DNA of 64,000 nucleotides from Euglena gracilis. Its lineage: Eukaryota. Under the pieces are notes generated by a model. That model worked only from the letters and a program-made list of their open reading frames with translations, had not been told where the DNA came from and made no database searches. The translations under genes and the position numbers were made by a program. The stretch lies in NCBI GenBank assembly GCA_039621445.1, contig CP154954.1:46169847-46233846 (forward strand), in the 5' to 3' direction. Shown here piece by piece: positions 1 through 64,000 of this stretch; positions within the stretch are counted from its first letter, which is position 1, and the number at the start of each line of letters is the position of its first letter.

Positions 1-40
1 AAAATGCGCAAAAATGCGAAACGCATCCCCCCCCCTGCTG

Positions 41-130
41 AACCCTAACCCAACCCTAACCCGAAACCCTGACCCTATACCAAACCCTAATCCGAACCCT
101 GACCCAAACCCTAACCCTGACCCTGACCCA
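41..130 (+). repeat. Degenerate telomere-like (CCCTAA/CCCTGA) tract, interstitial
   Basis: Hexamer repeats such as aaccctaacccaaccctaaccc...gaccctgaccc. Confidence 0.8.
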
Positions 131-839
131 GTTTGTAGGTATGTGCAAAGACAATGTTTTTCCCAAAAGTGGCCCAAAATGGGCATTTTCCCCCCAAGTT
201 TTTGCATATTCACCCCCGATTGGGGGGTTTTGGAGTGGGTTTTGACTGGTTTTGGGGTGATTCGGGATTTCAAAAGGGGGGGGGGTAGTGCGGATAATTG
301 CGTTTCCTACCGACCAGGTCGGCCCGACCCACACAGGTCGGGCCGACCCGCAATTTGGTCACCCGCGATTTTCCGACCGGGGCCGGCAAAAAGGCTCCTG
401 GCTGGATTTGAGCTGACTGGCTGGACCCCCCTTAGTTGCACTTAGGCTTCTTGTCTGTTTATGGCCGGCGCTGACTTCGCTTCTGGCCCAGTTTGCTGCG
501 TGGTGAGTGGCCAGGGACCCCTGGACCCCCCCGGGGGGGGGGGGGGCGGGGTCCGGGGCTGGGCTGGGCTGGGGGCTGGGCTGGGCTGGGGGCTGGGCTG
601 GGCTGGGCTGGGTCGGTGAAAAACAGAATTTTCCAAAAAAAAATTGCCATTTTCGACATTTTGGTGGATGGAGCTAGATTAAGGCTGGGGGGCTGTGATG
701 GAGGAAGCTGTGTGAGTGGAAAAAATGCACCAGAAGCCTGGGTTGGCATTTTTCAGCCAAAATTTGGTGCTGAAGACCCAAAAACCACCCAAAGATGCCA
801 TTTTTGGCCATTTTGACCCCTTTTCGAACCTTATTTCGG

Positions 840-1385
840 TGGACCCCGGGGGGGGGGGCACTTTCCACTCTGAAAAAAACCAGTCAGTCACTTTTTCCAA
901 AAAACCAGTCAGTCACTTCACCCCCCCCTGGGGGGATCGGCCACTCTTGAATGCGCTTATGTTGGCAAAGCACTATCGCCAAAAATCTCAAAAAATTCCC
1001 AAAAATCCACCCCACCCCGGGTGGGGGGGGGGGGCTCTTGGCCAGAAAACCAGTCAACCATCTGAAAAAAACCAGTCAGTCACGGGGGGGGGGGGTCTGG
1101 GCCAAAAACCAGTCAGTCACTCCGAAAAAAGCAGTCACCCACCCCCTGTGGGGGGGGGGTGGCCAGTGCTTAAGCAATTGTCTGCTCCTGCACCACTGGA
1201 CCAGAGGGCCAGGCTTCTTTTTAAGGCCCCCGGGGGGGGTCCCCCCCACCCACCCAGGGTGGCGCGCGGACCCCCCCCCAAAGTCGGGCCCATTAAAGGC
1301 AATTTTCAAAAATTTTCGGCACAAAGCGCCGAAAAGGTATACCCGGCGCGGGACCCACCCCCCCGGGGGGGGGTTGCTGACTTAA
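840..1385. mobile_element. Probable non-autonomous DNA element with repeated aaaaccagtcagtcac motifs
   Basis: At least five copies of AAAACCAGTCA(G/A) between G/C-run blocks; termini not resolved. Confidence 0.45.
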
Positions 1386-1656
1386 AAAGGAGCCCGCAGA
1401 GGGCCAACCGCAGGATTTTTTGCCCATTTGCCCCCTTTTTTAAAAAATACATTTCTGAAAACAAGCAAATCCCTCACCTTCCTCCCACACAACAAAAATC
1501 ACCGATTGGGAGGGGTACAAAGCTGCTGGATGGCTTCCGCCCCCAGGTGGATGGGGTCCACTTCGGCTTCACTGACACCCTGTCCTGAAACCCTCCTCTG
1601 GGGGCCAAACTGCCCTCTTTCCTCACCATCCTGAACAAAAAAAAAGCAATCCTCAC

Positions 1657-4600
1657 CTGTTGGGAGCTCATAGATCTGGGTCTTGGGACTTGTCCAAGTG
1701 ATGGCGTAATATTCTTCGGTTTTTGCTGCTGACAGCAAAGTACCAGTGCTCCCCTTGTACCTTGCAAACACTTCTGGGAACTTCGACTTGGGAACCTCAC
1801 CCAAAGCGTCCTGCATTGCAGCAACCATCAAAACAGAATGTTGTGAAATCCAAACACACCCGCAAGTCCCAGAAAACTGGCAGCTGGGTGCTCAATGCTT
1901 CAGCCTGAGGTGGAACGAAAACAAATTTTTCAGCCAACAGGGTGACATTGGGAAACAGTGAAAAAAAATGCAGTTCTCAGCAATGAAAAGTACCCCCTTT
2001 TGACACTCCCTCACAAAACACCCATGGGACCCGGTTTCTCCTCAAGACCATTTGGCTTTCCACCAGAAAAAAGTCACTGAGTGGACCACCCGGGGGTTCC
2101 CCTGGCTGGAACGAACACTTCCTTCAGCGCTGTGAAAAAATGCACCAGCAGACTCCGACTTAAGTGCACGGGGCGCGCGCATTATTGGACCACTGAGTAA
2201 TGCCGTTGAGGGCGTGACACTGATTTGGGCACTAACCAGGGGTTTTTTTTAGTCGTGGACCCCCGGAATTTTCTGGTGTCCACAGGTGAACCACAAAATT
2301 TTTTTTGGTGTCCACAGGTGAACCACAAAAATTTTTGTGGTGTCCACAAAAAATTTTGTGGTCCACAAAAATTGATTGAGGATCGAAAAAAAGTAAAAAT
2401 TACACCTAAAGGCGGATTGATCTTTAGACACCTCAGCCACATTGGGCTCCGAGCAGAAAATTGGCCATGGAACTTTTGGTGGTCGCTAGCGACCATGGTC
2501 GCTAGCGACCGAATTCTGGCGACCGGTCGCTAGCGACCATTGGTGGTCGGAGCGACCGGTCGCTAGCGACCACCAATAATTCGACCACCCCCCCCCCTCA
2601 GAAGATTTTTAAGCCCACCCCCCTGCGAAGGAAAAATTTCCCTCAGAGAAAAACATGAAATTTTATATCAAAATTTCCTTTTTCTGCTTTTAGGATCTTG
2701 CACGAAATCAGACAATGTTTACGTTACTTTGTCAAGAGGGCGGTACGGGGGTCCGGGGGGGGGGGGGTGGGCGACAGCGGGGGGGGGGTGGCATTACCCT
2801 CACCCCCCCCTCAGAGTGGCATGGCATTTTTTGTCAAATTTGCTTTACCCCCCCCTCAAAGTGGCCACTTTCGTTTGGTGCCAAAGCCCAAAAAAATTTT
2901 GGGGCCCTATGGGTCGGTTACCCCACGGAAGGGATTTTGTTATTGGAGGGTACGGGAATAGCTCACTGTCATAGCACTTTTTAAATAAAGACCTTCCTAA
3001 GAAAGTGGTCAAATTGACGTTTTGGACCTTTTTCAAAATCCCTTTTGGCAAATGTGCCAAAATTGACCATTTTTTGGCGAACATCCAAAAAAGGTGCCAA
3101 AATGACCCCTTTTGGGGTGCTCGATCGAGGGCGGTAATGGATAGCTCGGTGGGGGGACTAGGTCCCCCCCCCCGAGCTGTTCCCCCCCCCCCCCCGCAAG
3201 GCGCCTTAGGACGGTTTTGTTCACGGTGCGCGTGGCATAACATGCGCGCATGGCCCTGGGTCGGTTACCCCCCGGAAGGGATTTTGTTATTGGAGGGCGG
3301 GGGGGGTGCGGGGGGGGGGGGGGCGGCAGCCCCCCCCTGCTAGACGACCAAGGGCGCCGAAGTTTTTGTTTACCAAGGGCGCTTTTGTTTACGGTGCGCG
3401 TGGCATTACATGCGCGCATGGCCCTGGGTCGGTTACCCCCCGGAAGGGATTTTGTTATTGGAGGGCGGGGGGGGGGGGGCGGGGGGGGGGTGGGGGGGGG
3501 GGGGCGGCAGCCCCCCCCCGGCCTACGGCAGCAGAAACAAACAAACAAACGCTTATTTTTGTCGGTTCCTCCTGTTCATGTATTTTTTGATTGGTTTTGT
3601 TGATTTTACTAGGATTCGAAAAATAAGTTGGCCTTTTTAGGTCTGTTTTCGACTGTATAGGTCTCCTTTACTGTGAGCCAAACGTCCACCAGAATTGGCC
3701 AAAATCAGAACCTCTTCAAAAAAAATCGAAAATATGACCCTTTTTGGAAGTAGTTTTCCGCTTCCTCTTCTGTTTTTAGAGCACCAGAATTTTTGGCCAA
3801 CTTACGCCGCCTGAGTCAAATATGTTCAAAGAAGATTGCTTCATTGCTGTTGATGAGAAAGAAAATGATGCAAATGTCAGCAGGCGGTGGGAAATTTTTT
3901 GGTGTCCACATGTGAACCACACATATTACTTTGGTGTATATTTTTGTGGTCCACAGGTGAACCACAAAAATGTTTTTGGTGTCCACAAGTGAACCACAAA
4001 AAATTTTTGGTACTTGTCTGTTATCGCACGACATACCCCCCCCCTTTCGGTTATCGCACGACACCTTTTTTTTTGGTCTTATGGGGTTATTTAAAGGAGT
4101 AGGGTTAGGTGCGCACATGCCATGTTGCGCTACATGGCCAACCCTGACCCTGACCCTAACCCTAAGCCTAAGCCTAAGCCTAAGGCCTAAGCCTGAGGCC
4201 TAAGCCTAAGGCCTAAGCCTAAGCCTAAGCCCAAGCCTAACCCTAACCCCGTGGCCATGTAGCGCAAACATGCATGTGCGCACCTAACCCTATTCCTTTA
4301 ATTAACCCTAAATAACCCGAAAAAAGGGTGTCGTGCGATAACCGGAAGGGGGGGGGTATGTCGTGCGATAACAGACAAGTACCAAATTTTTTGGTGTCCA
4401 CAGGTGAACCACAAAAAATTTTGTGGTGTCCACAGTGAACCACAAAATGACAACCTTGGTGTACCACACTAAATGAATGTCTGGTTTGGCGGACATGGCA
4501 TAAATAGCAAACGGGTGGCCGGTCTGTGCCACGTCAGGCGGACGTTTTTGTGGCAAATGGGGGGGGGGGCAGAGACGCGCCCCCAGAAATACGGAAGGCA

Positions 4601-7600
4601 GGGGGGGGGAAATTATGCGGTCTGGCAGGCGGGGAAAAAATGCGGAAATTATGCGGAAAAATGCGGAAAAATGCGGAAATTATGCGGAAATTATGCGGAA
4701 CAAAAATGCGGAAAAATATGCGGAAAAATGCGGAAAATGCGGAAAAACATGCCGAAATTCTGTGGAGTCCCAGGTCACATGGAGAGGATAGATATATTCT
4801 ACCTCACAATATGCAGGGTCCCGATGCTATTTGATTCCCATCGGATGCCCAAGCTTGCCAGAAGTCACCAAAATGCAATGGACAAAGCACAATTATGTAT
4901 TCAGAGAGATGAAAAGACGAGCACTTGTGCTCCAACATATTGGGGTGCCTTGTCGACCTGAAACGTAAAAATTCACAATGCGGATTATGCAACTGTAAAT
5001 TATGCGACCTGCTTATTATGCGGAAAAAAATGCAAAAAAATGAAATGCGGATTATGCGAAAAATGCGCAGTGCGGAAAAATATGGGAAATAAAAAAAAAA
5101 AAAAAAATGCGGCGCGGAGAAAAAGAAAAAATGCGAAAAAATGCGGAAAAATGCAAAAAAAATGCGGTCAAATGCGAAAATGCGGAAAAATGCGGAAAAT
5201 TTACAAAAAAATGCGGAAAATATGCGGAAAATATGCGGAAAAATGCGGAAAAATGCGGAATAATGCGGAATAATGCGGAAATGCGGAATAATGCGGAATA
5301 ATGCGGACCGCATAATTTCCCCCCCCCTGCGGAAGGCCTGGTGAGGTGGGGGGGGGGGTCGGCCCCGAGCGAAAAATTGGTGATGGACTTTTTGGTGGTC
5401 ACCAGCGACCATGGTCGCTAACGACCATTTTCTAGCGACTAGTCGCTAGCGACCATTGGTGGTAAGGCTGGTTGCTGGCGACCACCAATTTTAAGTCCAC
5501 CCCCCTCTAAAAAGTTTTTAAGCCCCCCCTCCAAAAAAATTCATTCAAATATGAAGAAAAATGACTCAAAAGCCACCCAAATGCCTTCAGAAACACATTC
5601 GGGGTTCCATTTGCAAAAAAAGGTAATATCTTCTTTTTGCACCAGTTCTGTGAACCTTGTCTTTGTCCAGGAGTCAAGGAGCACGATTCGGCCATCCTTG
5701 CCTTGCGCACCCCAGGGGATTTTGCCCCCCCCCCCCCCTGGAGGAGGCCGTAGGCCGACTAAGTTCGCACATTGGGGTTCATTAGGGAGCGATTTGGCCC
5801 TCCTTGCCTTGCACACACAAAGGGATTTTGTTATTCTGGGCGGGGGTCCGGGAGGGGGGGGCCCGCCCAAAATAACAAAATCCCCTTGTGTGTGCAAGGC
5901 AAGGATGGCCAAATCGCGCTCCCCAATGAACCTCGATATGCGAACTTAGTTGACGGCCCCAGGGGGGTTGCCGCCCGGGTCCCGCCCAAATGGGAAGATA
6001 TTACCCAAAATTTTTGCAAATAAACCCCCGAATGAGGGTTTCTGAAGGCATTTGGGTGGATTTCGAGTCATTTTTATTCATATTTGAATGAAATTTTTCT
6101 GGAGGGGGGCTTTTTAAACTTTTTTACAGGGGGGGGGGGTGGATTTAAATTTGGTGGTCGGAGCAACTAGTCGCTCTGACCACCAACAGTCGCCAGCGAC
6201 CACCAAAAAATCCATCACCAATTTCCCATGAGCCGGGGGGGGTTAGACCCAACCAGGCTACCAACAGGAACTGGGGGGAGGCCCCACCCACCCTTCCAAA
6301 CAACAAACAAGGGAATCCCTGACCCCCACCTTGTGGCAGGAAATATTTTTTGAGAAGACGGAGGCCAGGCCAAAATCTTTGGAAAAAAACTTGTCCCCCT
6401 GGCCAAATTTTGTCAGACTTTGGTTTACACCCCTCAAAAGAGGCCACTTTTGGTTTACCAGAAGTACGCCCCCAATGCCCCCCCCCCCCCGAGTGCCTGG
6501 AGGCCACCGGCACTTCGAAGGGTGAGGGTGTTTGTGGGCTATTGGATTAAGTTTGAGGGTGGGGTATTTGCTTTTCTTCATGTGGAAAGCACCAAACCAT
6601 CAAAAGCATCAAGCCAAAGGTTGGGGAAAATTTTTTTTCGCACTTCCCAGTGGAAAAGTTTGTTTTTTTGCAATTTTTGGGGTTTTTCCTTGGGTAAGCC
6701 GATTCTTTGGCTTTTTTCCAAAGTTTGTCAGGACTGCCAAAAAAAAAAACGGTGTATGGAAGTCCTGAGCCTGAACTTTCCAAACCCACACCGAAATATG
6801 GCGAATATGTCTGAGAGATTGGTGAAGGATGTGGGAATTGCTTTTCATTTAAAAAAAACAAAAAAAACTCGTTTGGAGTTTGAAGGGCATGTCATCCGGT
6901 TTGTGCAAAAAAGGAAGTGCACCGAAAGTTTTATTTTTTTTAAAAAAATTGGAACTTGTCGTCATGCTGGAAGATTTCCAGACTTGGGATGTCCCAAACT
7001 CAAGGATAATTGGTGGCTCAAATTTTTGGCCTTTTCTTTCTGTTGCACGTTGTTCAAAAAAAAATGCCAGAGGAGGTTTCCAACAGCCACCTTTCAAGCC
7101 TTTCAGAAAATTTCGGCATTTCCCTCCTGTGTCTTGGGAACAGAGAGCCTGGTTGAGTAGTTTGGCGAGGAATGTTTCTTTTATAATAAATTCAACAAAC
7201 AAAACAGAAACACCTTCTGCCGGGCCTTCTCATTTTTGAGGGCATCCTCCAGCTTTGGTGCTGTCCAAGGAGCTGATGAAAGTTGAAAAAGAACACAAAA
7301 AAGGAGGAATGTGAAACAACCTTTTCCCACTTCAGCAGCTTCAGCAAGCATTGAATAGGTCTGCGAAGAAAAAAAAAATGTGTCCGGAACCCTGTAGAAT
7401 CACTTGACACGTACCTCTTCTGAACGTGGTTTCCGCAACAAAGCCAGGACCAAGCTGGCTGCGCTGAATGCCAGACCGGCTGCTGCTGCTGTCACCCAAA
7501 GATTGTTGGCAGAAGCCAGGGTTTCCACCTGTAAGTAAATAAATGGTATTTAAATTTAAAAGGTACAAACACCTCCTGGTTGGGAGTGGCTTCCACAACC

Positions 7601-7806
7601 GTGGTGCGTCCAGTTTGGACTCCACGGACGTACGACCCTGTGAAGACCACGGGTCGGACGGCAGAGATTGTCGTGGATGCACGAACGGCGGAGGGGGCGG
7701 CATAATTGGACGCCACCGACGGGCTCAGAGCCAAGCCAAATAACGCGCCAGCTGCTAAGGCAGTGGTGGCAGCCAAAACAACGAAGCTTTTATCACCAAT
7801 GGACAT
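1657..7806 (-). CDS. psaD: Photosystem I subunit II (PsaD) precursor, nuclear-encoded, multi-exon; 3' exons not located in the window
   Basis: Exon 1657-1810 reads [52 protein letters not shown], matching the PsaD GSTG.LL.AA..EE.YAITW.SPK.Q.FEMPTG signature. Other GT-AG exons: 7573-7806 (signal and transit peptide), 7415-7528 (hydrophobic stop-transfer segment then RKPR), 7321-7360, 7214-7272 (APWTAPKL) and 1860-1904. Exons between 7150 and 1905 are unresolved, so linking the two exon groups into one gene is an inference. Confidence 0.85.
4009..4383. mobile_element. Foldback (Mutator-like) MITE with about 130-bp TIRs and a central telomere-like tract
   Basis: Arms ggtacttgtctgttatcgcacgac... 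and ...gtcgtgcgataacagacaagtacc. The spacer (4141-4250) is CCCTAA/GCCTAA repeats. aaattttt flanks both sides (4001-4008, 4384-4391). Confidence 0.8.
4599..5329. mobile_element. hAT-like MITE with atgcggaaaa subterminal arrays
   Basis: TIR cag(g)n-aaattatgcggtc / gaccgcataattt-(c)n-tg; direct repeat cggaagg at 4592-4598 and 5330-5336. Confidence 0.8.
5492..6146. mobile_element. Palindromic MITE with a nested internal hairpin (about 5758-5950)
   Basis: Outer arms at about 5492-5605 and 6020-6146 are inverted; inner arms actaagttcgca...gggcggg / cccgccc...tgcgaacttagt. Confidence 0.75.
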
Positions 7807-7836
7807 TGCTGTCTGCAAAAAAACAACAACGAAAAA
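7807..7836 (-). promoter_or_regulatory. Polypyrimidine tract plus CAG acceptor 6 nt upstream of the psaD ATG (probable spliced-leader trans-splice acceptor)
   Basis: The minus strand reads a T-rich tract, then GCAG|acagcaATG; the AG is at 7814-7813. Confidence 0.55.
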
Positions 7837-7893
7837 GTCGGGTGTGGAATTTGTACGTCGAAATTCCTAATTGGCCGCCACACACACACGAAA

Positions 7894-9039
7894 GTGAGGC
7901 ATCGGTCCTCCGAAGTCATCTTACAAGCCTTTGAGGACGTGGTGGGAGTCGCACTGAACACGACACAGAGACTGCAAGCAGCACTACCACTCCCCAAAGG
8001 AGGGGGGTGTGGGCTTCGCGTCCCCTCACACAACCAAGCAGCGGCCCGCACAGCAGCACTTCGTGCTTTCTACACTGAAGGGCATCGGAAAATTGGTCTG
8101 CCCCAGTATGCAGGAAGTCCCGTGGCAGATATCATTGAGCCACCACTGAGAGAACTGTGTGCTGCCCTACCCAAACATCCGACAGCCCCGAGACTGCTAG
8201 GAAACCTGGCAACCACCCAGACCGCAGGAAAAGATGAGCAGTCCCAAAAGTGGTGGTCCGAAGAAATAGGCAAAACCACAATGGACAACCTGATTAACCA
8301 ATGCAAGCCACGGGACCAAGCCCGCCTTTTGGAACAGCCCTTAGGAACTGGTCATGGCTGGATGGCCTCTGCCCCCTCACCGGCTCTACACACAGTCTTC
8401 TCAAGTGCTGAGTATTGTCTTGGGCTCAAATGGTGGCTTGGGTTGCCCATCCTTGACGATGAAACGCAGAAATGCCAAGGCTGCTCAGCACCGCTGGACA
8501 GGGAAGGGGACCACCTCATCTGCTGCCCTCGAAACAACTTCACCGCCACACACACGGCCGTTCAGGATGCAATTTTTACTCTTTTGTCCTCCACAGGCCA
8601 AGGTGTCCAAAAAGAAGTCACGATCCCAAATGCTCCGGATGCCAACCTGCGCCCCGCTGATCTCCTACTATCGTGTTGGCAGGATGGCAAACCCACAGCC
8701 CTGGACATCACAATCTGCCATGGTTGGCAAGTCCAAGAACAAAACACCTCACGGGAACGATGGAGGTCCTTTTTACGGCGCAAAGAAACTGCCAAGCACT
8801 CCAAATATGACGTCACCTTTCAAAACGTCGGTTGGTCTTTCACAACCTTGGCAATGGGCATGAGGGGAGGCCTGGGCCCAGAGGCCGCCCGCCCGCTTGG
8901 CCACATCATAAAAAGAGCCACTGCATGGCAAGAAGGTGAAATCAAGGACCTGAGACAGTCGGAATGCTATCAAGCCATCGCAATCGCACTGACTCGCCAA
9001 ATCTGGCAACTACTCAGCGTAAAGCACGCTGTTCGTTAA
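7894..9039 (+). CDS. C-terminal part of a LINE ORF (zinc knuckle plus PD-(D/E)xK RLE endonuclease)
   Basis: Uninterrupted 381-aa frame carrying the motifs listed above; no RT catalytic core. Confidence 0.85.
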   Translation: MRHRSSEVILQAFEDVVGVALNTTQRLQAALPLPKGGGCGLRVPSHNQAAARTAALRAFYTEGHRKIGLPQYAGSPVADIIEPPLRELCAALPKHPTAPRLLGNLATTQTAGKDEQSQKWWSEEIGKTTMDNLINQCKPRDQARLLEQPLGTGHGWMASAPSPALHTVFSSAEYCLGLKWWLGLPILDDETQKCQGCSAPLDREGDHLICCPRNNFTATHTAVQDAIFTLLSSTGQGVQKEVTIPNAPDANLRPADLLLSCWQDGKPTALDITICHGWQVQEQNTSRERWRSFLRRKETAKHSKYDVTFQNVGWSFTTLAMGMRGGLGPEAARPLGHIIKRATAWQEGEIKDLRQSECYQAIAIALTRQIWQLLSVKHAVR

Positions 9040-9499
9040 ACAGGATACACAGAAGCCGCCAAAAGCTCCACAAAAAGGAGGCAACCATGAAAAACCCCAA
9101 GCACCCAAGCACCCCAAACACAAAATACTGATCACAAGGAAGAGGCTCCTACAGCACCAAAAGTCAAAAAAGACAAATCACACCAACAACCGAGGCAATA
9201 CGACACAAACACGCCCCGCCAGGCATGCACCCACCAACCCCCCCCCCCCCCGCACTATATATTCAAAGTGGGCTTTGCCCATTTCCGGCTAACCACTAAT
9301 CACCAACAGGTACCGTACGTTGTAGTGTACACTACCAGCAGTATACACACCCGCGACCTGTGGCGGCACAGGAAGTCACAAGGGGATTCCTCTTGTGGCG
9401 AGGGCCAAAAGAAACGCTACCCTGGTCCCCGGGCACGGTCTAGGTGAAGCTGTGCTACCCGCCGTGATTGTTGAACTGGAAGCGCTTTAAAAAAAAAAA
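7894..9499 (+). mobile_element. 5'-truncated non-LTR retrotransposon of the restriction-like endonuclease type (CRE/SLACS-like), with 3' UTR and poly(A)
   Basis: ORF 7894-9039 has the end of the RT (GGCGLR), a CxxC-x8-H-x3-C zinc knuckle (CQGC...HLICC), H..VQD, RPAD...ALDITI and K..KY motifs. Poly(A) at 9489-9499. Candidate imperfect TSD aaagtgaggc / aaagtgtggc. Confidence 0.85.
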
Positions 9500-10610
9500 G
9501 TGTGGCCCCGCCGTTTTCCTTTGTCTGTCACCCGCAGAGGTGTGAATGCAACAAGAAGCCAATCATCTGCATGCTCAAAAAGAATTCAACGGGGTATTGG
9601 GCGACCTGACTTTTTTGGGTGCCTTCGGGCCTCGAAAAGCCCGGTCTGCCAATGACCACGAACCGAGCGTCAAAAGTTGCAGCCCAGGAGTGCAACCCGC
9701 TGGGAGAGTGGGTCTCCGAAGAAAGAAGCGCCTATAAGACCACTTGCAGTCTAAGTCTAACTCAGTCTACCTCCACCTCTACCTCGTTGTGGTCCACCCC
9801 CCGAAGAACAAACCTATGTTGGGACGAAAGCGCCGCCATGAAAAACATGGCAGCGATGGAGAACAAGAAGATCACAAAAAAATGTGTGTGAATCGGCAGC
9901 ATTGTTATTTAGTCCACTCTCCTTTCACCTGTGGTCACGCTTGGGCCCTCTCGGCTCCGGGCTCCTCATCCGCTTGGTGAAGCAGGTGCTGGGTGACTAA
10001 CAAGGGTGGGCAAAGCAGCACCAAGCAGCAAACACATGGCAGCGAATCTTCAGCCTTGATGGCAGTTGTGGCTTCCGCAGCCATAAGCTACCGCCAGCTA
10101 CCACATCGCAAGGGGCGGAATTATTGATTGGGGAGGTTGGTTGTCGTTTTGCGAGCTTCAATTTGGACCCGAAAAACCCTTGTACATCATATGTCGAACT
10201 CGAATTGAAGAATGCCTTCACCTCATTCGTGAAAAGAAAGGGAAGAGAAAATAAAACTTTCTCTTTTTGAAGCTTTGTTCTTCCTCACCCACAACATCCG
10301 TCATCCAAGGAACTGTGTACCAAGCACGATCCCAGTTCTATGGTTCGCCATAGAACAACTCCGTCACAATCTGAATTCGGAGTATAGTCTCAGAAGTGGG
10401 ATTGTGGCAGAACTTGGGGAAATTCGTTCACAACCATGTGTGATCACGCGACCTCCTCTGTGCAGGTGTTATCCTTTTCTTCGCTTGATTTCAAGTTTGA
10501 TCTGTTCTGTGAAGTCCGGAAAGGACAGCCAAATCACTTGGCATTATTTGTTGTAGCCCATAGGGCTCTTTCGCCTGCCTTGTGCTCTGCTGTCTTAATT
10601 GGGGGAAAGG

Positions 10611-12191
10611 TGAAGGCCCAGGGTCCGGCTCAGGACACTGGCCTTTGCCAGATTTCCCATCTCCCAATCTGGCATCTCTCAGGGGGGGATACCCCCTGCC
10701 TTTGGCATTGGCCTTTCCGCCTGGTGGATCTTGAAATCTTGACATCTCCAAAATCTCCAAATCTTTCTGTAAAATGTTCCCAAATCTCAATCTTCAATTT
10801 GCAATGCACAAGACAACGCCAGACGAGCTCAAACAGTACATGGAGTTTGCCACCTGCACACAGACAAATCACAGGTGAAATTGTAATTGGCAACTCCTAA
10901 TTGTCATTTGCTAAATCCTAAAACCAAAATCACTGCACATTTCCAGGGAAAGGCAATGCAAGGCCTTAGCGGCGCTCACACTCCCCTTCTTCGGCGAGAT
11001 TTTCCGGGTTTTTGGACCCGAAAAATCGAGAAAACACACAGAAGCGACGTTAGGCCGTGCAGTGGAAACCTGGTCCCGCCCCCTTGGGCTGCCATGTCCA
11101 GACTTCGTGGTTTCCGCTCTCTTCTTTTCGGGAAGCCGTGGAAGCTCGACATGACTTCCCGAAGGGGGGGTAGCCGAGCCCCGCCGTACACCGCGTCCCA
11201 GAGCCCGAAGGCCCCCTTGAAGCGGTCCACAGTGCAGGCAGGCCAGAAAAAATACACGTCGAATTGGCCACATAAAATCCGACAGACATCTCCACTAGCC
11301 ACTTGGGCATCACAGCCACGGCACCAACCGGGCATCACCACCACTCAGCCATCGGGCGGGTCTCCACAGACATGTCGAAGTCGGGCACAGCCACCACAGA
11401 GACAGGGGTAGAAAAAATACCACAGGCAAGGCGAGCCACACAGCCACACAGGACTGGGCATCAGCCTGCCAGACAGAGAGCTGCAGATCAACATTGCAAT
11501 GCCCTGGCCACAACCAAGGCCTTCCGCCGTCGTCTTCTCTTTGCAGATTTCGATGGCAACATGCCGTTTGTAGCCCCAGGCTCTCCAGCACTGCAAACTG
11601 AGACAATCTCATCACGATCCAGAGCCATCCATGGCTCCATCTGGATTGCCACAGATCTTGTCTTGCCATCTGGCTGTTCCTCAACACTCAGCCTCAGGCA
11701 CCCAATGCGCCTCACAGGCATGGCCTTCAGAGCCTTCATCTGATGACACTTGCAATCACAGCCAGTGTGCTCACCAGAACAGCATGAATATCAGTAATGG
11801 ACAAACGTGATGTACTGTTTGTGAAGGCCCAGGGTCCGGCTCAGGACACTGGCCTTTGCCAGATTTCCCATCTCCCAATGTGGCATCTCTCAGGGGGGGA
11901 TACCCCCTGCCTTTGGCATTGGCCTTTCCACCTGGTGGATCTTGAAATCTTGACATCTCCAAAATCTCCAAATCTTTCTGTAAAATGTTCCCAAATCTCA
12001 ATCTTCAATTTGCAATGCACAAGACAACGCCAGACGAGCTCAAACAGTACATGGAGTTTGCCACCTGCACACAGACAAATCACAGGTGAAACTGTAATTG
12101 GCAACTCCTAATTGTCATTTGCTAAATCCTAAAACCAAAATCACAGCACATTTCCAGGGAAAGGCAATGCAAGGCCTTAGCGGCGCTCACA
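10611..12191 (-). mobile_element. Non-autonomous LTR element (TRIM-like) with 370-bp LTRs and a self-priming PBS
   Basis: Near-identical direct repeats 10611-10980 and 11822-12191 with TG...CA ends. TSD aagg at 10607-10610 and 12192-12195. Minus-strand PPT gaagaaggggag at 10981-10992. 11810-11821 is the exact reverse complement of LTR positions 12041-12052. Confidence 0.9.
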
Positions 12192-15100
12192 AAGGGCTTT
12201 ACTACTTTTCAACAAATGTATTACCTTATTTTTTTGTTAAGCATTGACTCACTGAACAGGTAAGCCTCCTTCCCAGCGTGTGTCACACCCATCGGTGTTT
12301 GTGTCGAGTAATCATCCCCCCGCCCAATGGGCACCCCCACACCCATCAGCGTCCACCTCTATAGAGTTACCCAATGCCCAACAGGCACAAACCCTTTTGT
12401 TAGAAAGCCAATCAGCTATCAGCTATTCCCCCCGAGGGAGATCTCGCACTGGTGCCGATAGGCACATTTGACTATGAGGAGGATGCACAACGACAACTTT
12501 TTGTCAAGGGTGGGTTATAAACGCCGTGTTTTTTCCAACCCCTCCCCATGCGCTTCCCTTCACAAGTCCAATAGAACAAATGCCAGCACCACCCGATGCG
12601 GATCATTTTCCTGCATTGCCATGGCACCCGGAGATGCGTTTGACGGCACCCGCTAATGCAAGCCCCGCAAAATCCATGAGCAATGATGTGGAAGAGTTGG
12701 GAAATACTTCCATTCATCCCGTTACCGTGATTCAGCGCATAGTCGCAAACCTCCCGGTTGACCACCCGCTTGTGTGGCAAATTTCTCCTGCCCACACTTG
12801 TGTTGCAGATTGCGCTATGCCGCTTAACAAGGTTTTGAGTTTTTGATGAAAACAACCAAAAGGTTGTGGAAAACAAGCTGGATTACTTATGGAGATATGT
12901 GCGTGATGTTGGTGAATCTTGCCAAACAAATTTTCACTCCACCAATGTGGACCGAGCAACTTTGCGTCAAGGTTTGCAGAAGTTGCGTGAACCCCCCATT
13001 GAAAATCCCAATTTGGGACAAGTGATCAATCTGCTGCAATTATCTACCCTTGCAACTGCATTTCAGGAAGCACAACGGCGCATTCTCCATTTGAGCGGTG
13101 ATTCCGCGAACTTTTCCCACTGTTTTTCCCAAGCGCATGAAAGTTTGGCCCACTTGAGCATCCCCTTGGGGGTTGCCTTTTGGCCCCCTCAACCTTCCCC
13201 TTCCTTTACCAACCCTTGCCTTGGCCAAAATGGCCGTTGGGTCCCCTTGGGGGCCAGTGGGGCCTCAAAAGGCCCTTGGGGGCCTTGGAGCCCCCTCGCG
13301 GCCCTTCGTGGCCCCTTTGGGCCCCCTTGTGACCCCTCCTTGGGGCGGGCACCGCCGGACCGCGCACAAGATTTTCAGTGGACCATAGATTAACAGCCAA
13401 CGAGGGGACGTTAATTTTGACACAGCCAGACCCTGAAAATTTAATGTTCGCAGATTTAACAGCTGAGTCTTCTAATCTGGCCATAGGGGGGCCAGCCGGG
13501 CTGTTAAATCAAGCAGGGTCTAACATGGAAATCAGGGGGGATGAGGAAATGGGAACTCGCACTACCTGTTTTTCAGCCCCCCCCGTTTTTGGACCACGGC
13601 CCCCCGAATCAAATTGTCAGATGATGGGGGGTGACGCAATGACGTTAGTTTGACTCATGGACCAATGGGCACATGGGGTGGATTGTTATTAACAGGCATT
13701 GAGCCGAAGCATAACTAACCGGGAGAGCATAATTCCCTCCAAGGTCGTAATTGAAAATCGGCTGGAAGATTGTGAGAAGAATTTGGCTGAAAAGAATGCC
13801 AGAGCACAGGCAGAACTTTTGCAATCCATTCCTGAAAATTTGGAGAGGCGAACGGCTGAAATGTGCAGCCAGTTTGAGCACGAAAAACAAAAATTCAGGA
13901 GCAAATTCAGCAATCAGTCAGTCAATTTACTTTTTGATGCCAGGATAGGGGGAGTGCTGTGGAAAACATTGCGAACAGCCACAAACAGCTTTTGGGGATT
14001 GAAGTTAAAAGGCAGATCGAAGGAAAGTTTCATGATCTTGAGAAAAAGTTACGAGATTTTCTGGGTTGTCAACTGGCACAATTTGAGAGCCATGGAAAAC
14101 ATGGCCAGATAAAATTGTTTGCACCAGGTGGGTTGATCGAACAAGTTGGAATTTGTTCGCATTCTGTTGAGGGAATTAACTCAGGTTTTCAGAAGGAAAT
14201 TTTGGCAGTTCGACAAGCAAATTGTGAGCTATGCTCTGGGGTGGACAGAAAAATTGCTGAAAACGCTGCTGGGCTGAAAATGGTGGGGGAGGAATCAAAA
14301 TCAAGTTTTGGGACATTGGCCCAGGAAAATCAGCAGCGATTTGAAGCAACTAGAAACGAAAGCAAAGCTCTTGGGGGCAGGATCACAGCAACTGAGAAAT
14401 TTCTGGGCAGCCAAGAGGTGCCTTGGGTGAAGGTGGTTGAAATGCTGGGGAAATCAGAAGCAACAATTCAACTGGATGTTTGGAGGGAAATGGCCGCCCA
14501 GGTCAGAAAAATGATGAAATCTTTGATGGTGCAAATGAAGGATGAAAATCTGAGGCAAACCCAAAAGGAAGAACACTTTTAAAAACTGCAAACTGACATT
14601 GAAATGGAGTGAAACAGCAATTTTTCACAGTTTTGATGAACATGCAGACAGATTTTCAGTGTGAAAAGAGTTAACGGGATGGTTTGCAAAAAACCGTATC
14701 AAACTTTGCGGTTCGGGAAATTTCAGCCGAAAATGCACAGCAAACTGACCGCAAGGCTCCTATGTGGCCCAGCCCAAGGCTACAAATCAAAAGAATTAAG
14801 GATTTTTTGGAATTAAGAGGGTGTCACCGGCTCAGTCATCTGGGATTTTCGGGATTAAGGGGGTGACCACAACGATGCCATGTGAAGTCTGGGATGTAGA
14901 TCTGAGCGGGGGCAGACCATCAAGTAGTTTGCAGGGGGTGCAGTTGCAAAAAATCAGGTCATTGGCAATTGTGCAATGGGGGAGGCACCCCAACAACCCG
15001 CAGTCATAAGTGTTGGTAACCCAGCGGTGCAGCATGTGTTGAGAAATTTGATTGCACCCAAATTTTCGGGGAAATTTCAGGATTGGCGGCAATTTTGTGA

Positions 15101-16775
15101 GGATTGGCAGGCGTTTTCAAGGAAACTGAATTCTGCAGGGGGGGGGGAGTGAGTGAAGATTTTAAAGTTGCTCTGTTGGAGGATTGTCTTGAGGAAACGA
15201 GCAAAAAAATTATGAAGCTCCTTCTCAAAAATTCCCCCTCGTGAATTTCCGACACTTTTGTGGGTCTTTTCCCAAGCATTCTCCCCAAGCTTTCCGAAAC
15301 CATTTCTGAATCGTATTCACTGGCACCTTTAGGCGTAAGGTTGGCTGAATATTCAGCCTCCTTTTCTTTTTATATGAAACCCATTTTAGGATGAATGAGA
15401 GAAGTTTCTGCAACAAATGTCGTTTTGCTTCCCCCTCCTTGACATCCTTAACCTTGCACTTGGCCATCTTGAACTTTGCCTGAAACTCAAGCCAGTGCTC
15501 AAGGGCTACTTTGCCCATATTAAAAAGGCTCACCTGCTGCCAACTTTGTTTTGCCCCACCTTCCTGATTCCCTGAAAATGTCATTTCCAGGTGACCCTAA
15601 ACGGCATTAAAATTTATTCGAAGTCATTTTCCCTGACATTTCTGCCTATGAAAAAGTCAAAAGTTTTTATGGCAAAGAGTTTGGCGATTCAATCGTTTTG
15701 TTTCAGGTTCAGGAAATTGAACCAATTTCGACCACCGAGGATATATGCAACCTCGTGAAAGCAAAGTTGACACTCAGAAACAAACATGAACCCTTGCAAA
15801 GTTCTGTTTCATCCCCAGGCTATCAAGGGTTTAGGCGTTCAAGATCGGTTGTCGCTGAAAACCGAGGGGGGAGACAATCGGGGAGTCGGAAGAGTTCACC
15901 TGGGTATACCCCGGGTAGGGCAACGACGCCTCCCCCAACCAGAAGCAAATCGCAAATCAGCGAAACAGCATAACCTGATCAATCTGTTGCGTTATTATCC
16001 TCAAATGTGCAGACATCAAGCACTTCTTCAAGGCTGACAACGGTGGAGAACCCACCCAAGGCAAAGACCGGTGGTGGGGGGGCACAATGGATCCCTCCCC
16101 CGTCACAATCAACAACGCCCTATTTTGCTAGACAAGCCCCGTGGAACAGAAACAATTTTCAGCCGTATGACAAGGGCAGCCAATGGAAAGGGGGGAACAA
16201 TTCCCAGGGATATGGGGAAAATAACCCCCAATGGTATGGGGGTAACCAACAGGGGTACAAGGGGAAGGGTGGTAAGGGCAGGGGGAGACAGAAGGTTATG
16301 TATGACCAGAATTTCAGTGTCAAAGGGGGGAAGGGCAAGAACAATAACCCTACACCAACGATGGCCCCCCTGTACGCCTTTAGGGATGATGGGGTAAAAT
16401 TTATCAGGGGCTTATAACCCCAGGCAGTGAAACCCCCAAGCAAGCTTCTAAACCCGACCCTTCCACCCATAAACTCCAAACCACGAACAATCGAACCACA
16501 AACGAAATGACCGGGAGCGGAGCTTGGAGTGAAGTCAAATTGGCTGGCCGAGCTTAGCGTGATGGAGTGAGGGAGCGAGAAGCCAAGACCCCCCGGAGCC
16601 AAGGAGAGCAGGCACGGCGAGGAGGCGGGCGAAGGAGGTATGAAGGGGAAGCGAATCCCCTCCCATTCCTTTCGCGTGCACATCCCTCCCAATTCCACAT
16701 GCCAATACAAAACTATCATGATTGTTTGAGTGGGAATAGGTGGGCCTCAAACAAAAAGTTGGCCAGAAACTTTCC

Positions 16776-17380
16776 AGGGAATTGGACCTTTATTCTGGGA
16801 AACATTCAGTGGAAAATTGGTTGCAGGAAAAACGTTATGAGGCGATTTCAGTGGACATCAACCCAGGTTTTCACCCAACCCATCCCGTGGACTTTCCTAC
16901 CGTGGGAGTATCGAGCATACCCCCCTGGAAACTTTCAGGTCATAACGGCATGTGTGCCTTGCACGGGGTATAGCCGTGCTAAGACGGTGGGAGAAAGAAG
17001 TTTGGAGTGGCAGACCAACTTGTGACAATAACTTTGGAAATCGTGGAATGTTTTCAGCCCAAATTATGGTGGATTGAAAATCCCCGAACGGGACTTTTGC
17101 CAAAAAGGCATTGTGTGCAACACTTGAATTTTATCGATGTGGATTATTGTCAACGTTCTGACTGGGGATACCAAAAACCCACTCGGATTTGGGGGAATGA
17201 AAATTTGTTGAGTTTGAAAACAAACTTTGTGATGGGAAAAACCTGCCCGCATTTGATTGTGAGGGAAGGGGGTGGTTTGGTTCACAAAGAACAGTTTGGA
17301 GGAAACGGAATGAGGGTGAGCATTCAACAAAATGGGGGCCACCTGAAAAATTAGTTGAGTACCTTCTTTCGGCCCTTGAT
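16776..17380 (+). pseudogene. C5-cytosine DNA methyltransferase domain in element A, copy 1 (frameshifted)
   Basis: Motif I LDLYSG, II SVDIN, IV VPCTGYS (catalytic PC), VI WWIENP and VIII-like DYCQ...YQKPTRIW. Confidence 0.85.
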
Positions 17381-17409
17381 TTTAAGAAGAAAAGATTTTC
17401 CTTTAAGTG

Positions 17410-17790
17410 TGAGGCTTATGCCGTTCGAAACTCATTTGTGCACATGATCGAGGAGAATTTTCAAATAAGGGCCGAGAGAGGTGGATTTTTTTGCTTCTAC
17501 CCAAAATTCTCAGTGCACATCATGTTTGACCGAGAAGGGAAATGCTTTGGCGGTACCATGGGGAGGGGTGGGGCACGGTTTGGTTGAACCCCTCCTTGGT
17601 CATTATGGCCAAAGGTGGCAAAGAAATTGCGATTGCATCTTGCGTGATTGGAGCAAAGTTTGGGTAAGGTAATTTATCGGGAGGCATCAAAAAGTTTTAT
17701 TTTCCACCCGGAAGCAAGCTTTTTGAGGTGGATTGGAAACGAATGTGGGGTGTTAGGTAGGGAGTTTGGGCCTTGTTGATAGAGGGTAAT
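17410..17790 (+). pseudogene. Dam-like N6-adenine DNA methyltransferase domain in element A, copy 1 (frameshifted)
   Basis: EAYAV...DFFAS..NS...NAL..PW; WLNPPW is restored by removing one C from the run at about 17589-17592; followed by DW...LFE...VRW-like motifs. Confidence 0.75.
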
Positions 17791-20700
17791 AAGTCCCCCG
17801 CTATCACCGGCAACCCCAGGGAACCTAGGGTGGTACAGTTGAAGTTACGAATGTTTAAAAGGAGGTACCCACCCACAGGGATTAAGAAATTTTTGAAGGA
17901 CCGACGACTTTTGATTCGGACTAGGGTTGTTTTGGGGAACGGTGAGGAACAAAATATGGACATTTTGGCAGACACCGGTGCCGAGCCTAACCTCATTAGG
18001 CAAGGGTTAGTGAGTGAGCACCTGATGTATTCGGCCGAACACCCCTTGAGGTTTGAAACCACTAACGGTCAAGCCTTGAGTGGTGGGGGGAGGTGCACTA
18101 ATGTGGTGATGACGTTGCAAGGGGAGGTGAGTGACAACACACCACCCACATATTTTGAGTACGATGTGTAATTTTAAGAAGCCAATATAAAAGTCGACGT
18201 AATTCTATCATACCGATGGTTTGTATGCACAAAAATCGAAGTTTTTCCACACCACCGTGCCTTGGTAGTGGAGGAACCGGAATTGACATTTTTGTTCGGA
18301 GTGAGAGATCACAGGAGAAAACGGCAACGAAAAGTCCCTTGCACCCTACCCCAAGGAGGGGGTGTGACAAATTTGGAAAAGCTTGGCTTTCGCATTCTGA
18401 TGGAGGGTTATTGATTAATGGGGAAAAGCCTTGGACGAAGATTCACTCAAAAATTTGGGCAGGAATTTGGAAACTGCAAGTGACAACCCCCTACTGTTAT
18501 TCACAAAATGATCACTGCAAGGGAGTGGAAGGGGAGTAAAGAAACGGAATCCGAAGAGGAAGACATAATAATAAAGCTAAGAGAGGAAATTTTTGGAAGG
18601 TATGATGGAACCGTATTTCGGTCTAAGGAACAACCCGACCCACCCGTAAGAGGTCCATATGGTTATGCATTATTATCTTTGCAAGAAGGAGCGCGGCCTA
18701 CCCGACAAAAACCTTTTTTCATGCACGGGGAACGAAAAGAAGCTTTGGAAAAAATCACTCAAGATTGGATCGATATGAAATTCATCGAGCCAGCCACAAC
18801 AAAATATTCAGAATGGCTCTCACAAACATTCCCTGTGCCCAAAAAGTCAGCCGATTTCCCTTGGAGGGGGGTTTTGACACAAGGGGACACAACAGCCAAT
18901 CCAGTAGATGCAACCGCCGTCTTCCTAAAATCGAACACATCCTGGTGAAGAATGGTGCAAAAGATGTTCTCCATTTTGGATTTAAAACAAGCCTTCCACC
19001 AACAGCCGCTTTACCCGGATAGCAGGCCTATAACTTGCTCCTTCACACCAAAGGGTCTTTACCAATGGAGGGTGAATGTAATGGGGTTGTGGCATTAGAC
19101 ATGTCCCTACCTTTCAGATGAATTAGGCTGCGCCAGATAATGCCCGCGTGCTGCACACTCCGATTTTTGTTTTTTATGTACAGCCAGACCTCATGAATTG
19201 ATTGCTGGACCCATGGGTCGTGGCCCCCTGGCGTATATCTGGATCAATGGACTGACTGAAGGTTTGTGCTGTGGCTGAAGTTTGAAAAATTGAAGTGGAA
19301 GTTGCCTGCCAATGGGTAGTAAAATCATTTTGGTGCAGTTATCCACACTTGCAACTTGATTTCAGGAAGCTTAATGGCTCATTTCCAGTTGAGCGGTGAT
19401 TTCGCGAACTTTTCCCACTGTTTTTCCCAAGCGCATGAAAGTTCTGCCTACTTGTGCATCCCCTTGGGGGTTGCCTTTTGGCCCCCTCAACCTGCCCCCT
19501 CCTTTACCTACCCTTGCCTTGGCCAAAAAGTCTGTGGGGTCCCCTTGGGGGCCAGTGGGGCCTCAAAAGGCCCTTGTGGGGCCTTGGAGCCCCCTCGCGG
19601 CCCTTCGTGGCCCCTTTGGGCCCCCTTGTGACCCCTCCTTGGGGCGGGCACCGCCGGACCGCGCACAAGATTTTCAGTGGACCATAGATTAACAGCCAAC
19701 GAGGGGACGTTAATTTTGACACAGCCAGACCCTTAAAATTTAATGTCAGCAGATTTAACAGCCGAGTCTTCTAATCTGGCCATAGGGTGGCCAGCCGGGC
19801 TGTTAAATCATGCAGGGTCTAACATGGAAATCAGGAGGGATGAGGAAATGGGAACTCGCACTACCTGTTTTTCAGCCCCCCGTTTTTGGACCACGGCCCC
19901 CCGAATCAAATTGTCAGATGATGGGGGGTGATGCAATGACTTTACTTTGACTCATGGACCAATGGGCACATGGGGCGGATTGTTATTAACAGGAATTGAG
20001 CCGAAGCATAACTAACCGGGAGAGCATAATTCCCTCCAAGGTCGTAATTGAAAATCGGCTGGAAGTTGTGAGAAGAATTTGGCTGAAAAGAATGCCAGAG
20101 CACAGGCAGGACTTTTGCAATCCATTCCTGAAAATTTGGAGAGGCGAACGGCTGAAATGTGCAGCCAGTTTGAGCACGAAAAACAAAAATTCAGGAGCAA
20201 ATTCAGCAATCAGTCAGTCAATTTACTTTTTGATGCCAGGATAGGGGGAGTGCTGTGGAAAACATTGCGAACAGCCACAAACAGCTTTTGGGGATTGAAG
20301 TTAAAAGGCAGATCGAAGGAAAGTTTCATGATCTTGAGAAAAAGTTACGAGATTTTCTGGGTTGTCAACTAGCACAATTTGAGAGCCATGGAAAAGACGT
20401 CCAGATAAAATTGTTTGCACCAGGTGGGTTGATCGAACAAGTTGGAATTTGTTCGCATTCTGTTGAGGGAATTAACTCAGGTTTTCAGAAGGAAATTTTG
20501 GCAGTTCGACAAGCAAATCGTGGCCTATGCTCTGGGGTGGACAGAAAAATTGCTGAAAACGCTGCTGGGCTGAAAATGGTGGGGGAGGAATCAAAATCAA
20601 GTTTTGGGACATTGGCCCAGGAAAATCAGCAGCGATTTGAAGCAACTAGAAACGAAAGCAAAGCTCTTGGGGGCAGGATCACAGCAACTGAGAAATTTCT

Positions 20701-23190
20701 GGGCAGCCAGGAGGTGCCTTGGGTGAAGGTGGTTGAAATGCTGTGGAAATCAGAAGCAACAATTCAACTGGATGTTTGGAGGGAAATGGCCGCCCAGGTC
20801 AGAAAAATGATGAAATCTTTGATGGTGCAAATGAAGGATGAAAATCTGAGGCAAAACCAAAAGGAAGAACATTTTTAAAAACTGCAAACTGACATTGAAA
20901 TGGAGTGAAACAGCAATTTTTCACAGTTTTGATGACATGCAGACGGATTTTCAGTGTGAAAAGAGTTAACGGGATGGTTTGCAAAAAACCGTATCAAACT
21001 TTGCGGTTCGGGAAATTTCAGCCGAAAATGCACAGCAAACTGACCGCAAGGCTCCTATGTGGCCCAGCCCAAGGCTACAAATCAAAAGAATTAAGGATTT
21101 TTTGGAATTAAGAGGGTGTCACCAGCTCAATCATCTGAGGTTTTCGGGATTAAGGGGGTGACCACAACGATGCCGTGTGAAGTCTGGGATGTAGATCTGA
21201 GCGGGTGCAGACCATCAAGTAGTTTGCAGGGGGTGCAGTTGCAATAAATCAGGTCATTGGCATTTGTGCCATTGGGCGGGAACCCCAGCGACCCGCAGTC
21301 ATAAGTGTTGGTAACTCAGCGGTGCAGCATGTGTTGAGAAATTTGATTGCACCCAAATTTTCGGGGAAATCTCATGATTGGCTGCAATTTTGTGAGGATT
21401 GGCAGGAATTTTCAAGGAAACTGAATTCTGCAGGGGGGGGAGTGAGTGAAGATTATAAAGTTGCTCTGTTGCTGGATTGTCTTGACAAAACGAGCAAAAA
21501 AATTCTATAGCTTCATCTCAATAAAGGGGTGATAAATTTTAATGCCGTTTAGGGTCACCTGGAAATGACATTTTCAGGGAATCAGGAAGGTGGGGCAAAA
21601 CAAAGTTGGCAGCAGGTGAGCCTTTTTAATATGGGCAAAGTAGCCCTTGAGCACTGGCTTGAGTTTCAGGCAAAGTTCAATATGGCCAAGTACAAGGTTA
21701 AGGATGTCGGGGAGGGGGAAGCAAAACGACATTTGTTGCAGAAACTTCCCTCATTCATCCTAAAATGGGTTTCATATGACAGGAAAAGGAGGCGGAATAA
21801 TCAGCCAACCTTACGCCTTTCGGCATCCCCTTTTTTTTTATGCCTCCCTCCTCTACCTTCTTCTTTCACTTTGTTCTTCCTTTCATGTTCCGGAGGTCGG
21901 ATATGCTTCCTACTAGCCATCACCTTACGCCTAAAGGTGCCAGTGAATAGGATTCAGAAATGGTTTCGGACAGCTTGGGGAGAATGCTTGGGAAAAGACC
22001 CACAAAAGTGTCGGAAATGCACGAGGGGAAATTCGAAGTCATTTTCCCTGACATTTCTGCCTATGAAAAAGTCAAAAGTTTTTATGGCAAAGAGTTTGAC
22101 GATTCAATCGTTTTGTTTCAGGTTCAGGAAATTGAACCAATTTCGACCACCGAGGATATCTTCAACCTCGTGAAAGCAAAGTTGACACTCAGAAACAAAC
22201 ATGAAGCCTTGCAAAGTTCTGTTTCATCCCCAGGCTATCAAGGGCTTTGGCGTTCAAGATCGGTTGGCGCTGAAAATCGAGGGGGGAGACAATCGGGGAG
22301 TCGGAAGAGTTCACCTGGGTGTACCCCGGGTAGGGCAATGAAACCTCCCCCAACCAGAAGCAAATCGCAAATCAGCGAAACAGCATAACCTGATCAATCT
22401 GTTGCGTTATAATCTTCAAATGTGCAGACATCAAGCACTTCTTCAAGGCTGACAACGGTGGAGAACCCACCCAATGGGCAAAGACCGGTGGTGGGGGGGC
22501 ACAATGGATCCCACCCCCGTCACAGTCAACAACGCCCTATTTTGCCAGACAAGCCCCGTGGAACAGAAACAATTTTCAGCCGTATGACAAGGGCAGCCAA
22601 TGGAAAGGGGGGAACAATTCCCAGGGTTATGGGGAAAATAACCCCCAATGGTATGGGGGTAACCAACAGGGGTACAAGGGGAAGGGTGGTAAGGGCAGGG
22701 GGAGACAGAAGGTTATGACCAGAATTTCAGTGTCAAAGGGGGGAAGGGCAAGAACAATAACCCTACACCAACGATTGCCACCCCTGTACGCCTTTAGGGA
22801 TGATGGGGTAAAATTTATCAGGGGCTTATAACCCCAGGCAGTGAAACCCCCAACCCAGCTTCTAAACCCGACCCTTCCACCCATAAACTCCAAACCACGA
22901 ACAATCGAACCACAAACGAAATGACCGGGAGCGGAGCTTGGAGTGAAGTCAAATTGGCTGGCCGAGCTTAGTGTGATGGAGTGAGGGAGCGAGAAGCCAA
23001 GACCCCCCGGAGCCAAGGAGAGCAGTCACGGCGAGGAGGCGGGCGAAGGAGGTATGAAGGGGAAGCGAATCCCCTCCCATTCCTTTCGCGTGCACATCCC
23101 TCCAAATTCTACATGCCAATTCAAAACTATCATGATTGTTTGAGTGGGAATAGGTGGGCCTCAAACAAAAAGTTGGCCAGAAACTTTCCC

Positions 23191-23795
23191 AGGGAATTGG
23201 ACCTTTATTCTGGGAAACATTCAGTGAAAAATTGGTTGCAGGAAAAGCGTTATGAGGCGATTTCAGTGGACATCAACCCAGGTTTTCTCCCAACCCATCC
23301 CGTGGACATTCCTACCGTGGGAGTATCGAGCATACCCCCCTGGAAACTTTCAGGTCATAACGGCATGTGTGCCTTGCACGGGGTATAGCCGTGCTAAGAC
23401 GGTGGGAGAAAGAAGTTTGGAGTGGCAGACCAACTTGTGACAATAACTTTGGAAATCGTGGAATGTTTTCAGCCCAAATTATGGTGGATTGAAAATCCCC
23501 GAACGGGACTTTTGCCAAAAAGGCATTGTGTGCAACACTTGAATTTTATCGATGTGGATTATTGTCAATGTTCTGACTGGGGATACCAAAAACCCACTCG
23601 GATTTGGGTGAGTGAAAATCTGTTGAGTTTGAGAACAAACTTTGTGATGGGAAAAACCTGCCCGCATTTGATTGTGAGGGAAGGGGGTAGTTTGGTTCAC
23701 AAAGAACAGTGTGGAGGAAACGGAATGAGGGTGAGCATTCAACAAAAATGGGGGCCACCTGAAAAATTGGTTGAGTACCTTCTTTCGGCCCTTGA
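23191..23795 (+). pseudogene. C5-cytosine DNA methyltransferase domain in element A, copy 2
   Basis: RELDLYSGKHS, VPCTGYSRAKT, WWIENPRTG, DYCQCSDWGYQKPTRIW and motif X-like PPEKLVEYLL, spread across ORFs 22981-23388, 23252-23440 and 23422-24003. Confidence 0.85.
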
Positions 23796-23825
23796 TTTTA
23801 AGAAGAAAAGATTTTCCTTTAAGTG

Positions 23826-24200
23826 TGAGGCTTATGCCGTTCGAAACTCATTTGTGCACATGATCGAGGAGAATTTTCAAATAAGGGCCGAGAGAGGTGG
23901 ATGTTTTTGCTTCTACCCAAAATTCTCAGTGCACATCACGTTTGACCGAGAAGGGAAATGCTTTGGCGGTACCATGGGGAGGGGTGGGGCACGGTTTGGT
24001 TGAACCCCCCCTTTGTCATTATGGCCAAAGGTGGCAAAGAAATTGCGATTGCATCTTGCGTGATTGGAGCAAAGGTTGGGTAAGGTAATTTCTCGGGAGG
24101 CATCAAAAAGATTCATTTTCCACCCGGAAGCAAGCTTTTTGAGGTGGATTGGAAACCAATGGGGGGTGTTAGGTGGGCAGTTTGGGCCTTGTTGATAGAG
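23826..24200 (+). pseudogene. Dam-like N6-adenine DNA methyltransferase domain in element A, copy 2
   Basis: EAYAVRNSF...DVFASTQNS...GNALAVPW...VWLNPP...DWSKGW...GSKLFEV...GGVRWAVWALL, reading across frameshifts. Confidence 0.75.
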
Positions 24201-25505
24201 GGTAATAATTCCCCCGCTATCACCGGCAACCCCTAGAAACCTAGGGTAGTACACTTGAAGTTACGAATGGCTAAAAGGAGGTACCCACCCACAGGGATTG
24301 AGAAATTTTTGAAGGCCCGACGACTTTTGATTCGGACTAGGGTTGTTTTGGGGAACGGTGAGGAACAGAATATGGACATTTTGGCAGACACCGGTGCCGA
24401 GCCTAACCTCATTAGGCAAGGGTTAGTGAGTGAGCACCTGATGTATTCAGCCGAACACCCCTTGAGGTTTGAAACCACTAACGGTCAAGCCTTGAGTGGT
24501 GGGGGGAGGTGCACTAATGTGGTGATGAAGTTGCAAGGGGAGGTGAGTGACAACACACCACCCACATATTTTGAGTACGATGTGTAATTTGAAGAAGCCA
24601 ATATAAAAGTCGACGTAATTCTATCATACCGATGGCTTGTACGCACAAAAGTCGAAGTTTTTCCACACCACCGTGCCTTGGTAGTGGAGGAACCGGAATT
24701 GACATTTTTTTTCGGAGTGAGAGATCACAGGAGAAAACGGCAACGAAAAGTCCCTTGCACCCTACCCCAAGGAGGGGGTGTGACAAATTTGGAAAAGCTT
24801 GGCTTGCGCATTCTGATGGAGGGTTATTGATCAATGGGGAAAAGCCTTGGACGAAGATTCACTCAAAAATTTGGGCAGGAATTTGGAAACTGCAAGTGAC
24901 AACCCCCTACTGTTATTCACAAAATGATCACTGCAAGGGAGTGGAAGGGGAGCAAAGAAACGTAATCCGAAGAAGAAGACATAATAATAAAGCTAAGAGA
25001 CGAAATTTTTGGAAGGTAAGATGGAACCGTATTTCGGTCTAAGGAACAACCCGACCCACCCGTAAGAGGACCATATGGTTATGCATTATTACATTTGCAA
25101 GAAGGAGCGCGGCCTACCCGACAAAAACCATTTTTAATGCACGGGGAACGAAAAGAAGCTTTATAAAAAACCACTCAAGATTGGATCGATATGAAATTCA
25201 TCGAGCCAGCCACAACAAAATATTCAGAATGGCTCTCACAAACATTCCCGTGCCCAAAAAGTCAGCCGATTTCCCTTGGAGGCGGTTGTTGACACGAGGG
25301 GACCCAACAGCCAATGCAGTAGATGCAACCACCGTCTTCCTAAAATCGAAGACATCCTGGTGAAGCATGGTGCAAAACCAGACGTTCTCAATTTTGGATT
25401 TAAAACAAGACTTCCACCAACAGCCGCTTCACCCGGACAGCAGGCCTATAACTTGCTCCTTCACACCAAAGGGTCTTTACCAATGGAGGGTGAATGTAAT
25501 GGGGT

Positions 25506-25884
25506 TGTGGCATTGGACATTTCCCTACCTTTCAGATGAATTAGGCTTCGCCAGGTAATCTGCTCATTTTTTTTCTGTACAGTCAGACCTCATGAGTTGA
25601 TTGCTAGGCCCATGGGTCGTGGCCCCCTGGCGTGTATCAGGATCATGGGACTGACTGAAGGCTTGGAGATTTGAGTTTTGTGCTGTGGCTGAAGTTTGAA
25701 AAATTGAAGTAGAAGTTGCCTGCCAATGGGTGGGAATCCAAGGCCCACGGCGGAAGGCGAAGCAAAGGTATTGCAAAACCCAAGGCGAAGCCGAAGCCAG
25801 CCAAACAGGGGGCCCGGGGTCGGGCAGCTAAAAATGTATGAATTGCGAAGATAGCCCCCACCCAGGCGCCGCCCCTGTTTTACA
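25506..25884. mobile_element. Solo LTR (379 bp) inserted in the RT of element A
   Basis: Ends tgtggc...ttttaca; TSD gggt at 25502-25505 and 25885-25888; removal restores MGLTNA. A truncated copy sits at 19088-19317. Confidence 0.85.
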
Positions 25885-26173
25885 GGGTTAACTAACGCCT
25901 CACAACAAATACAACAAATGATGGATGACCGTTTAGCACCTGTAAGGGATATTGCCACCCCATACATTGATTACATTTTGGTAGGGTCCACTTTCGGGGA
26001 GGGGGAGGGTGTCCCCGAGGCAAACAAAAGGGTTTTGTGTAGGGTTTTGGATTTACTCACCGAGGAAATTTTTGTAGTGGACTCCAAAAAAGCGAAACTA
26101 TTCATCAAGGAAGTGGAATTTTGTTGCCAGATTTTTGGGGCATGGCACGCGTCGGCCGGCCCCCGGCAAATTA

Positions 26174-26722
26174 AACCCCCCCCCCAAATATAAGAAACCC
26201 CTCGCTATAAGAAACCCCCAAATATAAGAAACCCTTTGGCTGATTTTCAGCCGACACCCAAATATAAGAAACCCCCAAATATAAGAAACCCCTGGGCTGT
26301 TGGACGTCAATCCAAATATAAGAAACCCCTCATTTTCACCATGGGTCACAGCAAATCTCAAGGCGCGATCAACACAAAGATGAAGCCAATCTAGTCTATT
26401 GCTTCTTTGCAAAGCAAGAGTTCAGAAGCAACTGCTTTTTGGAAACACCTGTCCGTGTCACGACCCCCTTCCCGACTGTTTGAATGGCAGTCAGACATGA
26501 GGACAATCCTACACACACATGTGATGATTAATTACATGTGGTCACATGTAATTAATTATATGAAGGAACCGAAGGAAGAAAAAGTTCCATTTATAAGAAA
26601 CCCTTGGGGCCGGCCTTCGACACCCAAATATAAGAAACCCCCAAATATAAGAAACCCTTTGGGCCGATCGGCCGACACCCAAATATAAGAAACGGGTTTC
26701 TTATATTTGGGGGGGGGGGGTT
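26174..26722. mobile_element. TA-targeting MITE inserted in the RT of element A
   Basis: TIR aa(c)n-aaatataagaaaccc / gggtttcttatattt-(g)n-tt with TA flanks; removal restores PGKL|RAIEKW; many aaatataagaaaccc subterminal copies. Confidence 0.9.
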
Positions 26723-29700
26723 TACGCGCCATTGAAAAATGGGAGTGTACCTACAACCTTAACGGCATTAAGGGCTTTCCTCGGCTTCACAAATTATTAC
26801 AACACCTACATACACATGGATGCTCAAGTGGCGGCACCTTTGCAAGATAGTTTAAAGGTGTCTCAGGAGGAAGGCAAGAAAGGGAGCAAAAAAATGCGTT
26901 GAATTCGGGGAGGTTGCACACAAAGCATTTGAACAGTTAAAGAAGTGGTTGCTTTGCGGATTGATTCTTCAAAGGGTAGACCCCTTTGCTTTGAGGGTTG
27001 ATGCGAGTGGGTATGCCGTAGGACAAACTTTGGAACAACTCAAAGAAGGAAACGGTACGCCCACACCCCAAGAACTTTTTGGACAAGAAAACGGTGCTTG
27101 TTGCTTTTATGTCCCGAAAACTCACCGAGGGGCAAAGAAAATGGACCGCCCTGGACCTGGAGACATATGCCATAACTTTGGCACTCCAAAAATGCGAGAG
27201 CTGGATCGGTCCGCAACCCGTTTTGGTGTTGACCGATAACCAAAGTTTTGAGGCATGGGAAAAGGAAGCGCTCGACACCCCAAGTGGACCGGTGGGGAGG
27301 AGGGCACGATGGCACCAAATTTTCTCAAAATGCGATTTGAAAGTGGGGTACATTCCGGGGAAGGAAAACACTATCGCCCTCAGTTTAAGTCGGTGAGCGC
27401 ACCCCGCGTCGCACGCTTTAAGGGACATTAGTAAACACGGATCTGCTGAGGATAAGAAGGAAATGGAGGACCTCATAAGAGAGGAGAGTGAAGATGAGAA
27501 AAATTGCTTGTTGGTCAAATTCAAAAACCAGCCTATCGCTCGTAACATGTGGATAAGGGGGGGTAACCCGCAGTGGAAAAGAGGTGGCACCCAATTTTGT
27601 GGATGATGCATCAGGGAGGGGTACCGACAGTGTAGAAAGTCCGGGACGAATAAGCACCACCGAAGACGCTCACTCACAAGGGCCTAGGGATTTCTGGTTC
27701 GAAAAACGGTAAGAGGAGAGTTACCTTTTGGGATGGAGTGGACCCTGCGGGACATTTGGTGACTAGCCCAAAACTTCCGACTAATGAGTTACCAAGGGGG
27801 AGGGACGGAGAAGGTGTGGCCAACTCCAAGTGCAACCCCCAAGCTAACAAAATGAGTTTGGGAGAGAGATTGGGTAGTTGCGTGTACCGAATGATCATCT
27901 TGGAAGGAAATTTGGCTAGCAACTCAAAATGACGGTGAGTGGCCAAATGGTGTTAAATTTCACAAAGACCGTAAACAAATATGTTTTTTTTGAGGTGAGG
28001 TTGTGTGTTCCACTTTCTTTTCAAGAATTAATTGCGCAAGAAGTCCATGAATTCTTGGGACATGTTGGTCCCAAAAAAGTGTGGAATTTAATCATTTTGC
28101 GGTACGCATGGGCTGATGAAAAAAGGGCACTTGTTTTAAACGAAAGTTGTTCCAAAAATTGTGTCACATGCCAAGCAAGTTCACGGCGGGAGACTTTGAA
28201 GGGACACATATATTCAACACCCATTCCACCGGCACCCATGGTGAGTGTGGCCTTAGATCTTTTCAAAATGCCATTGGCAAAGTATAAGGGGGAAAAGTAC
28301 AATACCATGGCGGTGTGTGTTGAACGGCACTCCGGTTGGATCGTGGCCATACCGTTTTTAGAAAACGCTCAAACATTGGAGGGCTTTTCGGATTCGTTCA
28401 ATCATTTCTAGTGACCAAGGGAGTCATTTCGTGAACACATGGTGGCAAACCATGTACTCATTTTTTGGGACTTCGACAAGCTTTTTCTCAACGCTACCAC
28501 CACCAAGCCAACGGGCGGGTGGAAAGGGGGTCAACAAGTAATGCAGATTTTGACGAAACTCTTTGTGGACGGAAAAATGATTTGGGTTGAGGCTCTACCC
28601 CAAACTTTGGACAGGATTCTTGATGTGAAGGGGGAGGGTGGTTTTAGCCCATACCAAATTATGACCGGTAGGAAACGTCCTTTTGGGGGGGGTCCCTTAC
28701 CAAGCACCAAAAGAGTGCCAGGGTTCCCAACTATTTTTTCATCGAATGAAGCTAATCCATGAAACGGTGGCAAAGGGTTCAAACCATACCCATGAGGTCC
28801 AAGCTGAAAGGATTAACCGAGGTCGAAGGGAAATGGAACCATTAAAAATTGGAACCCATGTGTGGTACAAACGACCTGAGGGTTCGGGTGAAAAATCAAG
28901 TTAGAGGTGGATTGGTCCCGGTATTGTTAAAGCTCGGGAGGGGGAGAGGAGCTACGTTGTGGAAACCAAACTGGGTGTGCAAATTAGGACACACTGATGT
29001 TTTCTAAAGGAGCACAGGGAACCACCAGTTTTTGGCAAATGGGTTCCTCTTTATTTTTTCAAACGGACTGAAAAAGAGGATGAGGCAATGCCCGATGAGT
29101 TGGAGGTTGAGAAAATTTTGGCCCACCGTAGGAAGGAGGATTCGTGGAATTTCTCACCAAGTGGGTTGGTTGTGAGGAGGAGGAAGAAACCTGGGATAAT
29201 ATTGGAGTTTCATTCACCGTTCCAGGAATGAGTTTGTTCGGTATTGTGCCCACAAAAATCTGAAGGTGAATTTAATTTGGGGGCTTCAAAAAAATCTGTG
29301 AGCCAATTTCAATTGCGGCCCAATTTTGCTTTTCTTTCGGATTTGACGGGGTACGCTCAATTTTTAGAAACTCTGGGAGGTGGAACGGGGCCGAGTGCTG
29401 TGCGGCACCGGGGGGACGTGATTTCTCGCTCCTCCGCTCATTTCTATCCTCCATTTTGTATTTGCACGTTTTTTTTGTATGCGGGCAAATAAACACACAC
29501 ACACTTGATTTTTTTTGCGTGCGTACACATGCGTGCATTATTATTTTGCTTGTTTTGCCCGCGACACTTTATCTTGCTTATTCTTGTTGTTTAGAATTGG
29601 CCTCTTTATCACAGGAGTGAAGCGGGAAGCTCCAGCACTCCGCGAGCCCCGACCTAGTGATTATTGTAAATAGCCGCTGTGCATGTGTAAATACCAAAGT

Positions 29701-30732
29701 GCGGGCATTCCTTCAAAGTTAGGATGGAGGAAGGAAGGGGGAACGGAGGTTGGAAGGTTCCGTTTGTCAATTACCAACGTGACCACAATCAACTCCTCCA
29801 CCGCCGCCTTCACCTCCAACGCCGACACCAACACCACCGCCCCCATCAACCACGCCTTAGCACTCCAACTTCTACGCTCGACGACTTCAATAGCACACAA
29901 AACATCATGCCGGGTTGGGGGGTGAGGAATGGAGAAGGAGGATGGCGCGCCGAGTACAGGCGCGTGTTGGAAATGAGGGGTTCCGGGGAACTCAACGAAA
30001 TTTGTGGAAATTGTTCTCGTGAGACGAACCATTTTGTTGCCAACAATATTTGAGCAGGGGCGAAAGTACACAAAAACCTGCACGACGTGCGGATTTGAGG
30101 ATGATTGCACGCCATGGGGGGATGCGCTGACAAGGAAAGAGGTTGGGACACAAACAAATGTGTTGGAGATGGGGCCTTTGGACAACACACATCCCCCTCG
30201 AAGGTATGGACCCCCCATTTTTGGGAGCCGCGGTCGAGTGGGAGCCGGAGGCCACTCATCCCCCTCCCCCCCCACGACGTGCGGCTTCGCAAGCCCCCCT
30301 GAACTCCAACGACGGTTGAATGGACAAGCCCCCGGACCACGGCCACGACCACAACAAGAAGCCCCCATGAATGGAGGGTTTAACACAACGTGGTCCGAAG
30401 AATGAATAATTTTTGAAATCGGCCTATATGCCTTTTCTCTCACTCTCCTTTTTTTTCTCCCAACCCCAATGCATTTCTCTCTTCTTTTTTCTACAGCCCA
30501 CAAAAGCTACTTTTCTGCCAGAACGCAAGACCCGGGTGGCCGCGGCCCAGGCCCGACCCACATACAGTATGATTTGCCTCCCTACCCCCCACACGCCCAT
30601 GCGGCGGCCCCACCAGCCCAAGGGACGTCCGCGTATGTGCGTATGTGGTATATCAACCCCGTCCTGCCGCCTGCGCGGCCCAGGCACAAATGCCACCTCC
30701 CGCTCAAACGGTTCAGGCACAAATGCCATATC

Positions 30733-33700
30733 TGGACGTTTCAGAATATTCTTTTGTGTTCCTTGAAATCCTCGGATTTACAATTTTCTTGATATCCCAA
30801 TTGTCCCAAAGAGGTAAACACAAGCCAATGTGACATGAAACCAGAGCCAGCAGTCTGCGGGGGGGGGGGGGAGGGAAGTTCGAATTAGGAATACAAAAGT
30901 CAGTTCCGCAGTTGGTAAGGTAAGCGGTCAGCAAATAGTTCGCACACGACCCCCATGCCGGAGGACGCGGCGCCACAGGCACAGGACGAAACAGCATCAC
31001 ACCACAAAAAAAGGCGGCTTTACGGTTTTTCAAGCATTGATGAATGTGTTCCACACGAATTGTCCACAAAAGGTTCAGAACGACAAATGTCAACACAAAG
31101 AAAGGTAAAAGAGGTTACTTCCGACATTCACCGCGGTCCCTTCACTTCGTGGTTGGCTTGCATTTCAAAGGTAACACAAACCTGGGCGAAACTCCTTGCA
31201 TCAATGGCAGGTTTGCGACTGAAAGCCCTCAAAGGTTAGATGACAATCCACCATGGCGAGGCGGGTTGGTGTCTCCTGACCCGAAAAAACATCCAAAAAG
31301 GCCCCCTAAGGGGCTTGACTTTCTTCCCGCGTGTCTGAAAGCACGATCAAAACGTTTGGGGAGAGGCCAGGCTGTCTCTTGAGATGCCAATCCCCATTCA
31401 CATTCTTAAACGTCACAAAACATTCTGAGCGCCTGACGCATGCTCCCACCAAACCAAAAATTTCCATTCCCCTTGGTTCTTGTGCTCAAAATCTTGTAAA
31501 CATTGTAAAAACCCAATTGTGCTTGTTCTTCTTCTGACATCTGAAGGAGGGTCCCATCCCTGGTATGGCACGGGGGTGACACCTGCACTGGGTCTCCCAC
31601 AACCACATCACCGGTCAAAAGGTCTGGGTCTTCTTCCTAAAGACTTTCTTCATTCAAAGCAACCTCCCACTTTTTGCAAAAACCCAAAGAAACATAAATG
31701 ACCCCTCCCAAAGATGGACTGCCTGCAATTTGCACTGAATTGAACCTCAATTTGAGAACCCGAAAAGGTCCTTGCCAGGGGGGGAAAGCTTGGGCAATGA
31801 TTTTTTTGGCCATGTGAACCAAAACATAGACATCTTCTTGAATTTCTTGCTGGTACCCTCCCTTTGTTGGCACTCTCAAAATCTTTTTCCCTCAATTCTT
31901 TCAATCTCTGGGAAGCTCTTTCTTGAATTTCAATGTGGGTCAAAAGCCAGGAATGGGTGTCTGGGTTTGTCACCGGTTCTGGGGGTAATTCAAACCTCCA
32001 AGGTGGTCTTCCCAAAAACATTTCATGGTGTGACAGCATTGTTGTGGGGGGAACCTGTGAATTCATCAAAAATGTGCAATACGGAATCAATTGAACCCAA
32101 TTTTTGTCCTTGGAAGACAGACACAAAGCTCTCATACTCTGCAAAAACATTTTGTTGACATTTACAACCAAACCGTTTGATCTGTGGTTCCGGGGTAGCG
32201 AAAACGATAATTTCACGTCTAGAGCTTTTAACGCTGTCTGGTAAAAACCACTGGGCTGTCTGAATTGCACGTCGTTGTCAGACCTCACAACGGATGGTTT
32301 TCCAAAAACAGCAATCCACCTGTCTAAAATAAGCCTCAAATCACCTTCTCCGGTTACCGTTTTCTGTGTGGGGATGAATTGGCAAAAATGGGACAAATTA
32401 TCGACCAAAGTCAGCACATAGTCAATACCATTGTAGGGGTCCATTTGCATAAAATCCAAACACAAAACTTCACTGCTCACTGTTGACATCGGTAAAGAAC
32501 CCACCTTTCATCGGTCACTGGGGCGGTTTTGTTTTGAAAGGGTGCAAATTTCACAGGTCATCACAATGGCCTTGCAAATTTCCAACATGTCTTTCTTGGA
32601 CACCTTCGACTGAAATGGCTCAAAAAGAACAACAAAGTCCTTTCAGCACCCACATGGTTGCTTGCCTTGTGACATTCATCCAAACAAACCTTCAGCAAAT
32701 GAGATGGAACAACCAACGTTCCTTCGTAATACATTGCCTTGGCAGATCTGAACCAGAGCTCATTGTCAGTGAAACAGGGTTTTGAAACCTCCACATTTTC
32801 CCAAAATTCTTTCAGTTCTGAATTCAAATAATCCTTTTCTGACACTTGCACTCTGTGGGACACACTGAAAATCTTTTGCAAAAACAGGTCAAGCTGCACA
32901 TCCATTTTCTGAAGAGCGCTCCCTGCTTCTTCCTCAAAACGAATTTCAAATTTGCTCTCAAAATCAGCACGAGCCAAAACATCACACAATTCATTTTTGC
33001 AACCTGCCACAAGAACAACGTTCAGTTTGAACTGGTGCAAAAGCACATACATCCTTCTCAGCCTTTTTTTGGGGGGTTCACCCTTCAGAAAAGAGGTGGC
33101 TGCCTCATTGTCTGTCATCCACACAATTGGCAAATGTTGCAAAATCCTTGTTTGTGAAGCAGTGGTCAGCACACCACTCAAAATTTCCTTTACCCAGGTT
33201 GTGTATTTTTTTCTTGCCTCACTCCACTTCCAGTTGTAGTGGCCCAAGGGCACCAACCTCATTTCACTGGGGTAGTTGTTTTTCAGGGTCCCCTCCACTT
33301 TCACACAACTTGTTCGAAAATTTTCAGGAATTTGTGTTTGTTGGAGGGTTTGCCACTGAAACAAAGTAGGACCACTCTCAAATCCGAACTTTCAGTCACC
33401 AAAACAATCTCTCCTGAACTCCTGGGGGTACCTAAAACATCAAGGGATGATAATTTCCTTTTCAAAGCGTTCAAACAACTCTCCTCCTTTTCAGTCCACC
33501 TCCATTTCACCTTCTTTTCAGAAGATCTGTCAGTGGGGCTGAGTCAAAGGTAAAACCTTTCACGTGATTGTGATAAAAATTCATGGCCCCCAAAATTCGC
33601 CTCAAATCCCTTTGGTTCTGAACTCGAAAACTCAGAAATGGTTCAACGTTTCTTTTTTTTTCCTGCCACATTCCCCATCCCAACAAGAAACCCAAGTAGT

Positions 33701-36700
33701 CAATAGTATGATTCAGAAAAGAACATTTGCTCAATTTGATTCTCACGTGGTTCTTTCTGCAAACTTCAAACCACTTTCCCAAAAGATACAAATGGTCCTC
33801 CTCAGAATTCGCACCAACCCCTGTGTCATCGAAAAAAAGAAGCCAGATGTCCATCTTTCAAAATTTCTCTCACCCTCAAATCCGTTTTCCATTTGGAGGT
33901 TAGGATTTCCGTCAGCTCCTGAAAAATTTCTGGGGCATTCATCAACCCAAACATCATCCTCTTTGGACGAAAACACATTCCCTGAAGGAATGCAAAATGC
34001 AGAAAAATTTGCTGCTCTTTTTGTGATTGGGATTTGCCAATACCCACTCCTGATGTCCAGGGTACTTTTGAACCGACACTTGGCAAAACTTTCAATCAGG
34101 ATCCCCATGTTTGGCAAAAAACCTGCATGCGCTTTGCTTCTGGAATTCAATTTTCCATAATGAATGACCATCGTTCTGGTACTTGACCCTTTTTTGTCCA
34201 CCAAAAATGTGGGGCTGCACACCTGGTGGATTTCACCAACTGGGAATTGCTGACCCAACCCTGACTTTAGCAATTCTTCGCACTGAAGGTCAATTTCTTT
34301 TTCATCCTCCTGGGGCATGGGCCAACACTTTTGCCTTAGGGTTTCCCTTCCCATTCAGGCTTCAGCTCAATGTCCATCAAAACAGGCAGGGGGAAGACTC
34401 AGAAATTGTGGGCAGTGGTCCAAAAACATCATAAAATTTCACCAAAAGCTCATACAACCTGGGGTGGTTTCTGAATTTCTCAACTTCTTTCTCAAAATCT
34501 CCACTCAGATTCTCAGTAAACAATTTGTGGCTTTTTTCATCAGCCTTTTCTGGGCCTCCAAAGTCCAAACCTTTTCATGTAAAACTTGGGAAATGCTTTT
34601 GAGTTCATCCATCTTGACTGTTGCCTTGGGAGTCTTCACAGATTTCACAAATTGAACATCTTCCACAGGCTTGGACAGCTGGAAAAACATCATCTCCACA
34701 TCTCTTCTCACCTCCTGAAAAAGACGCAGCTCAGTTTCAATGTCCTTTGTCAATTCAGCCAAAAATTGATGTTTTCATGCTCACTCATTGGTTCAAACAC
34801 CACCACATTGTCCAACCATTCCTTCATCTTTTCTTCTGATTCTTTGGAGGGGACTTTCTCCACAGAGAAACTTGGACTTTCAAAAATTTGCCGGGCTGCA
34901 GGTGGATTGGCAGATTGTTGTGCATGCTGCTGGGGGGGAACATCAGGAAGATCTGGGAAATCAACTTGAATTTCATCATCCACTCTGGGGTACTTTCTGA
35001 TCTCACCTCTCAGTTCATGCAAAATCCAATTTCTTGAATCTTTCCTGAGCCAACTGACAGTTCTGGGGTGCAAAAGCTCAAAATCCACTTTGAATTGCAC
35101 TGTGTCCACCACACTCACAAAATTGTTCCACAGGGGGGAGGGCAGCACCTTTTTGCACCTGTCACCGACAAACAAGGGAACCCCACTTTAAATTTTCACC
35201 CTGGCCACCGGTACCCTTTCCAGCAGGGGGGGACCAGTACTGGTCCACCCAGTCTGAGCACACCAGGACCATTTTTGTTTCTTCAAGGCACAACTTGGTC
35301 ACCACTTTGCTTAGTTGGCTGAAGGGGGGGGTTTGCCCACAGAAACTTGGAAGCACCAATGTAACACAACAATTTTTCCTATGAATACCTGTAGGCCGAA
35401 TTCCCTTTCGTCATGTACAAAGACTGTGTGTGGTTCAGGTGGTTTGCAAAAAGATCAATGCAAAACTAACCCTCAGAAATCTTCAATTCTTCCAAAGCTT
35501 TTGACTTCACTGGCTTGACCAAAGGGTAGCTTTATGCCTTGAAAAGTCTGAAAATTATTTTGATGGTGTGGTCTCCATCATGGCTCTGAAGTAAAACCTC
35601 CTCACCGTCGATGATGGTTCTTGGGGGTCTGGTCAACAACCCCTCCAAAAACTCACTCTCTGTGAAGTCAGTCCCAAAAACTGCCTCAAAGGCACAAGTA
35701 TCCACCACAACAGCTTTCAGTTTCAAAATCTTGGACCCAAACTGCAAACACATCTCACACGTTCCCTGGGGAAAAATGTACTCCCCATTGCCGATCTGCA
35801 GGGGTACCGCAGCACTCCGGTCAATTTTATTCTCAGGAAAAAATTTTCTCAGAAACTGCAGTAATGGTGGCCCCTGTGTCCAAAATGGCTTGAACGTCCT
35901 TTCCATAAGCCTTCGCTGGCAAAAGATAAGTTTTACACACCATCTGGAGCAATTGCAAAGCATCAGCTTTTCTCTTTTTCGGGCTTGCACCCTGGGGGTA
36001 ACCTGGGTTTGAACTCCTTGGGGTTGAACGGAGGGGGTCCCTTTGCCTGCCCCCTTCTGGGCTGCCGCCTTCTTTTTCCCAAACTTTTTTTTACGAACAT
36101 CTGTCTTCATAATGCCCTTCTTTTGTGACAAAATCGACAGAAAATTGTGGCTCCAAATCGTAGGGCTGGGGTGTCATCAACTTTTCTTTCACCCTTGCCT
36201 TTGCCTTTTCCTTTGCCTTTTCCTTTTCCACCAGATTTTCCACAAAATCTGTCTGCCCTGATGTCTGCATACATTCTGGGGTGTAATTTTCTCAGCAAAA
36301 CCAGAAACATTTCCTGTTCACTCATGTCCTGGGGGCTCAACCTGGCCATCAAGTTTTCCAACTCGATGAAAAGTTTTTTGATGTCTTGTGGTTCAGGGTT
36401 CTGTGAAAGTGCTGGCAATTTCTCGATGGCAGATCTCAAAGTCATGTCATTTTCCAGTGTTGGGAACAATTTTGCAATTTCCAACAGCACTTTTTCAAAA
36501 TCATCATGCTCTTCCATCACCTTTTCAACCAGTTTTTTCACCTTGGGGGTGCAACACTCCAACAGCCAATCCTTTTTCTGGACATTTCCAAATGCAACAG
36601 CACCAGTTAACCTCAACCATTTGCCAAAATATTTCAAAAGCTCTGGCCAATTTGCACCATCAAACTCTGGCGATTTCACAGGTGGTAATCTTGAACTTTG

Positions 36701-37501
36701 GGTTGAACTTTAGCTGGGGTTGCTGGAGTTTGGTTCCACAATTTGCTTCAGAAATGTTTCAACCTGGGTGATGGGGTTCACAGGAGTAAAACCAGACTGA
36801 CTGCTGCTGGATGCTTTTATTTCCAATTCTTGCAACCTCCTTTCCAAATCTTCAATGGAATACATTTCTGCAGATCACTTTCAAAAAAACTCAACTACTG
36901 GCTCTGTAAACTGAGAGAAACTGGCCAACCCAAAAAGACAAACAAAGCTGAAGAAACCAGAACAGAAAACCAACCACTGGGTTCAGGACCACGTCAGCAA
37001 GATCATGAAGATCTTGCCCCCACCAGGTTCTTGTTCTGGACAGCAAGGTGAACAGCAGCACCAGCAGCTTCAATAGCCAAGTAACCAATACAACAACTGT
37101 TGAATTCTCCACTGAGAACTTGTTGACCACAGCTTGAATGACAACTTCCTGTTGAAGATGTTGTTCTGTACCAGCCACTCGGTTAACCTTGCCTTCAGGA
37201 AGACCAACTTCTGGAACTTCAACAACCAGTGAAACAATGATCAATCTCCTCGAAGACTTCTTGGACGATTGGAACAACAAACCTCTGCGACCAACTTTGG
37301 ATGTCTCACAATAATATTTTGTTTTCCTTGAAATCCTCGAATTCCCAATTTTCTAGATATCCCAATTGTCCCAAAGACGTGAACACAAGTCAATGTGACA
37401 TGAAACCACAGCCAGCAGTCTGAGGGGGGGGGGGGAAGTTCGAATTAGGAATACAAAAGTCAGTTCCGCAGTTGGTAAGGTAAGTCAGCAAATAGTTCGC
37501 A
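30733..37501 (-). mobile_element. Element B: full-length degenerate Ty3/Gypsy retrotransposon with order gag - PR - Dam-like MTase - RT - RH - IN (possible chromodomain)
   Basis: LTRs 30733-30944 and 37298-37501 (TG...CA). TSD atatc at 30728-30732 and 37502-37506. tRNA-type PBS tggtcgcagagg (37282-37293). gag SPEFDG..W, RT SPTFLVDKK / LDIRSGYWQI / FFDD, RNase H WMTDN, integrase LCLDF...VRSDND.QF. Confidence 0.92.
35105..35530 (-). pseudogene. Dam-like N6-adenine DNA methyltransferase domain between PR and RT of element B
   Basis: Manual minus-strand translation: SYPLVK...FCIDLFANHLNHTQSLYMTKGNSAYRYS*EKL...FLWANPP(fs)FSQLSKVVTKLCLEETKMVLVCSDWVDQYWSP(fs)LLE...GVPLF...PLWNNFVSVV. Confidence 0.8.
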
Positions 37502-39724
37502 ATATCCCCCTCAGTCACATATGCCATCCCCCTCTCAGGCACAAATGCCGCTCCCCTCTCAAGCACAACCGCCACTTTGTGTCCATCCGGCCCCTGTGCC
37601 AAGGGGAGCTTCATATGCGGCAAAGCCTCAGCAGGCATATCAAGTTTCAATGGAACAACAACCTCAGCAGGTACACCAGGTTGCAATGGAACAGCAACAA
37701 TATGTGAGGCAGGGATAAGCACCTCCAATGGAGCAGGCGCATTACGCCATGCCTGGTCCCTCACCTCCCATGCTGTACACACCACAGTATGTTACCTCTC
37801 AGCAACCACGGACACAACCCCAACCCCAACCTCAACCCCAACCTCAACCCGTACAGGGGTTGCGGCACCTTGTATTCGCCGAACCAACAGCAGCGAGAGA
37901 AATGGAAGTCAAAAGGGAAAGCATCCATACACATGAAACCAAAACGTCATATGCAAAGATAATGCCCTTTCCCAGAGGTGTGTCCTTAGAATGAAATAAG
38001 TTGGAAAAGGTGAGGAGGGTGGTTCCAGACCTCCCTTGGACTCTCCCCCATTCATTCAGGGAACATTCAGCAAGTACTCGGACTCCCACGACACAGGAAG
38101 GGGGAGGAAGGGACCAAGAGGACGAAGCACAAGAAGATGGTGAGGATGGCTGCCATTGCCTTGGACTTTAGCCCAAGGCCCTGTAGATAGATGGCCGCCA
38201 TGACCATTTTGAGGAGGGTCTCCACATTCCTGCCTTGAACCCTTTGAATTTGTCATATTTCCCTGCCATAGGGGTGGGGAATAGAAAAGGGATGGGTGGT
38301 CTGCCAGACCTGTCCTTCCATCTCCTGACAATGTTTCCTTGATGGAGGACTGTGATGGGTCCCCATGACCCAATGAGCCTTGCCCATGATGGCTTCTCCG
38401 TCGCTTTGCTCTGGCTAAAATTGTCCAGGGTCCATGGCGTCACAAACGTTTTGTTGAAAATGGGAAATTTCTGATGAACTGGGGGGCGAAAGGGGTGTGG
38501 CAGCCACAGACGGACCGGTTGGTCCTGCTCCATCATCATCAGGTTCCCCAGCGCCTGCAGCTCCTCGGTGTTTTCCAGCTTCAGCTGTCTGTTTTGAGCT
38601 TCCTTGTCCTCCCACTTTCTCTTGACAGCTTGATATTTTTTACAAAACAACTTTCATTGAAGTCCGTTGAGCACGTGCTTGATATTTGAGTTTCTTTTGT
38701 CTTTTTTATTTGCAGCACTCGTAGAGTTGAAAGTCTTTCTCCTTGAGGTCGAAGGGCAGAGTTAGGAATCAGCCAACTCCGGCAAAAAAAAGCAGTAAGA
38801 AGCACCCCCCGCACACGCAAAAACACACCAGAGCAGACACCTCGGGCTCCGCACTTTGCCCTTGTGCTCGCCGGCGGTGTTGTGTGATTGTTGCGCGTTG
38901 GGTTAGGACTCCCTGCTTAGTGCCTTTATTTCGCCAGAGTTTGCTGATTCCTAAATTGCCCTTCGACACCCAGAAGAAAGGAGAACACCTCAACTCAAGG
39001 CTACGAAGTCACCAAAGAAAGTTCAAGTCAAACTCAAATTCCAGAACGAGAAGATCCAGCAGAATATCAAACTTCAAAAAAAATTTCAACAACTGACTTC
39101 AATGAAAGATGACTTGGGGAAGAAATTGGTATTACGACGAGAAGCAGCGGTGGCCGCAGCAGCAACCTGGAGATGCGGACAAGCCGTGGCAAGCTGTGGT
39201 CACCCCTTCCCCACCCCTCTCAGAAATTTCACAACAGCCAAACCCCCCCAGTGACCACAGCCATTGGCAGACAGTGGTCAGGAAATCCAGAAAGGGGAAA
39301 GGACCAATGGCCCCAGGCCCTCCAAGGCCCAGGGCCCAGCCCAGACAGGACTTCCAGGGCCAAGTGCCCTTACAATTAAAAATACCAGCCAGAAATTCAG
39401 GCCAGAGGGCCAGAGCCCACATGGGCAGATGGAACCAAGGCCAAGGGGGAGAGCATCACAGAGGCCATGTTGGCGGCGGCCCCTGGGGTGTGGCGCCGGG
39501 CGGGGCCAAAAAAAGACCAACAGCGGAATCTTCCGCTTTGCGGAAGTTCCTAATTTAAGTTTATTGGACTGCCTCTCTGTAGGTGGTTCCGAGCCTGAAC
39601 ACTTCATCCTATCAAGCTGGCAAAGTGTTGTGCATTCAAATATCAAAGGAAGAAGGGAAAAGACACCCCAAAGAGACACCCAGAAAACTGAAGTGTTCAT
39701 CAACCAAACTACCAGAAGACCAGA

Positions 39725-40597
39725 ATGCCAGAGTCAGAGTACCAGAATGCCAAGGCCAGGAGGATGACTGTCAGTTGGAGGCCGGAAGAAAATCACTCGG
39801 AAGTGCAGGAAGCGACAGACTGGAGCTGGAGCAGATGGAGTGTCCGACTTCCAGAAGAAGGATGGAGATCTGCATTGACAGTGTGGGATGGCCAAGAAGA
39901 AGAAGAAGAATCAAGGAGTCCAGCTCCAAGCTATGAAGGTGCAGCTGAAGAACCGGAAGTGCCATTGCAGCCATTCAGGAGGAGAAATGTGGTGATGGAG
40001 AACCGACCAGATCCAGGAGAACCAGAATCAGGACCAGCCACAGATGAGGAGTACTACGAGGTGGAAGAGCCAGAGACCCAGCCAAGACCAAGTGGAAGGG
40101 GAAGAAGAATCAAGAGGCAGTACATCTCCGAGGAGTACGCTGTGAGCTGGGAATTTATCGACCTGATCCTGGAAAAGTTCAACATTCGGAAGGAAAGAGT
40201 GCAAGAAGCATTTGCATCATGGGAAAATGCAAGATTCCCCAAGTTCTGGACGAAGGAAGACAATGCATTTGGGAAGACATGGACAAGAGAAAAGATATGG
40301 GCCAATCCACCGTGGACGCTGATGAATCAAGTCATCCTCAAGATCATCGCGGACCAGGTGCAGGAGATGGTGCTGATTGCACCAGAGTGGCGCACAACAA
40401 CATGGTGGCCAGTGCTGCAGAAGATGACAGTGAAGTTCATCATCTTCGAGGAAGGAACCCGGTTCTTCGAGATCTGGGACCAGCAGGCGGGCCAGATGCA
40501 GCCGACTGGGCCATTGCGTTGGCCAGTCCGGGCGTGCTTGGTCCAGTACCGAAGATTCCGAGGAAGAGACCCTGAAGGGCATGCCCCCAGGAGATGA
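39725..40597 (+). CDS. Dam-like (phage/DIRS-type) DNA N6-adenine methyltransferase with an acidic N-terminal region, intact ORF
   Basis: 290 aa: EEYAV...EAFASWENARFPKFWTKEDNAFGKTW...IWANPPW...VLIAPEW...WWPVL...GTRFFE...PLRWPVRACLV. A basic GRGRRIKR patch precedes the domain. Confidence 0.85.
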   Translation: MPESEYQNAKARRMTVSWRPEENHSEVQEATDWSWSRWSVRLPEEGWRSALTVWDGQEEEEESRSPAPSYEGAAEEPEVPLQPFRRRNVVMENRPDPGEPESGPATDEEYYEVEEPETQPRPSGRGRRIKRQYISEEYAVSWEFIDLILEKFNIRKERVQEAFASWENARFPKFWTKEDNAFGKTWTREKIWANPPWTLMNQVILKIIADQVQEMVLIAPEWRTTTWWPVLQKMTVKFIIFEEGTRFFEIWDQQAGQMQPTGPLRWPVRACLVQYRRFRGRDPEGHAPRR

Positions 40598-40712
40598 AGG
40601 AGCATCGTCCCGAGCCCGCAGGAGAAGTGGAGATGAACGTGGACTCTCCGAGGCGTGCAAGAGGAGGTACCGTCGACAGCGGTACCACTGGTTCACGGAG
40701 ACGTGGGAATGA

Positions 40713-41272
40713 GGCGGTGTAGACCGAGTGTTGCCTGCCATCCCCCTCCCAGCCTAATCCCCTCCTCGGCCAGTATCCAAGATCCCTGATCAGAAAAGGA
40801 TGGAAATCATCATGATTTCAATTGTGCACGTATTGGCTCGGCACAGAAAGAATGACTGAAAAATTCCAGGTGTTGGTTGTCGATTGTCGATGGATGCTCT
40901 GGGAGGTTCGACGGCCCGTCACTCCTGATGGGGGGGGGGTGCTCTGGGCGGTTCGGCTGCCCGTCGCCGAAAATGAATCGTTGGGTTGGTTGGAGTGTGG
41001 TGGTGTGGACCCAAGGGTTGCCTGCCCCCCAATTTCAATTCAGTGGAATTCGATCAGATCTGCAGAATGGTTGGCATAGAGATGGCGGTGTAGACCTGCG
41101 GGTTGCCTGCCCCGTGTATTCTGTTCGATGTGAATTGGAAGCAGATTTGCATGAATCACAGGTGTGTGTGGCGGTGTGAACACGATGTTACCCGCCCCCA
41201 CCTCGATGAAGGAATTGAGGCCCTGGGATCTTGATTTCGAGAGTGGCGGTGTGAACTCCTATGTTACCTGCC
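40713..41272 (+). repeat. Five copies of a 27-28 nt bulged hairpin GGYGGTGTRRAC-N5-6-GTTRCCYGCC with unique spacers
   Basis: Copies start at 40713, 40999, 41084, 41170 and 41245; loops are cgagt, ccaagg, ctgcgg, acgat and tcctat. Confidence 0.8.
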
Positions 41273-41413
41273 CCCCATTCATCATTCACTATGTGGACAT
41301 TGAGCGGACCCTGGATTGCGATTCTAATCCCCAGACTCAGAATTTGCTGTACGTTACTTCCTTCCCCCCCCCAAAAAAAACCCCAGCCACACCCCGGCAA
41401 GGAAAAGAAAACG

Positions 41414-41725
41414 GCCTCGGGCCCACGGGGGCCGAGGCCCCCCCCAGGGGGAAACCCCCCAGGGGGGCCCAAAAAAACCCCAGGCCTCGGGCCCACGGGG
41501 GCCGAGGCCCCCCCCCCCCAGGGGGAAACCCCCCCGGGGGGTCCCAAAGGGCCCCCCCGGGGGGTCCCAAAGGGCCCCCCCCCCCACCCAGGGGGAAACC
41601 TCCCCAGGGGGGCCCAAAAAAACCCAGGCCACGGGCCCACGGGGGCCGAAGCCCCCCCCCCCCAGGGCGGGCCAAAAAAACCCAGGCCTCGGGCCCACGG
41701 GAGCCGAGGCCCCCCCCCCCCCCCG
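41414..41725 (+). repeat. GC-rich tandem repeat (ggcctcgggcccacgggggccgagg units) in the 3' internal region of element C
   Basis: Four to five degenerate units, each self-complementary (cctcgg...ccgagg). Confidence 0.75.
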
Positions 41726-44700
41726 AAGCGGACAGCTTCGGGGGGACCAAAAAGAACCCGAACACTTCTCCGGGGCCGCCTCAAAAATTGCCGAAGGCGG
41801 TACGCAAGCGGTCCGGGAGGGGAGTGTTGGCGGCGGCCCCTGGGGTGTGGCGCCGGGCGGGGCCAAAAAAAGACCAACAGCGGAATCTTCCGCTTTGCGG
41901 AAGTTCCTAATTTAAGTTTATTGGACTGCCTCTCTGTAGGTAGTTCCAAGCCTGAACACTTCATCCTATCAAACTGGCAAAGTGTTGTGCATTCAAATAT
42001 CAAAGGAAGAAGGGAAAAGACACCCCAAAGAGACACCCAGAAAACTGCCATGGCGGCCAGTATTTCAAGTCAACCCCCACTGGGAGAGGTCATCCAAAAG
42101 GTCTCCCAAAAATTTCTTTTCAAAAAGTCTTTTCCACATTCCCCACAAAGGGGCAGGGTCAATGCCCCCCAAGATTTCAATTGGGCATGGAAGCCAGGGA
42201 CAGAGAAAGATGCCCAAGACCCAAGGGGGGTCAAGACCATTCAACAAGGGCAGGAGACCCTTTCAAAGCAGGGCCATGGCGGCCAATATCTGCTGGGCCA
42301 CGACGGCATTCCCCAGGCCATGGAGGCCACACACCAGGGCCATGGCGGCCATTTATTTTCAAGCCCGCTGGGCTCATTATGCACAGGCCACTGGGGCCAG
42401 AAGCTAAGGGGCAGCCCCACAGGGGCTCTTTATATAAATCAGCAGCCCCAGGAGGAAGAGGGAACCCCAGTTTCCCTCAAGGAGGATCAGGTGGAAGGGG
42501 GAGAACCCCTAAAAGCATTTACACTTCTTCATTCCAAATTGAATTTGTCAAGGGGGGCACCATCAGAGGCTGCCCAAGAAGTTTGTGAGATTGGCCAGTG
42601 GAGGGGGGTGGAGGCTTTTGCAGCCCACTATCAACGACTTGGTGCCCAAGGTGCCCTAGAAAATGCCCTGGCCCCCCTAATTTCAGTGCAGAATCTGGCC
42701 TCACAAGGGCAAAGTGCGGAGCCCGAGGTGTCTCGTACTCCCTCGAGGAAAACCGACAAGGGAGGAAGGGACACCGAGGGCGAAGCACAAAGACCTTGCG
42801 AGCCCGACCCCCCCACCCGTAAAAGAAAATTCGTCTTCAAAAGCCCTCGGTCAGAGAGTGGGGGCCAGGGGGGGCAGAGGGGGGGGACCCCCCCAAGGGG
42901 AAAGAGAAAACGCCACAGCCGCCACGTCGGAGCCACATCGTCAGCCAACTCCGGCGAGGCGGCACTAAGCAGGGAGTCCTAACCCAACGCGCAACAATCA
43001 CACAGCACCGCCGGCGAGCAAGGCATGGCCTCGCAAGGTCTTTGTGCTTCGCCCTCGGTTTCCCTTCCTCCCTTGTCGGTTTTTCCTCGAGGGAGTACGA
43101 GAACAGCCGGCAAGGACAGCAGGACCTCACCATCTCGCAGTGCGGAGCCCGACTGGTCGTGCTTTCCCCACGCTGTCCCGCTTTTTGCCCATTGGAAAAA
43201 CGAAAATGGCTCAGAGTCCGAACCTCCGGTGCAAAAGAATTTCGATTCTTTGGAAACTCCTGTGATCTCCCAACTTGGGGGGTCAATTCAAAAATGCACT
43301 TCTCAAAACACCAGAAATGTTCGGGTGAACCCTGAAAATCGCGACATGCCAAATAAAGATCCCAAAAGTGAAACCAATCGAACAAAATTTCTGGAGACCT
43401 CAATCATTGCCCTTAAACGCCGCGGTGTAGCTTAAAAAAGCTACACGCAAGAGGATCTGAGAAAAAAAAAATGCAATTGAACTTTTTTGTTTCCTCAGAT
43501 GAGCGTTCCTTGGACGAGGGATGTCGTGGGTGCGGAACAAAAGTCTAACAGAGAAAATTTTCTTTGACAATTGGGGTGAAGGCATTCTTGAAGGATGTGG
43601 ACTGATGTACAACGGATTTTGGGGTCGAAATTGATGCCCCCACGCAAAAACGCCAACCAACCTCCCCAATCAATAATTGCCCTCGGGAGGGGGAATATTG
43701 TTCTCTAAGTCTGGAATATTTTTGAGGAGGTTTTCGAGCATCAGACAACATATGTCCCACATCCCTCCCCCAAATGATCCCATGGCAACAAGGCTGGTCA
43801 CTCCGATCAAAACAGCAAGGATAAATAAAAATCAAAAAAAAAACGAAGCCGAAAAGGTAAACAAGAAGGTTGGTTTGGCTATTTTGTGGTCAAAGATTGT
43901 CCGGTCATCGCGTGCGGTTGCCACCTTGGTTGTGTTGTTGGTCAGCTATGAGACAGTACAGCCTGCCATGGCGCTGCCAGGCACAGTATGGTGTTGCACA
44001 TGCGACCCTGCTCCGGCAAAGGTTGCACGGTGGCAGGGACAACGTGATAAGCTCACTCCAACAAACCACTAAACTCACAGTCCATAATGAAATGGGCATA
44101 TGAAAAGTGAAATTGGTCCACACTCCATTGTGAAATTGGCGAAACAGCACTTGTGTTTGGCAGCGCTAATTGCCCACTGCCATTTTTTTGGCATTTTTTC
44201 GATGGTTGGGGTCCGAGGGGTTTTGTGCATAATTCTCCGAGAATTCCCTGAAAGAAAAGAAAATTTGAGGGGTTCAAATATGCCCCAAATTTTGGGCAAT
44301 TTTGGATTGGGCATATTAAGTTTTAAGCGGTTGGGAATTGCCCCTTGGAACCAAAAATTTTGAGGGAAGACTGCAGTTAGGCGGTTCCCCCTTGCGAAAC
44401 AAATGCATCTGCAGAGAAGGGAAACTGTCCTCGGAATACAAGCAAAAAGCGTTCGGGCGGCTATCCGCCCGAAAGACGGATGGATCCGGACACACTTGTG
44501 TTGTGCGCGCTTGCCCCGGGTTGCTCTGGTTTATTTGGGCAGATTGTGGTGGGGAATGGAATAACGTTGGCGTTTGCGGGCGAGTCAGAGTTGGGAAGAC
44601 GCTGAAATTGCAAACAGTTCATTGGTGCCTATGGTGCCACAAGTGAACAACTTTGGCAAAAGGGGAAAGGTAGCTGAGCTGATGGTTATAGGGAGGCAGA

Positions 44701-45006
44701 CAGTGTCGGGGACAGGCTTCTTTCTGTCAATCCTGGGGGGGGCGTTGTGCTGTGGGGTGCCTCAGCCCTGCCCATAGCAGGCACAGCCCTCCCAGGAAGC
44801 AAAGCAAAAACCATGTGAACGACGGAGAGAGAAGATGCTTCGCGATTTTGAGCAGTGGACACCATGCGGGGGGGGGGTGGGTGCTATAGGGTGCCTGCCC
44901 CTAGCAGGCACACCCCCCCCCGGGGGGATAGGGGTCCGGGGGGGGGGGGACGCAGAAAATTTTCATTGAAAATGGCCTTTTCCGGGCCCCCGGCGCGGCA
45001 CAGGCA

Positions 45007-46914
45007 GGGTTACGGTAGGAGGATGTTCCGTAGGAGGATGCTCTAGAGCATCCTCGAGTGTCGCTCGAGGTCGCTCGAGGATGCTCTAGAGCATCCTCGA
45101 GTGTCGCTCGAGGTCGCTCGAGGATGCTCTAGAGCATCCTCGGGTGTCGCTCGAGGTCGCTCGAGGATGCTCGAAAACATCCTCGAGTGTCGCTCGAGGT
45201 CGCTCGAGGATGCTCTAGAGCATCCTCCTGCGTACATGCATGCATGTATCATGAGACTCAGAACAGATTTCGAACGGGGCACTTTGTTGGATTGGCACTG
45301 GCACTGGGGGACCATGAATTGAACATCCCTCACAGGCACCACACAGCAGGCACCCTCGAGCTGTTACTCAACTGTTCGAGGGCCCCAAAATAACAAAGTC
45401 CCTTGTGTTTCCCCGTCGTTTCGGGGGGCAAATCCCTTCTGTTGCTCAACTCTTCGAGGGCCCCAAAATAACAAACTCCCTTGCGTTTCCCAGTCGTTTC
45501 GGGGGGCAAATCCCTTCTGTTGCTCAATTGTTCGAGGGCCCCAAAATAACAAAACCCCTTGTGCTTCCCAGTCGCTTCGGGGGGCAAATCCCTTGTGTTT
45601 CCCAGTCGTTTCGGGGGGCAAATCCCTTCCGTTGCTCAACTGTTTGAGGGCCCCAAAATAACAAAATCCCTTGTGCTTCCCAGTCGTTTCGGGGGGCAAA
45701 TCCCTTGTGTTTCCCAGTCGTTTCGGGGGGCAAATCCCTTCCGTTGCTCAACTGTTCGAGGGCCCCAAAATAACAAAATCCCTTGTGCTTCCCAGTCGTT
45801 TCGGGGCCAAATCCCTTGTGTTTCCCAGTCGTTTCGGGGGGCAAATCCCTTCTGTTGCTCAACTGTTCGAGGGCCCCAAAATAACAAAATCCCTTGTGCT
45901 TCCCAGTCGTTTCGGGGGGCAAATCCCTTGTGTTTCCCAGTCGTTTCGGGGGGGCAAATCCCTTCTGTTGCTCAACTGTTCGAGGGCCCCAAAATAACAA
46001 AATCCCTTGTGCTTCCCAGTCGTTTCGGGGCCAAATCCCTTGTGTTTCCCAATCGTTTCGGGAGGCAAATCCCTTCCGTTGCTCAACTGTTCGAGGGCCC
46101 CAAAATAACAAAATCCCTTGTGCTTCCCAGTCGTTTCGGGGGGCAAATCCCTTGTGCTTCCCAGTCGTTTCGGGGGGCAAATCCCTTGTGTTTCCCAGTC
46201 GTTTTGGGGGGCAAATCCCTTCCGTTGCTCAACTGTTTGAGGGCCCCAAAATAACAAAATCCCTTGTGTTTCCCAGTCGTTTCGGGGGGCAAATTCCTTG
46301 TGTTTCCCAGTCGTTTCGGGGGGGCAAATCCCTTCTGTTGCTCAACTGTTCGAGGGCCCCAAAATAACAAAATCCCTTGTGTTTCCCAGTCGTTTTGGGG
46401 GACATACATGCATGCATATACGTAGGAGGACGTTCGAGATGTCGCTCGAGGTTGCTCGAGGATGCTCTAGAGCATCCTCGAGCGTCGCTCGAGGTCGCTC
46501 GAGGTTTCTCGAAAACATCCTCGAGTGTCGCTCGAGGTTGCTCGAGGATGCTCTAGAGCATCCTCGAGCGTCGCTCGAGGTCGCTCGAGGATGCTCGAAA
46601 ACATCCTCGAGTGTCGCTCGAGGTTGCTCGAGGATGCTCTAGAGCATCCTCGAGCGTCGCTCGAGGTCGCTCGAGGATGCTCTAGAGCATCCTCGAGTGT
46701 CGCTCGAGGTCGCTCCAGGATGCTCTAGAGCATCCTCGAGGGACGCTCGAGGTCGTTCGAGGATGCTCGAAAACATCCTCGAGTGTCGTTCGAGGTCGCT
46801 CGAGGTCACTCGAGGATGCTTTTTAAGCCCCCCCCTGGAGGGGGGGGGGCTTAAAAACGCTCGAGGATGCTCGAGCTCGAGCGCTCGATCTCGAGCATCC
46901 TCCTACGGTAACCC
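45007..46914. mobile_element. Non-autonomous TIR element with CTCGAG-rich subterminal arrays and an internal minisatellite
   Basis: TIR gggttacggtaggaggatg / catcctcctacggtaaccc; ctcgaggatgctctagagcatcctcgag arrays at about 45030-45230 and 46430-46900; related degenerate copy at about 50880-51515. Confidence 0.8.
45362..46400 (+). repeat. Complex minisatellite built from about 28-bp and 32-bp modules
   Basis: Modules atcccttgtg(t/c)ttcccagtcgtttcggggggcaa and ttgctcaactgttcgagggccccaaaataacaaa alternate irregularly. Confidence 0.9.
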
Positions 46915-49765
46915 CCCCCCCCGTCGGGGTCGGAGGGAGGTGCCTGCTAGGGGCAGGCACCTCCCAAAACTCTACCCCCCCCCCAGGGGGGTTCGGATCG
47001 GGTGCTATGGGGCGCCTGCCCCTAGCACCCCCCCCCCCCGTGGGGTAGGCACCCGACCAAGCACAAACCTGGTGGACACATACCCTGTTTTGGACCAAGG
47101 CTTGGAGAGAGCAAAACAAGAACAGTGAGATAGAACCGCCAGAAATTTTCGGGGGAGGCTTCAGACGGTATCCTCTGCTTCCAGAATTTTCAGGGCTTGT
47201 CCAGGCGAGCCAGAAGTCAGACAGCATTTTCCTTTTGAAAAGGGCAGTTTCCTCCAAAACAGAATGCCCAAACTTCCCCCCCCCCCTGACTCTTCCACTT
47301 TCAGTCCTGCCAACGTGTCTCGGATCCCAAAGTCATCAGACCTTTGGAGGGGTGGAAATGGGGAGGACGGCGCCAGATCCCTGCAGTGTGTAGGTGAAGG
47401 GCTGGGGTTTGATATGGAGAAAGCTGTTGGCAAAAGGAAGATTTGGCTCAACGTATGGAGAGATGGCTGCCTTAAATTTGGGCTCTACCACAAGCAACAT
47501 ATTCAAAAGGATGGGACAAATGGTGGGACAGTAAACCCTCCCATTAACCCCCCCCCCCCCGGTAACAGGATCTGTTTGGTGGTTTTGCCCAAGTGGGGGG
47601 TTATAAATGGGGGGGGGTTACACGTGGAGGCTTAGTGTGTAACCGGAAGAACCACCAAACCGTGACTTATACCCGCCCCCCCCCCAGAGGGACAAATTAT
47701 GAATAAACAAGAGACAAAATGTGCCAAAAATCAAAACGATGTGCTGAAAAAACATGTGTGGTGGGCCTGCAAACCGCTGACATTTTGGCCAAAAAAGCCA
47801 AAAACAGCTAAAATACATTTTGTACCCCCCCCCTGGTGCAGAAATAGGGGTTATTTTTGAACCTCTTCCGGCTACAAACAAAACCTGGGCTTATACCCCC
47901 CCCCACTTATAACTCCCCTCGGGACTGACCACCAAAAAGGATCCTTTGTCCCTAAGGGTTTTCAGCGGGCGCAGCACAACAAACCCATAACATCGTGTCT
48001 TGCGGCCGGGACACCGGTAAACCACAAACCAAACCCGCCTGCACAGCACCATGCACCACCGTCTACACCACTGTCCACCACACATTTTGACGGGTAACCG
48101 CCCAAAAAAGAGAAGCCACATTACCTTACCAGGCTTCTTTTTAAGGAAGTGCGTCGCGGGGGGGGGTGCAATGGCAGGAGGGGATAGGGGACTTTCGACC
48201 CCCAGGGGGGGGGTAGGGTTTTGGGGTGGGAATACCACAGCACACCCCCAGCACCGAAGGCGAAGGCGCTGGGGGCCCGAAAATGGCAATTATCAAAGGA
48301 GAATTGGCTTTGTTTGTCAGGCACCGGGGTCTAAAACCAACCCCCAGGTTTCCTGCCTAAAACTTCCCCATATGATCTACAAACGTCGCCGTCAGGCAAT
48401 TTTCTTGTTCATTGTTCATGTTCATCGTTGATGTTCCCCTCCCCAATCCCCCCCATCCATTTTTTTGCGCCTCTGGAACTTCCTCTCTGCATCCACTAGT
48501 CAACAAGTCCCTACATTCACATCAAAGACTGGCAGGTTCCCTCCTAAAATTGATCATTCAAAAATATCATGATGGTTCCCCTCAATTAACAATGTTACAC
48601 GGTAATTCATTCTCATTCATCACTAAAAACCACTTTGTGTCACCTGCTGTTTCATTTATTGCAGGCATCTGCATGCACTACAAAAAATTTTTTCTGTCTC
48701 AAACACCATCAGAAACAGAAACAAATTGCCATGTGAAATCCACGGAAAAAAAGCATTTCGCTCATTACAAAGAAGACAAAATCGTACGCCCTCTTCATTC
48801 AAATTCAAAAAAACTCATCACAATGATTTAAAGGTCAGGCGGTTAGGTAGATATTCGTCCAGGTTATGTCTTAAAATTTTTGGCTCAAAAGTGTAATAAT
48901 TTCGGCACAATAAATTAGGAGCTGTTGATTACGAAACAATGGGAATGGGACTGTCATATATTGGTGATCACCAATTCTCAATCATCATTGTACCGGGGGG
49001 GGGGAATTGAAGCTAGATAAAATTAGACCCGACAAAATTGGAAGCCGAAAAAATTGGTGCCAAACCTGAAAACGGACCGGAAAAAATTGGCAGGTTTTGT
49101 TTGCAAGATGACTGGAAAAGGGGTGATTTTCAAAATTTGGAGGCAGGAATTTCAAAAAAGGCCCGGAAAAATTTGGCAAAATTTCTGTACGCCAATTTTT
49201 TCCCAATCATTTTTTCGGCATCCAATTCCCCCCCCCCCGGTATCTTAACGTCAACACAAATGTGAACTGTAAAACCTGGTGGAGCAATGAATAATTCGGG
49301 GTGGGCCACGAGAGGACAGTGGGACCCATTTCCACAATATCGATGGCCATTTGGAAGGGTTGTTGCAAATACTTTGGGTATTTTTCTTCCATTGCATGAA
49401 ATGGAAATGGGGATTGTCGTCCTCCCAGACACACATGTGGGACGAACCCGGGCGATTTAGGGCTCAGTTCAGGGCTTTACGTTTGGGTTAGGGTTAGGAT
49501 TGGGATCAAGGTTGGGGATAGAGGGAGGGATAGGGATGGGGAAAAATCTGCCCAGGTGGGCGGTTTCATTTAACTTTTGCAAGTTGGTTCATGCTCAACT
49601 TTCATTTTTGCCTGATTGCCCACAAAGTGAACAAAAATTGCGGCAAACAAAATTTTCGGTGAAATACCCATCTTCTTTACTTTAATTTTCGGCCGGTGTC
49701 ATCCATGGAAGCCTCAGTTCGGCCATGAGAAAATATCATTGACCCTTGATGGAAACTGTTGGGGC

Positions 49766-50105
49766 AACCCCCCAAATAATACCCCCCCCCCCAGGTTTCC
49801 GGCTGAGGGCCCGGATTTTGACGGGAAAATTTAGGTAAATATCACAATTTCTGACAACAAATTACGAAAAAAAAGTCGATTTTTCTGGATCATCTGACCT
49901 CCAAAAAATGGTAAATTGCAGAAGAAAGTGCAAAAAATGACCCCAAAGGGGGGTTTTGGTGCTATTTTGGCTCCTACGGGACTTCGAAAAATTTCGAAAA
50001 TTTTGGGGAAATAATACCCCCACCAAATAATACCCCCCCCCTCGGGTCGGGACTTCGGACAAAAAAATAATACCCCGGGGGGGGGGTATTGTTTGGGGGG
50101 GTTTA
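49766..50105. mobile_element. MITE of the AACCCCCC...GGGGGGTT family
   Basis: Ends aaccccccaaataataccc and gggtattgtttggggggttt; aaataatacccc repeated internally. Confidence 0.65.
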
Positions 50106-51048
50106 GCCTGAATTTGTTCAAATCAAGTTGTTCCTTTGTGAAAAGCATGGCCACAAAACCTCCACCGAAAATCCATTCCAAAATGTCCCACGTTAAAACC
50201 GTTTAACAATCACGGGGTACCACATGAGGAAGATCATGAAACCGTCACGGGTGCCCATGGTGGCACCCATGACTGTTTTGAACATTTCACAATATGGCAC
50301 CCATGAACGTAAAACGTTTCACCGTGTGACACCTGTGAACACTTTTGGGGTGTTAAAAGTAGCATATTTTGAGGGCTTGAAAGGAATCTTGGGGCGTGAT
50401 ACATGGTGGGCGTACCCCCCCCCCCAAATGTAAAGCCCCCCAAATACTCCAAATATGGCAAAAAAAAGAGGTAAAGAGCGGCTGAATAAAATAAATTTTC
50501 CAAAATCAAAAATTACCACAATATTTGATACCTTAATTTTTTCCCGCAATTGTGATTTTTGTATGCCCTGTTGTTTGCTTGTTTTTTTATATGCATGTGA
50601 TGGTGTGATGCCCGAAAGCCTTCACAAATGGAATTACGGCTCCTCCAGCTCAGGGGAAGAGAGCCCATCGGCAATGGCATCCGAGGCGCGACCCCGCTGG
50701 GCCCGCCCCATCCCCCGCAGCGTCCCACTGCACATCCCAGCCAGGGGGAGGTCCGGAGGGCCAAAAAGGCTCTGGCCCCATCTGCTGGCAAATGGCCGGC
50801 ATCGGAGCAGGCCGCTTTTCCCTCAAGCACCTCCGTCTGACAACGTGGCGGGGGGGGGGGGTGGGCATGGCTTGGGGATGGACCATCCTCGAATGTGCTC
50901 GAACTACATTTGAGGACAATCGGGACCCTCCTCAAATGTCGTTCGAGGAGGTTCGAGACCATTAAGTATCGTATTGCCCTGTGTCTGCAACTCCCCTTTG
51001 GACACTTTTGTACGCAACTGTTCGGAGGGCTCTGAAGTAGCAAATCCC

Positions 51049-51082
<34 letters not shown>

Positions 51083-52528
51083 AAGTCCCTTCCGTCGCCC
51101 TCCTTCTTGAGCATGTTGACCTAACCCCATCCCTTCAATTAACATCACAACTCCTTTATCTGGGACCCAAAATATCAAAATCCCTTGAGTTACATATGCC
51201 TGTGTGCGCAATTCCCTTTCGTTGCCAATGCCCTTTCGAACGCAACTGTTCGGAGGGCCCTAAAATAACAAAATCCCTTGTGTTACACATGCGATGTGTG
51301 TGATACCTGAATGCATATATGCATGTGCGCAGGAGGAGGTTCGACCCTCCTTGAATGTCGTTCAAGCACATTTGAGGAGGGCCAAGACCCTCCTCAAATG
51401 TCGTTCGAGGTCGTTTGAGGAGGGTTTTTAAGCCCCACCCCAAGGTGGGGGGGCTTAAAAACTTTTGAGCAGGTTCGAGCTTGAACGTTTGAGCTCGAAC
51501 CTCCTACGGTCACCCCCCTTCCGGCAACAACCCCCTAGCTTTTTATCAGACACAGTAGCCCAAGGTGGATGGATTGCCGGGGCGACCATTTCACCTCTAG
51601 AAGCATTCACACCCCCACCATTCAGCATCCTGGAATTGCACGATGTACTTGGTCGCCAAAATTCTGCATCACAATCACGCAAAAAAATCATACACCACGA
51701 AACAGGGGACGTTTTCAAGGTCCCCCGCCAACCAGAGGCCTCCCCTTTGGTAGACTAAAGCCTCTGGTTGGCGCCGTATGCGGTTCCTGTGAGTGGGCCT
51801 ACACCCTTCTTTGTCAACAACCACTTATGTTTGTCTCCGGCAGGGGGGTTGGCCGTTAAAATGGCCAATCTCGGGGGGAACCTCTGTGGGTGGGGATATA
51901 CAATCATTTTTCAGCCGTTATTGGACCTTTTTGGCTAATTCCCGTCACTTGGGAAATATTTGGCCAAACCCACCCCCAGGCCTTTGCCCGGGTCGTCAAA
52001 AAAACCCATCTGAGTATGGGAAAAGCGACAATTTTTTTTTGAAAAACATTCAAAAACGGCGGGGAAATGGGCATTATGGGGGGTAGTCAAAATGAGGTTT
52101 CAGGGTGGGTTTCTTAATTAATCCCTCCCTCCAATTAGAAGCCCCCCCCATCGAAATAACAACCCCCCATATTGAAGTCCCCCCCTCGGGTTTCCCTCCA
52201 AATAACAGCCCCCCCCCCTTAGGCAGCCGCAATCATTCAAGGCGCTGGCAAACTGCAAGCACATAAAAGCAGCATCGGGTTTTGCCATAGTCTTAGCAAT
52301 CTTGGGTTTCTTGAACCATTTGGTGAGAAGGTTGGGACAGAAGACACTTGGCACATAAAAAAGAGTGATTTCCCGTCAACAGAAGTCCAAAAAGCCTGAC
52401 TTTTCACACCCGGCGCGACGCGCACACAAAGGTACCCAATTAGCAGCCCCCTCACCCCCCCTCAGGTTTTCCGCAGACTGACCGAATGGTGGCCCTTAAG
52501 GGCTTCTTATTGGGGGTTACAACAACAA

Positions 52529-52536
52529 TAATGACA

Positions 52537-52609
<73 letters not shown>

Positions 52610-52611
52610 CG

Positions 52612-52643
<32 letters not shown>

Positions 52644-52740
52644 GATGGTGATGATGATGGAGATGATAATGATGATGATGATGATTATTACATTATTACA
52701 GCTATTATTATTGCAAATTATATTATTATTATTATTATTA

Positions 52741-52799
<59 letters not shown>
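52529..52799 (+). repeat. Compound microsatellite (ATG)n followed by (TTA)n
   Basis: Read directly from the sequence. Confidence 0.97.
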
Positions 52800-52801
<2 letters not shown>

Positions 52802-54362
52802 AACAACAATGTAGAATAATTGCTTTATACATACATATGATGAGACGTTGTATTATATCATGTATAATAATATGTGTTGCTGTGCAATTAACTGCACACT
52901 CCAAATAGTTGGGTTCCTTGGGTCTGGGGTTCATCCTGCTGTTCCCCCTCATTGCACATCTGCCTTCCTTGCCCGCCGTCCTTCCACTGTCTGTCTCACC
53001 ATTGTCAACTCAAGAGGGACCTTCCCCTGAGCCCTGTCCCACCGCGGGACTCTCCTGCCAACCTTGCCGGAGTCGCCCATGACCCGTGCATCGCCGGCAG
53101 GCACGACATGTCAAAAAACTGAGCTGCCCCACGATGTGATTCCTGGCAAAGACACGGGGCCAAACTGCACCAAAAGAACTCGGACACAAAAAAAGCCTCA
53201 AAATACAATGAACCCCAAATAATGTACACCTGGGCATATTGTTTGAGTATATACACGAAGTACACCAAGCAGCGACCCTGCGTGTCGCTGCTTGGTTGGG
53301 AGCGAATATATCGGCTGGGGGATTTGGGCAATTCTTCAACCTGCATAAACTCGAAAAATGCACATTTTGCTGAATTTCTCTGTAACGTATGGCAATAAAC
53401 TTTTCTTTGAGGTTGATACTGTTGCATCCCCATTGCTCCAAGATTTTGGCAATCCCTGCTTTTAAAAAGAAAACCTACAGTGAGGGGCATCAATTTTCAT
53501 ACACCTCCAATTTGTGGGCCAGGCAAGAATAATCAGAACTTACGTTTTCATACAACGAAAGCACGTTTTTTGGGTTTGTGGACCCACAACCCAACCTCAG
53601 GTGTCTGTATTTTTCTCACGGGGGGAGGGGGTGTAGGTCATCGTTTGGCTTTAGTTACTGAGGCAGGGGAATAAGTGGGTTGCAGATTTATAAGGAGAGG
53701 TTCTTTCCAACCAGAATTTTGATAGTGGGATCAATATGCGGTCTTCCCCGTTGCCCTTCTCTCTCTTGAGTTTGGTTAGGGTTAAAGCAACATGCACTCA
53801 AAAAGAGATGAAAAAGGAGGGATTGTAATGAAAGGATAGGGATAGTTTTGGGGGCGGTTTATGGCTAGGGTTAGGGCACGGCTCACCGGGTTTGGTTGGG
53901 TCGTGGCCGGCTGTGCCTGACCGTGGTCCAACCAAAAACTTTGCACAAGCTTCAAGAGTGTCCATGGTTGGGCCGCGACTGGCTGCGGCACAAACCAATT
54001 CCAAATTTGATCAGAAATTCGGGTTTTGGTTGGGCCGCGGCCACCCAACAGCCACCCAACCTCCCGTGAACAACTAACCCCCCCCCCCACTTATGAACCC
54101 CCCAAATTATAACTCCCCCTCACATATAACCCCCAGGCCGACAAACCCAACCTTAACTTATAACCCCCCCCCCTGAAGAAAAAAAATGAAAGACGCCGGG
54201 GGACGACTTTTTCGGCTGCAAACCACCCAAACTGCCAAACACATTTTTTGTCAATTTTTATGAGACCGACCCTAATCAAAAATGCCATTTTGGCAATTTT
54301 TTTTGCCAAACTGGGCAATTTTGCCAAAAAAATGCCAATTGGGGGGGCTTTGAGGTCATTGG

Positions 54363-55572
54363 CAAGCACCTATGACAGATTCCAAATTTTAGCCCGCGGT
54401 CGGCTGCGGTCGGCCGCGGTCGGCTGCGGTCGGCTGCGGTCGGCTGCAGTCGGCAGCGGTCGGCAAAGTAGTTGGCTGTAGGTGGGGGGCAGGCCAACAA
54501 AAAATGAGCATACTGCATATCACAATCACACAATCCACTGTTGCCAACTTTTGGCCACTTTTCGCTGCTTTTGGCCAGCTTTTGATGCTTTTGGACTGCT
54601 TTTGGCCGCTGTTGCTGACTTTTGGTCAATTTTTGCTGCCTTTGCCCATTATTTCCTGCTTTTTGCTTTCTTTTGGTCACTTTTGTTGTTTTTGCCCACT
54701 TTTTGCTGTGGTTTGGCTGCTTTGGCCAGCTTTTGCTTTGCTTTGACCTCTTTTGACCACTTTTGGCCTCTTTAACCCACTTTTGACCACTTTCTCTGCT
54801 TTTGGCCATTTTTACCCACTTCTGGCCACTTTCAGGCCACTTTAAACGTCTTTGTGTTGCTTTTGACATCAAGAGCAGTCAAACGTGACCTAAAGATGGC
54901 CTAAAAGTGGCAAAACATGGTTAAAATGGCCAAAAGTTCCAAAAGCAGGCAAAAAGAACAAAAAAAAAATGCCCAAAAATGGCCCAAAATGACCCTGCTT
55001 TTGGCCGATTTGGGTCACTTTAGCAGCTTTTGTTCACTTTTGGCAACAAACTGGCGCAAAATGGTCAAAATGGTCAAATTGGACCAAAAAGAGACCAAAA
55101 AAAAATGGGCAAAAATAACAAAAGAAAAGGTCGAAAGTGGCTTTAAATGGTCAAAAATGGCCCGAAATGGCCCAAAATGGCCCAAGAGCAGGACAAAATG
55201 GCCCGAAATTACAAGAAGTGGGCAAAAAATGGCCAAAAATGGTCGAAATAGGTCAAAATGGGTGAATTATGGTGGCAAATGGGCCAAAAGGGGACAAAAG
55301 CGACCAAAAACGGCCAAAAATGGCCAAAAGTGGCCAAAAGTGGCCAAAAGTGACAACATCAGCCAGATGAGCCAGAAAAATCTCAACATCTGGGATAAAA
55401 ATGAGCCTAATTCCTCATTCTCACTGAAAAATTGACATCAATTGGAAAAAAGTTGCGCGGTCGGCTGCGGTCGGCTGCGGTCGGCTGCGGTTGGCTGCGG
55501 TCGGCACCCCACCTGTGACAGTCCTGAAACCCGCGGTCGGCTGCGGTCGGCTGCGGTCGGCATAGGTGCCTG
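54363..55572. mobile_element. hAT-type non-autonomous element
   Basis: TIR caagcacctatg / cataggtgcctg; 8-bp TSD gtcattgg at 54355-54362 and 55573-55580; ggtcggctgc subterminal tandem repeats; internal inverted ttttggcca / tggccaaaa arrays. Confidence 0.9.
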
Positions 55573-55676
55573 GTCATTGGGTCGGATTTTCATCAACAAT
55601 TCCTTGACTTACAGGTTTTGTGTAGTGCTGAGACTAACAGCCGACCCCCCAATAGCCCATTAACATACCCCATTAA

Positions 55677-55910
55677 CAACCCCCCCTATAGAAGCACGGG
55701 GCCGCTACAAGCACAGGGTCCAAATAAAAGCGCACCCCCCGCCGCTGAAGGCGGCGGTCCACCACAAGCACACCCCTCATTTTGATGGGATTTCCAAAAG
55801 GAAGTCAACAAAAATGGTGCAGGTGCAGGGTCCATTGAAGCGCACACCCCGCCGCTGGAGGCGGCAGTCTGTTATAAGTGCACTGTGCTTCTATTGGGGG
55901 GGGGGGGGTT
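55677..55910. mobile_element. Short MITE of the AACCCCCC family
   Basis: Ends aaccccccctatagaagcac and gtgcttctatt(g)n-tt. Confidence 0.65.
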
Positions 55911-56174
55911 ACACACCTACCCCCCCCCCCCGGGAAACTGTCACCTGACAGGTTGGGCGGTACCGGGGACCCTGACAACTTCCTATCATGACAGGTTGGC
56001 CGGTACCAGGGACCCTGACAGTTTCCGGGTGAGACCCTGACAGGTTCTCGGGCATGACAATTTCCCGGGGGGGGGGGTAGGTATGCCTGATGGCGGCCCA
56101 GAACGGGTGCGCACCTGACCTTGGAGGTCTATGCACGGTGATGGACAGTTCCCAGGAATTTCCTTCGATTCCTA

Positions 56175-56996
56175 CAATAGGGGAACTAAATAATGGGACA
56201 CCTGAGAATTTTGTGGGGTCACACCCAACCCCCCAGCTGGTGATGGCGTGTGCACATTGGCATGGCCCTGCCCCACGCAGCAGTGCCCCAGCCAGCTCTG
56301 CTGCAGCACATTGTGCAAAATTCAGACCAATCCTATGCAAGCAGGTTTTTTTCCATTTTCTGACCCAGCCTCAGGTAAGGGGACGAGGCAGCTTGCGCTG
56401 CAGTGAGTGGCATTGGACCCCAACTTTGAACAATGCAAGTTAAAAACCCCTGTCAATGTGGGCTGATGGGCGATGGCCTCGATATGCCGACCAATTTGGG
56501 CAAAAGGAGGCCAAAAGTGGTAATTTTCGGTAATTTTGTCAACGTTGGCTGATGGGGCGATGACCTCGACATGCTGACCAATTTGGGCGAAAATTACCAC
56601 TTTTGGCCTCTTCCTTTTGCCCAAATTGGTCGGCATATCGAAGCCATCGCCCATCAGCCCACGTTGACAGGGGTTTTTAACTTGCATTGTTCAAAGTTGA
56701 GGTCCAATGCCACTCACTGCAGTGTGAGCCGCCTCGTCCCCTCACCTGAGGCTGGGTTTGCTTCGCAGTCCAAAAGGAAGGGAAGGAAATGGAAAAAACC
56801 TGCTTGCATAGGATTGGCCTTGAATTTTGCACAGTGTGCTGCAGCAGAGCTGGCTGGGGCACTGCTGCGTGGGGCAGGGCCATGCCAATGTGCACACACC
56901 ATCACCATATCCCATGGGCTGGCAGAGGCTTTGGAGCTGGGGTTGGGTGTGACCCCACAAAATTCTCAGGTGTCCCATTATTTAGTTCCCCTACTG
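56175..56996. mobile_element. Almost fully palindromic pogo/Tigger-like MITE
   Basis: TA|caataggggaactaaataatgggacacc ... ggtgtcccattatttagttcccctactg|TA; arms of roughly 350-400 bp. Confidence 0.85.
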
Positions 56997-59900
56997 TATT
57001 ATTTTGGAGACAATTCTTGGGGGGTGACCCCCTCCCCCTTCGGCTGACCAACCAAACCAGATCCAATAAACCTTTGGGTGTTCATAAATGGGGGGGTTTA
57101 CCCATCCCGTCCCAAAAGCAGGGTTTGCACTATTAGCAAACAAAAAATTGTCTCCAAAACACATAAGTTTATCACATGCGTTTAAAAAGGCTCCGGAATC
57201 AAAAAGAATCGCCCACTCCTTGTTGGGGGACATTTTCGCAGTATTGAGAGGGGTCTTTTTTTGGATTTCCTCATCTCTTTCATCACTCCTCTATTATCTC
57301 ACCTTCTTTTGAGTGCATATTCACCTAACCCAATCATTAACAACTTTCATTAACAACAACGTCTCCGTTTCATTTCCACACCATCCGAGTGTCCCTGGTA
57401 TTTTTTGATGTATTGTGTTTAGTGGAGCCAATTACCATCCAGCTGTCAATGGCTGGAATTGGACAGTAACCCTGCAGATCAAATGAACTCAAAGCAAATG
57501 GACATGGAGTATGCATCGCCAGGCATGGTGCTTGGATGGTTACGGGAGGTTGGGCTGCGGTTAGCCGCTGCCAACTACAGCCCAACCAAACATGAACTGA
57601 AAGGCCAAAAAATTTGGTTGGGCTGCGACCCAACCATCGTGGTGAAAACCATTGCGAGAAAAATACGGCATCAAAATGAAAAAAATTGCCTTGGTTAGAC
57701 CTCGGCGGGCCGCGGCCCAACCAAAAGCTTGAAAGTATTCAGCAAAACACAAAGAGTTGATTGAACCCCCCAAAAGACCCCCTCAAGTTTTCCAGCAACG
57801 GACCCAGCGCCTTGTTTTGGGAGGGAGGTTCACTGACGAAGCAAACCACACCCTCCTGACCCCCAGGAGTGTGGGGGTTGGGAATTGCTCTGTGCATCTC
57901 CTTTGAGAAGGCACCCCCCCCCCCCGACCCATCCCCGGCTCGACCTGCAAATGCTGTCCCTGCCGCTCCTCTTCCCCGGCCGCCTCCCCTCGGCCCGCCT
58001 CCCGGCCGCCGGCGCCGATGACCCGCAGCGGCCGGTGCACGGCCCAGCCCGCCCCGGACGCCTGCTGCGGCCCCCGGCCGGTGTTGGCTGTGTGGCTGGC
58101 GGCGGCAGGGCCCGTCCGCCACACCGCCCGGTGCCCCGCGGGGCCAACCCGGTCCGGACCAACCCCCAACCCCCAACCCCCCCCGCCCGCCTTGAGGGGA
58201 AAGGCCGGGAGAGGGACTGGGGGACCCCGGGGGAGGCCCTGTGCAGCGGAAGCGTTTGCCCGGGGGCTGCGAGCGGCGGTGCCAGGGCGGGAGGAGTGCA
58301 CCCCCCCAAGCCCCTCTCCATGCAGCCGCAACAGGAGGCCTCCCCCCCCCCCCACACACAGGTGGGCCTGCTTCCACATCGCTGCCCCACCATCGCCCCC
58401 CTGAGCGCTGGCCTCGCCCGCGCCCGACGCCGGTTCCGTTGCGGGGTCTCCGGACCGCTCAGCGGGCTGCGACGAGCCTGGCTGCCCGTCGGGAGGGGCG
58501 AGGGCACTCTGTGCACATGCAACTCTGATGCAGGCCTTTGCGTGCGGACCACAGGGGATACGGCAACAGCCCTGCAGAGTGGCCGCGCTGGGGTTATGTG
58601 TCAATGCCGGGAGGGCATCGAAGCTGCACCTGAAGTGAAGGGACCGAAGCACAGCCTCTGTGGGTTTCTGTCAGGATTTATTGCGCGATGTCCTCCCCGT
58701 TGTCCGTTCAAAGCAGTGGCATTCACTCATATTCCTGCCATTTCTTTCAAGGTTTCAAAGTTTTTGTGAAGCAAACTATATTTGGAATCCTAATCTTGCA
58801 TCAGTTTTTTTGTGCCAGCCCATCGAAATAACAACCCCCCCCATATTGAAGCCCCCCCCCTCAGGTTTCCCTCCAAAAATCCAAATAACAGCCCCCCCCC
58901 CCAGGCAGCCGCAAGTATTCAAGGCGCTGGCAAACTGCAAGCACACAAAAGCAGCATACATCGGGTTTTTGCCATAGTCTTAGCAATCTTGTCTGGAAAA
59001 AGATAACTGCCGGGGGGAGTGCCCTCGCCCAGCACCAACTGCGTCAGCCGTCTCGGGCCCTCCATCCCACCAAACCTCCTCAGGCTCGTCCTCTGGGCCC
59101 GTCCCCTGCCATAGGGCCGCCTCCTCGCCGCTGCTCCAAGTCTCGCCCTCCGGCGGCCACCACCCGTCTTCCGCATGCCGGCAGCGATCGCTCCGCGGGG
59201 CACCGCCAACCACCCCTGTAGGACACACACCGGAGGGGGGGGGGTCGGAAATCCCCTGGCATTTGTTATGTTGGCTCTTTTTGCCATCCTCGACGTGGAG
59301 TTGGGGTGAGCGCCCGCCGCTGTCCCCAGTCCCACGAGCATCCCGGCACAGCGGCAGGGGGATCGCCGGCCGCGCCCGCCGGGCCGGGGGCTCGTCCGGC
59401 GCCGCGGGGGGCAGCGGCAGCCCCCCGGCGGGGGCCCGCCCCGCGCCGGCGAACGGCAGGGGCCGGGCCCCCGCCGGGCGGTGCAGCACCCACTGGCCGG
59501 CGGGGCTGGTCACAGGCCGGGGCTGGCCCAGCCGACGGGGGACGCCAACGCCCCGGGTTTGGGGAAGACACAGCGGAGGGGGGGAGGAGCGAAGCCAGCC
59601 CCTTGTCAGACGGGCACACTAGCGGGCACCCCCCTACCGCCATCAGGCTTCTTTTTTTTACCAACCGGGGGGGGGGGGTGCCTTGCGCTATGGGGTGTGC
59701 CTGCCCATGGCAGGCACCCCCCTCCAGGGGGTCGGTTCTGGACCCCAGCGCCTGCCGACCCAGGCAAATTTCCTTTACTCCAAAACCATCGAAGGACCGA
59801 CTGACCACTTTTCCAAAACCAATTTGCGAACAAATGCTGTTTCATTTTATAATTGTAACACAATTCAATGCTTCCGGCCATCGGACAACAGAGCAGTTTG

Positions 59901-60708
59901 CCCAACGACTTGGCAGGGGGGAACCCGAAAAAGATCCATCCAAATAACTTTGCCCCCCTCTGCTTAAGGAAAAACGTGGAAAATAATGCATCTTTTTGGA
60001 GAATCAGGAGGTAAGCACTGCAAAGTGGTTTGGGGGTGTTCACAATGGGGCATCCCGCAACGACCCTTCAACGTCACTGCGGGCTAAATAAAATCCTAAA
60101 TGTCCTCTTTCATTGCTTTGTGCATTCTGCTTTTGAATTCCTCGCGAGCTTTTTGTTTGATGCGTCGAGTAACAGGAGGGTAAATGCTCACCCATTTCTT
60201 GAGAAGCCCACATTCACCTGAGGGTAACCAAAGACTCCCCAAGGATGTCGATTTCTGTATCTGACACATTTGTGCTGGAGGAGTTACCACATGCTTTTCA
60301 GCCAACCTTGAGAGGCAAAAAAAATCATCATGATGATCATTCATTGCTGGCGACAAGTTGGGTGCACTTGGGGGGGGGGCGAGGGTGACACCTCGGTGCA
60401 TATGATTCCGTACATGGGATACAAGCCGGGATAAACCAAGGGCTGCACCATTTTCAGGAGAGGAAACACTTTTGGAGTTGAGGTGCAATCGCACATACAC
60501 ACAGAGAGAGACAATGGACGCAACATTACACAACACACGATGCACAAGCACACAACAACATCACGATTCTTCTTTAGTCCTGTGCATCGCTCCCAGAAGC
60601 CTCGGGCCCCCAAAGCCTAGCCATGGCTTGGGCAGAGCTCTCGGAGTTGGCAGAGGCGTCTTGGGTTCGCTTTGAAACAATACCACTGCTGCAGAAATCT
60701 CGGAGAAG

Positions 60709-61540
60709 TAAAACCCCCCCAAATATAAACCTCCCCGGTTTCATATTTGGGCGGAAATTTCAAGACCCCCGGCTTTTATATTTGGGGGGGGGGGGTTATG
60801 GGGGGGTTATATTCGGTCGGAAAAATCAACTTCCTGGTGAAATCCAGTTGGCACTTTTTCGGTCCAAAACCACAAATACAGGTCTAAAATTTTCACTTTT
60901 GGGGGCAAAGGAGCAATTTTCACACGTTTTTGGTAAAAATTGCTCCCAAATCTGCCAAAAATCACAATTTCAGGAGAGATTTTGTCGAATTTTTTTCCTT
61001 CCGGGCGCTTCGCGCCGGAGGGGGGTTTTATATTCAGCCAGGATTTCAAGGTCCTCAGGGGGGTTACATTTGGGGGGGTTTTATATTTGGGGGGGTTTAC
61101 TTAACCCCCCCAAAAAATAAGACCCCCCCAAAAATAAGACCCCCCCTGGGCCGATCGAGCAAAAATCCAAAAATAAGACCCCCCCATAAATAAGACCCCC
61201 CCCCTGACGGCGCGAAGCGCCGGGGACGGTGAAAATTTTCCCTGAGAAATTGCCAAAAACCCAAATTTCACACACAAAAATGATGAAAGTTTAAAAAATT
61301 TCAGATTCTTGAAGTGCAAAAAACATGCTAAATGTCAACTTACACAAATTTACACATGGCGAGAAGCGCCGAAGGAAAATTTTTAGTGTTTTTGGGAACC
61401 TGAAAAATGATGTTTTTTTCGGGCCCGGGCCGGTCAAGGAAAAATCCAAAAATAAGACCCCCCCAAAATAAGACCCCCCCTGGAGGTTTCCAGCAAAGGA
61501 CCCAAAAATAAGACCCGGGTCTTATTTTGGGGGGGGTTTA
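60709..61540. mobile_element. Two abutting MITEs of the AACCCCCC family (about 60709-61099 and 61102-61540)
   Basis: First: aa(c)n-aaatataaacc / ttatattt-(g)n-tt. Second: aa(c)n-aaaaaataagacc / ggtcttatttt-(g)n-tt. Confidence 0.75.
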
Positions 61541-62166
61541 ACCCCCCCCCCAACCACATCACCCATCAACAGGGAGTTTCTTGAACACCTTAAGGGGTCC
61601 AGCCAGCTGGAAATGGCGCTGGCTGGAAAAAAGGTGCTGGCTGGACTCCCCCACGGGGGGGGTCCAGGGGGTGGGTCCTACCGCCTGCTGGGCTGGACCC
61701 GGCTGCACCCGAAAACAGCCAAAAAAAAGCCCAAGTCCAGCTAGCTGCGTTGGACTTTTTTTTGCCAAAGTTTTGAGGTGAAAAACCACAAAAAGGACCA
61801 AAAATGGCCATTTTGGGCCATTTTTAACCCATTTTTTCCAAAAATTTTCGGCGCTTGATGTCAAAATATTTCCGATCCCGGCTTCGCCAGGCTGCGAAAA
61901 CTTTATTTCCGCTCGACCTCCGGGGGGGGGGGGGGACTGGGAGCTGCTTGCTGGAAAAAATGTGCTGGCTGGCTGGCTGGTTGGCTTGACCCCTCCCCTT
62001 TGGGGGCAGGGTGGGGTCTGGCTTAAGAAATTCTCTGCCCCTCAACCCTAACCGAACACCATAACCTCCTCAATTGAACTGGGAACTATGCAAACTTCAG
62101 AGTTCACTTCCAAAGCATCGACAAACAAGAAGGTTTTGGGGTTCACACTGTGTGGGTTTTGCAACA

Positions 62167-62566
62167 TAACCCCCCCCCCAATAAGTGCACGGGTGCGCGC
62201 ATTTTAAAGACGTAGTTTCGGACCCCAAGGGGTGTGCACTTATTAAGGCAGTGCGCACTTTTTTGGACAAAGCCGAAAATACTCATATTTCCCCCGCTCT
62301 TTTTCAATTTCCCCCCTATTTTGCGATTTCAAGCAATGAGTCAAGTGATTATGTGTCAAATTTGGGCTTGGACGATAGAAATAGTTGGTCTGAGAAAGAC
62401 AATTCTGAGAATTGTGTGTGCTTTCCGACATGAGATGTAGCAGTGATTTCTCCTTTGGGGGGGGGGTGCGCACTTTTTAGGGAGGTAGTTTCGGACCCCT
62501 GGGGGGTGCGCACGTATTAGGGCACTGCGCACAATTAGGGCACTGCGCACTTATTGGGGGGGTTTA
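62167..62566. mobile_element. MITE of the AACCCCCC family with gtgcgcac subterminal motifs
   Basis: Ends taa(c)n-aataagtgc and gcacttatt(g)n-ttta. Confidence 0.75.
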
Positions 62567-63196
62567 CTTCACTGGCTTCCATTACCACTCGGTGCAGTAT
62601 AAAAATGCACTCTTTTCCAAGACTTGGAATGCCCAGAGGAGTTCAACGTCCCAAGCCCAACATAAACAATCTGGATGCCAATTCCATTCAGGGTTTGCAG
62701 AAGGATTTGTCACGGCAGGTGGGGGGATAGACATAAAGCAATAGTATGTTTGGGACTGCGAGGTAGCTGCGGCTTGCCTTTTCCGCAATCCCCAGCAGCC
62801 GGCAGCTGTTTCCATCGACCCATTTATCCTGTTGGACTGCCACACCCCTGGGGCCCAAGCAGGTAGCTATTCACCGGCCACGACCAACACCCCAATGGAG
62901 AGGAGTGTGGGTAATGATACATAAAGGTGAATTGTACCAAAAATATTGCGGAGGAAAAACAGGTCAGTGCCGCAGGGCAAGGCATTCAGAGGGTGGCAGA
63001 CACCCCAACTCCACCTTGACATATAGCCCCACCTTCACCACCTTGACTTTTGGCAAGAATTTACCAGCCGAGACGGATCTTACCTTCCATCGGCGGACTT
63101 AATGAAATCTCAAATCAAAGACGAGGTCACCCACCCCCTCCAAGAGCTCAGGTGACTGTGTGTCTCAGGGCAGATGGAGAGCAAGCCATAAAGAAG

Positions 63197-63483
63197 TCAG
63201 GGAGTGCGCGGAGGTGCCCAGGAAGGTAGCTGTCGCCTGCTTGTCTCTTCAGGGATCGTTGCATGCTCATGCCTCGCCAGCTGCTCCTGCCTCCTCCGCT
63301 CCTTCTCTGTGAGCCACACAAGGTCAGGGTCCACCGTCGACCGGCGCGCACGGCGTCCCGACACCGGCACCGCTCCCGCCGCCCGCCGCCGCTCCGGCCA
63401 CCCCTCCTCCGCCTCCGTCCTCCCCAGGGCTGTACAGAACAACCTGGTGTCAATCCCCCCACACGCGCGCGCTCAAACGCACG

Positions 63484-63526
<43 letters not shown>

Positions 63527-63533
63527 ACACACC

Positions 63534-63573
<40 letters not shown>

Positions 63574-63670
63574 ACACCACACCACACGCACACACACCAC
63601 GCGCACACATAAACCACACACACACACACCCACCCAGCCAACACACACACATTCACGCACACACGCACAC

Positions 63671-63723
<53 letters not shown>

Positions 63724-63980
63724 ACACACACACACACATGCATGCGCACGCCACCCATAGCATTTCTGGGATTCCCGCTCAGCCCTGATCCCGCCCTCCG
63801 CCTCCTGCCGCTGCCGCTCCTCCAGCCGCCGCTGCCGCAGCAGCTGGTCCCGCTCCTCAATGTCCCACCGGCCCCGCCGCCGAAGGTCGATGTACCACTT
63901 CTCCGCCCTCTTCCGCAGCCGCCGCTGCCGCGTCTTGCCTTGGGGAGGCTGCTGGGCTGTGCGGGGACCCTCAGCACGGC
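63197..63980 (-). CDS. Possible exons of an unidentified low-complexity or coiled-coil protein
   Basis: GC-rich, stop-free stretches on either side of the CA tract: QRRLRKRAEKWYIDLRRRGRWDIEERDQLLRQRRLEERQRQEAE and DPDLVWLTEKERRRQEQLARHE. Similar stretches at about 58360-58660 and 59010-59220. Splice sites not established. Confidence 0.35.
63480..63737 (+). repeat. Imperfect (CA)n microsatellite
   Basis: Read directly; a smaller (GT)n tract lies at 51050-51081. Confidence 0.97.
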
Positions 63981-64000
63981 TGGAGGGGATGGGGGTGGGG

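Follow-up and report, generated by a model that had tools for sequence, protein, structure and literature searches.

Predicted Dam-like methyltransferase modules in three mobile elements at a Euglena gracilis locus

Three elements in the window

The window analysed here is a 64,000-nucleotide stretch of Euglena gracilis DNA (contig CP154954.1). It contains three elements, A, B and C, which by their translations and profile matches carry homologous Dam-like modules at different positions (Table 1). A sequence-only reading had already placed these modules before the protease (PR) in A, between protease and reverse transcriptase (RT) in B and alone in C, and we recover the same arrangement, with the B protease putative. 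Its description of three distinct LTR elements holds for B. Element C has terminal repeats and no RT, and A is a tandem duplicate for which our search found no LTR pair. The claim that the LTRs are unrelated stands for the B LTRs and the C repeats, which share no similarity in self-BLAST, and has no counterpart in A.

Table 1 Positions of the elements and their predicted features in the window
Feature	Position	Strand	Basis or remark
Element A, copy A1	13025–19317	+	First unit of tandem duplication
A1 C5 cytosine-methyltransferase-like domain	16782–17390	+	tblastn, P0005 aa166–477 onto 16782–17702, E 1.6e-46
A1 Dam-like domain	17366–17907	+	Three frames, upstream of protease; custom Dam HMM, six-frame translation
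A1 aspartic protease region	17761–18171	+	ORF with ADTGAE; aligns to D[TS]GA region of relatives
Element A, copy A2	19324–29271	+	tblastn, P0005 aa166–1900 onto 23197–29271
A2 C5 cytosine-methyltransferase-like domain	23197–23800	+	tblastn, P0005 aa166–539, E 5e-64
A2 Dam-like domain	23782–24323	+	Custom Dam HMM; DVFASTQN, NALAVPW, WLNPP
A2 reverse transcriptase	25253–26139	+	Split by 378-bp insert; RT HMM and tblastn
A2 chromodomain remnant	29102–29197	+	Over two frames; tblastn, P0005 aa about 1843–1875
Element B	30733–37501	-	Complete but decayed LTR retrotransposon; LTRs, target-site duplication, tblastn P0031
B RNase H and integrase ORFs	31650–33391	-	Pfam RT_RNaseH E 8e-5 and rve E 8e-6, both scores under their cut-offs; tblastn P0031
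B reverse transcriptase	33684–34201	-	RT HMM 3e-15, 1.3e-4 and 1.2e-9 in three frames
B Dam-like domain	35106–35558	-	Between putative PR and RT; translation, tblastn P0031
B putative protease region (VVVDTCAFEAVFGTDF)	35532–36173	-	ORF
B primer-binding-site-like TGGTCGCAGAGG	37282–37293	-	4 nt after 5′ LTR
Element C	39468–42046	+	2.6-kb insertion bounded by direct repeats
C ORF, 301 codons, open	39692–40597	+	Dam-like domain at about 40106–40555

Element A is a tandem 6.3-kb duplication (13025–19317 and 19324–25731, 96–97% identity in self-BLAST of the window). Segments 13025–15231 and 15616–19317 of A1 correspond to 19324–21524 and 22031–25731 of A2 at about 96%, the intervening 15230–15617 is inverted between the copies, and 195 mismatches and 16 indels are spread over 5878 aligned bases. 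The predicted layout is DNMT-Dam-PR-RT-RH-IN-chromodomain with gag-like ORFs ahead (DNMT, C5 cytosine methyltransferase; RH, RNase H; IN, integrase). A2 keeps this whole order, and A1 runs from the gag-like ORFs through DNMT, Dam and PR up to and including the N-terminal half of RT, its 3′ end lying inside the insert in RT. Many frameshifts and stops damage A2, on which tblastn matches of the intact relative P0005 fall in three frames with 0–9 stops each, and two inserts (25507–25885 and 26209–26728) cut its RT/RH region, with RT HMM matches at 25253–25507 (1.4e-15) and 25882–26133 (7.2e-13).

The DNMT-like domain fused upstream of A's Dam was absent from the sequence-only reading, which began at 16776, really the start of this domain. 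Its A1 translation shows the motifs LDLYSG, PCTGYS, ENP and DYCQ..GYQKPT, broken by frameshifts and stops. Because A1 and A2 carry identical breaks in translation, the duplication is evidently later than the inactivation, and A appears to have been broken already before the 6.3-kb piece was duplicated in tandem. A custom Dam HMM trained on 12 A relatives matches A1 (iE 2.9e-12, 1.1e-6 and 4.7e-16) and A2 (iE 7e-12, 1.4e-8 and 4.2e-17) in three frames each, the reading frame shifting at the NPP codons, and the C Dam domain as tblastn query also matches the A1 Dam (E 0.001). The protease motif ADTGAE lies downstream of Dam in ORFs 17761–18171 and 24237–24587, the former matching Pfam aspartyl protease families weakly (E 0.09).

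Element B is an LTR retrotransposon, as established by LTRs with TG..CA termini on the element strand (30733–30944 and 37298–37501, 88–89% identity) and a 5-bp target duplication, ATATC, at 30728–30732 and 37502–37506. Its order reads gag, putative PR, Dam, RT, RNase H, IN and a chromo-like end. A primer-binding site begins with TGG, and the candidate TGGTCGCAGAGG has a single exact match in the window. Stops interrupt the Dam-like domain, which runs through three frames (motifs IDLFANHLN, NSAYRYSW, WANPP and SDWVDQYW), and residues 6–294 of P0031, an intact sister of B, align to 35849–34978 at 50–72% identity (tblastn, E 6e-78). The protease assignment is tentative: Pfam gave no match for this ORF, and hhalign against the protease region of A relatives sets DT(N/C)A on DTGA with E 0.0034 and a probability of 9.5%.

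Element C has the look of an insertion with defined ends, marked by terminal repeats that are almost identical (39468–39689 and 41825–42046, 222/223 bp, 99% identical), which end in CT rather than CA. GCCA flanks it at 39464–39467 and 42047–42050, and a purine run, GGGAGGGGAG, adjoins the 3′ repeat at 41815–41824. Evidence for an empty site consists of one short contig joint: a DNA contig from run X1 joins 39463 to 42047, skipping 2583 bp, with 6 shared letters and 22 letters on its shorter side. An 83-bp inverted repeat pair (38865–38947 and 43020–42941) brackets the element. The only cargo besides a repetitive, proline-rich stretch is the Dam ORF; the RT HMM detected no RT anywhere near C, and no IN and no recognisable primer-binding site were found in it. 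The ORF carries the motifs EEYAV, EAFASWEN, NAFGKTW, WANPPW and PEW and matches Pfam Dam (PF05869) at E=1.5e-10 and 41.4 bits (cut-off 28.1). It is possibly the sole functional piece among what otherwise seem to be non-functional remnants.

RNA coverage was checked in three runs carrying the same species label, of which 5–6 in 100 of each run were read. Depth was 0 over the A2 methyltransferases (23100–25767) and over bin 39775–40441, which spans most of the C Dam domain, and reached at most 0.13 over the B Dam and at most 0.33 over 40442–41108. The CpG observed/expected ratio is 0.58 for the window and 0.34 for B.

Intact relatives and module orders

Pfam returned nothing for four A fragments or the B fragment, and the identification of the A and B methyltransferases rests on intact relatives. 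Using intact proxies for A and B, pairwise BLASTP of the Dam domains gave E 2e-18 for A against C (35% over 156), E 2e-14 for B (P0031 aa103–227) against C (26% over 126) and E 1e-6 for A against B (25% over 189). The A-family HMM matches C at 1.7e-30 and B at an iE of 0.044 only. The shared motif series proposed by the sequence-only reading is thus not a chance resemblance (Pfam for C, the HMM for A and P0031 for B), and the copies are as strongly diverged as it had stated. RT identity between the A and B proxies is 27%, and B appears as a distant Gypsy lineage relative to A.

P0005 holds Dam at the same place as A within a Gypsy/chromovirus polyprotein, with Pfam scores over cut-off for Dam (44.2 bits), RVT_1 (76.6), rve (42.3), DNA_methylase (28.2, cut-off 22) and Chromo at 1843–1879 (35.4, cut-off 25.1). 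P0031 holds it at the same place as B in a Gypsy-type polyprotein with RVT_1 at 82 bits; its Dam match (20.4 bits, E 4.5e-4) is under the cut-off of 28.1, as are its rve and Chromo scores.

The A2 DNMT ORF of 201 aa at 23398–24003 retrieved 29 relatives, all with a DNMT domain and 13 with Dam; nine show DNMT-PR(-RT) without Dam. Four orders occur among A relatives: DNMT-Dam-PR, PR-Dam-DNMT, Dam-DNMT-PR and DNMT-PR without Dam. In the RT tree, DNMT-Dam-PR elements fall within a 100/100 clade alongside Dam-less DNMT-PR elements.

The window very probably contains defunct Ty3/Gypsy (chromovirus-like) retrotransposon copies that bear methyltransferases, of the kind described as DAM-LTRs and, where DAM, DNMT and chromodomain are combined, as EpiLTRs (Fernandez-Moreno et al., May 2026, bioRxiv 10.64898/2026.05.21.726589). 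The earlier assignment of adenine methyltransferases to Gypsy elements is borne out by the intact sisters of A and B and does not extend to C.

Predicted folds and substrate

The Dam module, of about 140 residues, has an NPP[F/W] motif and is predicted to fold compactly as an N6-adenine methyltransferase of the Rossmann type. An AF2 model of the C domain (pLDDT 93.8) has N6-adenine methyltransferases as its best structural matches. A cap-specific adenosine methyltransferase leads in VIA-align (Z 10.5, 135 residues aligned) and in Foldseek (E 1e-4, TM 0.66), followed in VIA-align by DIMT1/Erm/KsgA (Z 8.2–8.8), T4 Dam (Z 8.4, 108 aligned) and EcoDam (Z 7.6); Z values of 8–10 are little above the level of unrelated Rossmann methyltransferases, and the common fold does not give the substrate. 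For the DNMT part of the P0004 model (residues about 100–280), block-mean pLDDT is 64–97, mostly 80–97, and the top Foldseek matches are DNMT3B, DNMT3C, DNMT1, DNMT3A, DIM2 and MET1 (E about 1e-8).

These neighbours raise the alternative that the domain was retained without methylating DNA, acting on cap-adjacent or internal adenosines of the element's RNA or serving the polyprotein, without catalysis, by binding nucleic acid or SAM. It would fit the ranking of RNA N6-adenosine methyltransferases as best neighbours, and the reports in the preprint that eukaryotic DAMs did not raise 6mA in dam-deficient E. coli and that two parts of bacterial Dam, CD-1 and TR-1, are missing from the eukaryotic domain (Fernandez-Moreno et al.). 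We nonetheless consider it unlikely: Pfam places the domain in the phage-type DNA Dam family, the structural scores barely exceed the background just described, and 6mA is enriched on DAM-LTR insertions according to the same preprint. With phage and bacterial Dam (PF05869; T4 Dam 1q0s, E. coli Dam 2ore) the module shares the NPP[FWY] catalytic-type motif and the Rossmann methyltransferase fold, and the Pfam match is over cut-off for C and P0005. It differs in matching only profile positions about 12–123 of 169 and in its short, polyprotein-embedded form, and DNA methylation is putative.

Relation to known elements and proposed role

The sequence-only reading also proposed a recurrent, selected module, which gains weight from 1526 library proteins matching the C Dam domain at E≤1e-3 and from the NPP[FWY] motif, kept together with several aromatic positions in diverged Dam segments (motif in 152 of the 165 examined). 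Neutral cargo, acquired by template switching, of no benefit and heading for loss, would suit the broken or solitary state of every copy in the window, the nine close relatives that do without Dam and the lack of RNA reads over these copies in the three partly read runs. This explanation is improbable in view of that conservation, of Dam having persisted in no fewer than three RT lineages and several module orders, and of intact polyproteins reaching 1911 aa.

Least probable is that the Dam segments are DIRS-type (tyrosine-recombinase) fragments nested by chance, as mere passengers, in unrelated Gypsy copies. In its favour, DIRS elements were classically the only ones known to carry Dam-like domains (Fernandez-Moreno et al.), the DIRS-like order RT-(RNase H)-Dam occurs in four of the seven long relatives of the C domain that carry RT, and C has no RT or IN and sits within an inverted repeat pair. 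Against it, the intact sisters of A (P0001, P0003, P0005 and P0008) and of B (P0031) show Dam where A and B have it, in a single ORF that also encodes a Gypsy-type RT and an rve integrase, Pfam found Phage_integrase in none of 18 scanned proteins, and self-BLAST showed no repeat or boundary around the Dam segment inside A or B. Since Dam stands at the same places in intact relatives, this reading is refuted for A and B, whose sister polyproteins combine Dam with RT, RNase H, rve and chromodomain.

DIRS1-like retrotransposons with an MT (Dam-like) domain were reportedly described by Piednoel et al. in 2011 (PMC3266345) and by Goodwin and Poulter. They share the Dam-like family, and relatives of C include RT-RNase H-Dam proteins. 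A and B differ from them in having no tyrosine recombinase, an rve-type integrase and Dam upstream of RT rather than after RNase H, and B further in its direct LTRs and target-site duplication. DNMT-carrying retrotransposons, for which self-methylation of retrotranscribed DNA was proposed (de Mendoza et al. 2018, PMC5890265), include the SymbioDIRS-DNMT3, SymbioLINE-DNMT and Gypsy-DNMT3 named by Fernandez-Moreno et al.; they resemble A in having a C5 cytosine methyltransferase in a retrotransposon polyprotein, whereas that of A is fused to Dam and occupies the N-terminal end of pol.

According to the preprint, DAM derived from DIRS gave rise to DAM-LTRs on four or more occasions, EpiLTRs occur in Euglena gracilis and Cymbomonas with a separately acquired DNMT sister to DNMT4, and E. 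gracilis has heavy CG methylation (Fernandez-Moreno et al.). The elements described there match ours as Ty3/Gypsy or chromovirus-like polyproteins with a DIRS-type DAM, a subset with C5 DNMT and chromodomain; their DAM and RT trees are incongruent, and orphan DAM-only sequences are common.

For active copies of such methyltransferase-bearing elements we tentatively propose a mechanism to which, taken as a whole, we give somewhat less than an even chance. The Dam carried in the polyprotein would add methyl groups to adenines of the intermediate through which the element replicates, either the RNA–DNA hybrid or the new cDNA; A-type elements would in addition have CG methylated by their DNMT. A fresh insertion would then reach host chromatin bearing marks that favour persistence or transcription, with the chromodomain steering integration. 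Against this mechanism speak the E. coli result of the preprint, the RNA cap enzyme as best structural match of the C domain and the RNA depths given above.

The elements in the window are real, and the concept of Dam-bearing LTR elements is already in print, so that the idea put forward by the sequence-only reading is not new. Two increments are possible. For the Euglena type, the order of domains is not given in the main text of the preprint, and four orders were seen here among A relatives; and DAM-only sequences are read there as degenerate remnants, whereas C may represent a Dam-only, LTR-bounded element.

Dam-like modules in three elements

Homologous Dam-like methyltransferase modules do occur in all three elements, as the sequence-only reading had claimed, and its structural inference is correct, with evidence from a Pfam match in the short element C, custom HMM matches in the decayed tandem element A, and the intact sister protein P0031 for the decayed LTR retrotransposon B. 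Feature coordinates are collected in the table.

Coordinates of the three Dam-bearing elements and neighbouring features (window positions)
Feature	Position	Strand	Details
A tandem duplication	13025-19317 / 19324-25731	+	6.3 kb, ~96% identity (96.7%), 16 indels
A Dam-like domain	A1 17366-17907; A2 23782-24323	+	directly after DNMT, before ADTGAE protease; custom HMM
A2 RT/RH inserts	25507-25885 and 26209-26728		very high summed contig depth in DNA run
Direct repeat in second A2 insert	26223-26326 and 26592-26693		100 bp, 82%
B LTRs	30733-30944 and 37298-37501	-	88-89% identical, TG..CA termini; ATATC duplicated on both flanks
B Dam-like domain	~35558-35106	-	three frames; IDLFANHLN, NSAYRYSW, WANPP, SDW
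C terminal direct repeats	about 39468-39690 and 41825-42047	+	222 bp, 99% identical; self-comparison
C Dam ORF, stop to stop	39692-40597	+	Pfam Dam PF05869, E 1.5e-10, 41.4 bits vs cut-off 28.1
Inverted repeat pair around C and flanks	38865-38947 and 42941-43020		83 bp, 89%
Open frame	7759-9039		426 codons, Cys/His-rich stretch
Direct repeat pair	10610-10980 and 11821-12191		371 bp, 99% identity, 1211-bp spacing
Satellite arrays	44948-46872		43-bp units (44948-45319, 46372-46872) around ~112-bp-unit array (45390-46400)
Long imperfect palindromes	3942-4447; 56173-56998		~78-81% identical to own reverse complement (518, 884 aligned bases)
Microsatellite	63451-63763		long, (CA/TG)n-rich, 8-14-bp periodicity

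The C domain has many relatives: a phmmer search of 1.84 billion representatives returned 1,526 proteins at E ≤ 1e-3, of which 160 reach ≤ 1e-10 and five reach ≤ 1e-30, and one of these matches has 95% identity. The terminal repeats begin with TG, a purine run adjoins the 3′ repeat, and GCCA is present on both flanks. In a same-organism DNA run, one contig connects 39463 straight to 42047, which fits an empty site, as a weak, single case (n = 1) with a shorter side of 22 letters. An RT HMM search of the window placed no reverse transcriptase near C, C has no integrase, and the ORFs neighbouring C matched no Pfam family. In our reading, C is a short, non-autonomous element between LTRs, or a remnant, with Dam as its only cargo.

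For element A, a 201-amino-acid ORF (23398-24003) used as a query yielded 29 relatives among 250 candidates; precomputed Pfam annotation gives Dam in 12 and C5 DNA_methylase in 13, with an overlap of seven. Four long relatives share one collinear domain order in fresh Pfam scans, which in P0005 (1,911 amino acids) comprises DNA_methylase (166-274), Dam (381-445), RVT_1 (855-1021), RNase H, Integrase_H2C2, rve and Chromo (1843-1879). The DNA_methylase matches of P0005, P0008, P0003 and P0001 score 25.3-28.2 bits (cut-off 22), the Chromo matches of P0005 and P0008 score 35.4 and 37.5 bits (cut-off 25.1), and the Dam match of P0005 scores 44.2 bits, alongside the custom HMM matches on the window itself. 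Pfam scans of the window's own A and B fragments gave no methyltransferase match. By tblastn, P0005 residues 166-940 align to A1 at 16782-19089 and residues 166-1900 to A2 at 23197-29271, with many frame changes and stops and with two inserts in the A2 RT/RH region; positions 29102-29197 of A2 align to the chromodomain, split across two frames. From this alignment, the segments starting at 16782 and 23197 correspond to a C5-DNMT-like domain.

The DNMT-like motifs LDLYSG, PCTGYS, ENP and DYCQ..GYQKPT are visible in the translation of A, and the PC and ENP motifs are invariant among 13 relatives. Against PDB sequences, phmmer found no match for P0004, and a profile of the 13 relatives reached DNMT1 at a non-significant E of 0.23-0.59, otherwise matching only the generic SAM-methyltransferase motif I (best E 0.0013). 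The DNMT part of a P0004 structure model matches DNMT3B, DNMT3C, DNMT1, DNMT3A, DIM2 and MET1 with E ~1e-8, and it is this fold search, made on a predicted structure, that settles the DNMT assignment of the A relatives.

The two A copies differ at 195 of 5,878 aligned bases, and their reading-frame breaks are common to both, so a dead copy was duplicated segmentally unless the assembly is at fault; the tandem structure at 13025-25731 may be genuine or may stem from the assembly. A piece of ~400 bp in A1 (15230-15617) is inverted relative to 21532-22033. Comparison of A1 with A2 gave no clear CpG-deamination signal, with 90 of the 195 differences being transitions and 20 lying at CpG sites. Both the DNMT domain and the tandem duplication had escaped the sequence-only reading.

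B was reached through its RNase H ORF, a search with which returned six relatives, P0031 (1,684 amino acids) among them; a word-based homologue search with the 145-amino-acid ORF at 34750-35187 scored 0 of 167 candidates. By tblastn, P0031 aligns collinearly with B over 35849-31440; it carries its Dam-like domain at residues 103-252, between a protease-like stretch and RVT_1 (576-747). The domain matches Pfam Dam below the cut-off (E 4.5e-4, 20.4 bits) and C by BLASTP at 2e-14, and the motif series that had been claimed for B is legible in the translation. The B protease is weakly assigned (hhalign E 0.0034, probability 9.5%).

The description of all three as LTR elements stands for B, with its LTRs and target duplication, and over-reads both A, for which no LTR pair turned up in the window, and the RT-less C. 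For A, 19000-22500 and 8000-13100 were compared with 29100-44000 by sensitive BLASTN, which returned nothing useful as an LTR pair. A TGG-initiated PBS-like site lies 4 nt from the 5′ LTR of B and is the sole exact match of the PBS pattern; A and C have no exact match, and three matches at ≤2 mismatches are at chance level.

Polyprotein context, domain orders and trees

The Dam domains of A and B might be nested pieces of DIRS elements, a reading that we reject. Dam shares a single polyprotein with Ty3/Gypsy-type RT, RNase H and rve integrase in the A sisters P0005, P0008 and P0003 and in the B sister P0031, and these sister ORFs keep Dam in the same position. The frames of A and B are broken in the window, and their collinear tblastn maps agree with the sister polyproteins. 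No tyrosine recombinase or Phage_integrase matched in the 18 proteins scanned with Pfam. Unlike DIRS1-like elements, A and B have Dam before RT together with an rve integrase, and B has direct LTRs. The rejection covers A and B; C, lacking RT and IN and with an 83-bp inverted repeat pair outside the element, might be of DIRS type.

Domain orders, assigned with custom HMMs, vary among the 29 A relatives: DNMT-Dam-PR in seven, a truncated DNMT-Dam in two, DNMT-PR without Dam in nine, PR-Dam-DNMT-RT in two, Dam-DNMT and Dam-DNMT-PR in one each, and DNMT only or truncated in the other seven. P0010-P0015, P0019-P0021 and P0026 are Gypsy polyproteins with an N-terminal C5 DNMT right before the protease and no Dam; on the RT clade of the DNMT-Dam elements, they would form a natural control group.

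An RT tree of 20 rows, from which RT segments shorter than 140 residues were left out, nests the DNMT-Dam-PR elements (83/98) in a 100/100 clade with Dam-less DNMT-PR elements. The PR-Dam-DNMT elements fall in a neighbouring group (83/76), the B family is distant, on a long branch, and proteins with the RT-Dam order of DIRS form the other side of the tree. The Dam tree (150 rows, 137 columns, quick search; 15 of 165 segments left out for short coverage) is a biased sample, since its rows are the best matches to C plus two families, and many of its forks lack resolution and its root is arbitrary. It places the A family within a 46-row clade (99); C falls in a different subgroup, both being part of one 106-row set (96). 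The B pair, P0031 and P0171, lies on the opposite side, as do three of the four RT-Dam proteins. Set side by side, as the sequence-only reading had proposed, the methyltransferase and RT trees fit a re-ordering of a Dam/DNMT cassette within the A lineage, and they are also compatible with a B Dam that arose separately or very long ago.

Dam fold, read coverage and surroundings

The structure model of the C Dam domain is confident (pLDDT 93.8, built with 61 relatives), and the solved structures nearest to it are N6-adenine methyltransferases, with Z from 10.5 to 7.6. The highest is a cap-specific adenosine methyltransferase (Z 10.5; Foldseek E 1e-4, TM 0.66), followed by DIMT1, Erm and KsgA (8.2-8.8), T4 Dam (8.4) and E. 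coli Dam (7.6). The catalytic-type motif reads WANPPW in C and NPP in A and B, where it is located at frameshift sites, and NPP[FWY] occurs in 152 of 165 relatives. The module thus has a (D/N)PP(Y/F/W) motif in a predicted SAM-dependent methyltransferase fold, and its activity on DNA is putative.

A far-reaching reading of C would join several propositions: that it is a mobile, non-autonomous LTR element with an intact Dam-type ORF as sole cargo, mobilised in trans by Gypsy machinery; that its domain, structurally closest to a cap-specific RNA adenosine methyltransferase, has retroelement RNA or RNA-DNA hybrids, and not duplex DNA, as its substrate; that a whole community of elements is served by it as a diffusible helper, epigenetic or epitranscriptomic; and, as a related point, that Dam and DNMT form a two-gene cassette repeatedly re-ordered around the protease in one Gypsy lineage. 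We regard the conjunction of all of these as improbable.

RNA depth was taken from three runs with the same species label, 5-6 in 100 of each run being read. On this scale, depth is 0 over the A2 methyltransferases (23100-25767), at most 0.13 over the B Dam and, over C, 0 at 39775-40441 and at most 0.33 at 40442-41108. RNA reads do fall on the A2 insert region (25768-27101) and flanking repeats, the two inserts, at a depth of ~0.1-1.2, being among the few places of A covered. In the DNA run, 43,920 contig pieces match at ≥95% identity, which implies multi-copy families. Near C, two or three of the RNA runs have reads on short segments at 38078-38138 and 42696-42733, with consistent loose ends on both sides (≤21 reads), and DNA contig depth peaks in the bin 42443-43099, far above any other bin. 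The segments probably belong to a transcribed repeat that is very abundant.

The window consists of eukaryotic DNA that is decayed and non-genic. Its GC content is ~0.50, CpG observed/expected is 0.58 (0.34 in B), TpG/CpA are in excess at 1.2-1.4, and TpA is strongly depleted, at 0.44 (0.23 in B). The CpG depletion fits, without proving, CG methylation in the host. No Rfam family or tRNA was found in the window, and six other window ORFs, including the 426-amino-acid one (at E ≤ 0.1), matched no Pfam family; the latter may represent the C-terminal portion of an ORF from a non-LTR retrotransposon. The 371-bp direct repeat pair may mark a further short element with LTRs or have arisen by local duplication.

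Relation to known Dam-bearing retrotransposons

The phenomenon has already been described, since a preprint of May 2026 (bioRxiv 10.64898/2026.05.21.726589); our result is a confirmation with anatomy and a few increments, not a discovery. Our literature search turned up no previous account of Dam in Gypsy elements; DNMT-bearing retrotransposons are covered in PMC5890265, and the one methyltransferase domain mentioned in the accessible text of the Chlamydomonas v6 paper is DIRS-derived. The preprint, in its accessible text, counts 10,030 eukaryotic DAM proteins, 53.9% of them tied to retrotransposons, and gives the first description of DAM domains in LTR elements other than DIRS (DAM-LTRs), with DAM transfer from DIRS to Ty3/Gypsy at least four times. 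It also reports 'EpiLTRs' with DAM, DNMT and chromodomain in Cymbomonas and Euglena gracilis, places their DNMT clade as sister to DNMT4, and records no 6mA gain when representative eukaryotic DAMs were expressed in E. coli.

As in EpiLTRs, sister polyproteins of A combine a C5 DNMT, Dam and a C-terminal chromodomain; the likeness of the A DNMT to DNMT1, DNMT3 and DIM2 is at the level of fold. Compared with DAM-LTRs, all three elements have a Dam-like domain, and the A and B families, but not C, have the Gypsy-type polyprotein partner domains. The increments, worth a specialist note, are the variety of module order, which the preprint may already show for the A relatives, a bounded element that holds Dam alone, and a Dam fold structurally near that of an RNA adenosine methyltransferase.

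The window offers a compact natural comparison of one Dam module in three independent contexts (before the protease, after a putative protease and alone), with a C5 DNMT fused to it in one of these, and the public Dam-less sisters on the same RT clade provide the pairing needed for a clean test of the module's benefit. Retrotransposons with their own DNA-modifying enzymes matter because they show host epigenetic marks to be something that mobile elements can write, beyond evading them.

Follow-up and report, generated by a model that had tools for sequence, protein, structure and literature searches.

LTR retrotransposons that combine a DAM adenine methyltransferase domain, a DNMT and a chromodomain have been described under the name EpiLTR in Cymbomonas and Euglena (Fernandez-Moreno et al., bioRxiv 10.64898/2026.05.21.726589, May 2026; statements on this preprint refer throughout to the part of its text available to us). 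That text reports elevated 6mA on DAM-LTRs and CpG hypermethylation in Euglena, the absence from eukaryotic DAM domains of bacterial Dam's first catalytic subdomain, 6mA levels that did not increase in dam-deficient E. coli expressing eukaryotic DAMs, and a position of the EpiLTR DNMTs as sister to DNMT4. DNMT-bearing retrotransposons have also been reported as SymbioDIRS-Dnmt3, SymbioLINE-Dnmt and KnitGypsy-Dnmt3 (de Mendoza et al. 2018, PMC5890265), and the Dam-like family PF05869 is also named in PMC3783388, both sources being likewise represented here by excerpts. Transposons with their own writers of DNA marks and a histone reader invert the usual picture of silencing by the host.

Here we describe a 64,000-nucleotide stretch of Euglena gracilis DNA (the window). 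It contains a single decayed member of a Ty3/gypsy chromovirus-like family of very high copy number; the 5′ two-thirds of this member was later duplicated in tandem. In our preferred reading, which we hold to be quite probable, this is a decayed chromovirus of the EpiLTR kind whose intact kin open pol with C5 and Dam-like domains, whose methyltransferases in live copies would mark the element's own cDNA or integration site, and whose C5 module would have been captured once.

Organization of the window element

Coordinates are those of the window, and the coding features of the element are on the forward strand. Self-BLAST defines two tandem forward-strand units, copy A at 13025–19317 (about 6.3 kb, from the upstream region through the middle of the reverse transcriptase) and copy B at 19324–25731, which continues into the rest of pol. 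The matching segments are 13025–15231 with 19324–21524 and 15616–19317 with 22031–25731, at 95.7–96% identity, and a small inverted piece at 15331–15617 matches 21818–21532. The motifs of the methyltransferase block and the protease motif span 23197–24401 in translations of copy B and are found again at 16782–17985 in copy A.

The first domain in copy B is a compact C5-cytosine methyltransferase-like domain at 23197–23799, read in frames 1, 2 and 1 (two frame changes) and aligned by tblastn with residues 166–365 of P0005, one of the intact relatives described below. Translation shows its motifs I, IV, VI, VIII and X in the standard order and in shifted frames: motif I LDLYSG (23197–23214, frame 1), motif IV VPCTGYS (23369–23389, frame 2), motif VI IENPRT (23488–23505, frame 1), the signature DVDYCQ (23551–23568), the motif VIII-like YQKPTRIW (23584–23607) and the motif X-like GPPEKLV (23752–23772). 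There are two departures from standard C5 enzymes, a proline as the third residue of motif VI, and QKPTR rather than QxRxR in motif VIII. A Dam-like N6-adenine methyltransferase-like domain follows at 23809–24203, recognized from PF05869 and alignments and read in frames 1, 2 and 3 with two further frame changes and one in-frame stop; its translated pieces are AYAVRN (23830–23847, frame 1), VDVFAS (23897–23914, frame 2), LNPPF (24000–24014, frame 3) and WALLIEG (24183–24203). The stop-to-stop ORF that spans the junction of the two domains is 23398–24003. A phmmer search with this ORF matches 733 representative proteins at E≤0.001 and 273 at E≤1e-10, the best being a metagenomic protein at 2.2e-53, and the motif set is thus far beyond chance. 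The broken pieces score low on their own, with PF05869 at E 3.8e-5 and 23.9 bits against a cut-off of 28.1 (piece 23885–24088) and PF00145 at E 0.24 and 11.2 bits, below its cut-off of 22.

The remainder of pol follows in the order protease, reverse transcriptase, RNase H and integrase, as in the intact relatives. The aspartic protease at 24237–24587 has weak Pfam matches (gag-asp_proteas and Asp_protease_2, E 0.05) and aligns with P0005 by tblastn; its DTGAE motif is at 24387–24401 in copy B and 17971–17985 in copy A. The reverse transcriptase at 25043–26139 is spread over three frames (RVT_1 E 0.0055 on piece 25364–25558; tblastn to P0005 residues 854–1023), RNase H lies at 26728–27396 (RT_RNaseH E 7.6e-13, with RT_RNaseH_2), and the H2C2 zinc domain and core of the integrase occupy 27920–28904 in several frames (Integrase_H2C2 E 3.8e-6; P0005 residues 1315–1860). 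The element ends in a chromodomain remnant at 29112–29271, in three frames and recognized solely by tblastn homology, over 29147–29271, to P0005 residues 1859–1900, and Pfam reports no chromodomain in the window ORF at 28998–29231.

Upstream of pol is an open 214-aa ORF at 20234–20878, also open in copy A at 13938–14582; it matches no Pfam family below E 0.46, and a protein atlas returns leads only (best score 0.90, with a recognition value of 1101 against a mark of 2300). A putative gag-like region at 21223–22831 is assigned by position only, and its high depth in DNA runs shows that it belongs to the repeat family. Searches for gag gave no Pfam family at E≤1 in six ORFs of the region (including 21223–22388 and 22394–22831), no tblastn match upstream of 22978 with any of the related proteins examined, and nothing useful when seven related loci, together with two other regions of the window, were compared by tblastx.

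The methyltransferase block of copy A (16782–17787, forward strand) carries the frame changes of copy B and one private change between 17192 and 17336, and its Dam motif reads LNPS where copy B has LNPPF. Because the copies are tandem duplicates with four frame changes in common in this block, they are not independent witnesses. A first-pass annotation of the sequence had listed the C5 motifs (I, IV, VI, VIII-like and X-like), a Dam-like domain and a following DTGA protease, all of which we recover, and had correctly regarded both copies as frameshifted. It also had the C5 domain running into the Dam-like domain within one ORF, which holds with the bounds corrected from 23422–24003 to those given above, and it reported the same order near 16776–17790, which is indeed there, as a duplicate rather than a second independent copy.

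Intact relatives and their domain orders

Two proteins, P0005 (1911 aa) and P0008 (1763 aa), are encoded by single uninterrupted ORFs on independent metagenomic contigs, and both read C5 methyltransferase, Dam-like methyltransferase, protease, reverse transcriptase, RNase H, integrase and chromodomain. Pfam places PF00145, PF05869, RVT_1, RT_RNaseH, Integrase_H2C2, rve and Chromo in this order in the one open frame of each. P0008 starts about 13 residues before its C5 domain, which indicates that the methyltransferases head the pol ORF. The order C5-Dam-protease is also present in three further partial ORFs. PF05869 scores 44.2 bits in P0005, 45.3 in P0008, 44.7 in P0003 and 41.3 in P0001 (cut-off 28.1), and PF00145 scores 25.3–28.2 bits in these four proteins (cut-off 22), with matches confined to profile positions 3–118 of 324. 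PF00385 is above its cut-off at the C-termini of P0005 (Chromo at 1843–1879), P0008, P0105 and P0189. P0005 and P0008 therefore have DAM, DNMT and chromodomain in one unit, as in the EpiLTR definition, and the window element has this order too, in decayed form.

Both methyltransferase families are found in 7 of 29 longer matches with precomputed Pfam assignments. Seven different domain orders occur among the relatives, most of them without Dam, and Dam is absent from 22 of the 33 relatives in which C5 and protease occur together; C5 was the query, so that relatives without it could not enter this set. For the C5 and Dam part of P0005 the best protein atlas scores (0.86) are to phage clusters, which is a lead only, and a cluster look-up of eight proteins gave no informative names.

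These relatives bear on the remainder of the first-pass annotation. A chromovirus-like element with C5 and Dam upstream of the protease and a chromodomain at its end is borne out by P0005 and P0008, and the single open frame from C5 to chromodomain, which was to be sought in a family consensus, occurs in these two natural ORFs with no consensus needed. The proposed PF00145 and PF05869 searches succeed with the four proteins named above, while the window pieces fall below both cut-offs. As to whether sister copies keep the methyltransferase block, the C5 part is present in all relatives (having been the query) and the Dam part is missing from the two-thirds majority just described.

Fold and catalytic residues of the methyltransferase domains

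From sequence and modelling, the C5 module is a compact viral-type enzyme of about 200 residues, almost without a target-recognition domain, and the second module is Dam-like, a small N6-adenine methyltransferase domain about 140 residues long; activity is predicted for both. An AlphaFold model of P0008 residues 1–360 (mean pLDDT 91.9) has two domains, at 13–214 and 227–353. Foldseek matches the model to DNMT3B, DNMT3A and DNMT1 (E about 1e-8, probability 1), and a PDB profile search finds DNMT1 at E 8e-5 across motifs IV–VI. By VIA-align, model residues 7–216 match DNMT3B with Z 15.0 and M.HhaI with Z 13.6 (198 aligned, rmsd 3.8). The Dam fold was assessed from this same two-domain model, whose residues 223–355 match E. 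coli Dam with Z 8.9 (109 aligned, rmsd 3.1).

The 48 C5 sequences in transposon context are strongly conserved at the expected positions: motif I has F in 100%, G in 97% and G in 86%, motif IV has P in 95% and C in 100%, motif VI has E in 100%, N in 87% and P in 100%, and the K-P-T-R of motif VIII is conserved at 100, 100, 100 and 97%. Most Dam-bearing relatives retain NPP followed by W, F or Y. We infer from these sequences that an intact element could act as a writer of both 5mC and 6mA.

An alternative is that neither methyltransferase-like domain modifies DNA in the life cycle, both serving instead as nucleic-acid- or SAM-binding modules or acting on an RNA or RNA:DNA intermediate. The negative heterologous DAM assays of the preprint favor this, as do its eukaryotic DAMs lacking CD-1 and TR-1 of bacterial Dam (10.64898/2026.05.21.726589, available text). 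Moreover, of the structural matches that include the second domain, the RNA cap adenosine methyltransferase PCIF1/CAPAM ranks first (Z 11.2, 129 aligned, rmsd 2.6), ahead of E. coli Dam, in a range (156–359) that also covers the end of the C5 domain; the C5 domain itself matches DNMT2-type tRNA methyltransferases with Z 10.4–10.8 and has hardly any target-recognition domain. However, the motif IV cysteine and motif VI glutamate are invariant in 48 of 48 transposon-context sequences, and most Dam sequences retain the NPP-aromatic motif; invariant catalytic residues point to chemistry rather than binding alone. In structure, the C5 domain is matched best by DNA enzymes (DNMT3B, DNMT3A and M.HhaI), the homologous compact phage enzymes are named, by annotation alone, as DNA cytosine methylases, and the preprint text reports 6mA to be higher on DAM-LTR insertions than on other LTRs (10.64898/2026.05.21.726589). 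We thus regard this alternative as unlikely, and favor DNA marking by live copies.

Copy number, decay and surroundings

The family is represented very heavily in genomic DNA: in two DNA runs, 1767 and 2202 contigs fall on 21200–26150, the summed word depth runs from thousands to 150,000, and the depth over the methyltransferase block equals that over the flanking pol. Two RNA runs, sampled at ~5% and ~6%, give between 0 and about 1 read per bin over 23192–26150. In the window copy the reading frame shifts at least four times within the methyltransferase block and more often farther downstream, and in-frame stops are present. A MITE-like insertion of 543 bp with 25-bp perfect terminal inverted repeats (26176–26718, no strand assigned) interrupts the linker between reverse transcriptase and RNase H, and tblastn homology to P0005 is broken there, between 26209 and 26728. 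No LTRs were detected by self-BLAST, by word-size-7 BLAST of 19324–21600 against 29000–32000 or by a repeat search of 19000–31500, and truncation or decay of the LTRs may account for this. The window copy is dead and incapable of the life cycle proposed below.

Elsewhere in the window, Dam-like domains are present at two other places, the ORF at 39692–40597 matches PF05869 with 41.4 bits (cut-off 28.1), and in nine other long ORFs Pfam finds only transposon domains. Rfam and tRNA scans of the window found nothing. The CpG observed/expected ratio of the window is 0.58, which fits a CpG-methylating host and is not diagnostic.

These surroundings raise an alternative in which the methyltransferase block arose by nested or chimeric insertion or is an artefact of assembly, a virus- or DIRS-derived fragment lying inside an ordinary gypsy element and outside its polyprotein. 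The window is a graveyard of transposons in which other nested events have occurred, the MITE-like insertion being an example, Dam-like domains are present at two further places in it, and the preprint text cautions that Euglena sequences may contain nested insertions and artefacts of assembly (10.64898/2026.05.21.726589). This alternative is nonetheless very improbable and largely refuted by the uninterrupted C5-Dam-protease-RT-RNase H-integrase-chromodomain ORFs of 1911 and 1763 aa, by the three partial ORFs with C5-Dam-protease, and by the equal depth of block and pol. Least probable of all is a host gene or domesticated transposon gene using the methyltransferases for host chromatin regulation, for which the upstream ORF open in both duplicates might speak, and against which stand the identical frameshifts of the block in both units, the near absence of RNA reads over the block and the very high copy number of the family. 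A decayed element with both methyltransferases inside its own polyprotein remains our preferred reading.

Origin of the C5 module

A search for C5 loci, seeded on two peptide patterns and so restricted to close kin, gave 34 metagenome loci, of which 23 entered a tree as low-GC (24–40%) rows; four (L031–L034) were left out because the matched stretch was too short. Where ORFs were listed for the low-GC contigs, the methyltransferase stands alone, in an ORF of about 200–315 aa. Among its neighbors on five of these contigs are genes for a Sputnik-type capsid (L011), an A32 ATPase (L018) and a D5 primase (L019), with virus hallmark genes on only some of the five. Homologues are also present in 85 phage records, at ~28% identity over ~80% of the query. 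The nearest non-transposon C5 relatives found are thus from phages and from low-GC contigs that bear genes of virophages or polinton-like viruses.

In a tree built with the "quick" search setting and rooted on three phage rows, the C5 sequences in transposon context all group together, separate from the viral rows, in a single clade of 99 rows (SH-aLRT 97), 50 of which are fragments of unknown context. The window sequence joins C5-Dam relatives in a clade of 11 rows (SH-aLRT 94) that contains all five with the C5-Dam-protease order. We suggest, tentatively and at somewhat less than even confidence, that the C5 module is of a compact viral type rather than a cellular DNMT, that it was captured a single time from a pool of phages or small protist DNA viruses (virophage or polinton-like), and that this founded a large and mostly unrecognized radiation of aquatic-protist chromoviruses, most of them C5-only, in which Dam and protease were reshuffled into at least seven orders. 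No title on a virophage-retrotransposon methyltransferase link was present among the literature matches listed, 10 of 678. If true, exchange of DNA-modification genes from viruses to retrotransposons would be a recurrent process, the published "sister to DNMT4" origin would have to be revised, and a DAM-based screen would miss the C5-only chromoviruses.

A proposed life cycle

In live copies, the polyprotein would be cut by its own protease, and the freed methyltransferases would accompany the replication complex, marking the new cDNA of the element or its integration site. The 5mC would let a new copy match the heavily CpG-methylated genome of the host, 6mA would signal permissive chromatin, and the chromodomain may read histone marks and so steer integration. 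The C5 module would have entered the lineage once, from the compact C5 pool of phages or small protist DNA viruses, and thereafter have been reshuffled with Dam and protease into several orders. If the compact C5 enzyme is active, it would be among the smallest eukaryote-associated C5 DNA methyltransferases and handy for biochemistry.

Comparison with known systems

The compact C5 domain can be compared first with viral enzymes. The Bacillus phage Bcp1 "C-5 cytosine-specific DNA methylase I" (KJ451625.1, a 666-base CDS) is alike in size and in its PC, ENP and KPT motifs, and C5 enzymes of this type have ~27–28% identity over ~80% of a 253-aa query comprising the whole C5 domain; however, the phage enzymes are stand-alone genes, and the motif VIII arginine is replaced in all three phage sequences examined. 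The mini C5 enzymes of low-GC aquatic-metagenome contigs (L004–L030) have 29–44% identity to the query over about 160–200 residues, a similar size, and the WGYQKPTR and DVDYCQ signatures in common with the window family, but are free of any retroelement fusion and group in clades of their own in the quick tree.

Among retroelements, those of de Mendoza et al. (PMC5890265) resemble the window family in having a C5 methyltransferase inside the coding region, within gypsy pol in the case of KnitGypsy. They differ, as far as the available text describes them, in that the enzyme is of the DNMT3 type, or a Symbiodinium-specific DNMT in LINE ORF1, and has no Dam domain beside it, whereas the C5 of the window family is a minimal enzyme of ~200 residues; the word "chromodomain" has no occurrence in that text. 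The Dam-like "MT" domain of DIRS elements (PMC5890265, 10.64898/2026.05.21.726589, both in part) is alike in belonging to PF05869, in its NPP-aromatic motif and in its place inside a retroelement polyprotein, but DIRS elements have a tyrosine recombinase and split repeats, and the window element has a DDE integrase with chromodomain and the gypsy domain order.

The closest likeness is to the EpiLTRs, and an architecture that the first-pass annotation did not recognize had in fact been published under that name in May 2026 (10.64898/2026.05.21.726589). Both are gypsy-type polyproteins joining a Dam-like adenine methyltransferase, a C5 methyltransferase and a chromodomain, and both are abundant, the DAM elements of the preprint reaching thousands of copies in some species. 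In the Cymbomonas EpiLTR the DNMT is at the 3′ end of pol, whereas both methyltransferases of the window family are 5′, before the protease; the Euglena layout is called "structurally distinct" in the preprint text and may be that of the window family. The preprint has the EpiLTR DNMT as sister to DNMT4, whereas the nearest relatives of the window C5, among the metagenomic and phage sequences compared, are of the compact viral type. Virophages, polintons and metagenomes each have no occurrence in the available preprint text.

The kind of element described here is thus already in print as a preprint, and the window mainly adds a decayed and very abundant example with both methyltransferases heading pol. 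Three leads go beyond the preprint: a minimal C5 enzyme of ~200 residues held in common with phages and with contigs bearing virophage or polinton-like virus genes, C5-only chromoviruses that outnumber dual ones among the relatives found here, and modules that appear to have been rearranged many times.

Structure of the decayed element

A decayed element of the Ty3/gypsy type occupies 19324–29271 on the + strand, and residues 166–1900 of P0005, an intact metagenomic relative of 1911 aa used as a tblastn query, are covered by 23197–29271 in many frames. Pfam matches to pieces of the window include Dam (PF05869, E 3.8e-5), RVT_1, RT_RNaseH (E 7.6e-13) and Integrase_H2C2 (E 3.8e-6), with a weak match to an aspartic protease. 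The first-pass annotation had described a gypsy chromovirus with tandem cytosine (C5) and N6-adenine (Dam-like) methyltransferases between gag and protease, frameshifted in both of two local copies, and all of the motifs that it named are found by translation: LDLYSG at 23197, VPCTGYS at 23369, IENPRT at 23488, YQKPTRIW at 23584, GPPEKLV at 23752, LNPPF at 24000 and DTGAE at 24387. Gag was not confirmed upstream of pol by Pfam, by protein matches of relatives or by tblastx to related loci, and no LTRs were found by self-comparison, sensitive BLAST of the flanks or a repeat search.

Self-comparison shows that 13025–19317 (copy A) and 19324–25731 (copy B) are neighbouring units of one tandem duplication, with 95.7–96% identity and a small inverted piece. 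The methyltransferase block of copy B runs through window frames 1, 2, 1, 2 and 3, giving four frame changes together with in-frame stops, and copy A has all four of these plus one private change. Because the frame changes are common to both units, the duplication is later than the death of the element, and the two copies are a single witness; the second copy does contain the same block, as claimed, but is not independent. Frame splits are also present in the reverse transcriptase (RT), integrase and chromodomain, and pol is interrupted between RT and RNase H by a 543-bp insertion (26176–26718) that ends in 25-bp perfect terminal inverted repeats, contains short direct repeats, and looks MITE-like. 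The locus is a dead, tandemly duplicated copy.

Other features of the window

Three different Dam-bearing elements lie within 64 kb. A second, different gypsy-type element at 31650–36709 on the − strand has ORFs for a gag-like protein, protease, RT, RNase H and integrase; a Dam-like stretch (35216–35687) separates its protease from RT, and the element shows no match to C5. At 39692–40597 (+) an open 301-aa ORF has an acidic, low-complexity N-terminus ahead of an intact Dam-like domain (PF05869, E 1.5e-10) that retains NPPW. Both duplication units keep open a 214-aa ORF (20234–20878 and 13938–14582, +) despite the frameshifted pol downstream, for which no family was found. A 426-aa open frame at 7759–9039 (+) is of normal composition, matches no Pfam family, and is probably another mobile-element protein. 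The stretch 45034–46820, a block in which repeats are both tandem and inverted, with units of roughly 43–110 bases at 82–96% identity, looks like a satellite.

Architecture of intact relatives

A word-indexed search with ORF 23398–24003 returned 29 longer proteins, and precomputed Pfam assigns both PF00145 and PF05869 to seven of them; an exhaustive phmmer search gave 733 representative clusters at E<=0.001. Two relatives, P0005 and P0008 (1763 aa), carry the C5-Dam-pol-chromodomain order in uninterrupted ORFs scanned by Pfam, which supports the reading proposed at first pass. In P0005 the C5 methyltransferase (residues 166–274) is followed by Dam (381–445), RVT_1 (855–1021), RNase H, the integrase zinc and core domains, and Chromo (1843–1879). 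The predicted C5-Dam-protease-pol-chromodomain architecture is therefore real.

Among 33 fetched relatives with both C5 and protease, domain orders, which are approximate as they derive from BLAST coverage against P0005, were C5-Dam-protease in five, C5-protease without Dam in 18, protease-C5 in four, protease-Dam-C5 in three, and protease-C5-Dam, Dam-C5-protease and Dam-protease-C5 in one each. One protein classed as C5-protease, P0069, nonetheless has a degenerate Dam-like stretch, and in P0016–P0018, P0144, P0029 and P0169 either C5 and Dam follow the protease or Dam precedes C5. Judged by these approximate orders, the modules have repeatedly been rearranged.

The methyltransferase domains

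The predicted structure of P0008 residues 1–360 (mean pLDDT 91.9) has two domains. The first (7–216) aligns with the whole catalytic core of C5 DNA methyltransferases, skipping their target-recognition domains, with Z scores of 15.0 for DNMT3B, 14.5 for DNMT3A and 13.6 for M.HhaI (198 aligned, rmsd 3.8), and Foldseek E values of about 1e-8 against such enzymes. The second (223–355) matches E. coli Dam with Z 8.9; PCIF1, a cap adenosine methyltransferase, reaches Z 11.2, but over an aligned range (156–359) that includes the end of the C5 domain. Across 48 C5 rows with transposon context the catalytic residues hardly vary, and most Dam rows, like copy B, retain the NPP-aromatic motif; this conservation argues for selection on the chemistry of enzymes whose activity is predicted.

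Relatives outside transposons

Scanning metagenome contigs from peptide-pattern seeds yielded 34 loci. Seven have a GC content of 50–58%, three of them (L002, L003 and L005) with flanking retroelement domains; the other 27 are at 24–44% GC and, on contigs with ORFs listed, encode a stand-alone methyltransferase of about 200–315 aa. Gene neighbourhoods were read on five low-GC contigs: L011 has a primase-helicase along with a major capsid protein of Sputnik type, L014 has collagen repeats and a helicase, and L018 and L019 have an A32-type ATPase and a D5-type primase, respectively. On the fifth, L004 (619–5316), ORFs in the vicinity of the mini C5 methyltransferase give weak matches to TET/JBP dioxygenases and TET-associated glycosyltransferases, a neighbourhood resembling the phage C5-MT/5mYOX/glycosyltransferase clusters described in the available text of bioRxiv 10.1101/2023.12.21.572611. 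Phage homologues (85 records, e.g. Bacillus phage Bcp1) share about 28% identity across about 80% of the query.

A quick maximum-likelihood tree (130 rows and 211 columns, with three phage rows as root) places every transposon-context row in one clade of 99 rows (SH-aLRT 97), to which the low-GC viral rows do not belong; 50 of the 99 are fragments of unknown context. The window piece groups with C5-Dam relatives in an 11-row clade (SH-aLRT 94) that includes all five proteins with the C5-Dam-protease order.

Abundance and expression

Contigs of two DNA runs fully cover 21200–26150 in 1767 and 2202 pieces at very high summed depth, and the family is therefore highly repeated; sister copies differ by one-base length variants at several sites of the methyltransferase block. 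Samples of about 5% and 6% of two RNA runs contained 141 and 18 reads, nearly all upstream of 23192 and most fitting only in part; bins across the methyltransferases, protease and RT each had between 0 and about 1 read. At 22973–23059 the reads match only a piece of roughly 85 bases and on both sides run into sequence unlike the window, so this piece is also present in an expressed transcript elsewhere. CpG is moderately depleted in the window (observed/expected 0.58); this, like the three Dam-bearing elements, would fit Euglena gracilis but is not diagnostic of it.

Comparison with published systems

De Mendoza et al. 2018 (PMC5890265) reported enzymes of DNMT3 type from DIRS and gypsy elements as well as a DNMT carried by a LINE; in the available text of that paper Dam is known in DIRS only. 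The architecture that was unfamiliar at first pass has already been named, since the accessible parts of a 2026 preprint (bioRxiv 10.64898/2026.05.21.726589) describe DAM-LTRs together with the 'EpiLTRs' of Cymbomonas and Euglena gracilis, in which DAM, DNMT and a chromodomain are combined. These parts also report negative DAM assays in E. coli, higher 6mA on DAM-LTRs and low Euglena LTR expression. The kind of element is thus known, and the window family may be the Euglena EpiLTR. What is new is, first, the placement of the methyltransferase modules at the head of pol, whereas the DNMT of the Cymbomonas EpiLTR, as described there, is at the 3′ end of pol; secondly, that the C5 enzyme is of a compact viral type with viral relatives; and thirdly, the many C5-only and rearranged lineages.

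Follow-up and report, generated by a model that had tools for sequence, protein, structure and literature searches.

We analyzed a 64,000-nucleotide stretch of the Euglena gracilis genome (contig CP154954.1, positions 46,169,847 to 46,233,846), referred to below as the window. A long terminal repeat (LTR) retrotransposon, called element B here, occupies positions 30733-37501 on the minus strand. The element is structurally complete, with LTRs of 204 and 212 nt, a 5-bp target-site duplication (GATAT) and a coding region extending from gag to the integrase (IN). The LTR pair (37298-37501 and 30733-30944) was 89.2% identical over 212 columns in a blastn comparison, and the K2P distance between the two was 0.077 (204 ungapped columns). 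No second copy of the element was found within the 64-kb window by blastn or tblastn. About 4 kb away, on the plus strand, lies an intact open reading frame (ORF) encoding an orphan Dam protein. The features, in the order in which element B would be read, are as follows (P numbers denote related proteins).

37502-37506, minus: target-site duplication GATAT, 5' side (direct reading)
37298-37501, minus: 5' LTR, with a TG start and a CCA end (blastn and direct reading)
37282-37293, minus: putative primer-binding site TGGTCGCAGAGG, 4 nt past the 5' LTR (from its position and TGG start)
36110-36874, minus: gag, interrupted by a single in-frame stop at 36712-36710 (39.5% identity to P0164 residues 9-218 over 36859-36245)
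35535-36132, minus: aspartic protease, with DTG at 35880-35872 and a frameshift near 35849-35836 (ORFs and relatives)
35098-35531, minus: Dam-type (PF05869-like) methyltransferase domain (profile search, P0156 alignment, conserved columns and shuffles)
34990-35097, minus: two helices that extend the Dam fold on its C-terminal side, motif ELDPK...K.SKNW..DL..EM..YPR (family alignment and P0159 model)
34770-34989, minus: variable Pro/Glu-rich linker (P0156 residues 294-385 unaligned here; disorder predicted in a relative)
34420-34769, minus: conserved helical segment ahead of the reverse transcriptase, in two frames, with the motif LL..Y/F.DVF at its end (P0156 residues 385-512, P0159 residues 452-487)
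33507-34405, minus: reverse transcriptase (RT), spread over three or more frames (33507-33857 matches Pfam RVT_1, E 1.2e-7; relatives colinear)
32564-33391, minus: RNase H, followed by the first part of the zinc-binding region of the integrase (P0156 residues 1015-1252, 54% identity; subthreshold Pfam RT_RNaseH match, E 8.1e-5)
31653-32651, minus: DDE integrase (subthreshold Pfam rve match, 26.4 bits against a cut-off of 32.6, E 8.4e-6)
31440-31555, minus: chromodomain remnant, split by a frameshift (tblastn: P0156 C terminus, E 4.4e-5; P0172, E 7.4e-4)
30733-30944, minus: 3' LTR (blastn against the 5' LTR and direct reading)
30728-30732, minus: target-site duplication GATAT, 3' side, abutting the 3' LTR (direct reading)
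39692-40597, plus: intact orphan Dam protein with an NPPW motif, outside element B (Pfam Dam, PF05869, 41.4 bits, cut-off 28.1, E 1.5e-10)

The coding map was read mainly against relatives. The intact polyproteins P0156, P0159 and P0164 are colinear with element B from 36859 to 31440, and an intact copy would have encoded a single gag-pol polyprotein in the order gag, protease (PR), Dam-type methyltransferase domain, flexible linker, RT, RNase H, integrase and chromodomain. The gag region gave a weak match to Pfam Ty3_capsid (E 0.2). The protease interval was matched by residues 324-417 and 357-586 of P0164 as well as by the protease regions of P0159, P0160 and P0165; Pfam called a protease domain in relatives and none on the element B copy itself. 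The RT ORF had 17 relatives with identities of up to 75%, and the integrase interval was matched by residues 1240-1637 of P0156 and 1088-1341 of P0159. At the C terminus of the integrase, the chromodomain remnant gives element B a chromovirus feature. Pfam Chromo reached the cut-off in P0159, P0168 and P0172 and had no match on the ORFs of element B itself.

Between the protease and the RT, a preliminary description of the window had reported a cryptic Dam-like domain at 35105-35530, missed by the ORF track as a result of stops and homopolymer frameshifts. The peptides that it quoted are indeed present on the minus strand, where they are spread over three frames: IDLFANHLN...NSAYRYS-stop-EKLLCYIGASKFLWANPP at 35459-35325, FSQLSKVV...VCSDWVDQYWSP at 35323-35228, and LLERVPVARVKI-stop-SGVPLF... 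from 35226 onward. We used a Dam profile of 150 positions, made from 101 domain matches of ORF 39692-40594 together with the ORF itself, to search the 2462 six-frame segments of the window. Three colinear fragments were recovered at element B, with E values of 1.7e-8, 0.032 and 0.83 (profile positions 73-105, 37-60 and 66-79, respectively). When the domain was read through with an X at each of five internal breaks, its score rose to 60.4 bits (E 2.3e-17), with profile positions 17-147 (131 of 150) covered and the aligned domain at 35528-35098. The reversed sequence and 500 shuffles reached at most 5.6 bits against the same profile. In a comparison with the intact 1684-aa polyprotein P0156, the domain was 54% identical over 186 aa (E 1.6e-59).

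The motifs of the domain are also kept. D-x-F-A and NPPF are both present, and LWANPPF, with the Asn-Pro-Pro and its flanking aromatic residues, can be read across the frameshift at 35324-35331. Among 119 aligned sequences, the columns Y, D, F, W, W, N, P, P, K, P, W and W are each at least 90% conserved, and element B retains 10 of these 12. Some searches were less telling. The stop-free fragments of the domain (82 and 28 aa) and the linker ORFs gave only noise and no Dam match in Pfam, and a direct tblastn search with ORF 39692-40597 returned the stretch at an E value of only 0.13. These two results are what a resemblance arising from chance or composition could call upon; such a resemblance, whose probability we regard as negligible, is refuted by the profile E value, the shuffles and the alignment to P0156. 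The relation that the preliminary description expected to N6-methyltransferase profiles and to the neighboring ORF (given there as 39725-40597) is likewise borne out, since that PF05869-matching ORF seeds the profile that recognizes element B; in the pairwise comparison it stays at the tblastn value given above. A Dam-type domain in element B, between protease and RT, was thus confirmed at the level of sequence.

This copy can no longer make the protein. A TAA stop at 35534-35532 lies exactly on the border between the protease and the Dam domain, and three further stops are found inside the domain: TAG at 35468-35466, TAG at 35381-35379, where 90% or more of the 119 aligned sequences have a Trp, and TAA at 35190-35188. 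One-base frameshifts occur within a run of eight G (plus strand, 35324-35331) and within a run of seven G (plus strand, 35225-35231), and further breaks are scattered across pol. As previously described, the domain continues in frame from the protease; it does so across two stops before IDLFANHLN, not one. The coding capacity of element B is destroyed and the copy is dead, so the description of the element as complete holds for its structure (LTRs, target duplication, gag to IN) and not for what it can encode. The family to which it belongs is high-copy and was recently alive. Short-read contigs from two DNA runs covered 34300-36200 with 2723 and 2019 pieces that were 90-99% alike, and at the four stop positions nearly all of the contig depth had a sense codon that gives the amino acid typical of the family (E, Q, W, S). 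RNA reads on the interval were few (48 and 9) and come from other, related copies, because most of them were only 90-95% alike.

The position of the domain was then compared across the family. All 16 family polyproteins carry a Dam domain, and 13 of them have it in the order PR-Dam-RT within one ORF, as in P0159 (PR at residues 4-90, Dam at about 127-275, RVT_1 at 559-729, followed by RNase H, rve and Chromo). In the other three it lies between RNase H and IN; P0176-P0178 have the module after RNase H. Against Pfam Dam, 4 of 17 family proteins (P0094, P0169, P0176 and P0177) scored at or above the cut-off of 28.1 bits, 11 scored 20-27.8 bits and 2 had no match. The Dam domain of P0159 is 39-43% identical to those of P0176-P0178, whereas the RT, RNase H and IN of these proteins are only 23-25% identical. 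Sequence comparison thereby offers evidence that the Dam module has apparently been exchanged as a cassette, from one distant Gypsy backbone to another and from slot to slot.

Could the stretch instead stand outside the Gypsy pol, as a piece of a DIRS-like element or orphan Dam gene nested in element B? An intact orphan Dam ORF is located 4 kb away, and a recent preprint (Fernandez-Moreno et al., bioRxiv 10.64898/2026.05.21.726589) mentions that nested insertions or chimeric models are possible in Euglena. However, the stretch is in the frame of the protease and follows the order of polyproteins that single ORFs encode on unrelated contigs (PR-Dam-RT in the 13 of 16 just mentioned), it has no flanking repeats or target duplication around it inside element B, its identity to the orphan ORF is only 26-28%, and no tyrosine recombinase was seen. 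We therefore consider nesting highly improbable. Element B is very probably a DAM-LTR retrotransposon, a Ty3/Gypsy LTR element with a chromodomain, present here as an old and dead copy, and the Dam-type stretch (35531-35098) is very probably an integral part of its pol.

Several other features of the window touch on this subject. The orphan ORF has 1264 relatives at an E value of 1e-3 or less; 60 of the 74 that were scanned matched PF05869 at an E value of 1e-5 or less, 55 of these at or above the cut-off, and no other retrotransposon protein mapped within several kilobases of the ORF. Other Dam copies are present at 16.5-17.3 kb, and another family in the window has a Dam-type module upstream of its protease. 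Another Gypsy family of the window is found at 16-19 kb and 22.5-25.7 kb. A cytosine methyltransferase suspected upstream of the Dam copies at 16.5-17.3 kb had no Pfam support on the ORFs of the window, the sole hint being a subthreshold Pfam DNA_methylase match in the relative P0075 (E 0.005). The window also contains a PsaD exon, as expected for a photosynthetic eukaryote, and an atlas search with the PsaD ORF returned PsaD clusters only. A search for a spliced-leader motif gave 0 matches.

The preliminary description had left about 700 nt of partly helical coding sequence unassigned between the domain and the RT. This stretch is real and conserved in the family. It begins with two helices that are part of the Dam fold; a disordered linker comes next, and then a helical segment that leads up to the RT. 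A search with the 145-aa ORF downstream of the domain, restricted to longer proteins, returned none. In an AlphaFold model of P0159, the Dam domain was predicted with a pLDDT of 94-98, and residues 186-209 (fragment numbering) formed helices packed against it with a pLDDT of about 97. Fragment residues 220-310, corresponding to the linker, had a pLDDT below 50, and helices at 312-334, 340-347 and 360-383 preceded the RT with a pLDDT of about 76-84. The helical segment before the RT matched no Pfam family in element B or its relatives, and an atlas search with it found unnamed or retrotransposon-like clusters only. A profile of the family alignment searched against PDB sequences recovered chromodomains and integrases only; full-length rows dominate this profile, which makes it uninformative on Dam.

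The best solved matches to the P0159 model were adenine-N6 methyltransferases, PCIF1 (Z 9.0), KsgA (7.6), E. coli Dam (7.2) and T4 Dam (7.1), Z-scores that are middling, of which those below 8 may reflect merely a common arrangement and those less than 1-2 apart count as ties. PCIF1 was also at the top in a Foldseek search with the domain model (E 2.4e-5), and the rRNA adenine methylases (KsgA, Erm and DIMT1) ranked after it and ahead of the E. coli and T4 Dam enzymes. The model of this one relative, P0159, at these middling Z-scores, thus suggests that the domain has the class I SAM-methyltransferase fold seen in adenine-N6 enzymes.

In our preferred model, the Pol of an intact copy would include the domain as a SAM-dependent N6-adenine methyltransferase, which a disordered tether would keep close to the RT. 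New cDNA of the element, or an RNA-DNA intermediate, would receive 6mA from it, so that insertions would enter transcriptionally permissive chromatin. We hold this model tentatively, at somewhat less than an even chance. Self-marking by 6mA was proposed in the preprint cited above, which reports that DAM-LTR insertions are enriched in 6mA and that the DAMs of DIRS, DAM-LTR and adintovirus elements caused no rise in 6mA in dam-deficient E. coli.

The negative assay in this heterologous host would also fit a domain that had lost catalysis, or never had it in retrotransposons, and that served to bind SAM or nucleic acid, to recruit the host 6mA enzyme AMT1 or to act as a structural spacer in Pol. 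According to the same source, eukaryotic DAMs are missing the N-terminal portions that serve catalysis and target recognition in the T4 and E. coli enzymes. However, conservation of the D-x-F-A and N-P-P-aromatic columns is 90% or higher among the 119 sequences, distant ones included, a pattern to be expected of an active site under selection. We consider a noncatalytic role unlikely.

Alternatively, the domain could be a real methyltransferase acting on RNA, such as the genomic RNA of the element, an adenosine next to the cap or the RNA within a hybrid. PCIF1, which is specific for N6 of the cap adenosine, leads both structure searches (over 130 residues at its Z of 9.0), KsgA, Erm and DIMT1 come next, above E. 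coli and T4 Dam, and the preprint saw no gain of DNA 6mA in E. coli. Against this, the Z differences under 1-2 are ties, the sequence homology is to the phage and bacterial DNA Dam family PF05869, and the 6mA enrichment reported on DAM-LTR insertions is in DNA. An RNA substrate is quite unlikely in our judgment. Across lineages, the module mostly adjoins the RT or RNase H (before the RT in element B; following RNase H both in P0176-P0178 and in DIRS-type relatives). This position, PCIF1 as the nearest solved fold and the lack of DNA 6mA in E. coli would fit an RT-tethered adenine methyltransferase with RNA, or the RNA-DNA replication intermediate, and not double-stranded DNA as its natural substrate, a reading to which we give a similarly small probability. 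The self-marking of new copies by a methyltransferase within Pol remains our preferred, if tentative, model.

Among known systems, the DIRS1-type tyrosine-recombinase elements share the same Dam-type domain and motifs, and relatives with RT, RNase H and Dam in this order (P0145, P0146, P0101 and P0102) are among the matches. Element B differs from the DIRS1-type elements in having LTRs, a 5-bp duplication, a protease, a DDE integrase (rve) and the domain before the RT; no tyrosine recombinase was seen for it, and its assignment as a DIRS retrotransposon is rejected. With the phage and bacterial Dam enzymes (PF05869), it shares sequence homology and the motif order D-x-F-A ... NPP-aromatic; in contrast to them, its domain is embedded in a eukaryotic retrotransposon polyprotein and has an added C-terminal helix pair, and its family scores mostly 20-28 bits, just short of the Pfam cut-off. 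PCIF1 (CAPAM; PDB 6irw and 6irx), the best solved match to the model of the relative (Z 9.0, rmsd 3.2 A, 130 residues), resembles it in structure at 15-16% sequence identity; it acts on RNA, is a host enzyme and carries additional domains. An NPPF motif is used by PCIF1 as well. The EpiLTRs (DAM, DNMT and chromodomain) of the same preprint follow a like modular logic, with a cytosine-methyltransferase module that was not seen in element B; the other Gypsy family of the window may be of the EpiLTR kind.

The closest counterparts are the DAM-LTR retrotransposons, which are already in the literature, with a Euglena group and members that bear a chromodomain among them (Fernandez-Moreno et al., bioRxiv 10.64898/2026.05.21.726589, May 2026). 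They share with element B a Ty3/Gypsy-type LTR structure, a PF05869-type DAM inside pol, the Asn-Pro-Pro-aromatic motif, a chromodomain, a high copy number and the Euglena host. Element B has the corresponding backbone (two LTRs, target duplication, gag, PR, RT, RNase H and DDE integrase in the Ty3/Gypsy order), and its DAM belongs to its own polyprotein, as found from the 60.4-bit read-through and the colinearity with 13 single-ORF PR-Dam-RT relatives. The two differ in that the element B copy is dead and in that the preprint, in its available text, never names the protease or puts the exact PR-Dam-RT slot in words. Adenine-methyltransferase-bearing retrotransposons are thus already in print (2026), and element B adds little to the general picture. 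What it does provide is a clear anatomy of the PR-to-RT interval, with a folded Dam domain and its two extra helices, a disordered tether of about 90 aa and the helical segment before the RT, and a high-copy family with a canonical NPPF motif, which is a good source of intact protein for an activity assay.

The gene order of element B was read from stop-to-stop ORFs together with three-frame translations. Element B is a structurally complete, dead copy of the chromovirus type, about 6.8 kb long, with the following layout.

Features of element B
36874-36110, minus strand: gag (ORFs and translations)
36132-35535, minus strand: aspartic protease, DTG at 35880-35872 (ORFs and translations)
35531-35098, minus strand: Dam-type candidate stretch (translations and profile)
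about 680 nt between the Dam stretch and RT, minus strand: interval without a Pfam family (ORFs and translations)
34405-33507, minus strand: RT (Pfam, E 1.2e-7)
33391-32564, minus strand: RNase H (Pfam, sub-threshold)
32651-31653, minus strand: DDE integrase (Pfam rve, sub-threshold)
31555-31440, minus strand: chromodomain remnant after the integrase (E 4.4e-5 to the C terminus of the relative P0156)

Pfam gave no match for the protease or the candidate Dam fragments of element B. The LTRs, direct repeats at 30733-30944 and 37298-37501, share 89.2% identity across 212 columns (K2P distance, 0.077); their termini, read along the element, are TG at the start and CCA at the end. The 5-base sequence GATAT abuts both LTRs (37506-37502 and 30732-30728), and a TGG-initiated stretch 4 nt past the 5' LTR is a putative primer-binding site. 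Because both flanks (37507-37620 and 30640-30727) are made up of short repeats of the GGCATTTGTGCCTGA type, element B was inserted into a repeat array. Decay runs along the whole copy: gag has one in-frame stop; the protease, linker, RT, RNase H, integrase and chromodomain all run across more than one frame; and four stops and two shifts lie at or inside the Dam domain.

The peptides on which the preliminary description had based a Dam-like domain were all found in the sequence, spread over three frames. The first piece runs from IDLFANHLN...NSAYRYS through a TAG stop to EKLLCYIGASKFLWANPP. A one-base shift within eight consecutive Gs (plus strand, 35324-35331) leads into the second piece, FSQLSKVV...VCSDWVDQYWSP, and another, within seven consecutive Gs (35225-35231), into the third, which reads LLERVPVARVKI, a TAA stop and then SGVPLF.... 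A stop had also been placed between the protease and IDLFANHLN; it is present, but there are two rather than one, TAA at 35534-35532 and TAG at 35468-35466.

The similarity proposed for this stretch was examined with a profile seeded with the intact ORF at 39692-40597, which Pfam assigns to the Dam family PF05869 at 41.4 bits (cut-off, 28.1; E 1.5e-10). With this ORF as the query, an exhaustive phmmer search returned 1264 proteins at E<=1e-3, 148 of them at E<=1e-10. Pfam was run on 74 of the 150 matches listed; 60 of the 74 were Dam at E<=1e-5, and 55 reached the cut-off. The 150-position profile, built from 101 domain-covering matches plus the ORF, was run against every stop-to-stop segment of the window (2462 in total). 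Besides the ORF itself, the best match was in element B, at 35410-35165 (E 1.7e-8; profile positions 73-105), with two colinear fragments at 35465-35382 (E 0.032; positions 37-60) and 35378-35286 (E 0.83; positions 66-79). When the stretch was read through with X at its five internal breaks, it scored 60.4 bits (E 2.3e-17) over profile positions 17-147, while the reversed sequence and 500 shuffles reached at most 5.6 bits. The stretch is thus homologous to the Dam family, as had been suspected. A pairwise tblastn between the ORF and the stretch gave E 0.13; judged by sequence, they belong to one family but stand far apart in it, with 26-28% identity via relatives.

The motifs of the SAM site and the adenine pocket are kept family-wide. 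In an alignment of 119 sequences, the columns conserved in at least 90% (numbered by a fragment of the relative P0159) were Y36, D60, F62, W85, W96, N98, P99, P100, K110, P123, W125 and W165. Element B retains 10 of these 12, W85 having become the TAG stop and P123 a Ser. Family members share the signature [VI]D[LMVT]FANH, NSAxxYxW, LWANPPFSQL and P[ND]WxxxYW, and its asparagine-proline-proline-aromatic motif is canonical.

Intact relatives placed the domain where it had been predicted, between protease and RT. The RT ORF as the query retrieved 17 longer proteins, of which 5 carried a full Dam-type domain (100-111 bits with the same profile) and one more starts inside the domain. The X-bridged read-through was 54% identical to P0156, a protein of 1684 aa, over 186 aa (E 1.6e-59), and 48% identical to P0094, another relative. 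The Dam-to-RT region of P0159 retrieved 14 proteins. The Dam-type domain was present in all 16 family proteins; by Pfam coordinates, 13 have the order protease-Dam-RT (P0156 being counted here although its protease has no Pfam call), and the other 3 (P0176, P0177 and P0178) have RNase H-Dam-integrase. Two examples are given below.

Pfam domains in two family proteins
P0159: PR 4-90, Dam about 127-275, RVT_1 559-729, RNase H, rve 1134-1231, Chromo 1446-1479
P0168: PR 402-488, Dam 522-673, RVT_1 946-1124

The family polyproteins are colinear with the window from 36859 to 31440, switching frames; therefore, the Dam domain is integral to pol and is not a nested fragment. Between P0159 and P0176-P0178, Dam identity was 39-43%, whereas RT, RNase H and integrase were only 23-25% identical. 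Conversely, P0173 and P0159 share 44% identity along the protease-Dam-RT backbone but only 32% in the Dam region. This incongruence in identity suggests that the Dam module has been passed among distant Gypsy lineages, changing its slot as well as its backbone.

An AlphaFold model was made for residues 100-570 of P0159 from alignment A2 (119 rows). Fragment residues 31-215, from the Dam start through two extra C-terminal helices, had pLDDT values of 94-98; residues 220-310 fell below 50; and helices at 312-334, 340-347 and 360-383 reached 76-84, with RT starting after them. The Dam domain thus occupies a Pol slot beside RT, behind a disordered tether. The interval of element B, described earlier as about 700 nt and partly helical, agrees with this model in having a predicted helical part.

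Parts of the Dam-to-RT interval of element B
35097-34990, minus strand: counterpart of the extra helices, with the conserved motif ELDPK...YPR
34989-34770, minus strand: variable Pro/Glu-rich part, where P0156 is unaligned
34769-34420, minus strand: conserved helical part ending in LL..F.DVF (by correspondence with the P0159 model)

In Gypsy elements an LL..F.DVF motif usually lies ahead of the RT. For the helical pre-RT part, no named family came from Pfam or the atlas. Foldseek against the PDB placed PCIF1/CAPAM first (E 2.4e-5), KsgA next and E. coli Dam at rank 46. An exhaustive structural search gave PCIF1 (Z 9.0; 130 residues, 3.2 A), Mcbe1 (7.8), KsgA (7.6), E. coli Dam (7.2), T4 Dam (7.1), DpnM (6.3) and TaqI (6.1), middling Z-scores among which differences under 1 are ties. 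All structural matches were class I SAM methyltransferases, most with adenine N6 as the target; no solved PF05869 member was among those listed.

Element B belongs to a high-copy family, with 2723 and 2019 contig pieces covering 34300-36200 at 90-99% likeness in two DNA runs. Depth figures here are sums over contigs and not copy numbers. At all four stop positions, nearly all of the summed depth carried another letter: 213497/214452 (X1) and 78020/78167 (X2) at 35380, with similar proportions at 35534, 35468 and 35189. The residue restored was the family-conserved one (Glu, Gln, Trp and Ser). The extra base at 35226 was missing from most of the depth (221431/294030 in X1; 82252/100171 in X2), while that at 35324 was present in most of the DNA depth (missing from 3378/199071 in X1 and 14285/88690 in X2) but absent from 7 of 8 RNA reads in the RNA run X24. 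Therefore, the four stops, together with one of the shifts, occur in element B alone or in a few copies. The RNA runs yielded little here, 48 reads (X24) and 9 reads (X21) out of the roughly 5-6% of each run that was covered, and since most were 90-95% alike to element B, they originated from other copies.

The window holds further Dam-like sequences. A second Gypsy-type element is present as two 3.25-kb copies, 16084-19317 and 22501-25731 (plus strand), 95.6% identical.

Features of the second Gypsy element
17201-17757 and 23398-24233, plus strand: Dam-like domain, upstream of the protease-like region and RT
17905-18336 and 24321-24752, plus strand: protease-like region
18553-19089 and 25029-26139, plus strand: RT

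Its Dam motif is NPPW, read across a homopolymer shift, and its relatives show both orders, Dam then RVP in P0125 and PR then Dam in P0032, P0068 and P0143. Directly 5' of its Dam lies a conserved coding stretch (16764-17306 and 23191-23886, plus strand) with relatives P0068 (365-503), P0075 (258-396) and P0100. Pfam gave no match for the window ORFs of this stretch; the matching part of P0075 had a weak, sub-threshold C-5 DNA_methylase call (E 0.005), and the stretch may be an EpiLTR-like cytosine-methyltransferase remnant. ORFs for RNase H (E 7.6e-13) and integrase zinc-binding (E 3.8e-6) at 26856-28408 (plus strand) are probably the 3' half of the copy starting near 22.5 kb. The intact orphan Dam ORF at 39692-40597 (plus strand), 95% identical to a public 170-aa protein (P0001), begins directly after a 223-nt repeat (39468-39690) that recurs with 99% identity at 41825-42047; no RT, integrase or recombinase was mapped nearby. 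A 575-aa open frame at 41255-42982 (plus strand) is Pro/Gly-rich, of low complexity and without a Pfam family; a G/C-rich tandem repeat (unit about 60-75 nt, repeats at 41419-41760) underlies it. An exon-like ORF at 1502-1891 (minus strand) matches PsaD, photosystem I subunit II (E 2.8e-13; all atlas neighbours are PsaD), and points to a photosynthetic eukaryote host.

Intact copies of the element B family would make a SAM-dependent N6-adenine methyltransferase, and this enzyme would mark the element's replication products. We hold this DNA-marking mechanism for the Dam domain tentatively, as a real possibility short of probable. A preprint (Fernandez-Moreno et al., bioRxiv 10.64898/2026.05.21.726589) proposes that 6mA is put on an RNA-DNA intermediate and then maintained by AMT1 of the host, with permissive chromatin to follow, and it reports higher 6mA on DAM-LTR insertions, E. 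gracilis included. Methylation of an RNA substrate seems decidedly improbable. The same source reports that such DAM domains brought no 6mA gain in dam-deficient E. coli and that LTR expression is low in E. gracilis. A non-catalytic binding role, which the E. coli result favours and the retained motifs speak against, is in our view unlikely, and DNA marking is the reading we carry forward. In searches of the full-text literature, as far as it was accessible, adenine methyltransferase with DIRS and LTR led to no source other than this preprint and that of de Mendoza et al. 2018 (PMC5890265), and "methyltransferase domain" with DIRS, Gypsy and protease led to two genome papers. The word "protease" is absent from the preprint's main text as available, so the exact Dam slot is given there at most in figures. 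Element B's kind is already in print as DAM-LTR: the accessible text defines DAM-LTRs, assigns 30.9% of DAM-TEs to chromodomain LTR elements and describes a mixed Euglena DAM-LTR/DIRS group as well as EpiLTRs (10.64898/2026.05.21.726589). Compared with that text, the incongruence between Dam and backbone would go slightly further.

Follow-up and report, generated by a model that had tools for sequence, protein, structure and literature searches.

Structure of a small LTR element with a single gene

The window, by which we mean the whole 64-kb stretch of Euglena gracilis DNA analysed here, contains at 39468-42046 a compact element that is bounded by long terminal repeats (LTRs) and holds one gene. 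Its features, all on the plus strand, are as follows.

39464..39467, plus strand: target-site duplication GCCA, left copy, repeated after the 3' LTR
39468-42046, plus strand: whole element, about 2.58 kb between the target-site duplications
39468..39689, plus strand: 5' LTR, 222 nt, TG...CT; the exact repeat extends 1 base more, to 39690
39525..39559, plus strand: part of U3, from sequence positions; a 26-nt imperfect palindrome (39525-39550), then TATA-like TAATTTAAG (39551-39559)
39596..39606, plus strand: putative self-primer, the predicted first 11 nt of the transcript and start of R; reverse complement of 39689-39699
39689..39699, plus strand: putative self-priming primer-binding site (PBS), overlapping the last LTR base; from complementarity and RNA fold
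39725..40597, plus strand: single ORF, P0001, 290 aa, from the first ATG after the predicted RNA start
40106..40570, plus strand: Dam-family N6-adenine methyltransferase domain, residues 128-282 (Pfam PF05869)
40560..40712, plus strand: remnant, out of frame, of the basic C-terminal tail of the ancestor, stop codon included, from tblastn of the database protein P0002
40713..41814, plus strand: non-coding 3' region, 61.5% GC, from sequence and repeat analysis
41815..41824, plus strand: polypurine tract (PPT) GGGAGGGGAG, abutting the 3' LTR, from sequence positions
41825..42046, plus strand: 3' LTR, from direct-repeat comparison
42047..42050, plus strand: target-site duplication GCCA, right copy, identical to the left one

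Direct-repeat comparison aligned 39468-39690 with 41825-42047 over 223 nt, 220 of them identical. The three differences (39585, 39591 and 39616) are each a G in the 5' copy and an A in the 3' copy. An earlier interpretation of this DNA (the sequence-only reading) had described 222-bp LTRs with three differences and a 4-bp target-site duplication, and both descriptions were borne out, the repeat measuring 222 or 223 nt. LTRs usually have the termini 5'-TG...CA-3', although exceptions are known; those described here start with TG and end with CT. Since the LTRs are 98.7% identical, as against 89% for those of the neighbouring Gypsy element, it is reasonable to call the element young, and we regard it as a probable recent insertion.

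Removal of the element re-forms a 14-mer, GGCCATGGCGGCCA, of which exact matches also occur at 42272 and 42338, with one-mismatch versions at 42316 and 38192. The sequence-only reading had argued instead that removal restores the frame of a target ORF. The letters do so, but we found neither a Pfam match nor a homologue for that ORF; hence, we dropped this argument in favour of the recurring 14-mer, which is stronger evidence for an empty site than the restored frame. We detected no second copy of the element within the 64-kb window, either by LTR similarity or by tblastn with P0002.

Signals for reverse transcription

Within the LTR, 39596-39606 is the exact reverse complement, over 11 nt, of 39689-39699 at the LTR edge. 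A match of at least 11 nt was reached in 2 of 5000 shuffles of the LTR. The 11-nt stretch is paired in the minimum-free-energy RNA fold, the stability of which is no better than that of shuffles (z -1.21); the case for a self-primer therefore rests on the positioned match and not on folding energy. By sequence inspection, a TGG-type tRNA PBS is absent at the 5' LTR edge. According to the accessible text of the sources on Tf1 and sushi elements, Tf1 RNA pairs with the PBS through its first 11 bases, which RNase H then cuts (PMC7175516). The stretch found here, complementary to the boundary between LTR and internal region, has the Tf1 length (PMC7175516, PMC6317226), and the lack of a tRNA-type PBS is a further likeness. 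Unlike Tf1, the element encodes no reverse transcriptase (RT) by which it could be placed phylogenetically, and both the 5' end of its RNA and the RNase H cut are predictions. The self-priming proposed by the sequence-only reading holds as an 11-nt complementarity with a putative RNA start. The TATA-like TAATTTAAG, about 40 nt upstream of that start, may serve as a promoter. The PPT that had been reported also proved to be present, directly against the 3' LTR.

These signals bear on whether there is a mobile unit here at all. A host methyltransferase gene could lie by chance between dispersed repeats or solo LTRs, and the mobility of the element is deduced from its structure. We nevertheless judge such a coincidence extremely improbable: the repeat edges coincide with the 4-bp duplication, the PPT and the positioned 11-nt primer/PBS pair, removal of the element re-forms the local 14-mer exactly, and the Dam family is overwhelmingly associated with retroelements, according to the accessible part of a recent preprint (10.64898/2026.05.21.726589).

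P0001 is a Dam-family protein

The uninterrupted 290-aa ORF with Dam-like motifs was as the sequence-only reading described it, with the same length and all the motifs that it quoted. The Pfam comparison that it had proposed gave a match of P0001 to Dam (PF05869) with an E-value of 1.4e-10 and 41.5 bits, above the family cut-off of 28.1 bits. The predicted catalytic NPPW lies at residues 194-197. In an alignment of 86 sequences, 11 columns are invariant or nearly so, and P0001 agrees with the consensus at every one of them. The predicted structure has a pLDDT above 95 across about residues 135-280. Its best fold matches are N6-adenine methyltransferases, and enzymes that methylate adenine in RNA are among the closest; the matches include PCIF1, KsgA/Erm, T4 Dam and EcoDam, with VIA Z values of 10.2 to PCIF1, 8.3 to T4 Dam and 8.1 to EcoDam. 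A sequence search of the PDB with P0001 returned no significant match, and the best score in a search of the ESM Atlas (0.86) is a lead only. We conclude that P0001, as judged by sequence and model, passes as a member of the Dam (PF05869) family with an N6-adenine methyltransferase fold, and may methylate DNA. Activity of the family on DNA is at most putative: in the accessible text of the same preprint, related DAMs from DIRS and DAM-LTR elements caused no rise in 6mA in dam-deficient E. coli (10.64898/2026.05.21.726589).

The ORF had been called intact, which is too strong. P0002, which is 96% identical to P0001, carries a basic tail in frame. By tblastn, residues 121-170 of P0002 match 40560-40709 at 88% identity in another frame, and the stop codon of the ancestral tail is at 40710-40712. 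Thus, the change of frame at about 40560 relative to P0002 explains why the ORF in the window lacks the family's basic C-terminal tail, a loss of about 50 residues relative to P0002 and other relatives. The present copy appears to be recent yet already damaged. P0002, the only near-identical further protein known, appears to represent a second copy that exists elsewhere.

Relatives of P0001

The Dam family of P0001 comprises 1279 representative proteins at E<=0.001. The 13-16 nearest representatives are short stand-alone ORFs, and stand-alone relatives in environmental data are 165-280 aa long; the P0003, P0004, P0009 and P0011 clusters are of the stand-alone type. The N-terminal motifs of P0001 are common to the nearest relatives, and the basic C-terminal tail is present in those that reach the end. 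Other relatives are PR-Dam-RT and Dam-RT polyproteins, and in the RT- or protease-linked relatives examined Dam lies within the polyprotein. A word search found no longer fused forms of the protein. Searches of metagenome contigs gave 197 pattern matches with the family alignment and 57 with P0003 as query; none was confirmed, and nor were any of the 25 pattern matches in contigs of prokaryote genomes. Among viral contigs we found one distant locus (L001, 27% identity) and no match to the LTR pattern.

DIRS-type tyrosine-recombinase retroelements are the class classically known for Dam-like domains. They have a tyrosine recombinase and inverted or split terminal repeats, with no target duplication. 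The element could derive from a DIRS, Ngaro or PAT-type element and have been inserted by recombination and not by an integrase: its Dam-like domain is homologous, and three distant relatives (P0102, P0148 and P0149) are RT-RNaseH-Dam polyproteins, the DIRS-like order. We consider this origin very improbable, as the repeats are plain, direct and of equal length, neither inverted nor split, and are accompanied by a flanking target duplication, a PPT and a PBS. No tyrosine recombinase was found in the element by Pfam, and in a tree the Dam of P0001 stood apart from the four RT-Dam sequences, with weak support for this placement.

Genes absent from the element and its 3' region

Dam is the only recognisable gene in 39468-42046; gag, protease, RT, RNase H and integrase are all absent. 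Six further ORFs or reading frames contained no Pfam family, and tblastn gave no match to RT or protease, in agreement with the absence of gag/pol described in the sequence-only reading. The non-coding 3' region contains dispersed hairpin repeats of about 30 nt, with three exact-pattern copies (40999, 41084 and 41245), and 58-70-nt G/C hairpin tandem repeats at 41413-41721. Rfam gave no match over 38500-43500.

This anatomy might have arisen at this site. An autonomous DAM-LTR element with Dam as its first ORF could have lost gag-pol between the Dam stop codon and the PPT after insertion, in which case the mini form never transposed. The LTRs and the target-site duplication would look alike after such a deletion, and the 1.1-kb repeat-rich non-coding stretch could mark the rearranged region; moreover, only a single copy is seen in the window, which also holds DAM-bearing autonomous Gypsy elements. 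We consider a one-off deletion of this kind unlikely. Neither tblastn nor Pfam revealed any remnant of gag/pol in the element, and the P0001 ORF runs from a first AUG of its own to its own stop. In addition, a Dam within a polyprotein, as in the RT- or protease-linked relatives examined, contrasts with the short ORF that encodes Dam in this element as well as in its 13-16 nearest representatives.

Other LTR elements in the window

Degenerate DAM domains also occur in both of the autonomous-type Gypsy elements that the window holds, suggesting that DAM-bearing LTR elements are common in the Euglena gracilis genome. A cytosine-methyltransferase-like second module in the plus-strand Gypsy was considered and set aside, the matches being sub-threshold. 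The minus-strand Gypsy has a 5-bp target duplication and a primer-like match of only 7 nt. A further, non-coding mini LTR element (10611-12191, 1.58 kb) has an AAGG duplication and no self-primer match of at least 6 nt.

The sequence-only reading had proposed a search for an autonomous Gypsy with the same LTR. Run by similarity within the window, this search found no other element that shares the LTR of the Dam-only element. We therefore rejected the presence of a helper within the window, given the lack of LTR similarity and the 5-bp duplication and 7-nt primer-like match of the minus-strand Gypsy.

A probable non-autonomous element that keeps Dam

Taken together, our data suggest that the element probably belongs to the DAM-LTR world as a non-autonomous LTR retrotransposon, with a single Dam-family gene and presumed mobilisation via a helper. 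The anatomy put forward by the sequence-only reading (a small LTR element with a target-site duplication, a PPT, a self-primer, one Dam ORF and no gag/pol) is supported; for trans mobilisation, multiple copies, selection and m6A activity of the element, we infer rather than observe. The 2.58-kb RNA would contain U3-R-U5, a Tf1-like self-primer/PBS and the PPT, which would act in cis during reverse transcription and integration. Transcription would start near 39596, the first 11 nt would fold back onto the PBS, and a cut by the helper's RNase H would create the primer. A helper Ty3/Gypsy would supply Gag, RT/RH and an integrase that duplicates 4 bp. The methyltransferase would be translated from the element's own RNA, as a protein in which a disordered, acidic N-terminal part precedes the compact N6-adenine methyltransferase of the Dam family. 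Under the model proposed for DAM-LTRs, in so far as the accessible text sets it out, 6mA marking of the cDNA, the RNA-DNA intermediate or the new insertion might then lead to permissive chromatin.

The statement in the sequence-only reading that no such element had been described is outdated. Dam-containing Ty3/Gypsy LTR retrotransposons, termed DAM-LTRs, were described in May 2026 (Fernandez-Moreno et al., bioRxiv, 10.64898/2026.05.21.726589). The accessible part of that preprint presents them as autonomous, with Dam inside or beside pol, and proposes that they place 6mA marks on cDNA or new insertions (10.64898/2026.05.21.726589). Dam-only sequences make up 46.1% of its set and are viewed there as degenerate remnants. 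The classification uses protein domains and not LTR structure, so that Dam-only LTR elements would count as orphans; the accessible text makes no mention of non-autonomous or Dam-only LTR elements (10.64898/2026.05.21.726589). Like these DAM-LTRs, the element described here is an LTR retroelement with a PF05869 Dam domain and an NPP catalytic triplet, and Gypsy elements with Dam are present in its host genome as well; unlike the DAM-LTRs, it lacks RT, protease, integrase and gag. The novelty lies in the architecture, in which LTRs enclose DAM and no other gene has been kept; the DAM-LTR class itself was already known.

Among non-autonomous LTR elements, TR-GAG has retained gag, and TRIM and LARD have no coding capacity. 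The element resembles all three in its short LTRs, PBS, PPT, lack of pol and presumed mobilisation in trans, and differs in what it retains: Dam, an accessory enzyme, and none of the structural or replicative genes.

It is possible, though doubtful, that Dam-only LTR elements form a long-lived non-autonomous lineage that keeps one "epigenetic" gene and borrows all else. If so, many "orphan" Dam ORFs dismissed as decay, including the stand-alone relatives of 165-280 aa, would be members of this lineage, and the benefit of the methyltransferase to a retroelement would not depend on that element having its own RT; it might come from marking the cDNA, the RNA-DNA hybrid or the new insertion, or from paying the helper in trans. 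Retrotransposons of the Dam type are a recently recognised group, and a Dam element free of gag/pol isolates the question of what their enzyme does. If such elements multiply, Dam alone must aid the propagation of retroelements, and some of the sequences in the large "orphan Dam" class would be structured mobile elements, not debris. Within 30 kb, the window contains LTR elements with Dam in three distinct architectures; hence, the Euglena gracilis genome is a good place in which to find helper-parasite pairs and to compare 6mA on the copies of each.

Anatomy and priming of the mini element

The mini element is a real feature, and its anatomy is as the sequence-only reading gave it. The two copies of its direct repeat agree at 220 of 223 positions, bearing out the 222-bp LTRs with three differences described there; at each difference (39585, 39591 and 39616) the 5′ copy has G and the 3′ copy A. 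Given an LTR of 222 nt (TG...CT), GCCA stands on each side of the element (39464-39467 and 42047-42050), which is the 4-bp duplication claimed, and the polypurine tract claimed is also in place. We found no further copies of the LTR or of the whole element in the 64-kb window.

Features of the mini element
39468-39690 and 41825-42047: direct repeat, 223 nt, bounding the element
39551-39559: TATA-like TAATTTAAG, ~40 nt upstream of the probable RNA start
39725-40597: ORF, 290 aa (protein P0001)
41815-41824: polypurine tract, ten purines, GGGAGGGGAG, adjoining the 3′ LTR

A tRNA-type primer-binding site (PBS) is absent from the mini element. A stretch of 11 nt at the LTR boundary (39689-39699) matches 39596-39606, within the LTR, as a perfect reverse complement. 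Only 2 of 5000 shuffles of the LTR gave a boundary-anchored match of at least 11 nt, which would fit the self-priming previously suggested. Exactly those 11 nt are paired in the minimum-energy RNA fold of 39596-39705, the overall energy of which is unremarkable (z -1.21). The match has the same length as in Tf1, in whose RNA the first 11 bases are described as pairing with the PBS before release by RNase H (PMC7175516); self-priming is described as predicted for the Tcn1 (Ty3/gypsy) and TAR (Ty1/copia) lineages (PMC6317226). Based on the primer/PBS match and the Tf1 precedent, we infer that the RNA starts near 39596; the first ATG downstream is that of the ORF, at 39725. A DIRS-type origin fits poorly with the repeat structure, duplication, polypurine tract and PBS, and we consider it highly improbable; a host gene that came to be framed in this way by chance fits the same four features poorly too and seems, if anything, slightly less credible still.

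A Dam-type methyltransferase with a damaged tail

The Pfam check proposed in the earlier reading places P0001 in the Dam family (PF05869; E 1.4e-10; score 41.5 bits, cut-off 28.1). In an 86-sequence alignment, 11 columns are invariant or nearly so, and P0001 has the consensus residue in all of them, including N194-P195-P196. In an AlphaFold2 model built from these 86 sequences, residues 1-130 are predicted to be disordered, and a confident domain is predicted at ~135-280 (pLDDT above 95).

Structural matches of the P0001 model
PCIF1, cap adenosine-N6 methyltransferase (6irw): Foldseek, E 1.2e-4
KsgA/DIMT1: Foldseek, E 6.5e-4 and weaker; ErmC′ lower, rank 20
PCIF1 (6irx): VIA-align wide, Z 10.2
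KsgA/Erm/DIMT1: VIA-align wide, Z 8.5-9.2
T4 Dam: VIA-align wide, Z 8.3
E. coli Dam: VIA-align wide, Z 8.1

Because the best structural matches of the model include RNA adenine methyltransferases, P0001 may act on RNA or on an RNA-DNA hybrid. Six queries from other ORFs and frames of the element matched no Pfam family, and tblastn with relatives bearing reverse transcriptase (RT) or protease gave no match within it, in agreement with the reported lack of gag/pol.

The closest database protein, P0002 (170 aa, 96% identical, from a 1009-nt contig), aligns in the frame of P0001 across 40199-40561 and then shifts to the next frame (40560-40709, 88% identity), with a stop at 40710-40712. A comparable basic tail follows the domain in 5 of the 8 relatives that reach the C-terminus. 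Since P0002 changes frame at this point and relatives have such a tail, the window copy must have been frameshifted near 40560, exchanging ~50 tail residues for 11 unrelated ones. Hence, the ORF, which had been called intact, retains an unaffected catalytic core but has lost its C-terminal tail. We take this copy to be young, with a damaged tail.

Relatives of P0001 and origin of the element

An exhaustive profile-free search of representative proteins identified 1279 relatives of P0001 at E<=0.001, 150 of them at E<=1e-10. We scanned 20 of the longest among the 150 relatives listed against Pfam, in two sets of 10. RVT_1 was detected in 7 of the first 10, in the order RT-(RNaseH)-Dam or Dam-RT; the second set yielded RVT_1 in one protein, a weak protease match in two and a sub-threshold cytosine-methylase match in one. 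We then built a quick tree, with SH-aLRT support only, from 128 of the 156 family proteins (126 with at least 110 profile positions and two shorter, architecture-informative ones), the other 28 being left out for coverage. P0001 is sister to P0002 (support 99), and the pair lies inside a weakly supported group of 13-16 rows (support 81-89). All rows in this group are short (144-280 aa); wherever the N-terminal part is present, it contains the same motifs, SEEYAV and an acidic E-Y/F-x-E-V-E stretch. None of the ten rows carrying RT or protease falls in this group. One stand-alone sub-cluster (P0003, P0153, P0154 and P0155, from four contigs, 221 aa each, 87-100% identical without indels) has NAPF in place of the family NPP(F/W/Y).

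Judged from these proteins, the stand-alone Dam ORF seems to be an arrangement conserved in the P0001 clade and not a recent accident. The main rival is that an autonomous element with Dam as its first ORF was shortened by a deletion after insertion; we regard this as unlikely, though deserving of consideration. The element is probably a non-autonomous, self-priming LTR retrotransposon served by a helper Gypsy, with a Dam-type methyltransferase as its only product. The helper would package, reverse-transcribe and integrate it, and the methyltransferase may mark the element's cDNA or the new insertion. The earlier interpretation is thus partly supported.

Dam in an LTR element, which had been presented as a surprise, is already a known kind. 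A bioRxiv preprint dated 22 May 2026 reports 10,030 eukaryotic Dam proteins, links Dam to DIRS and, newly, to Ty3/Gypsy elements ("DAM-LTRs", enriched in 6mA and expression), and gives the name "EpiLTRs" to those combining adenine and cytosine methyltransferases (10.64898/2026.05.21.726589). The mini element is like DAM-LTRs in being an LTR element with Dam. In the same source, expression of DAMs did not raise 6mA in dam-deficient E. coli, and Dam sequences that lack TE domains, 46.1% of all, are taken as degenerate remnants; sorting is by protein domains, not LTR structure, and the main text uses neither "non-autonomous" nor "stand-alone" (10.64898/2026.05.21.726589). Among the papers listed by a full-text literature search, none dealt with this subject, and our searches gave no published description of an LTR element that keeps only Dam.

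Insertion site

Exact copies of the 14-mer GGCCATGGCGGCCA lie at 42272 and 42338, and copies with one mismatch at 42316 and, on the minus strand, at 38192 (0.06 matches expected in shuffles). The mini element has TGCCATGGCGGCCA at its right junction, and its left flank terminates in ...GGCCA; therefore, excising the element and one GCCA restores GGCCATGGCGGCCA exactly. The restored reading frame cited earlier is poorer evidence of insertion than this 14-mer, as the flanking ORF has neither a Pfam family nor a homologue. Inverted repeats surround the insertion (38835-38947 / 42702-43102, including the pair 38865-38947 / 43020-42941), and the target could thus be repetitive DNA. A TIR-bounded or foldback repeat of ~1.7 kb may enclose the mini element. 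The bracketing repeats match over 60 nt at 98%, 32 nt at 100% and 57 nt at 96%.

Other elements and repeats in the window

Searching the window by tblastn with all 156 family proteins, we found that both autonomous-type Gypsy elements also carry Dam domains.

Other LTR elements
30733-37501, minus: degenerate Ty3/Gypsy element; LTRs of 204/212 nt, TG...CA, 89% identical; 5-bp GATAT duplication
34960-35708, minus: Dam of this element (match to P0095, E 2.5e-52), interrupted by stops and frameshifts
~19324-28762, plus: second Gypsy-like element; frameshifted Dam at ~23800-24300
10611-12191: TRIM-like non-coding LTR element, 1.58 kb; LTRs of 370 nt, TG...CA, 98.9% identical; 4-bp AAGG duplication

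The minus-strand element has the order gag, protease, Dam, RT, RNase H, integrase. Our search gave no LTR pair for the plus-strand element. After its Dam come protease, RT, RNase H and an integrase zinc finger (~24237-28762). The first 6.3 kb at its 5′ side are present twice in tandem (13025-19317 and 19324-25731; ~96% identity, one small inversion inside), and a duplicate Dam lies at ~17390-17900. Just upstream of the plus-strand Dam, 23191-23607 (and 16776-17189) is 36% identical to the C-terminal part of the family protein P0077 (E 1.5e-18). P0077 scores below threshold for cytosine-5 DNA methylase (PF00145; E 0.005; 16.7 bits, threshold 22). The window pieces themselves matched nothing in Pfam or PDB; 23191-23607 could represent another methyltransferase module, of the kind known from "EpiLTRs".

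An autonomous Gypsy with the LTR of the mini element, which the earlier reading had proposed to look for, is not among these: neither Gypsy shares LTR sequence with it. P0001 gave no tblastn match to either Gypsy Dam at a limit of 1e-2, and P0003 and P0008, two of its relatives, are only 27-29% identical to them; these Dams are thus distant relatives of P0001. With no common LTR and distant Dams, the helper would lie outside the window.

The TRIM-like element has no self-primer match of at least 6 nt. The 3′ non-coding region of the mini element (40713-41721) contains dispersed GGCGGTGT...GCC hairpins, of which three copies conform to a single pattern with at most 2 mismatches and two more were recognized by eye; differences between copies preserve pairing. 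The same region has 58-70-nt tandem repeats that form G/C hairpins of very high stability (one unit: -49.9 kcal/mol). We can only guess that the hairpins of this region act as packaging or export signals. Large, partly palindromic tandem arrays of 43-nt and 112-nt repeats occupy 45034-46820.
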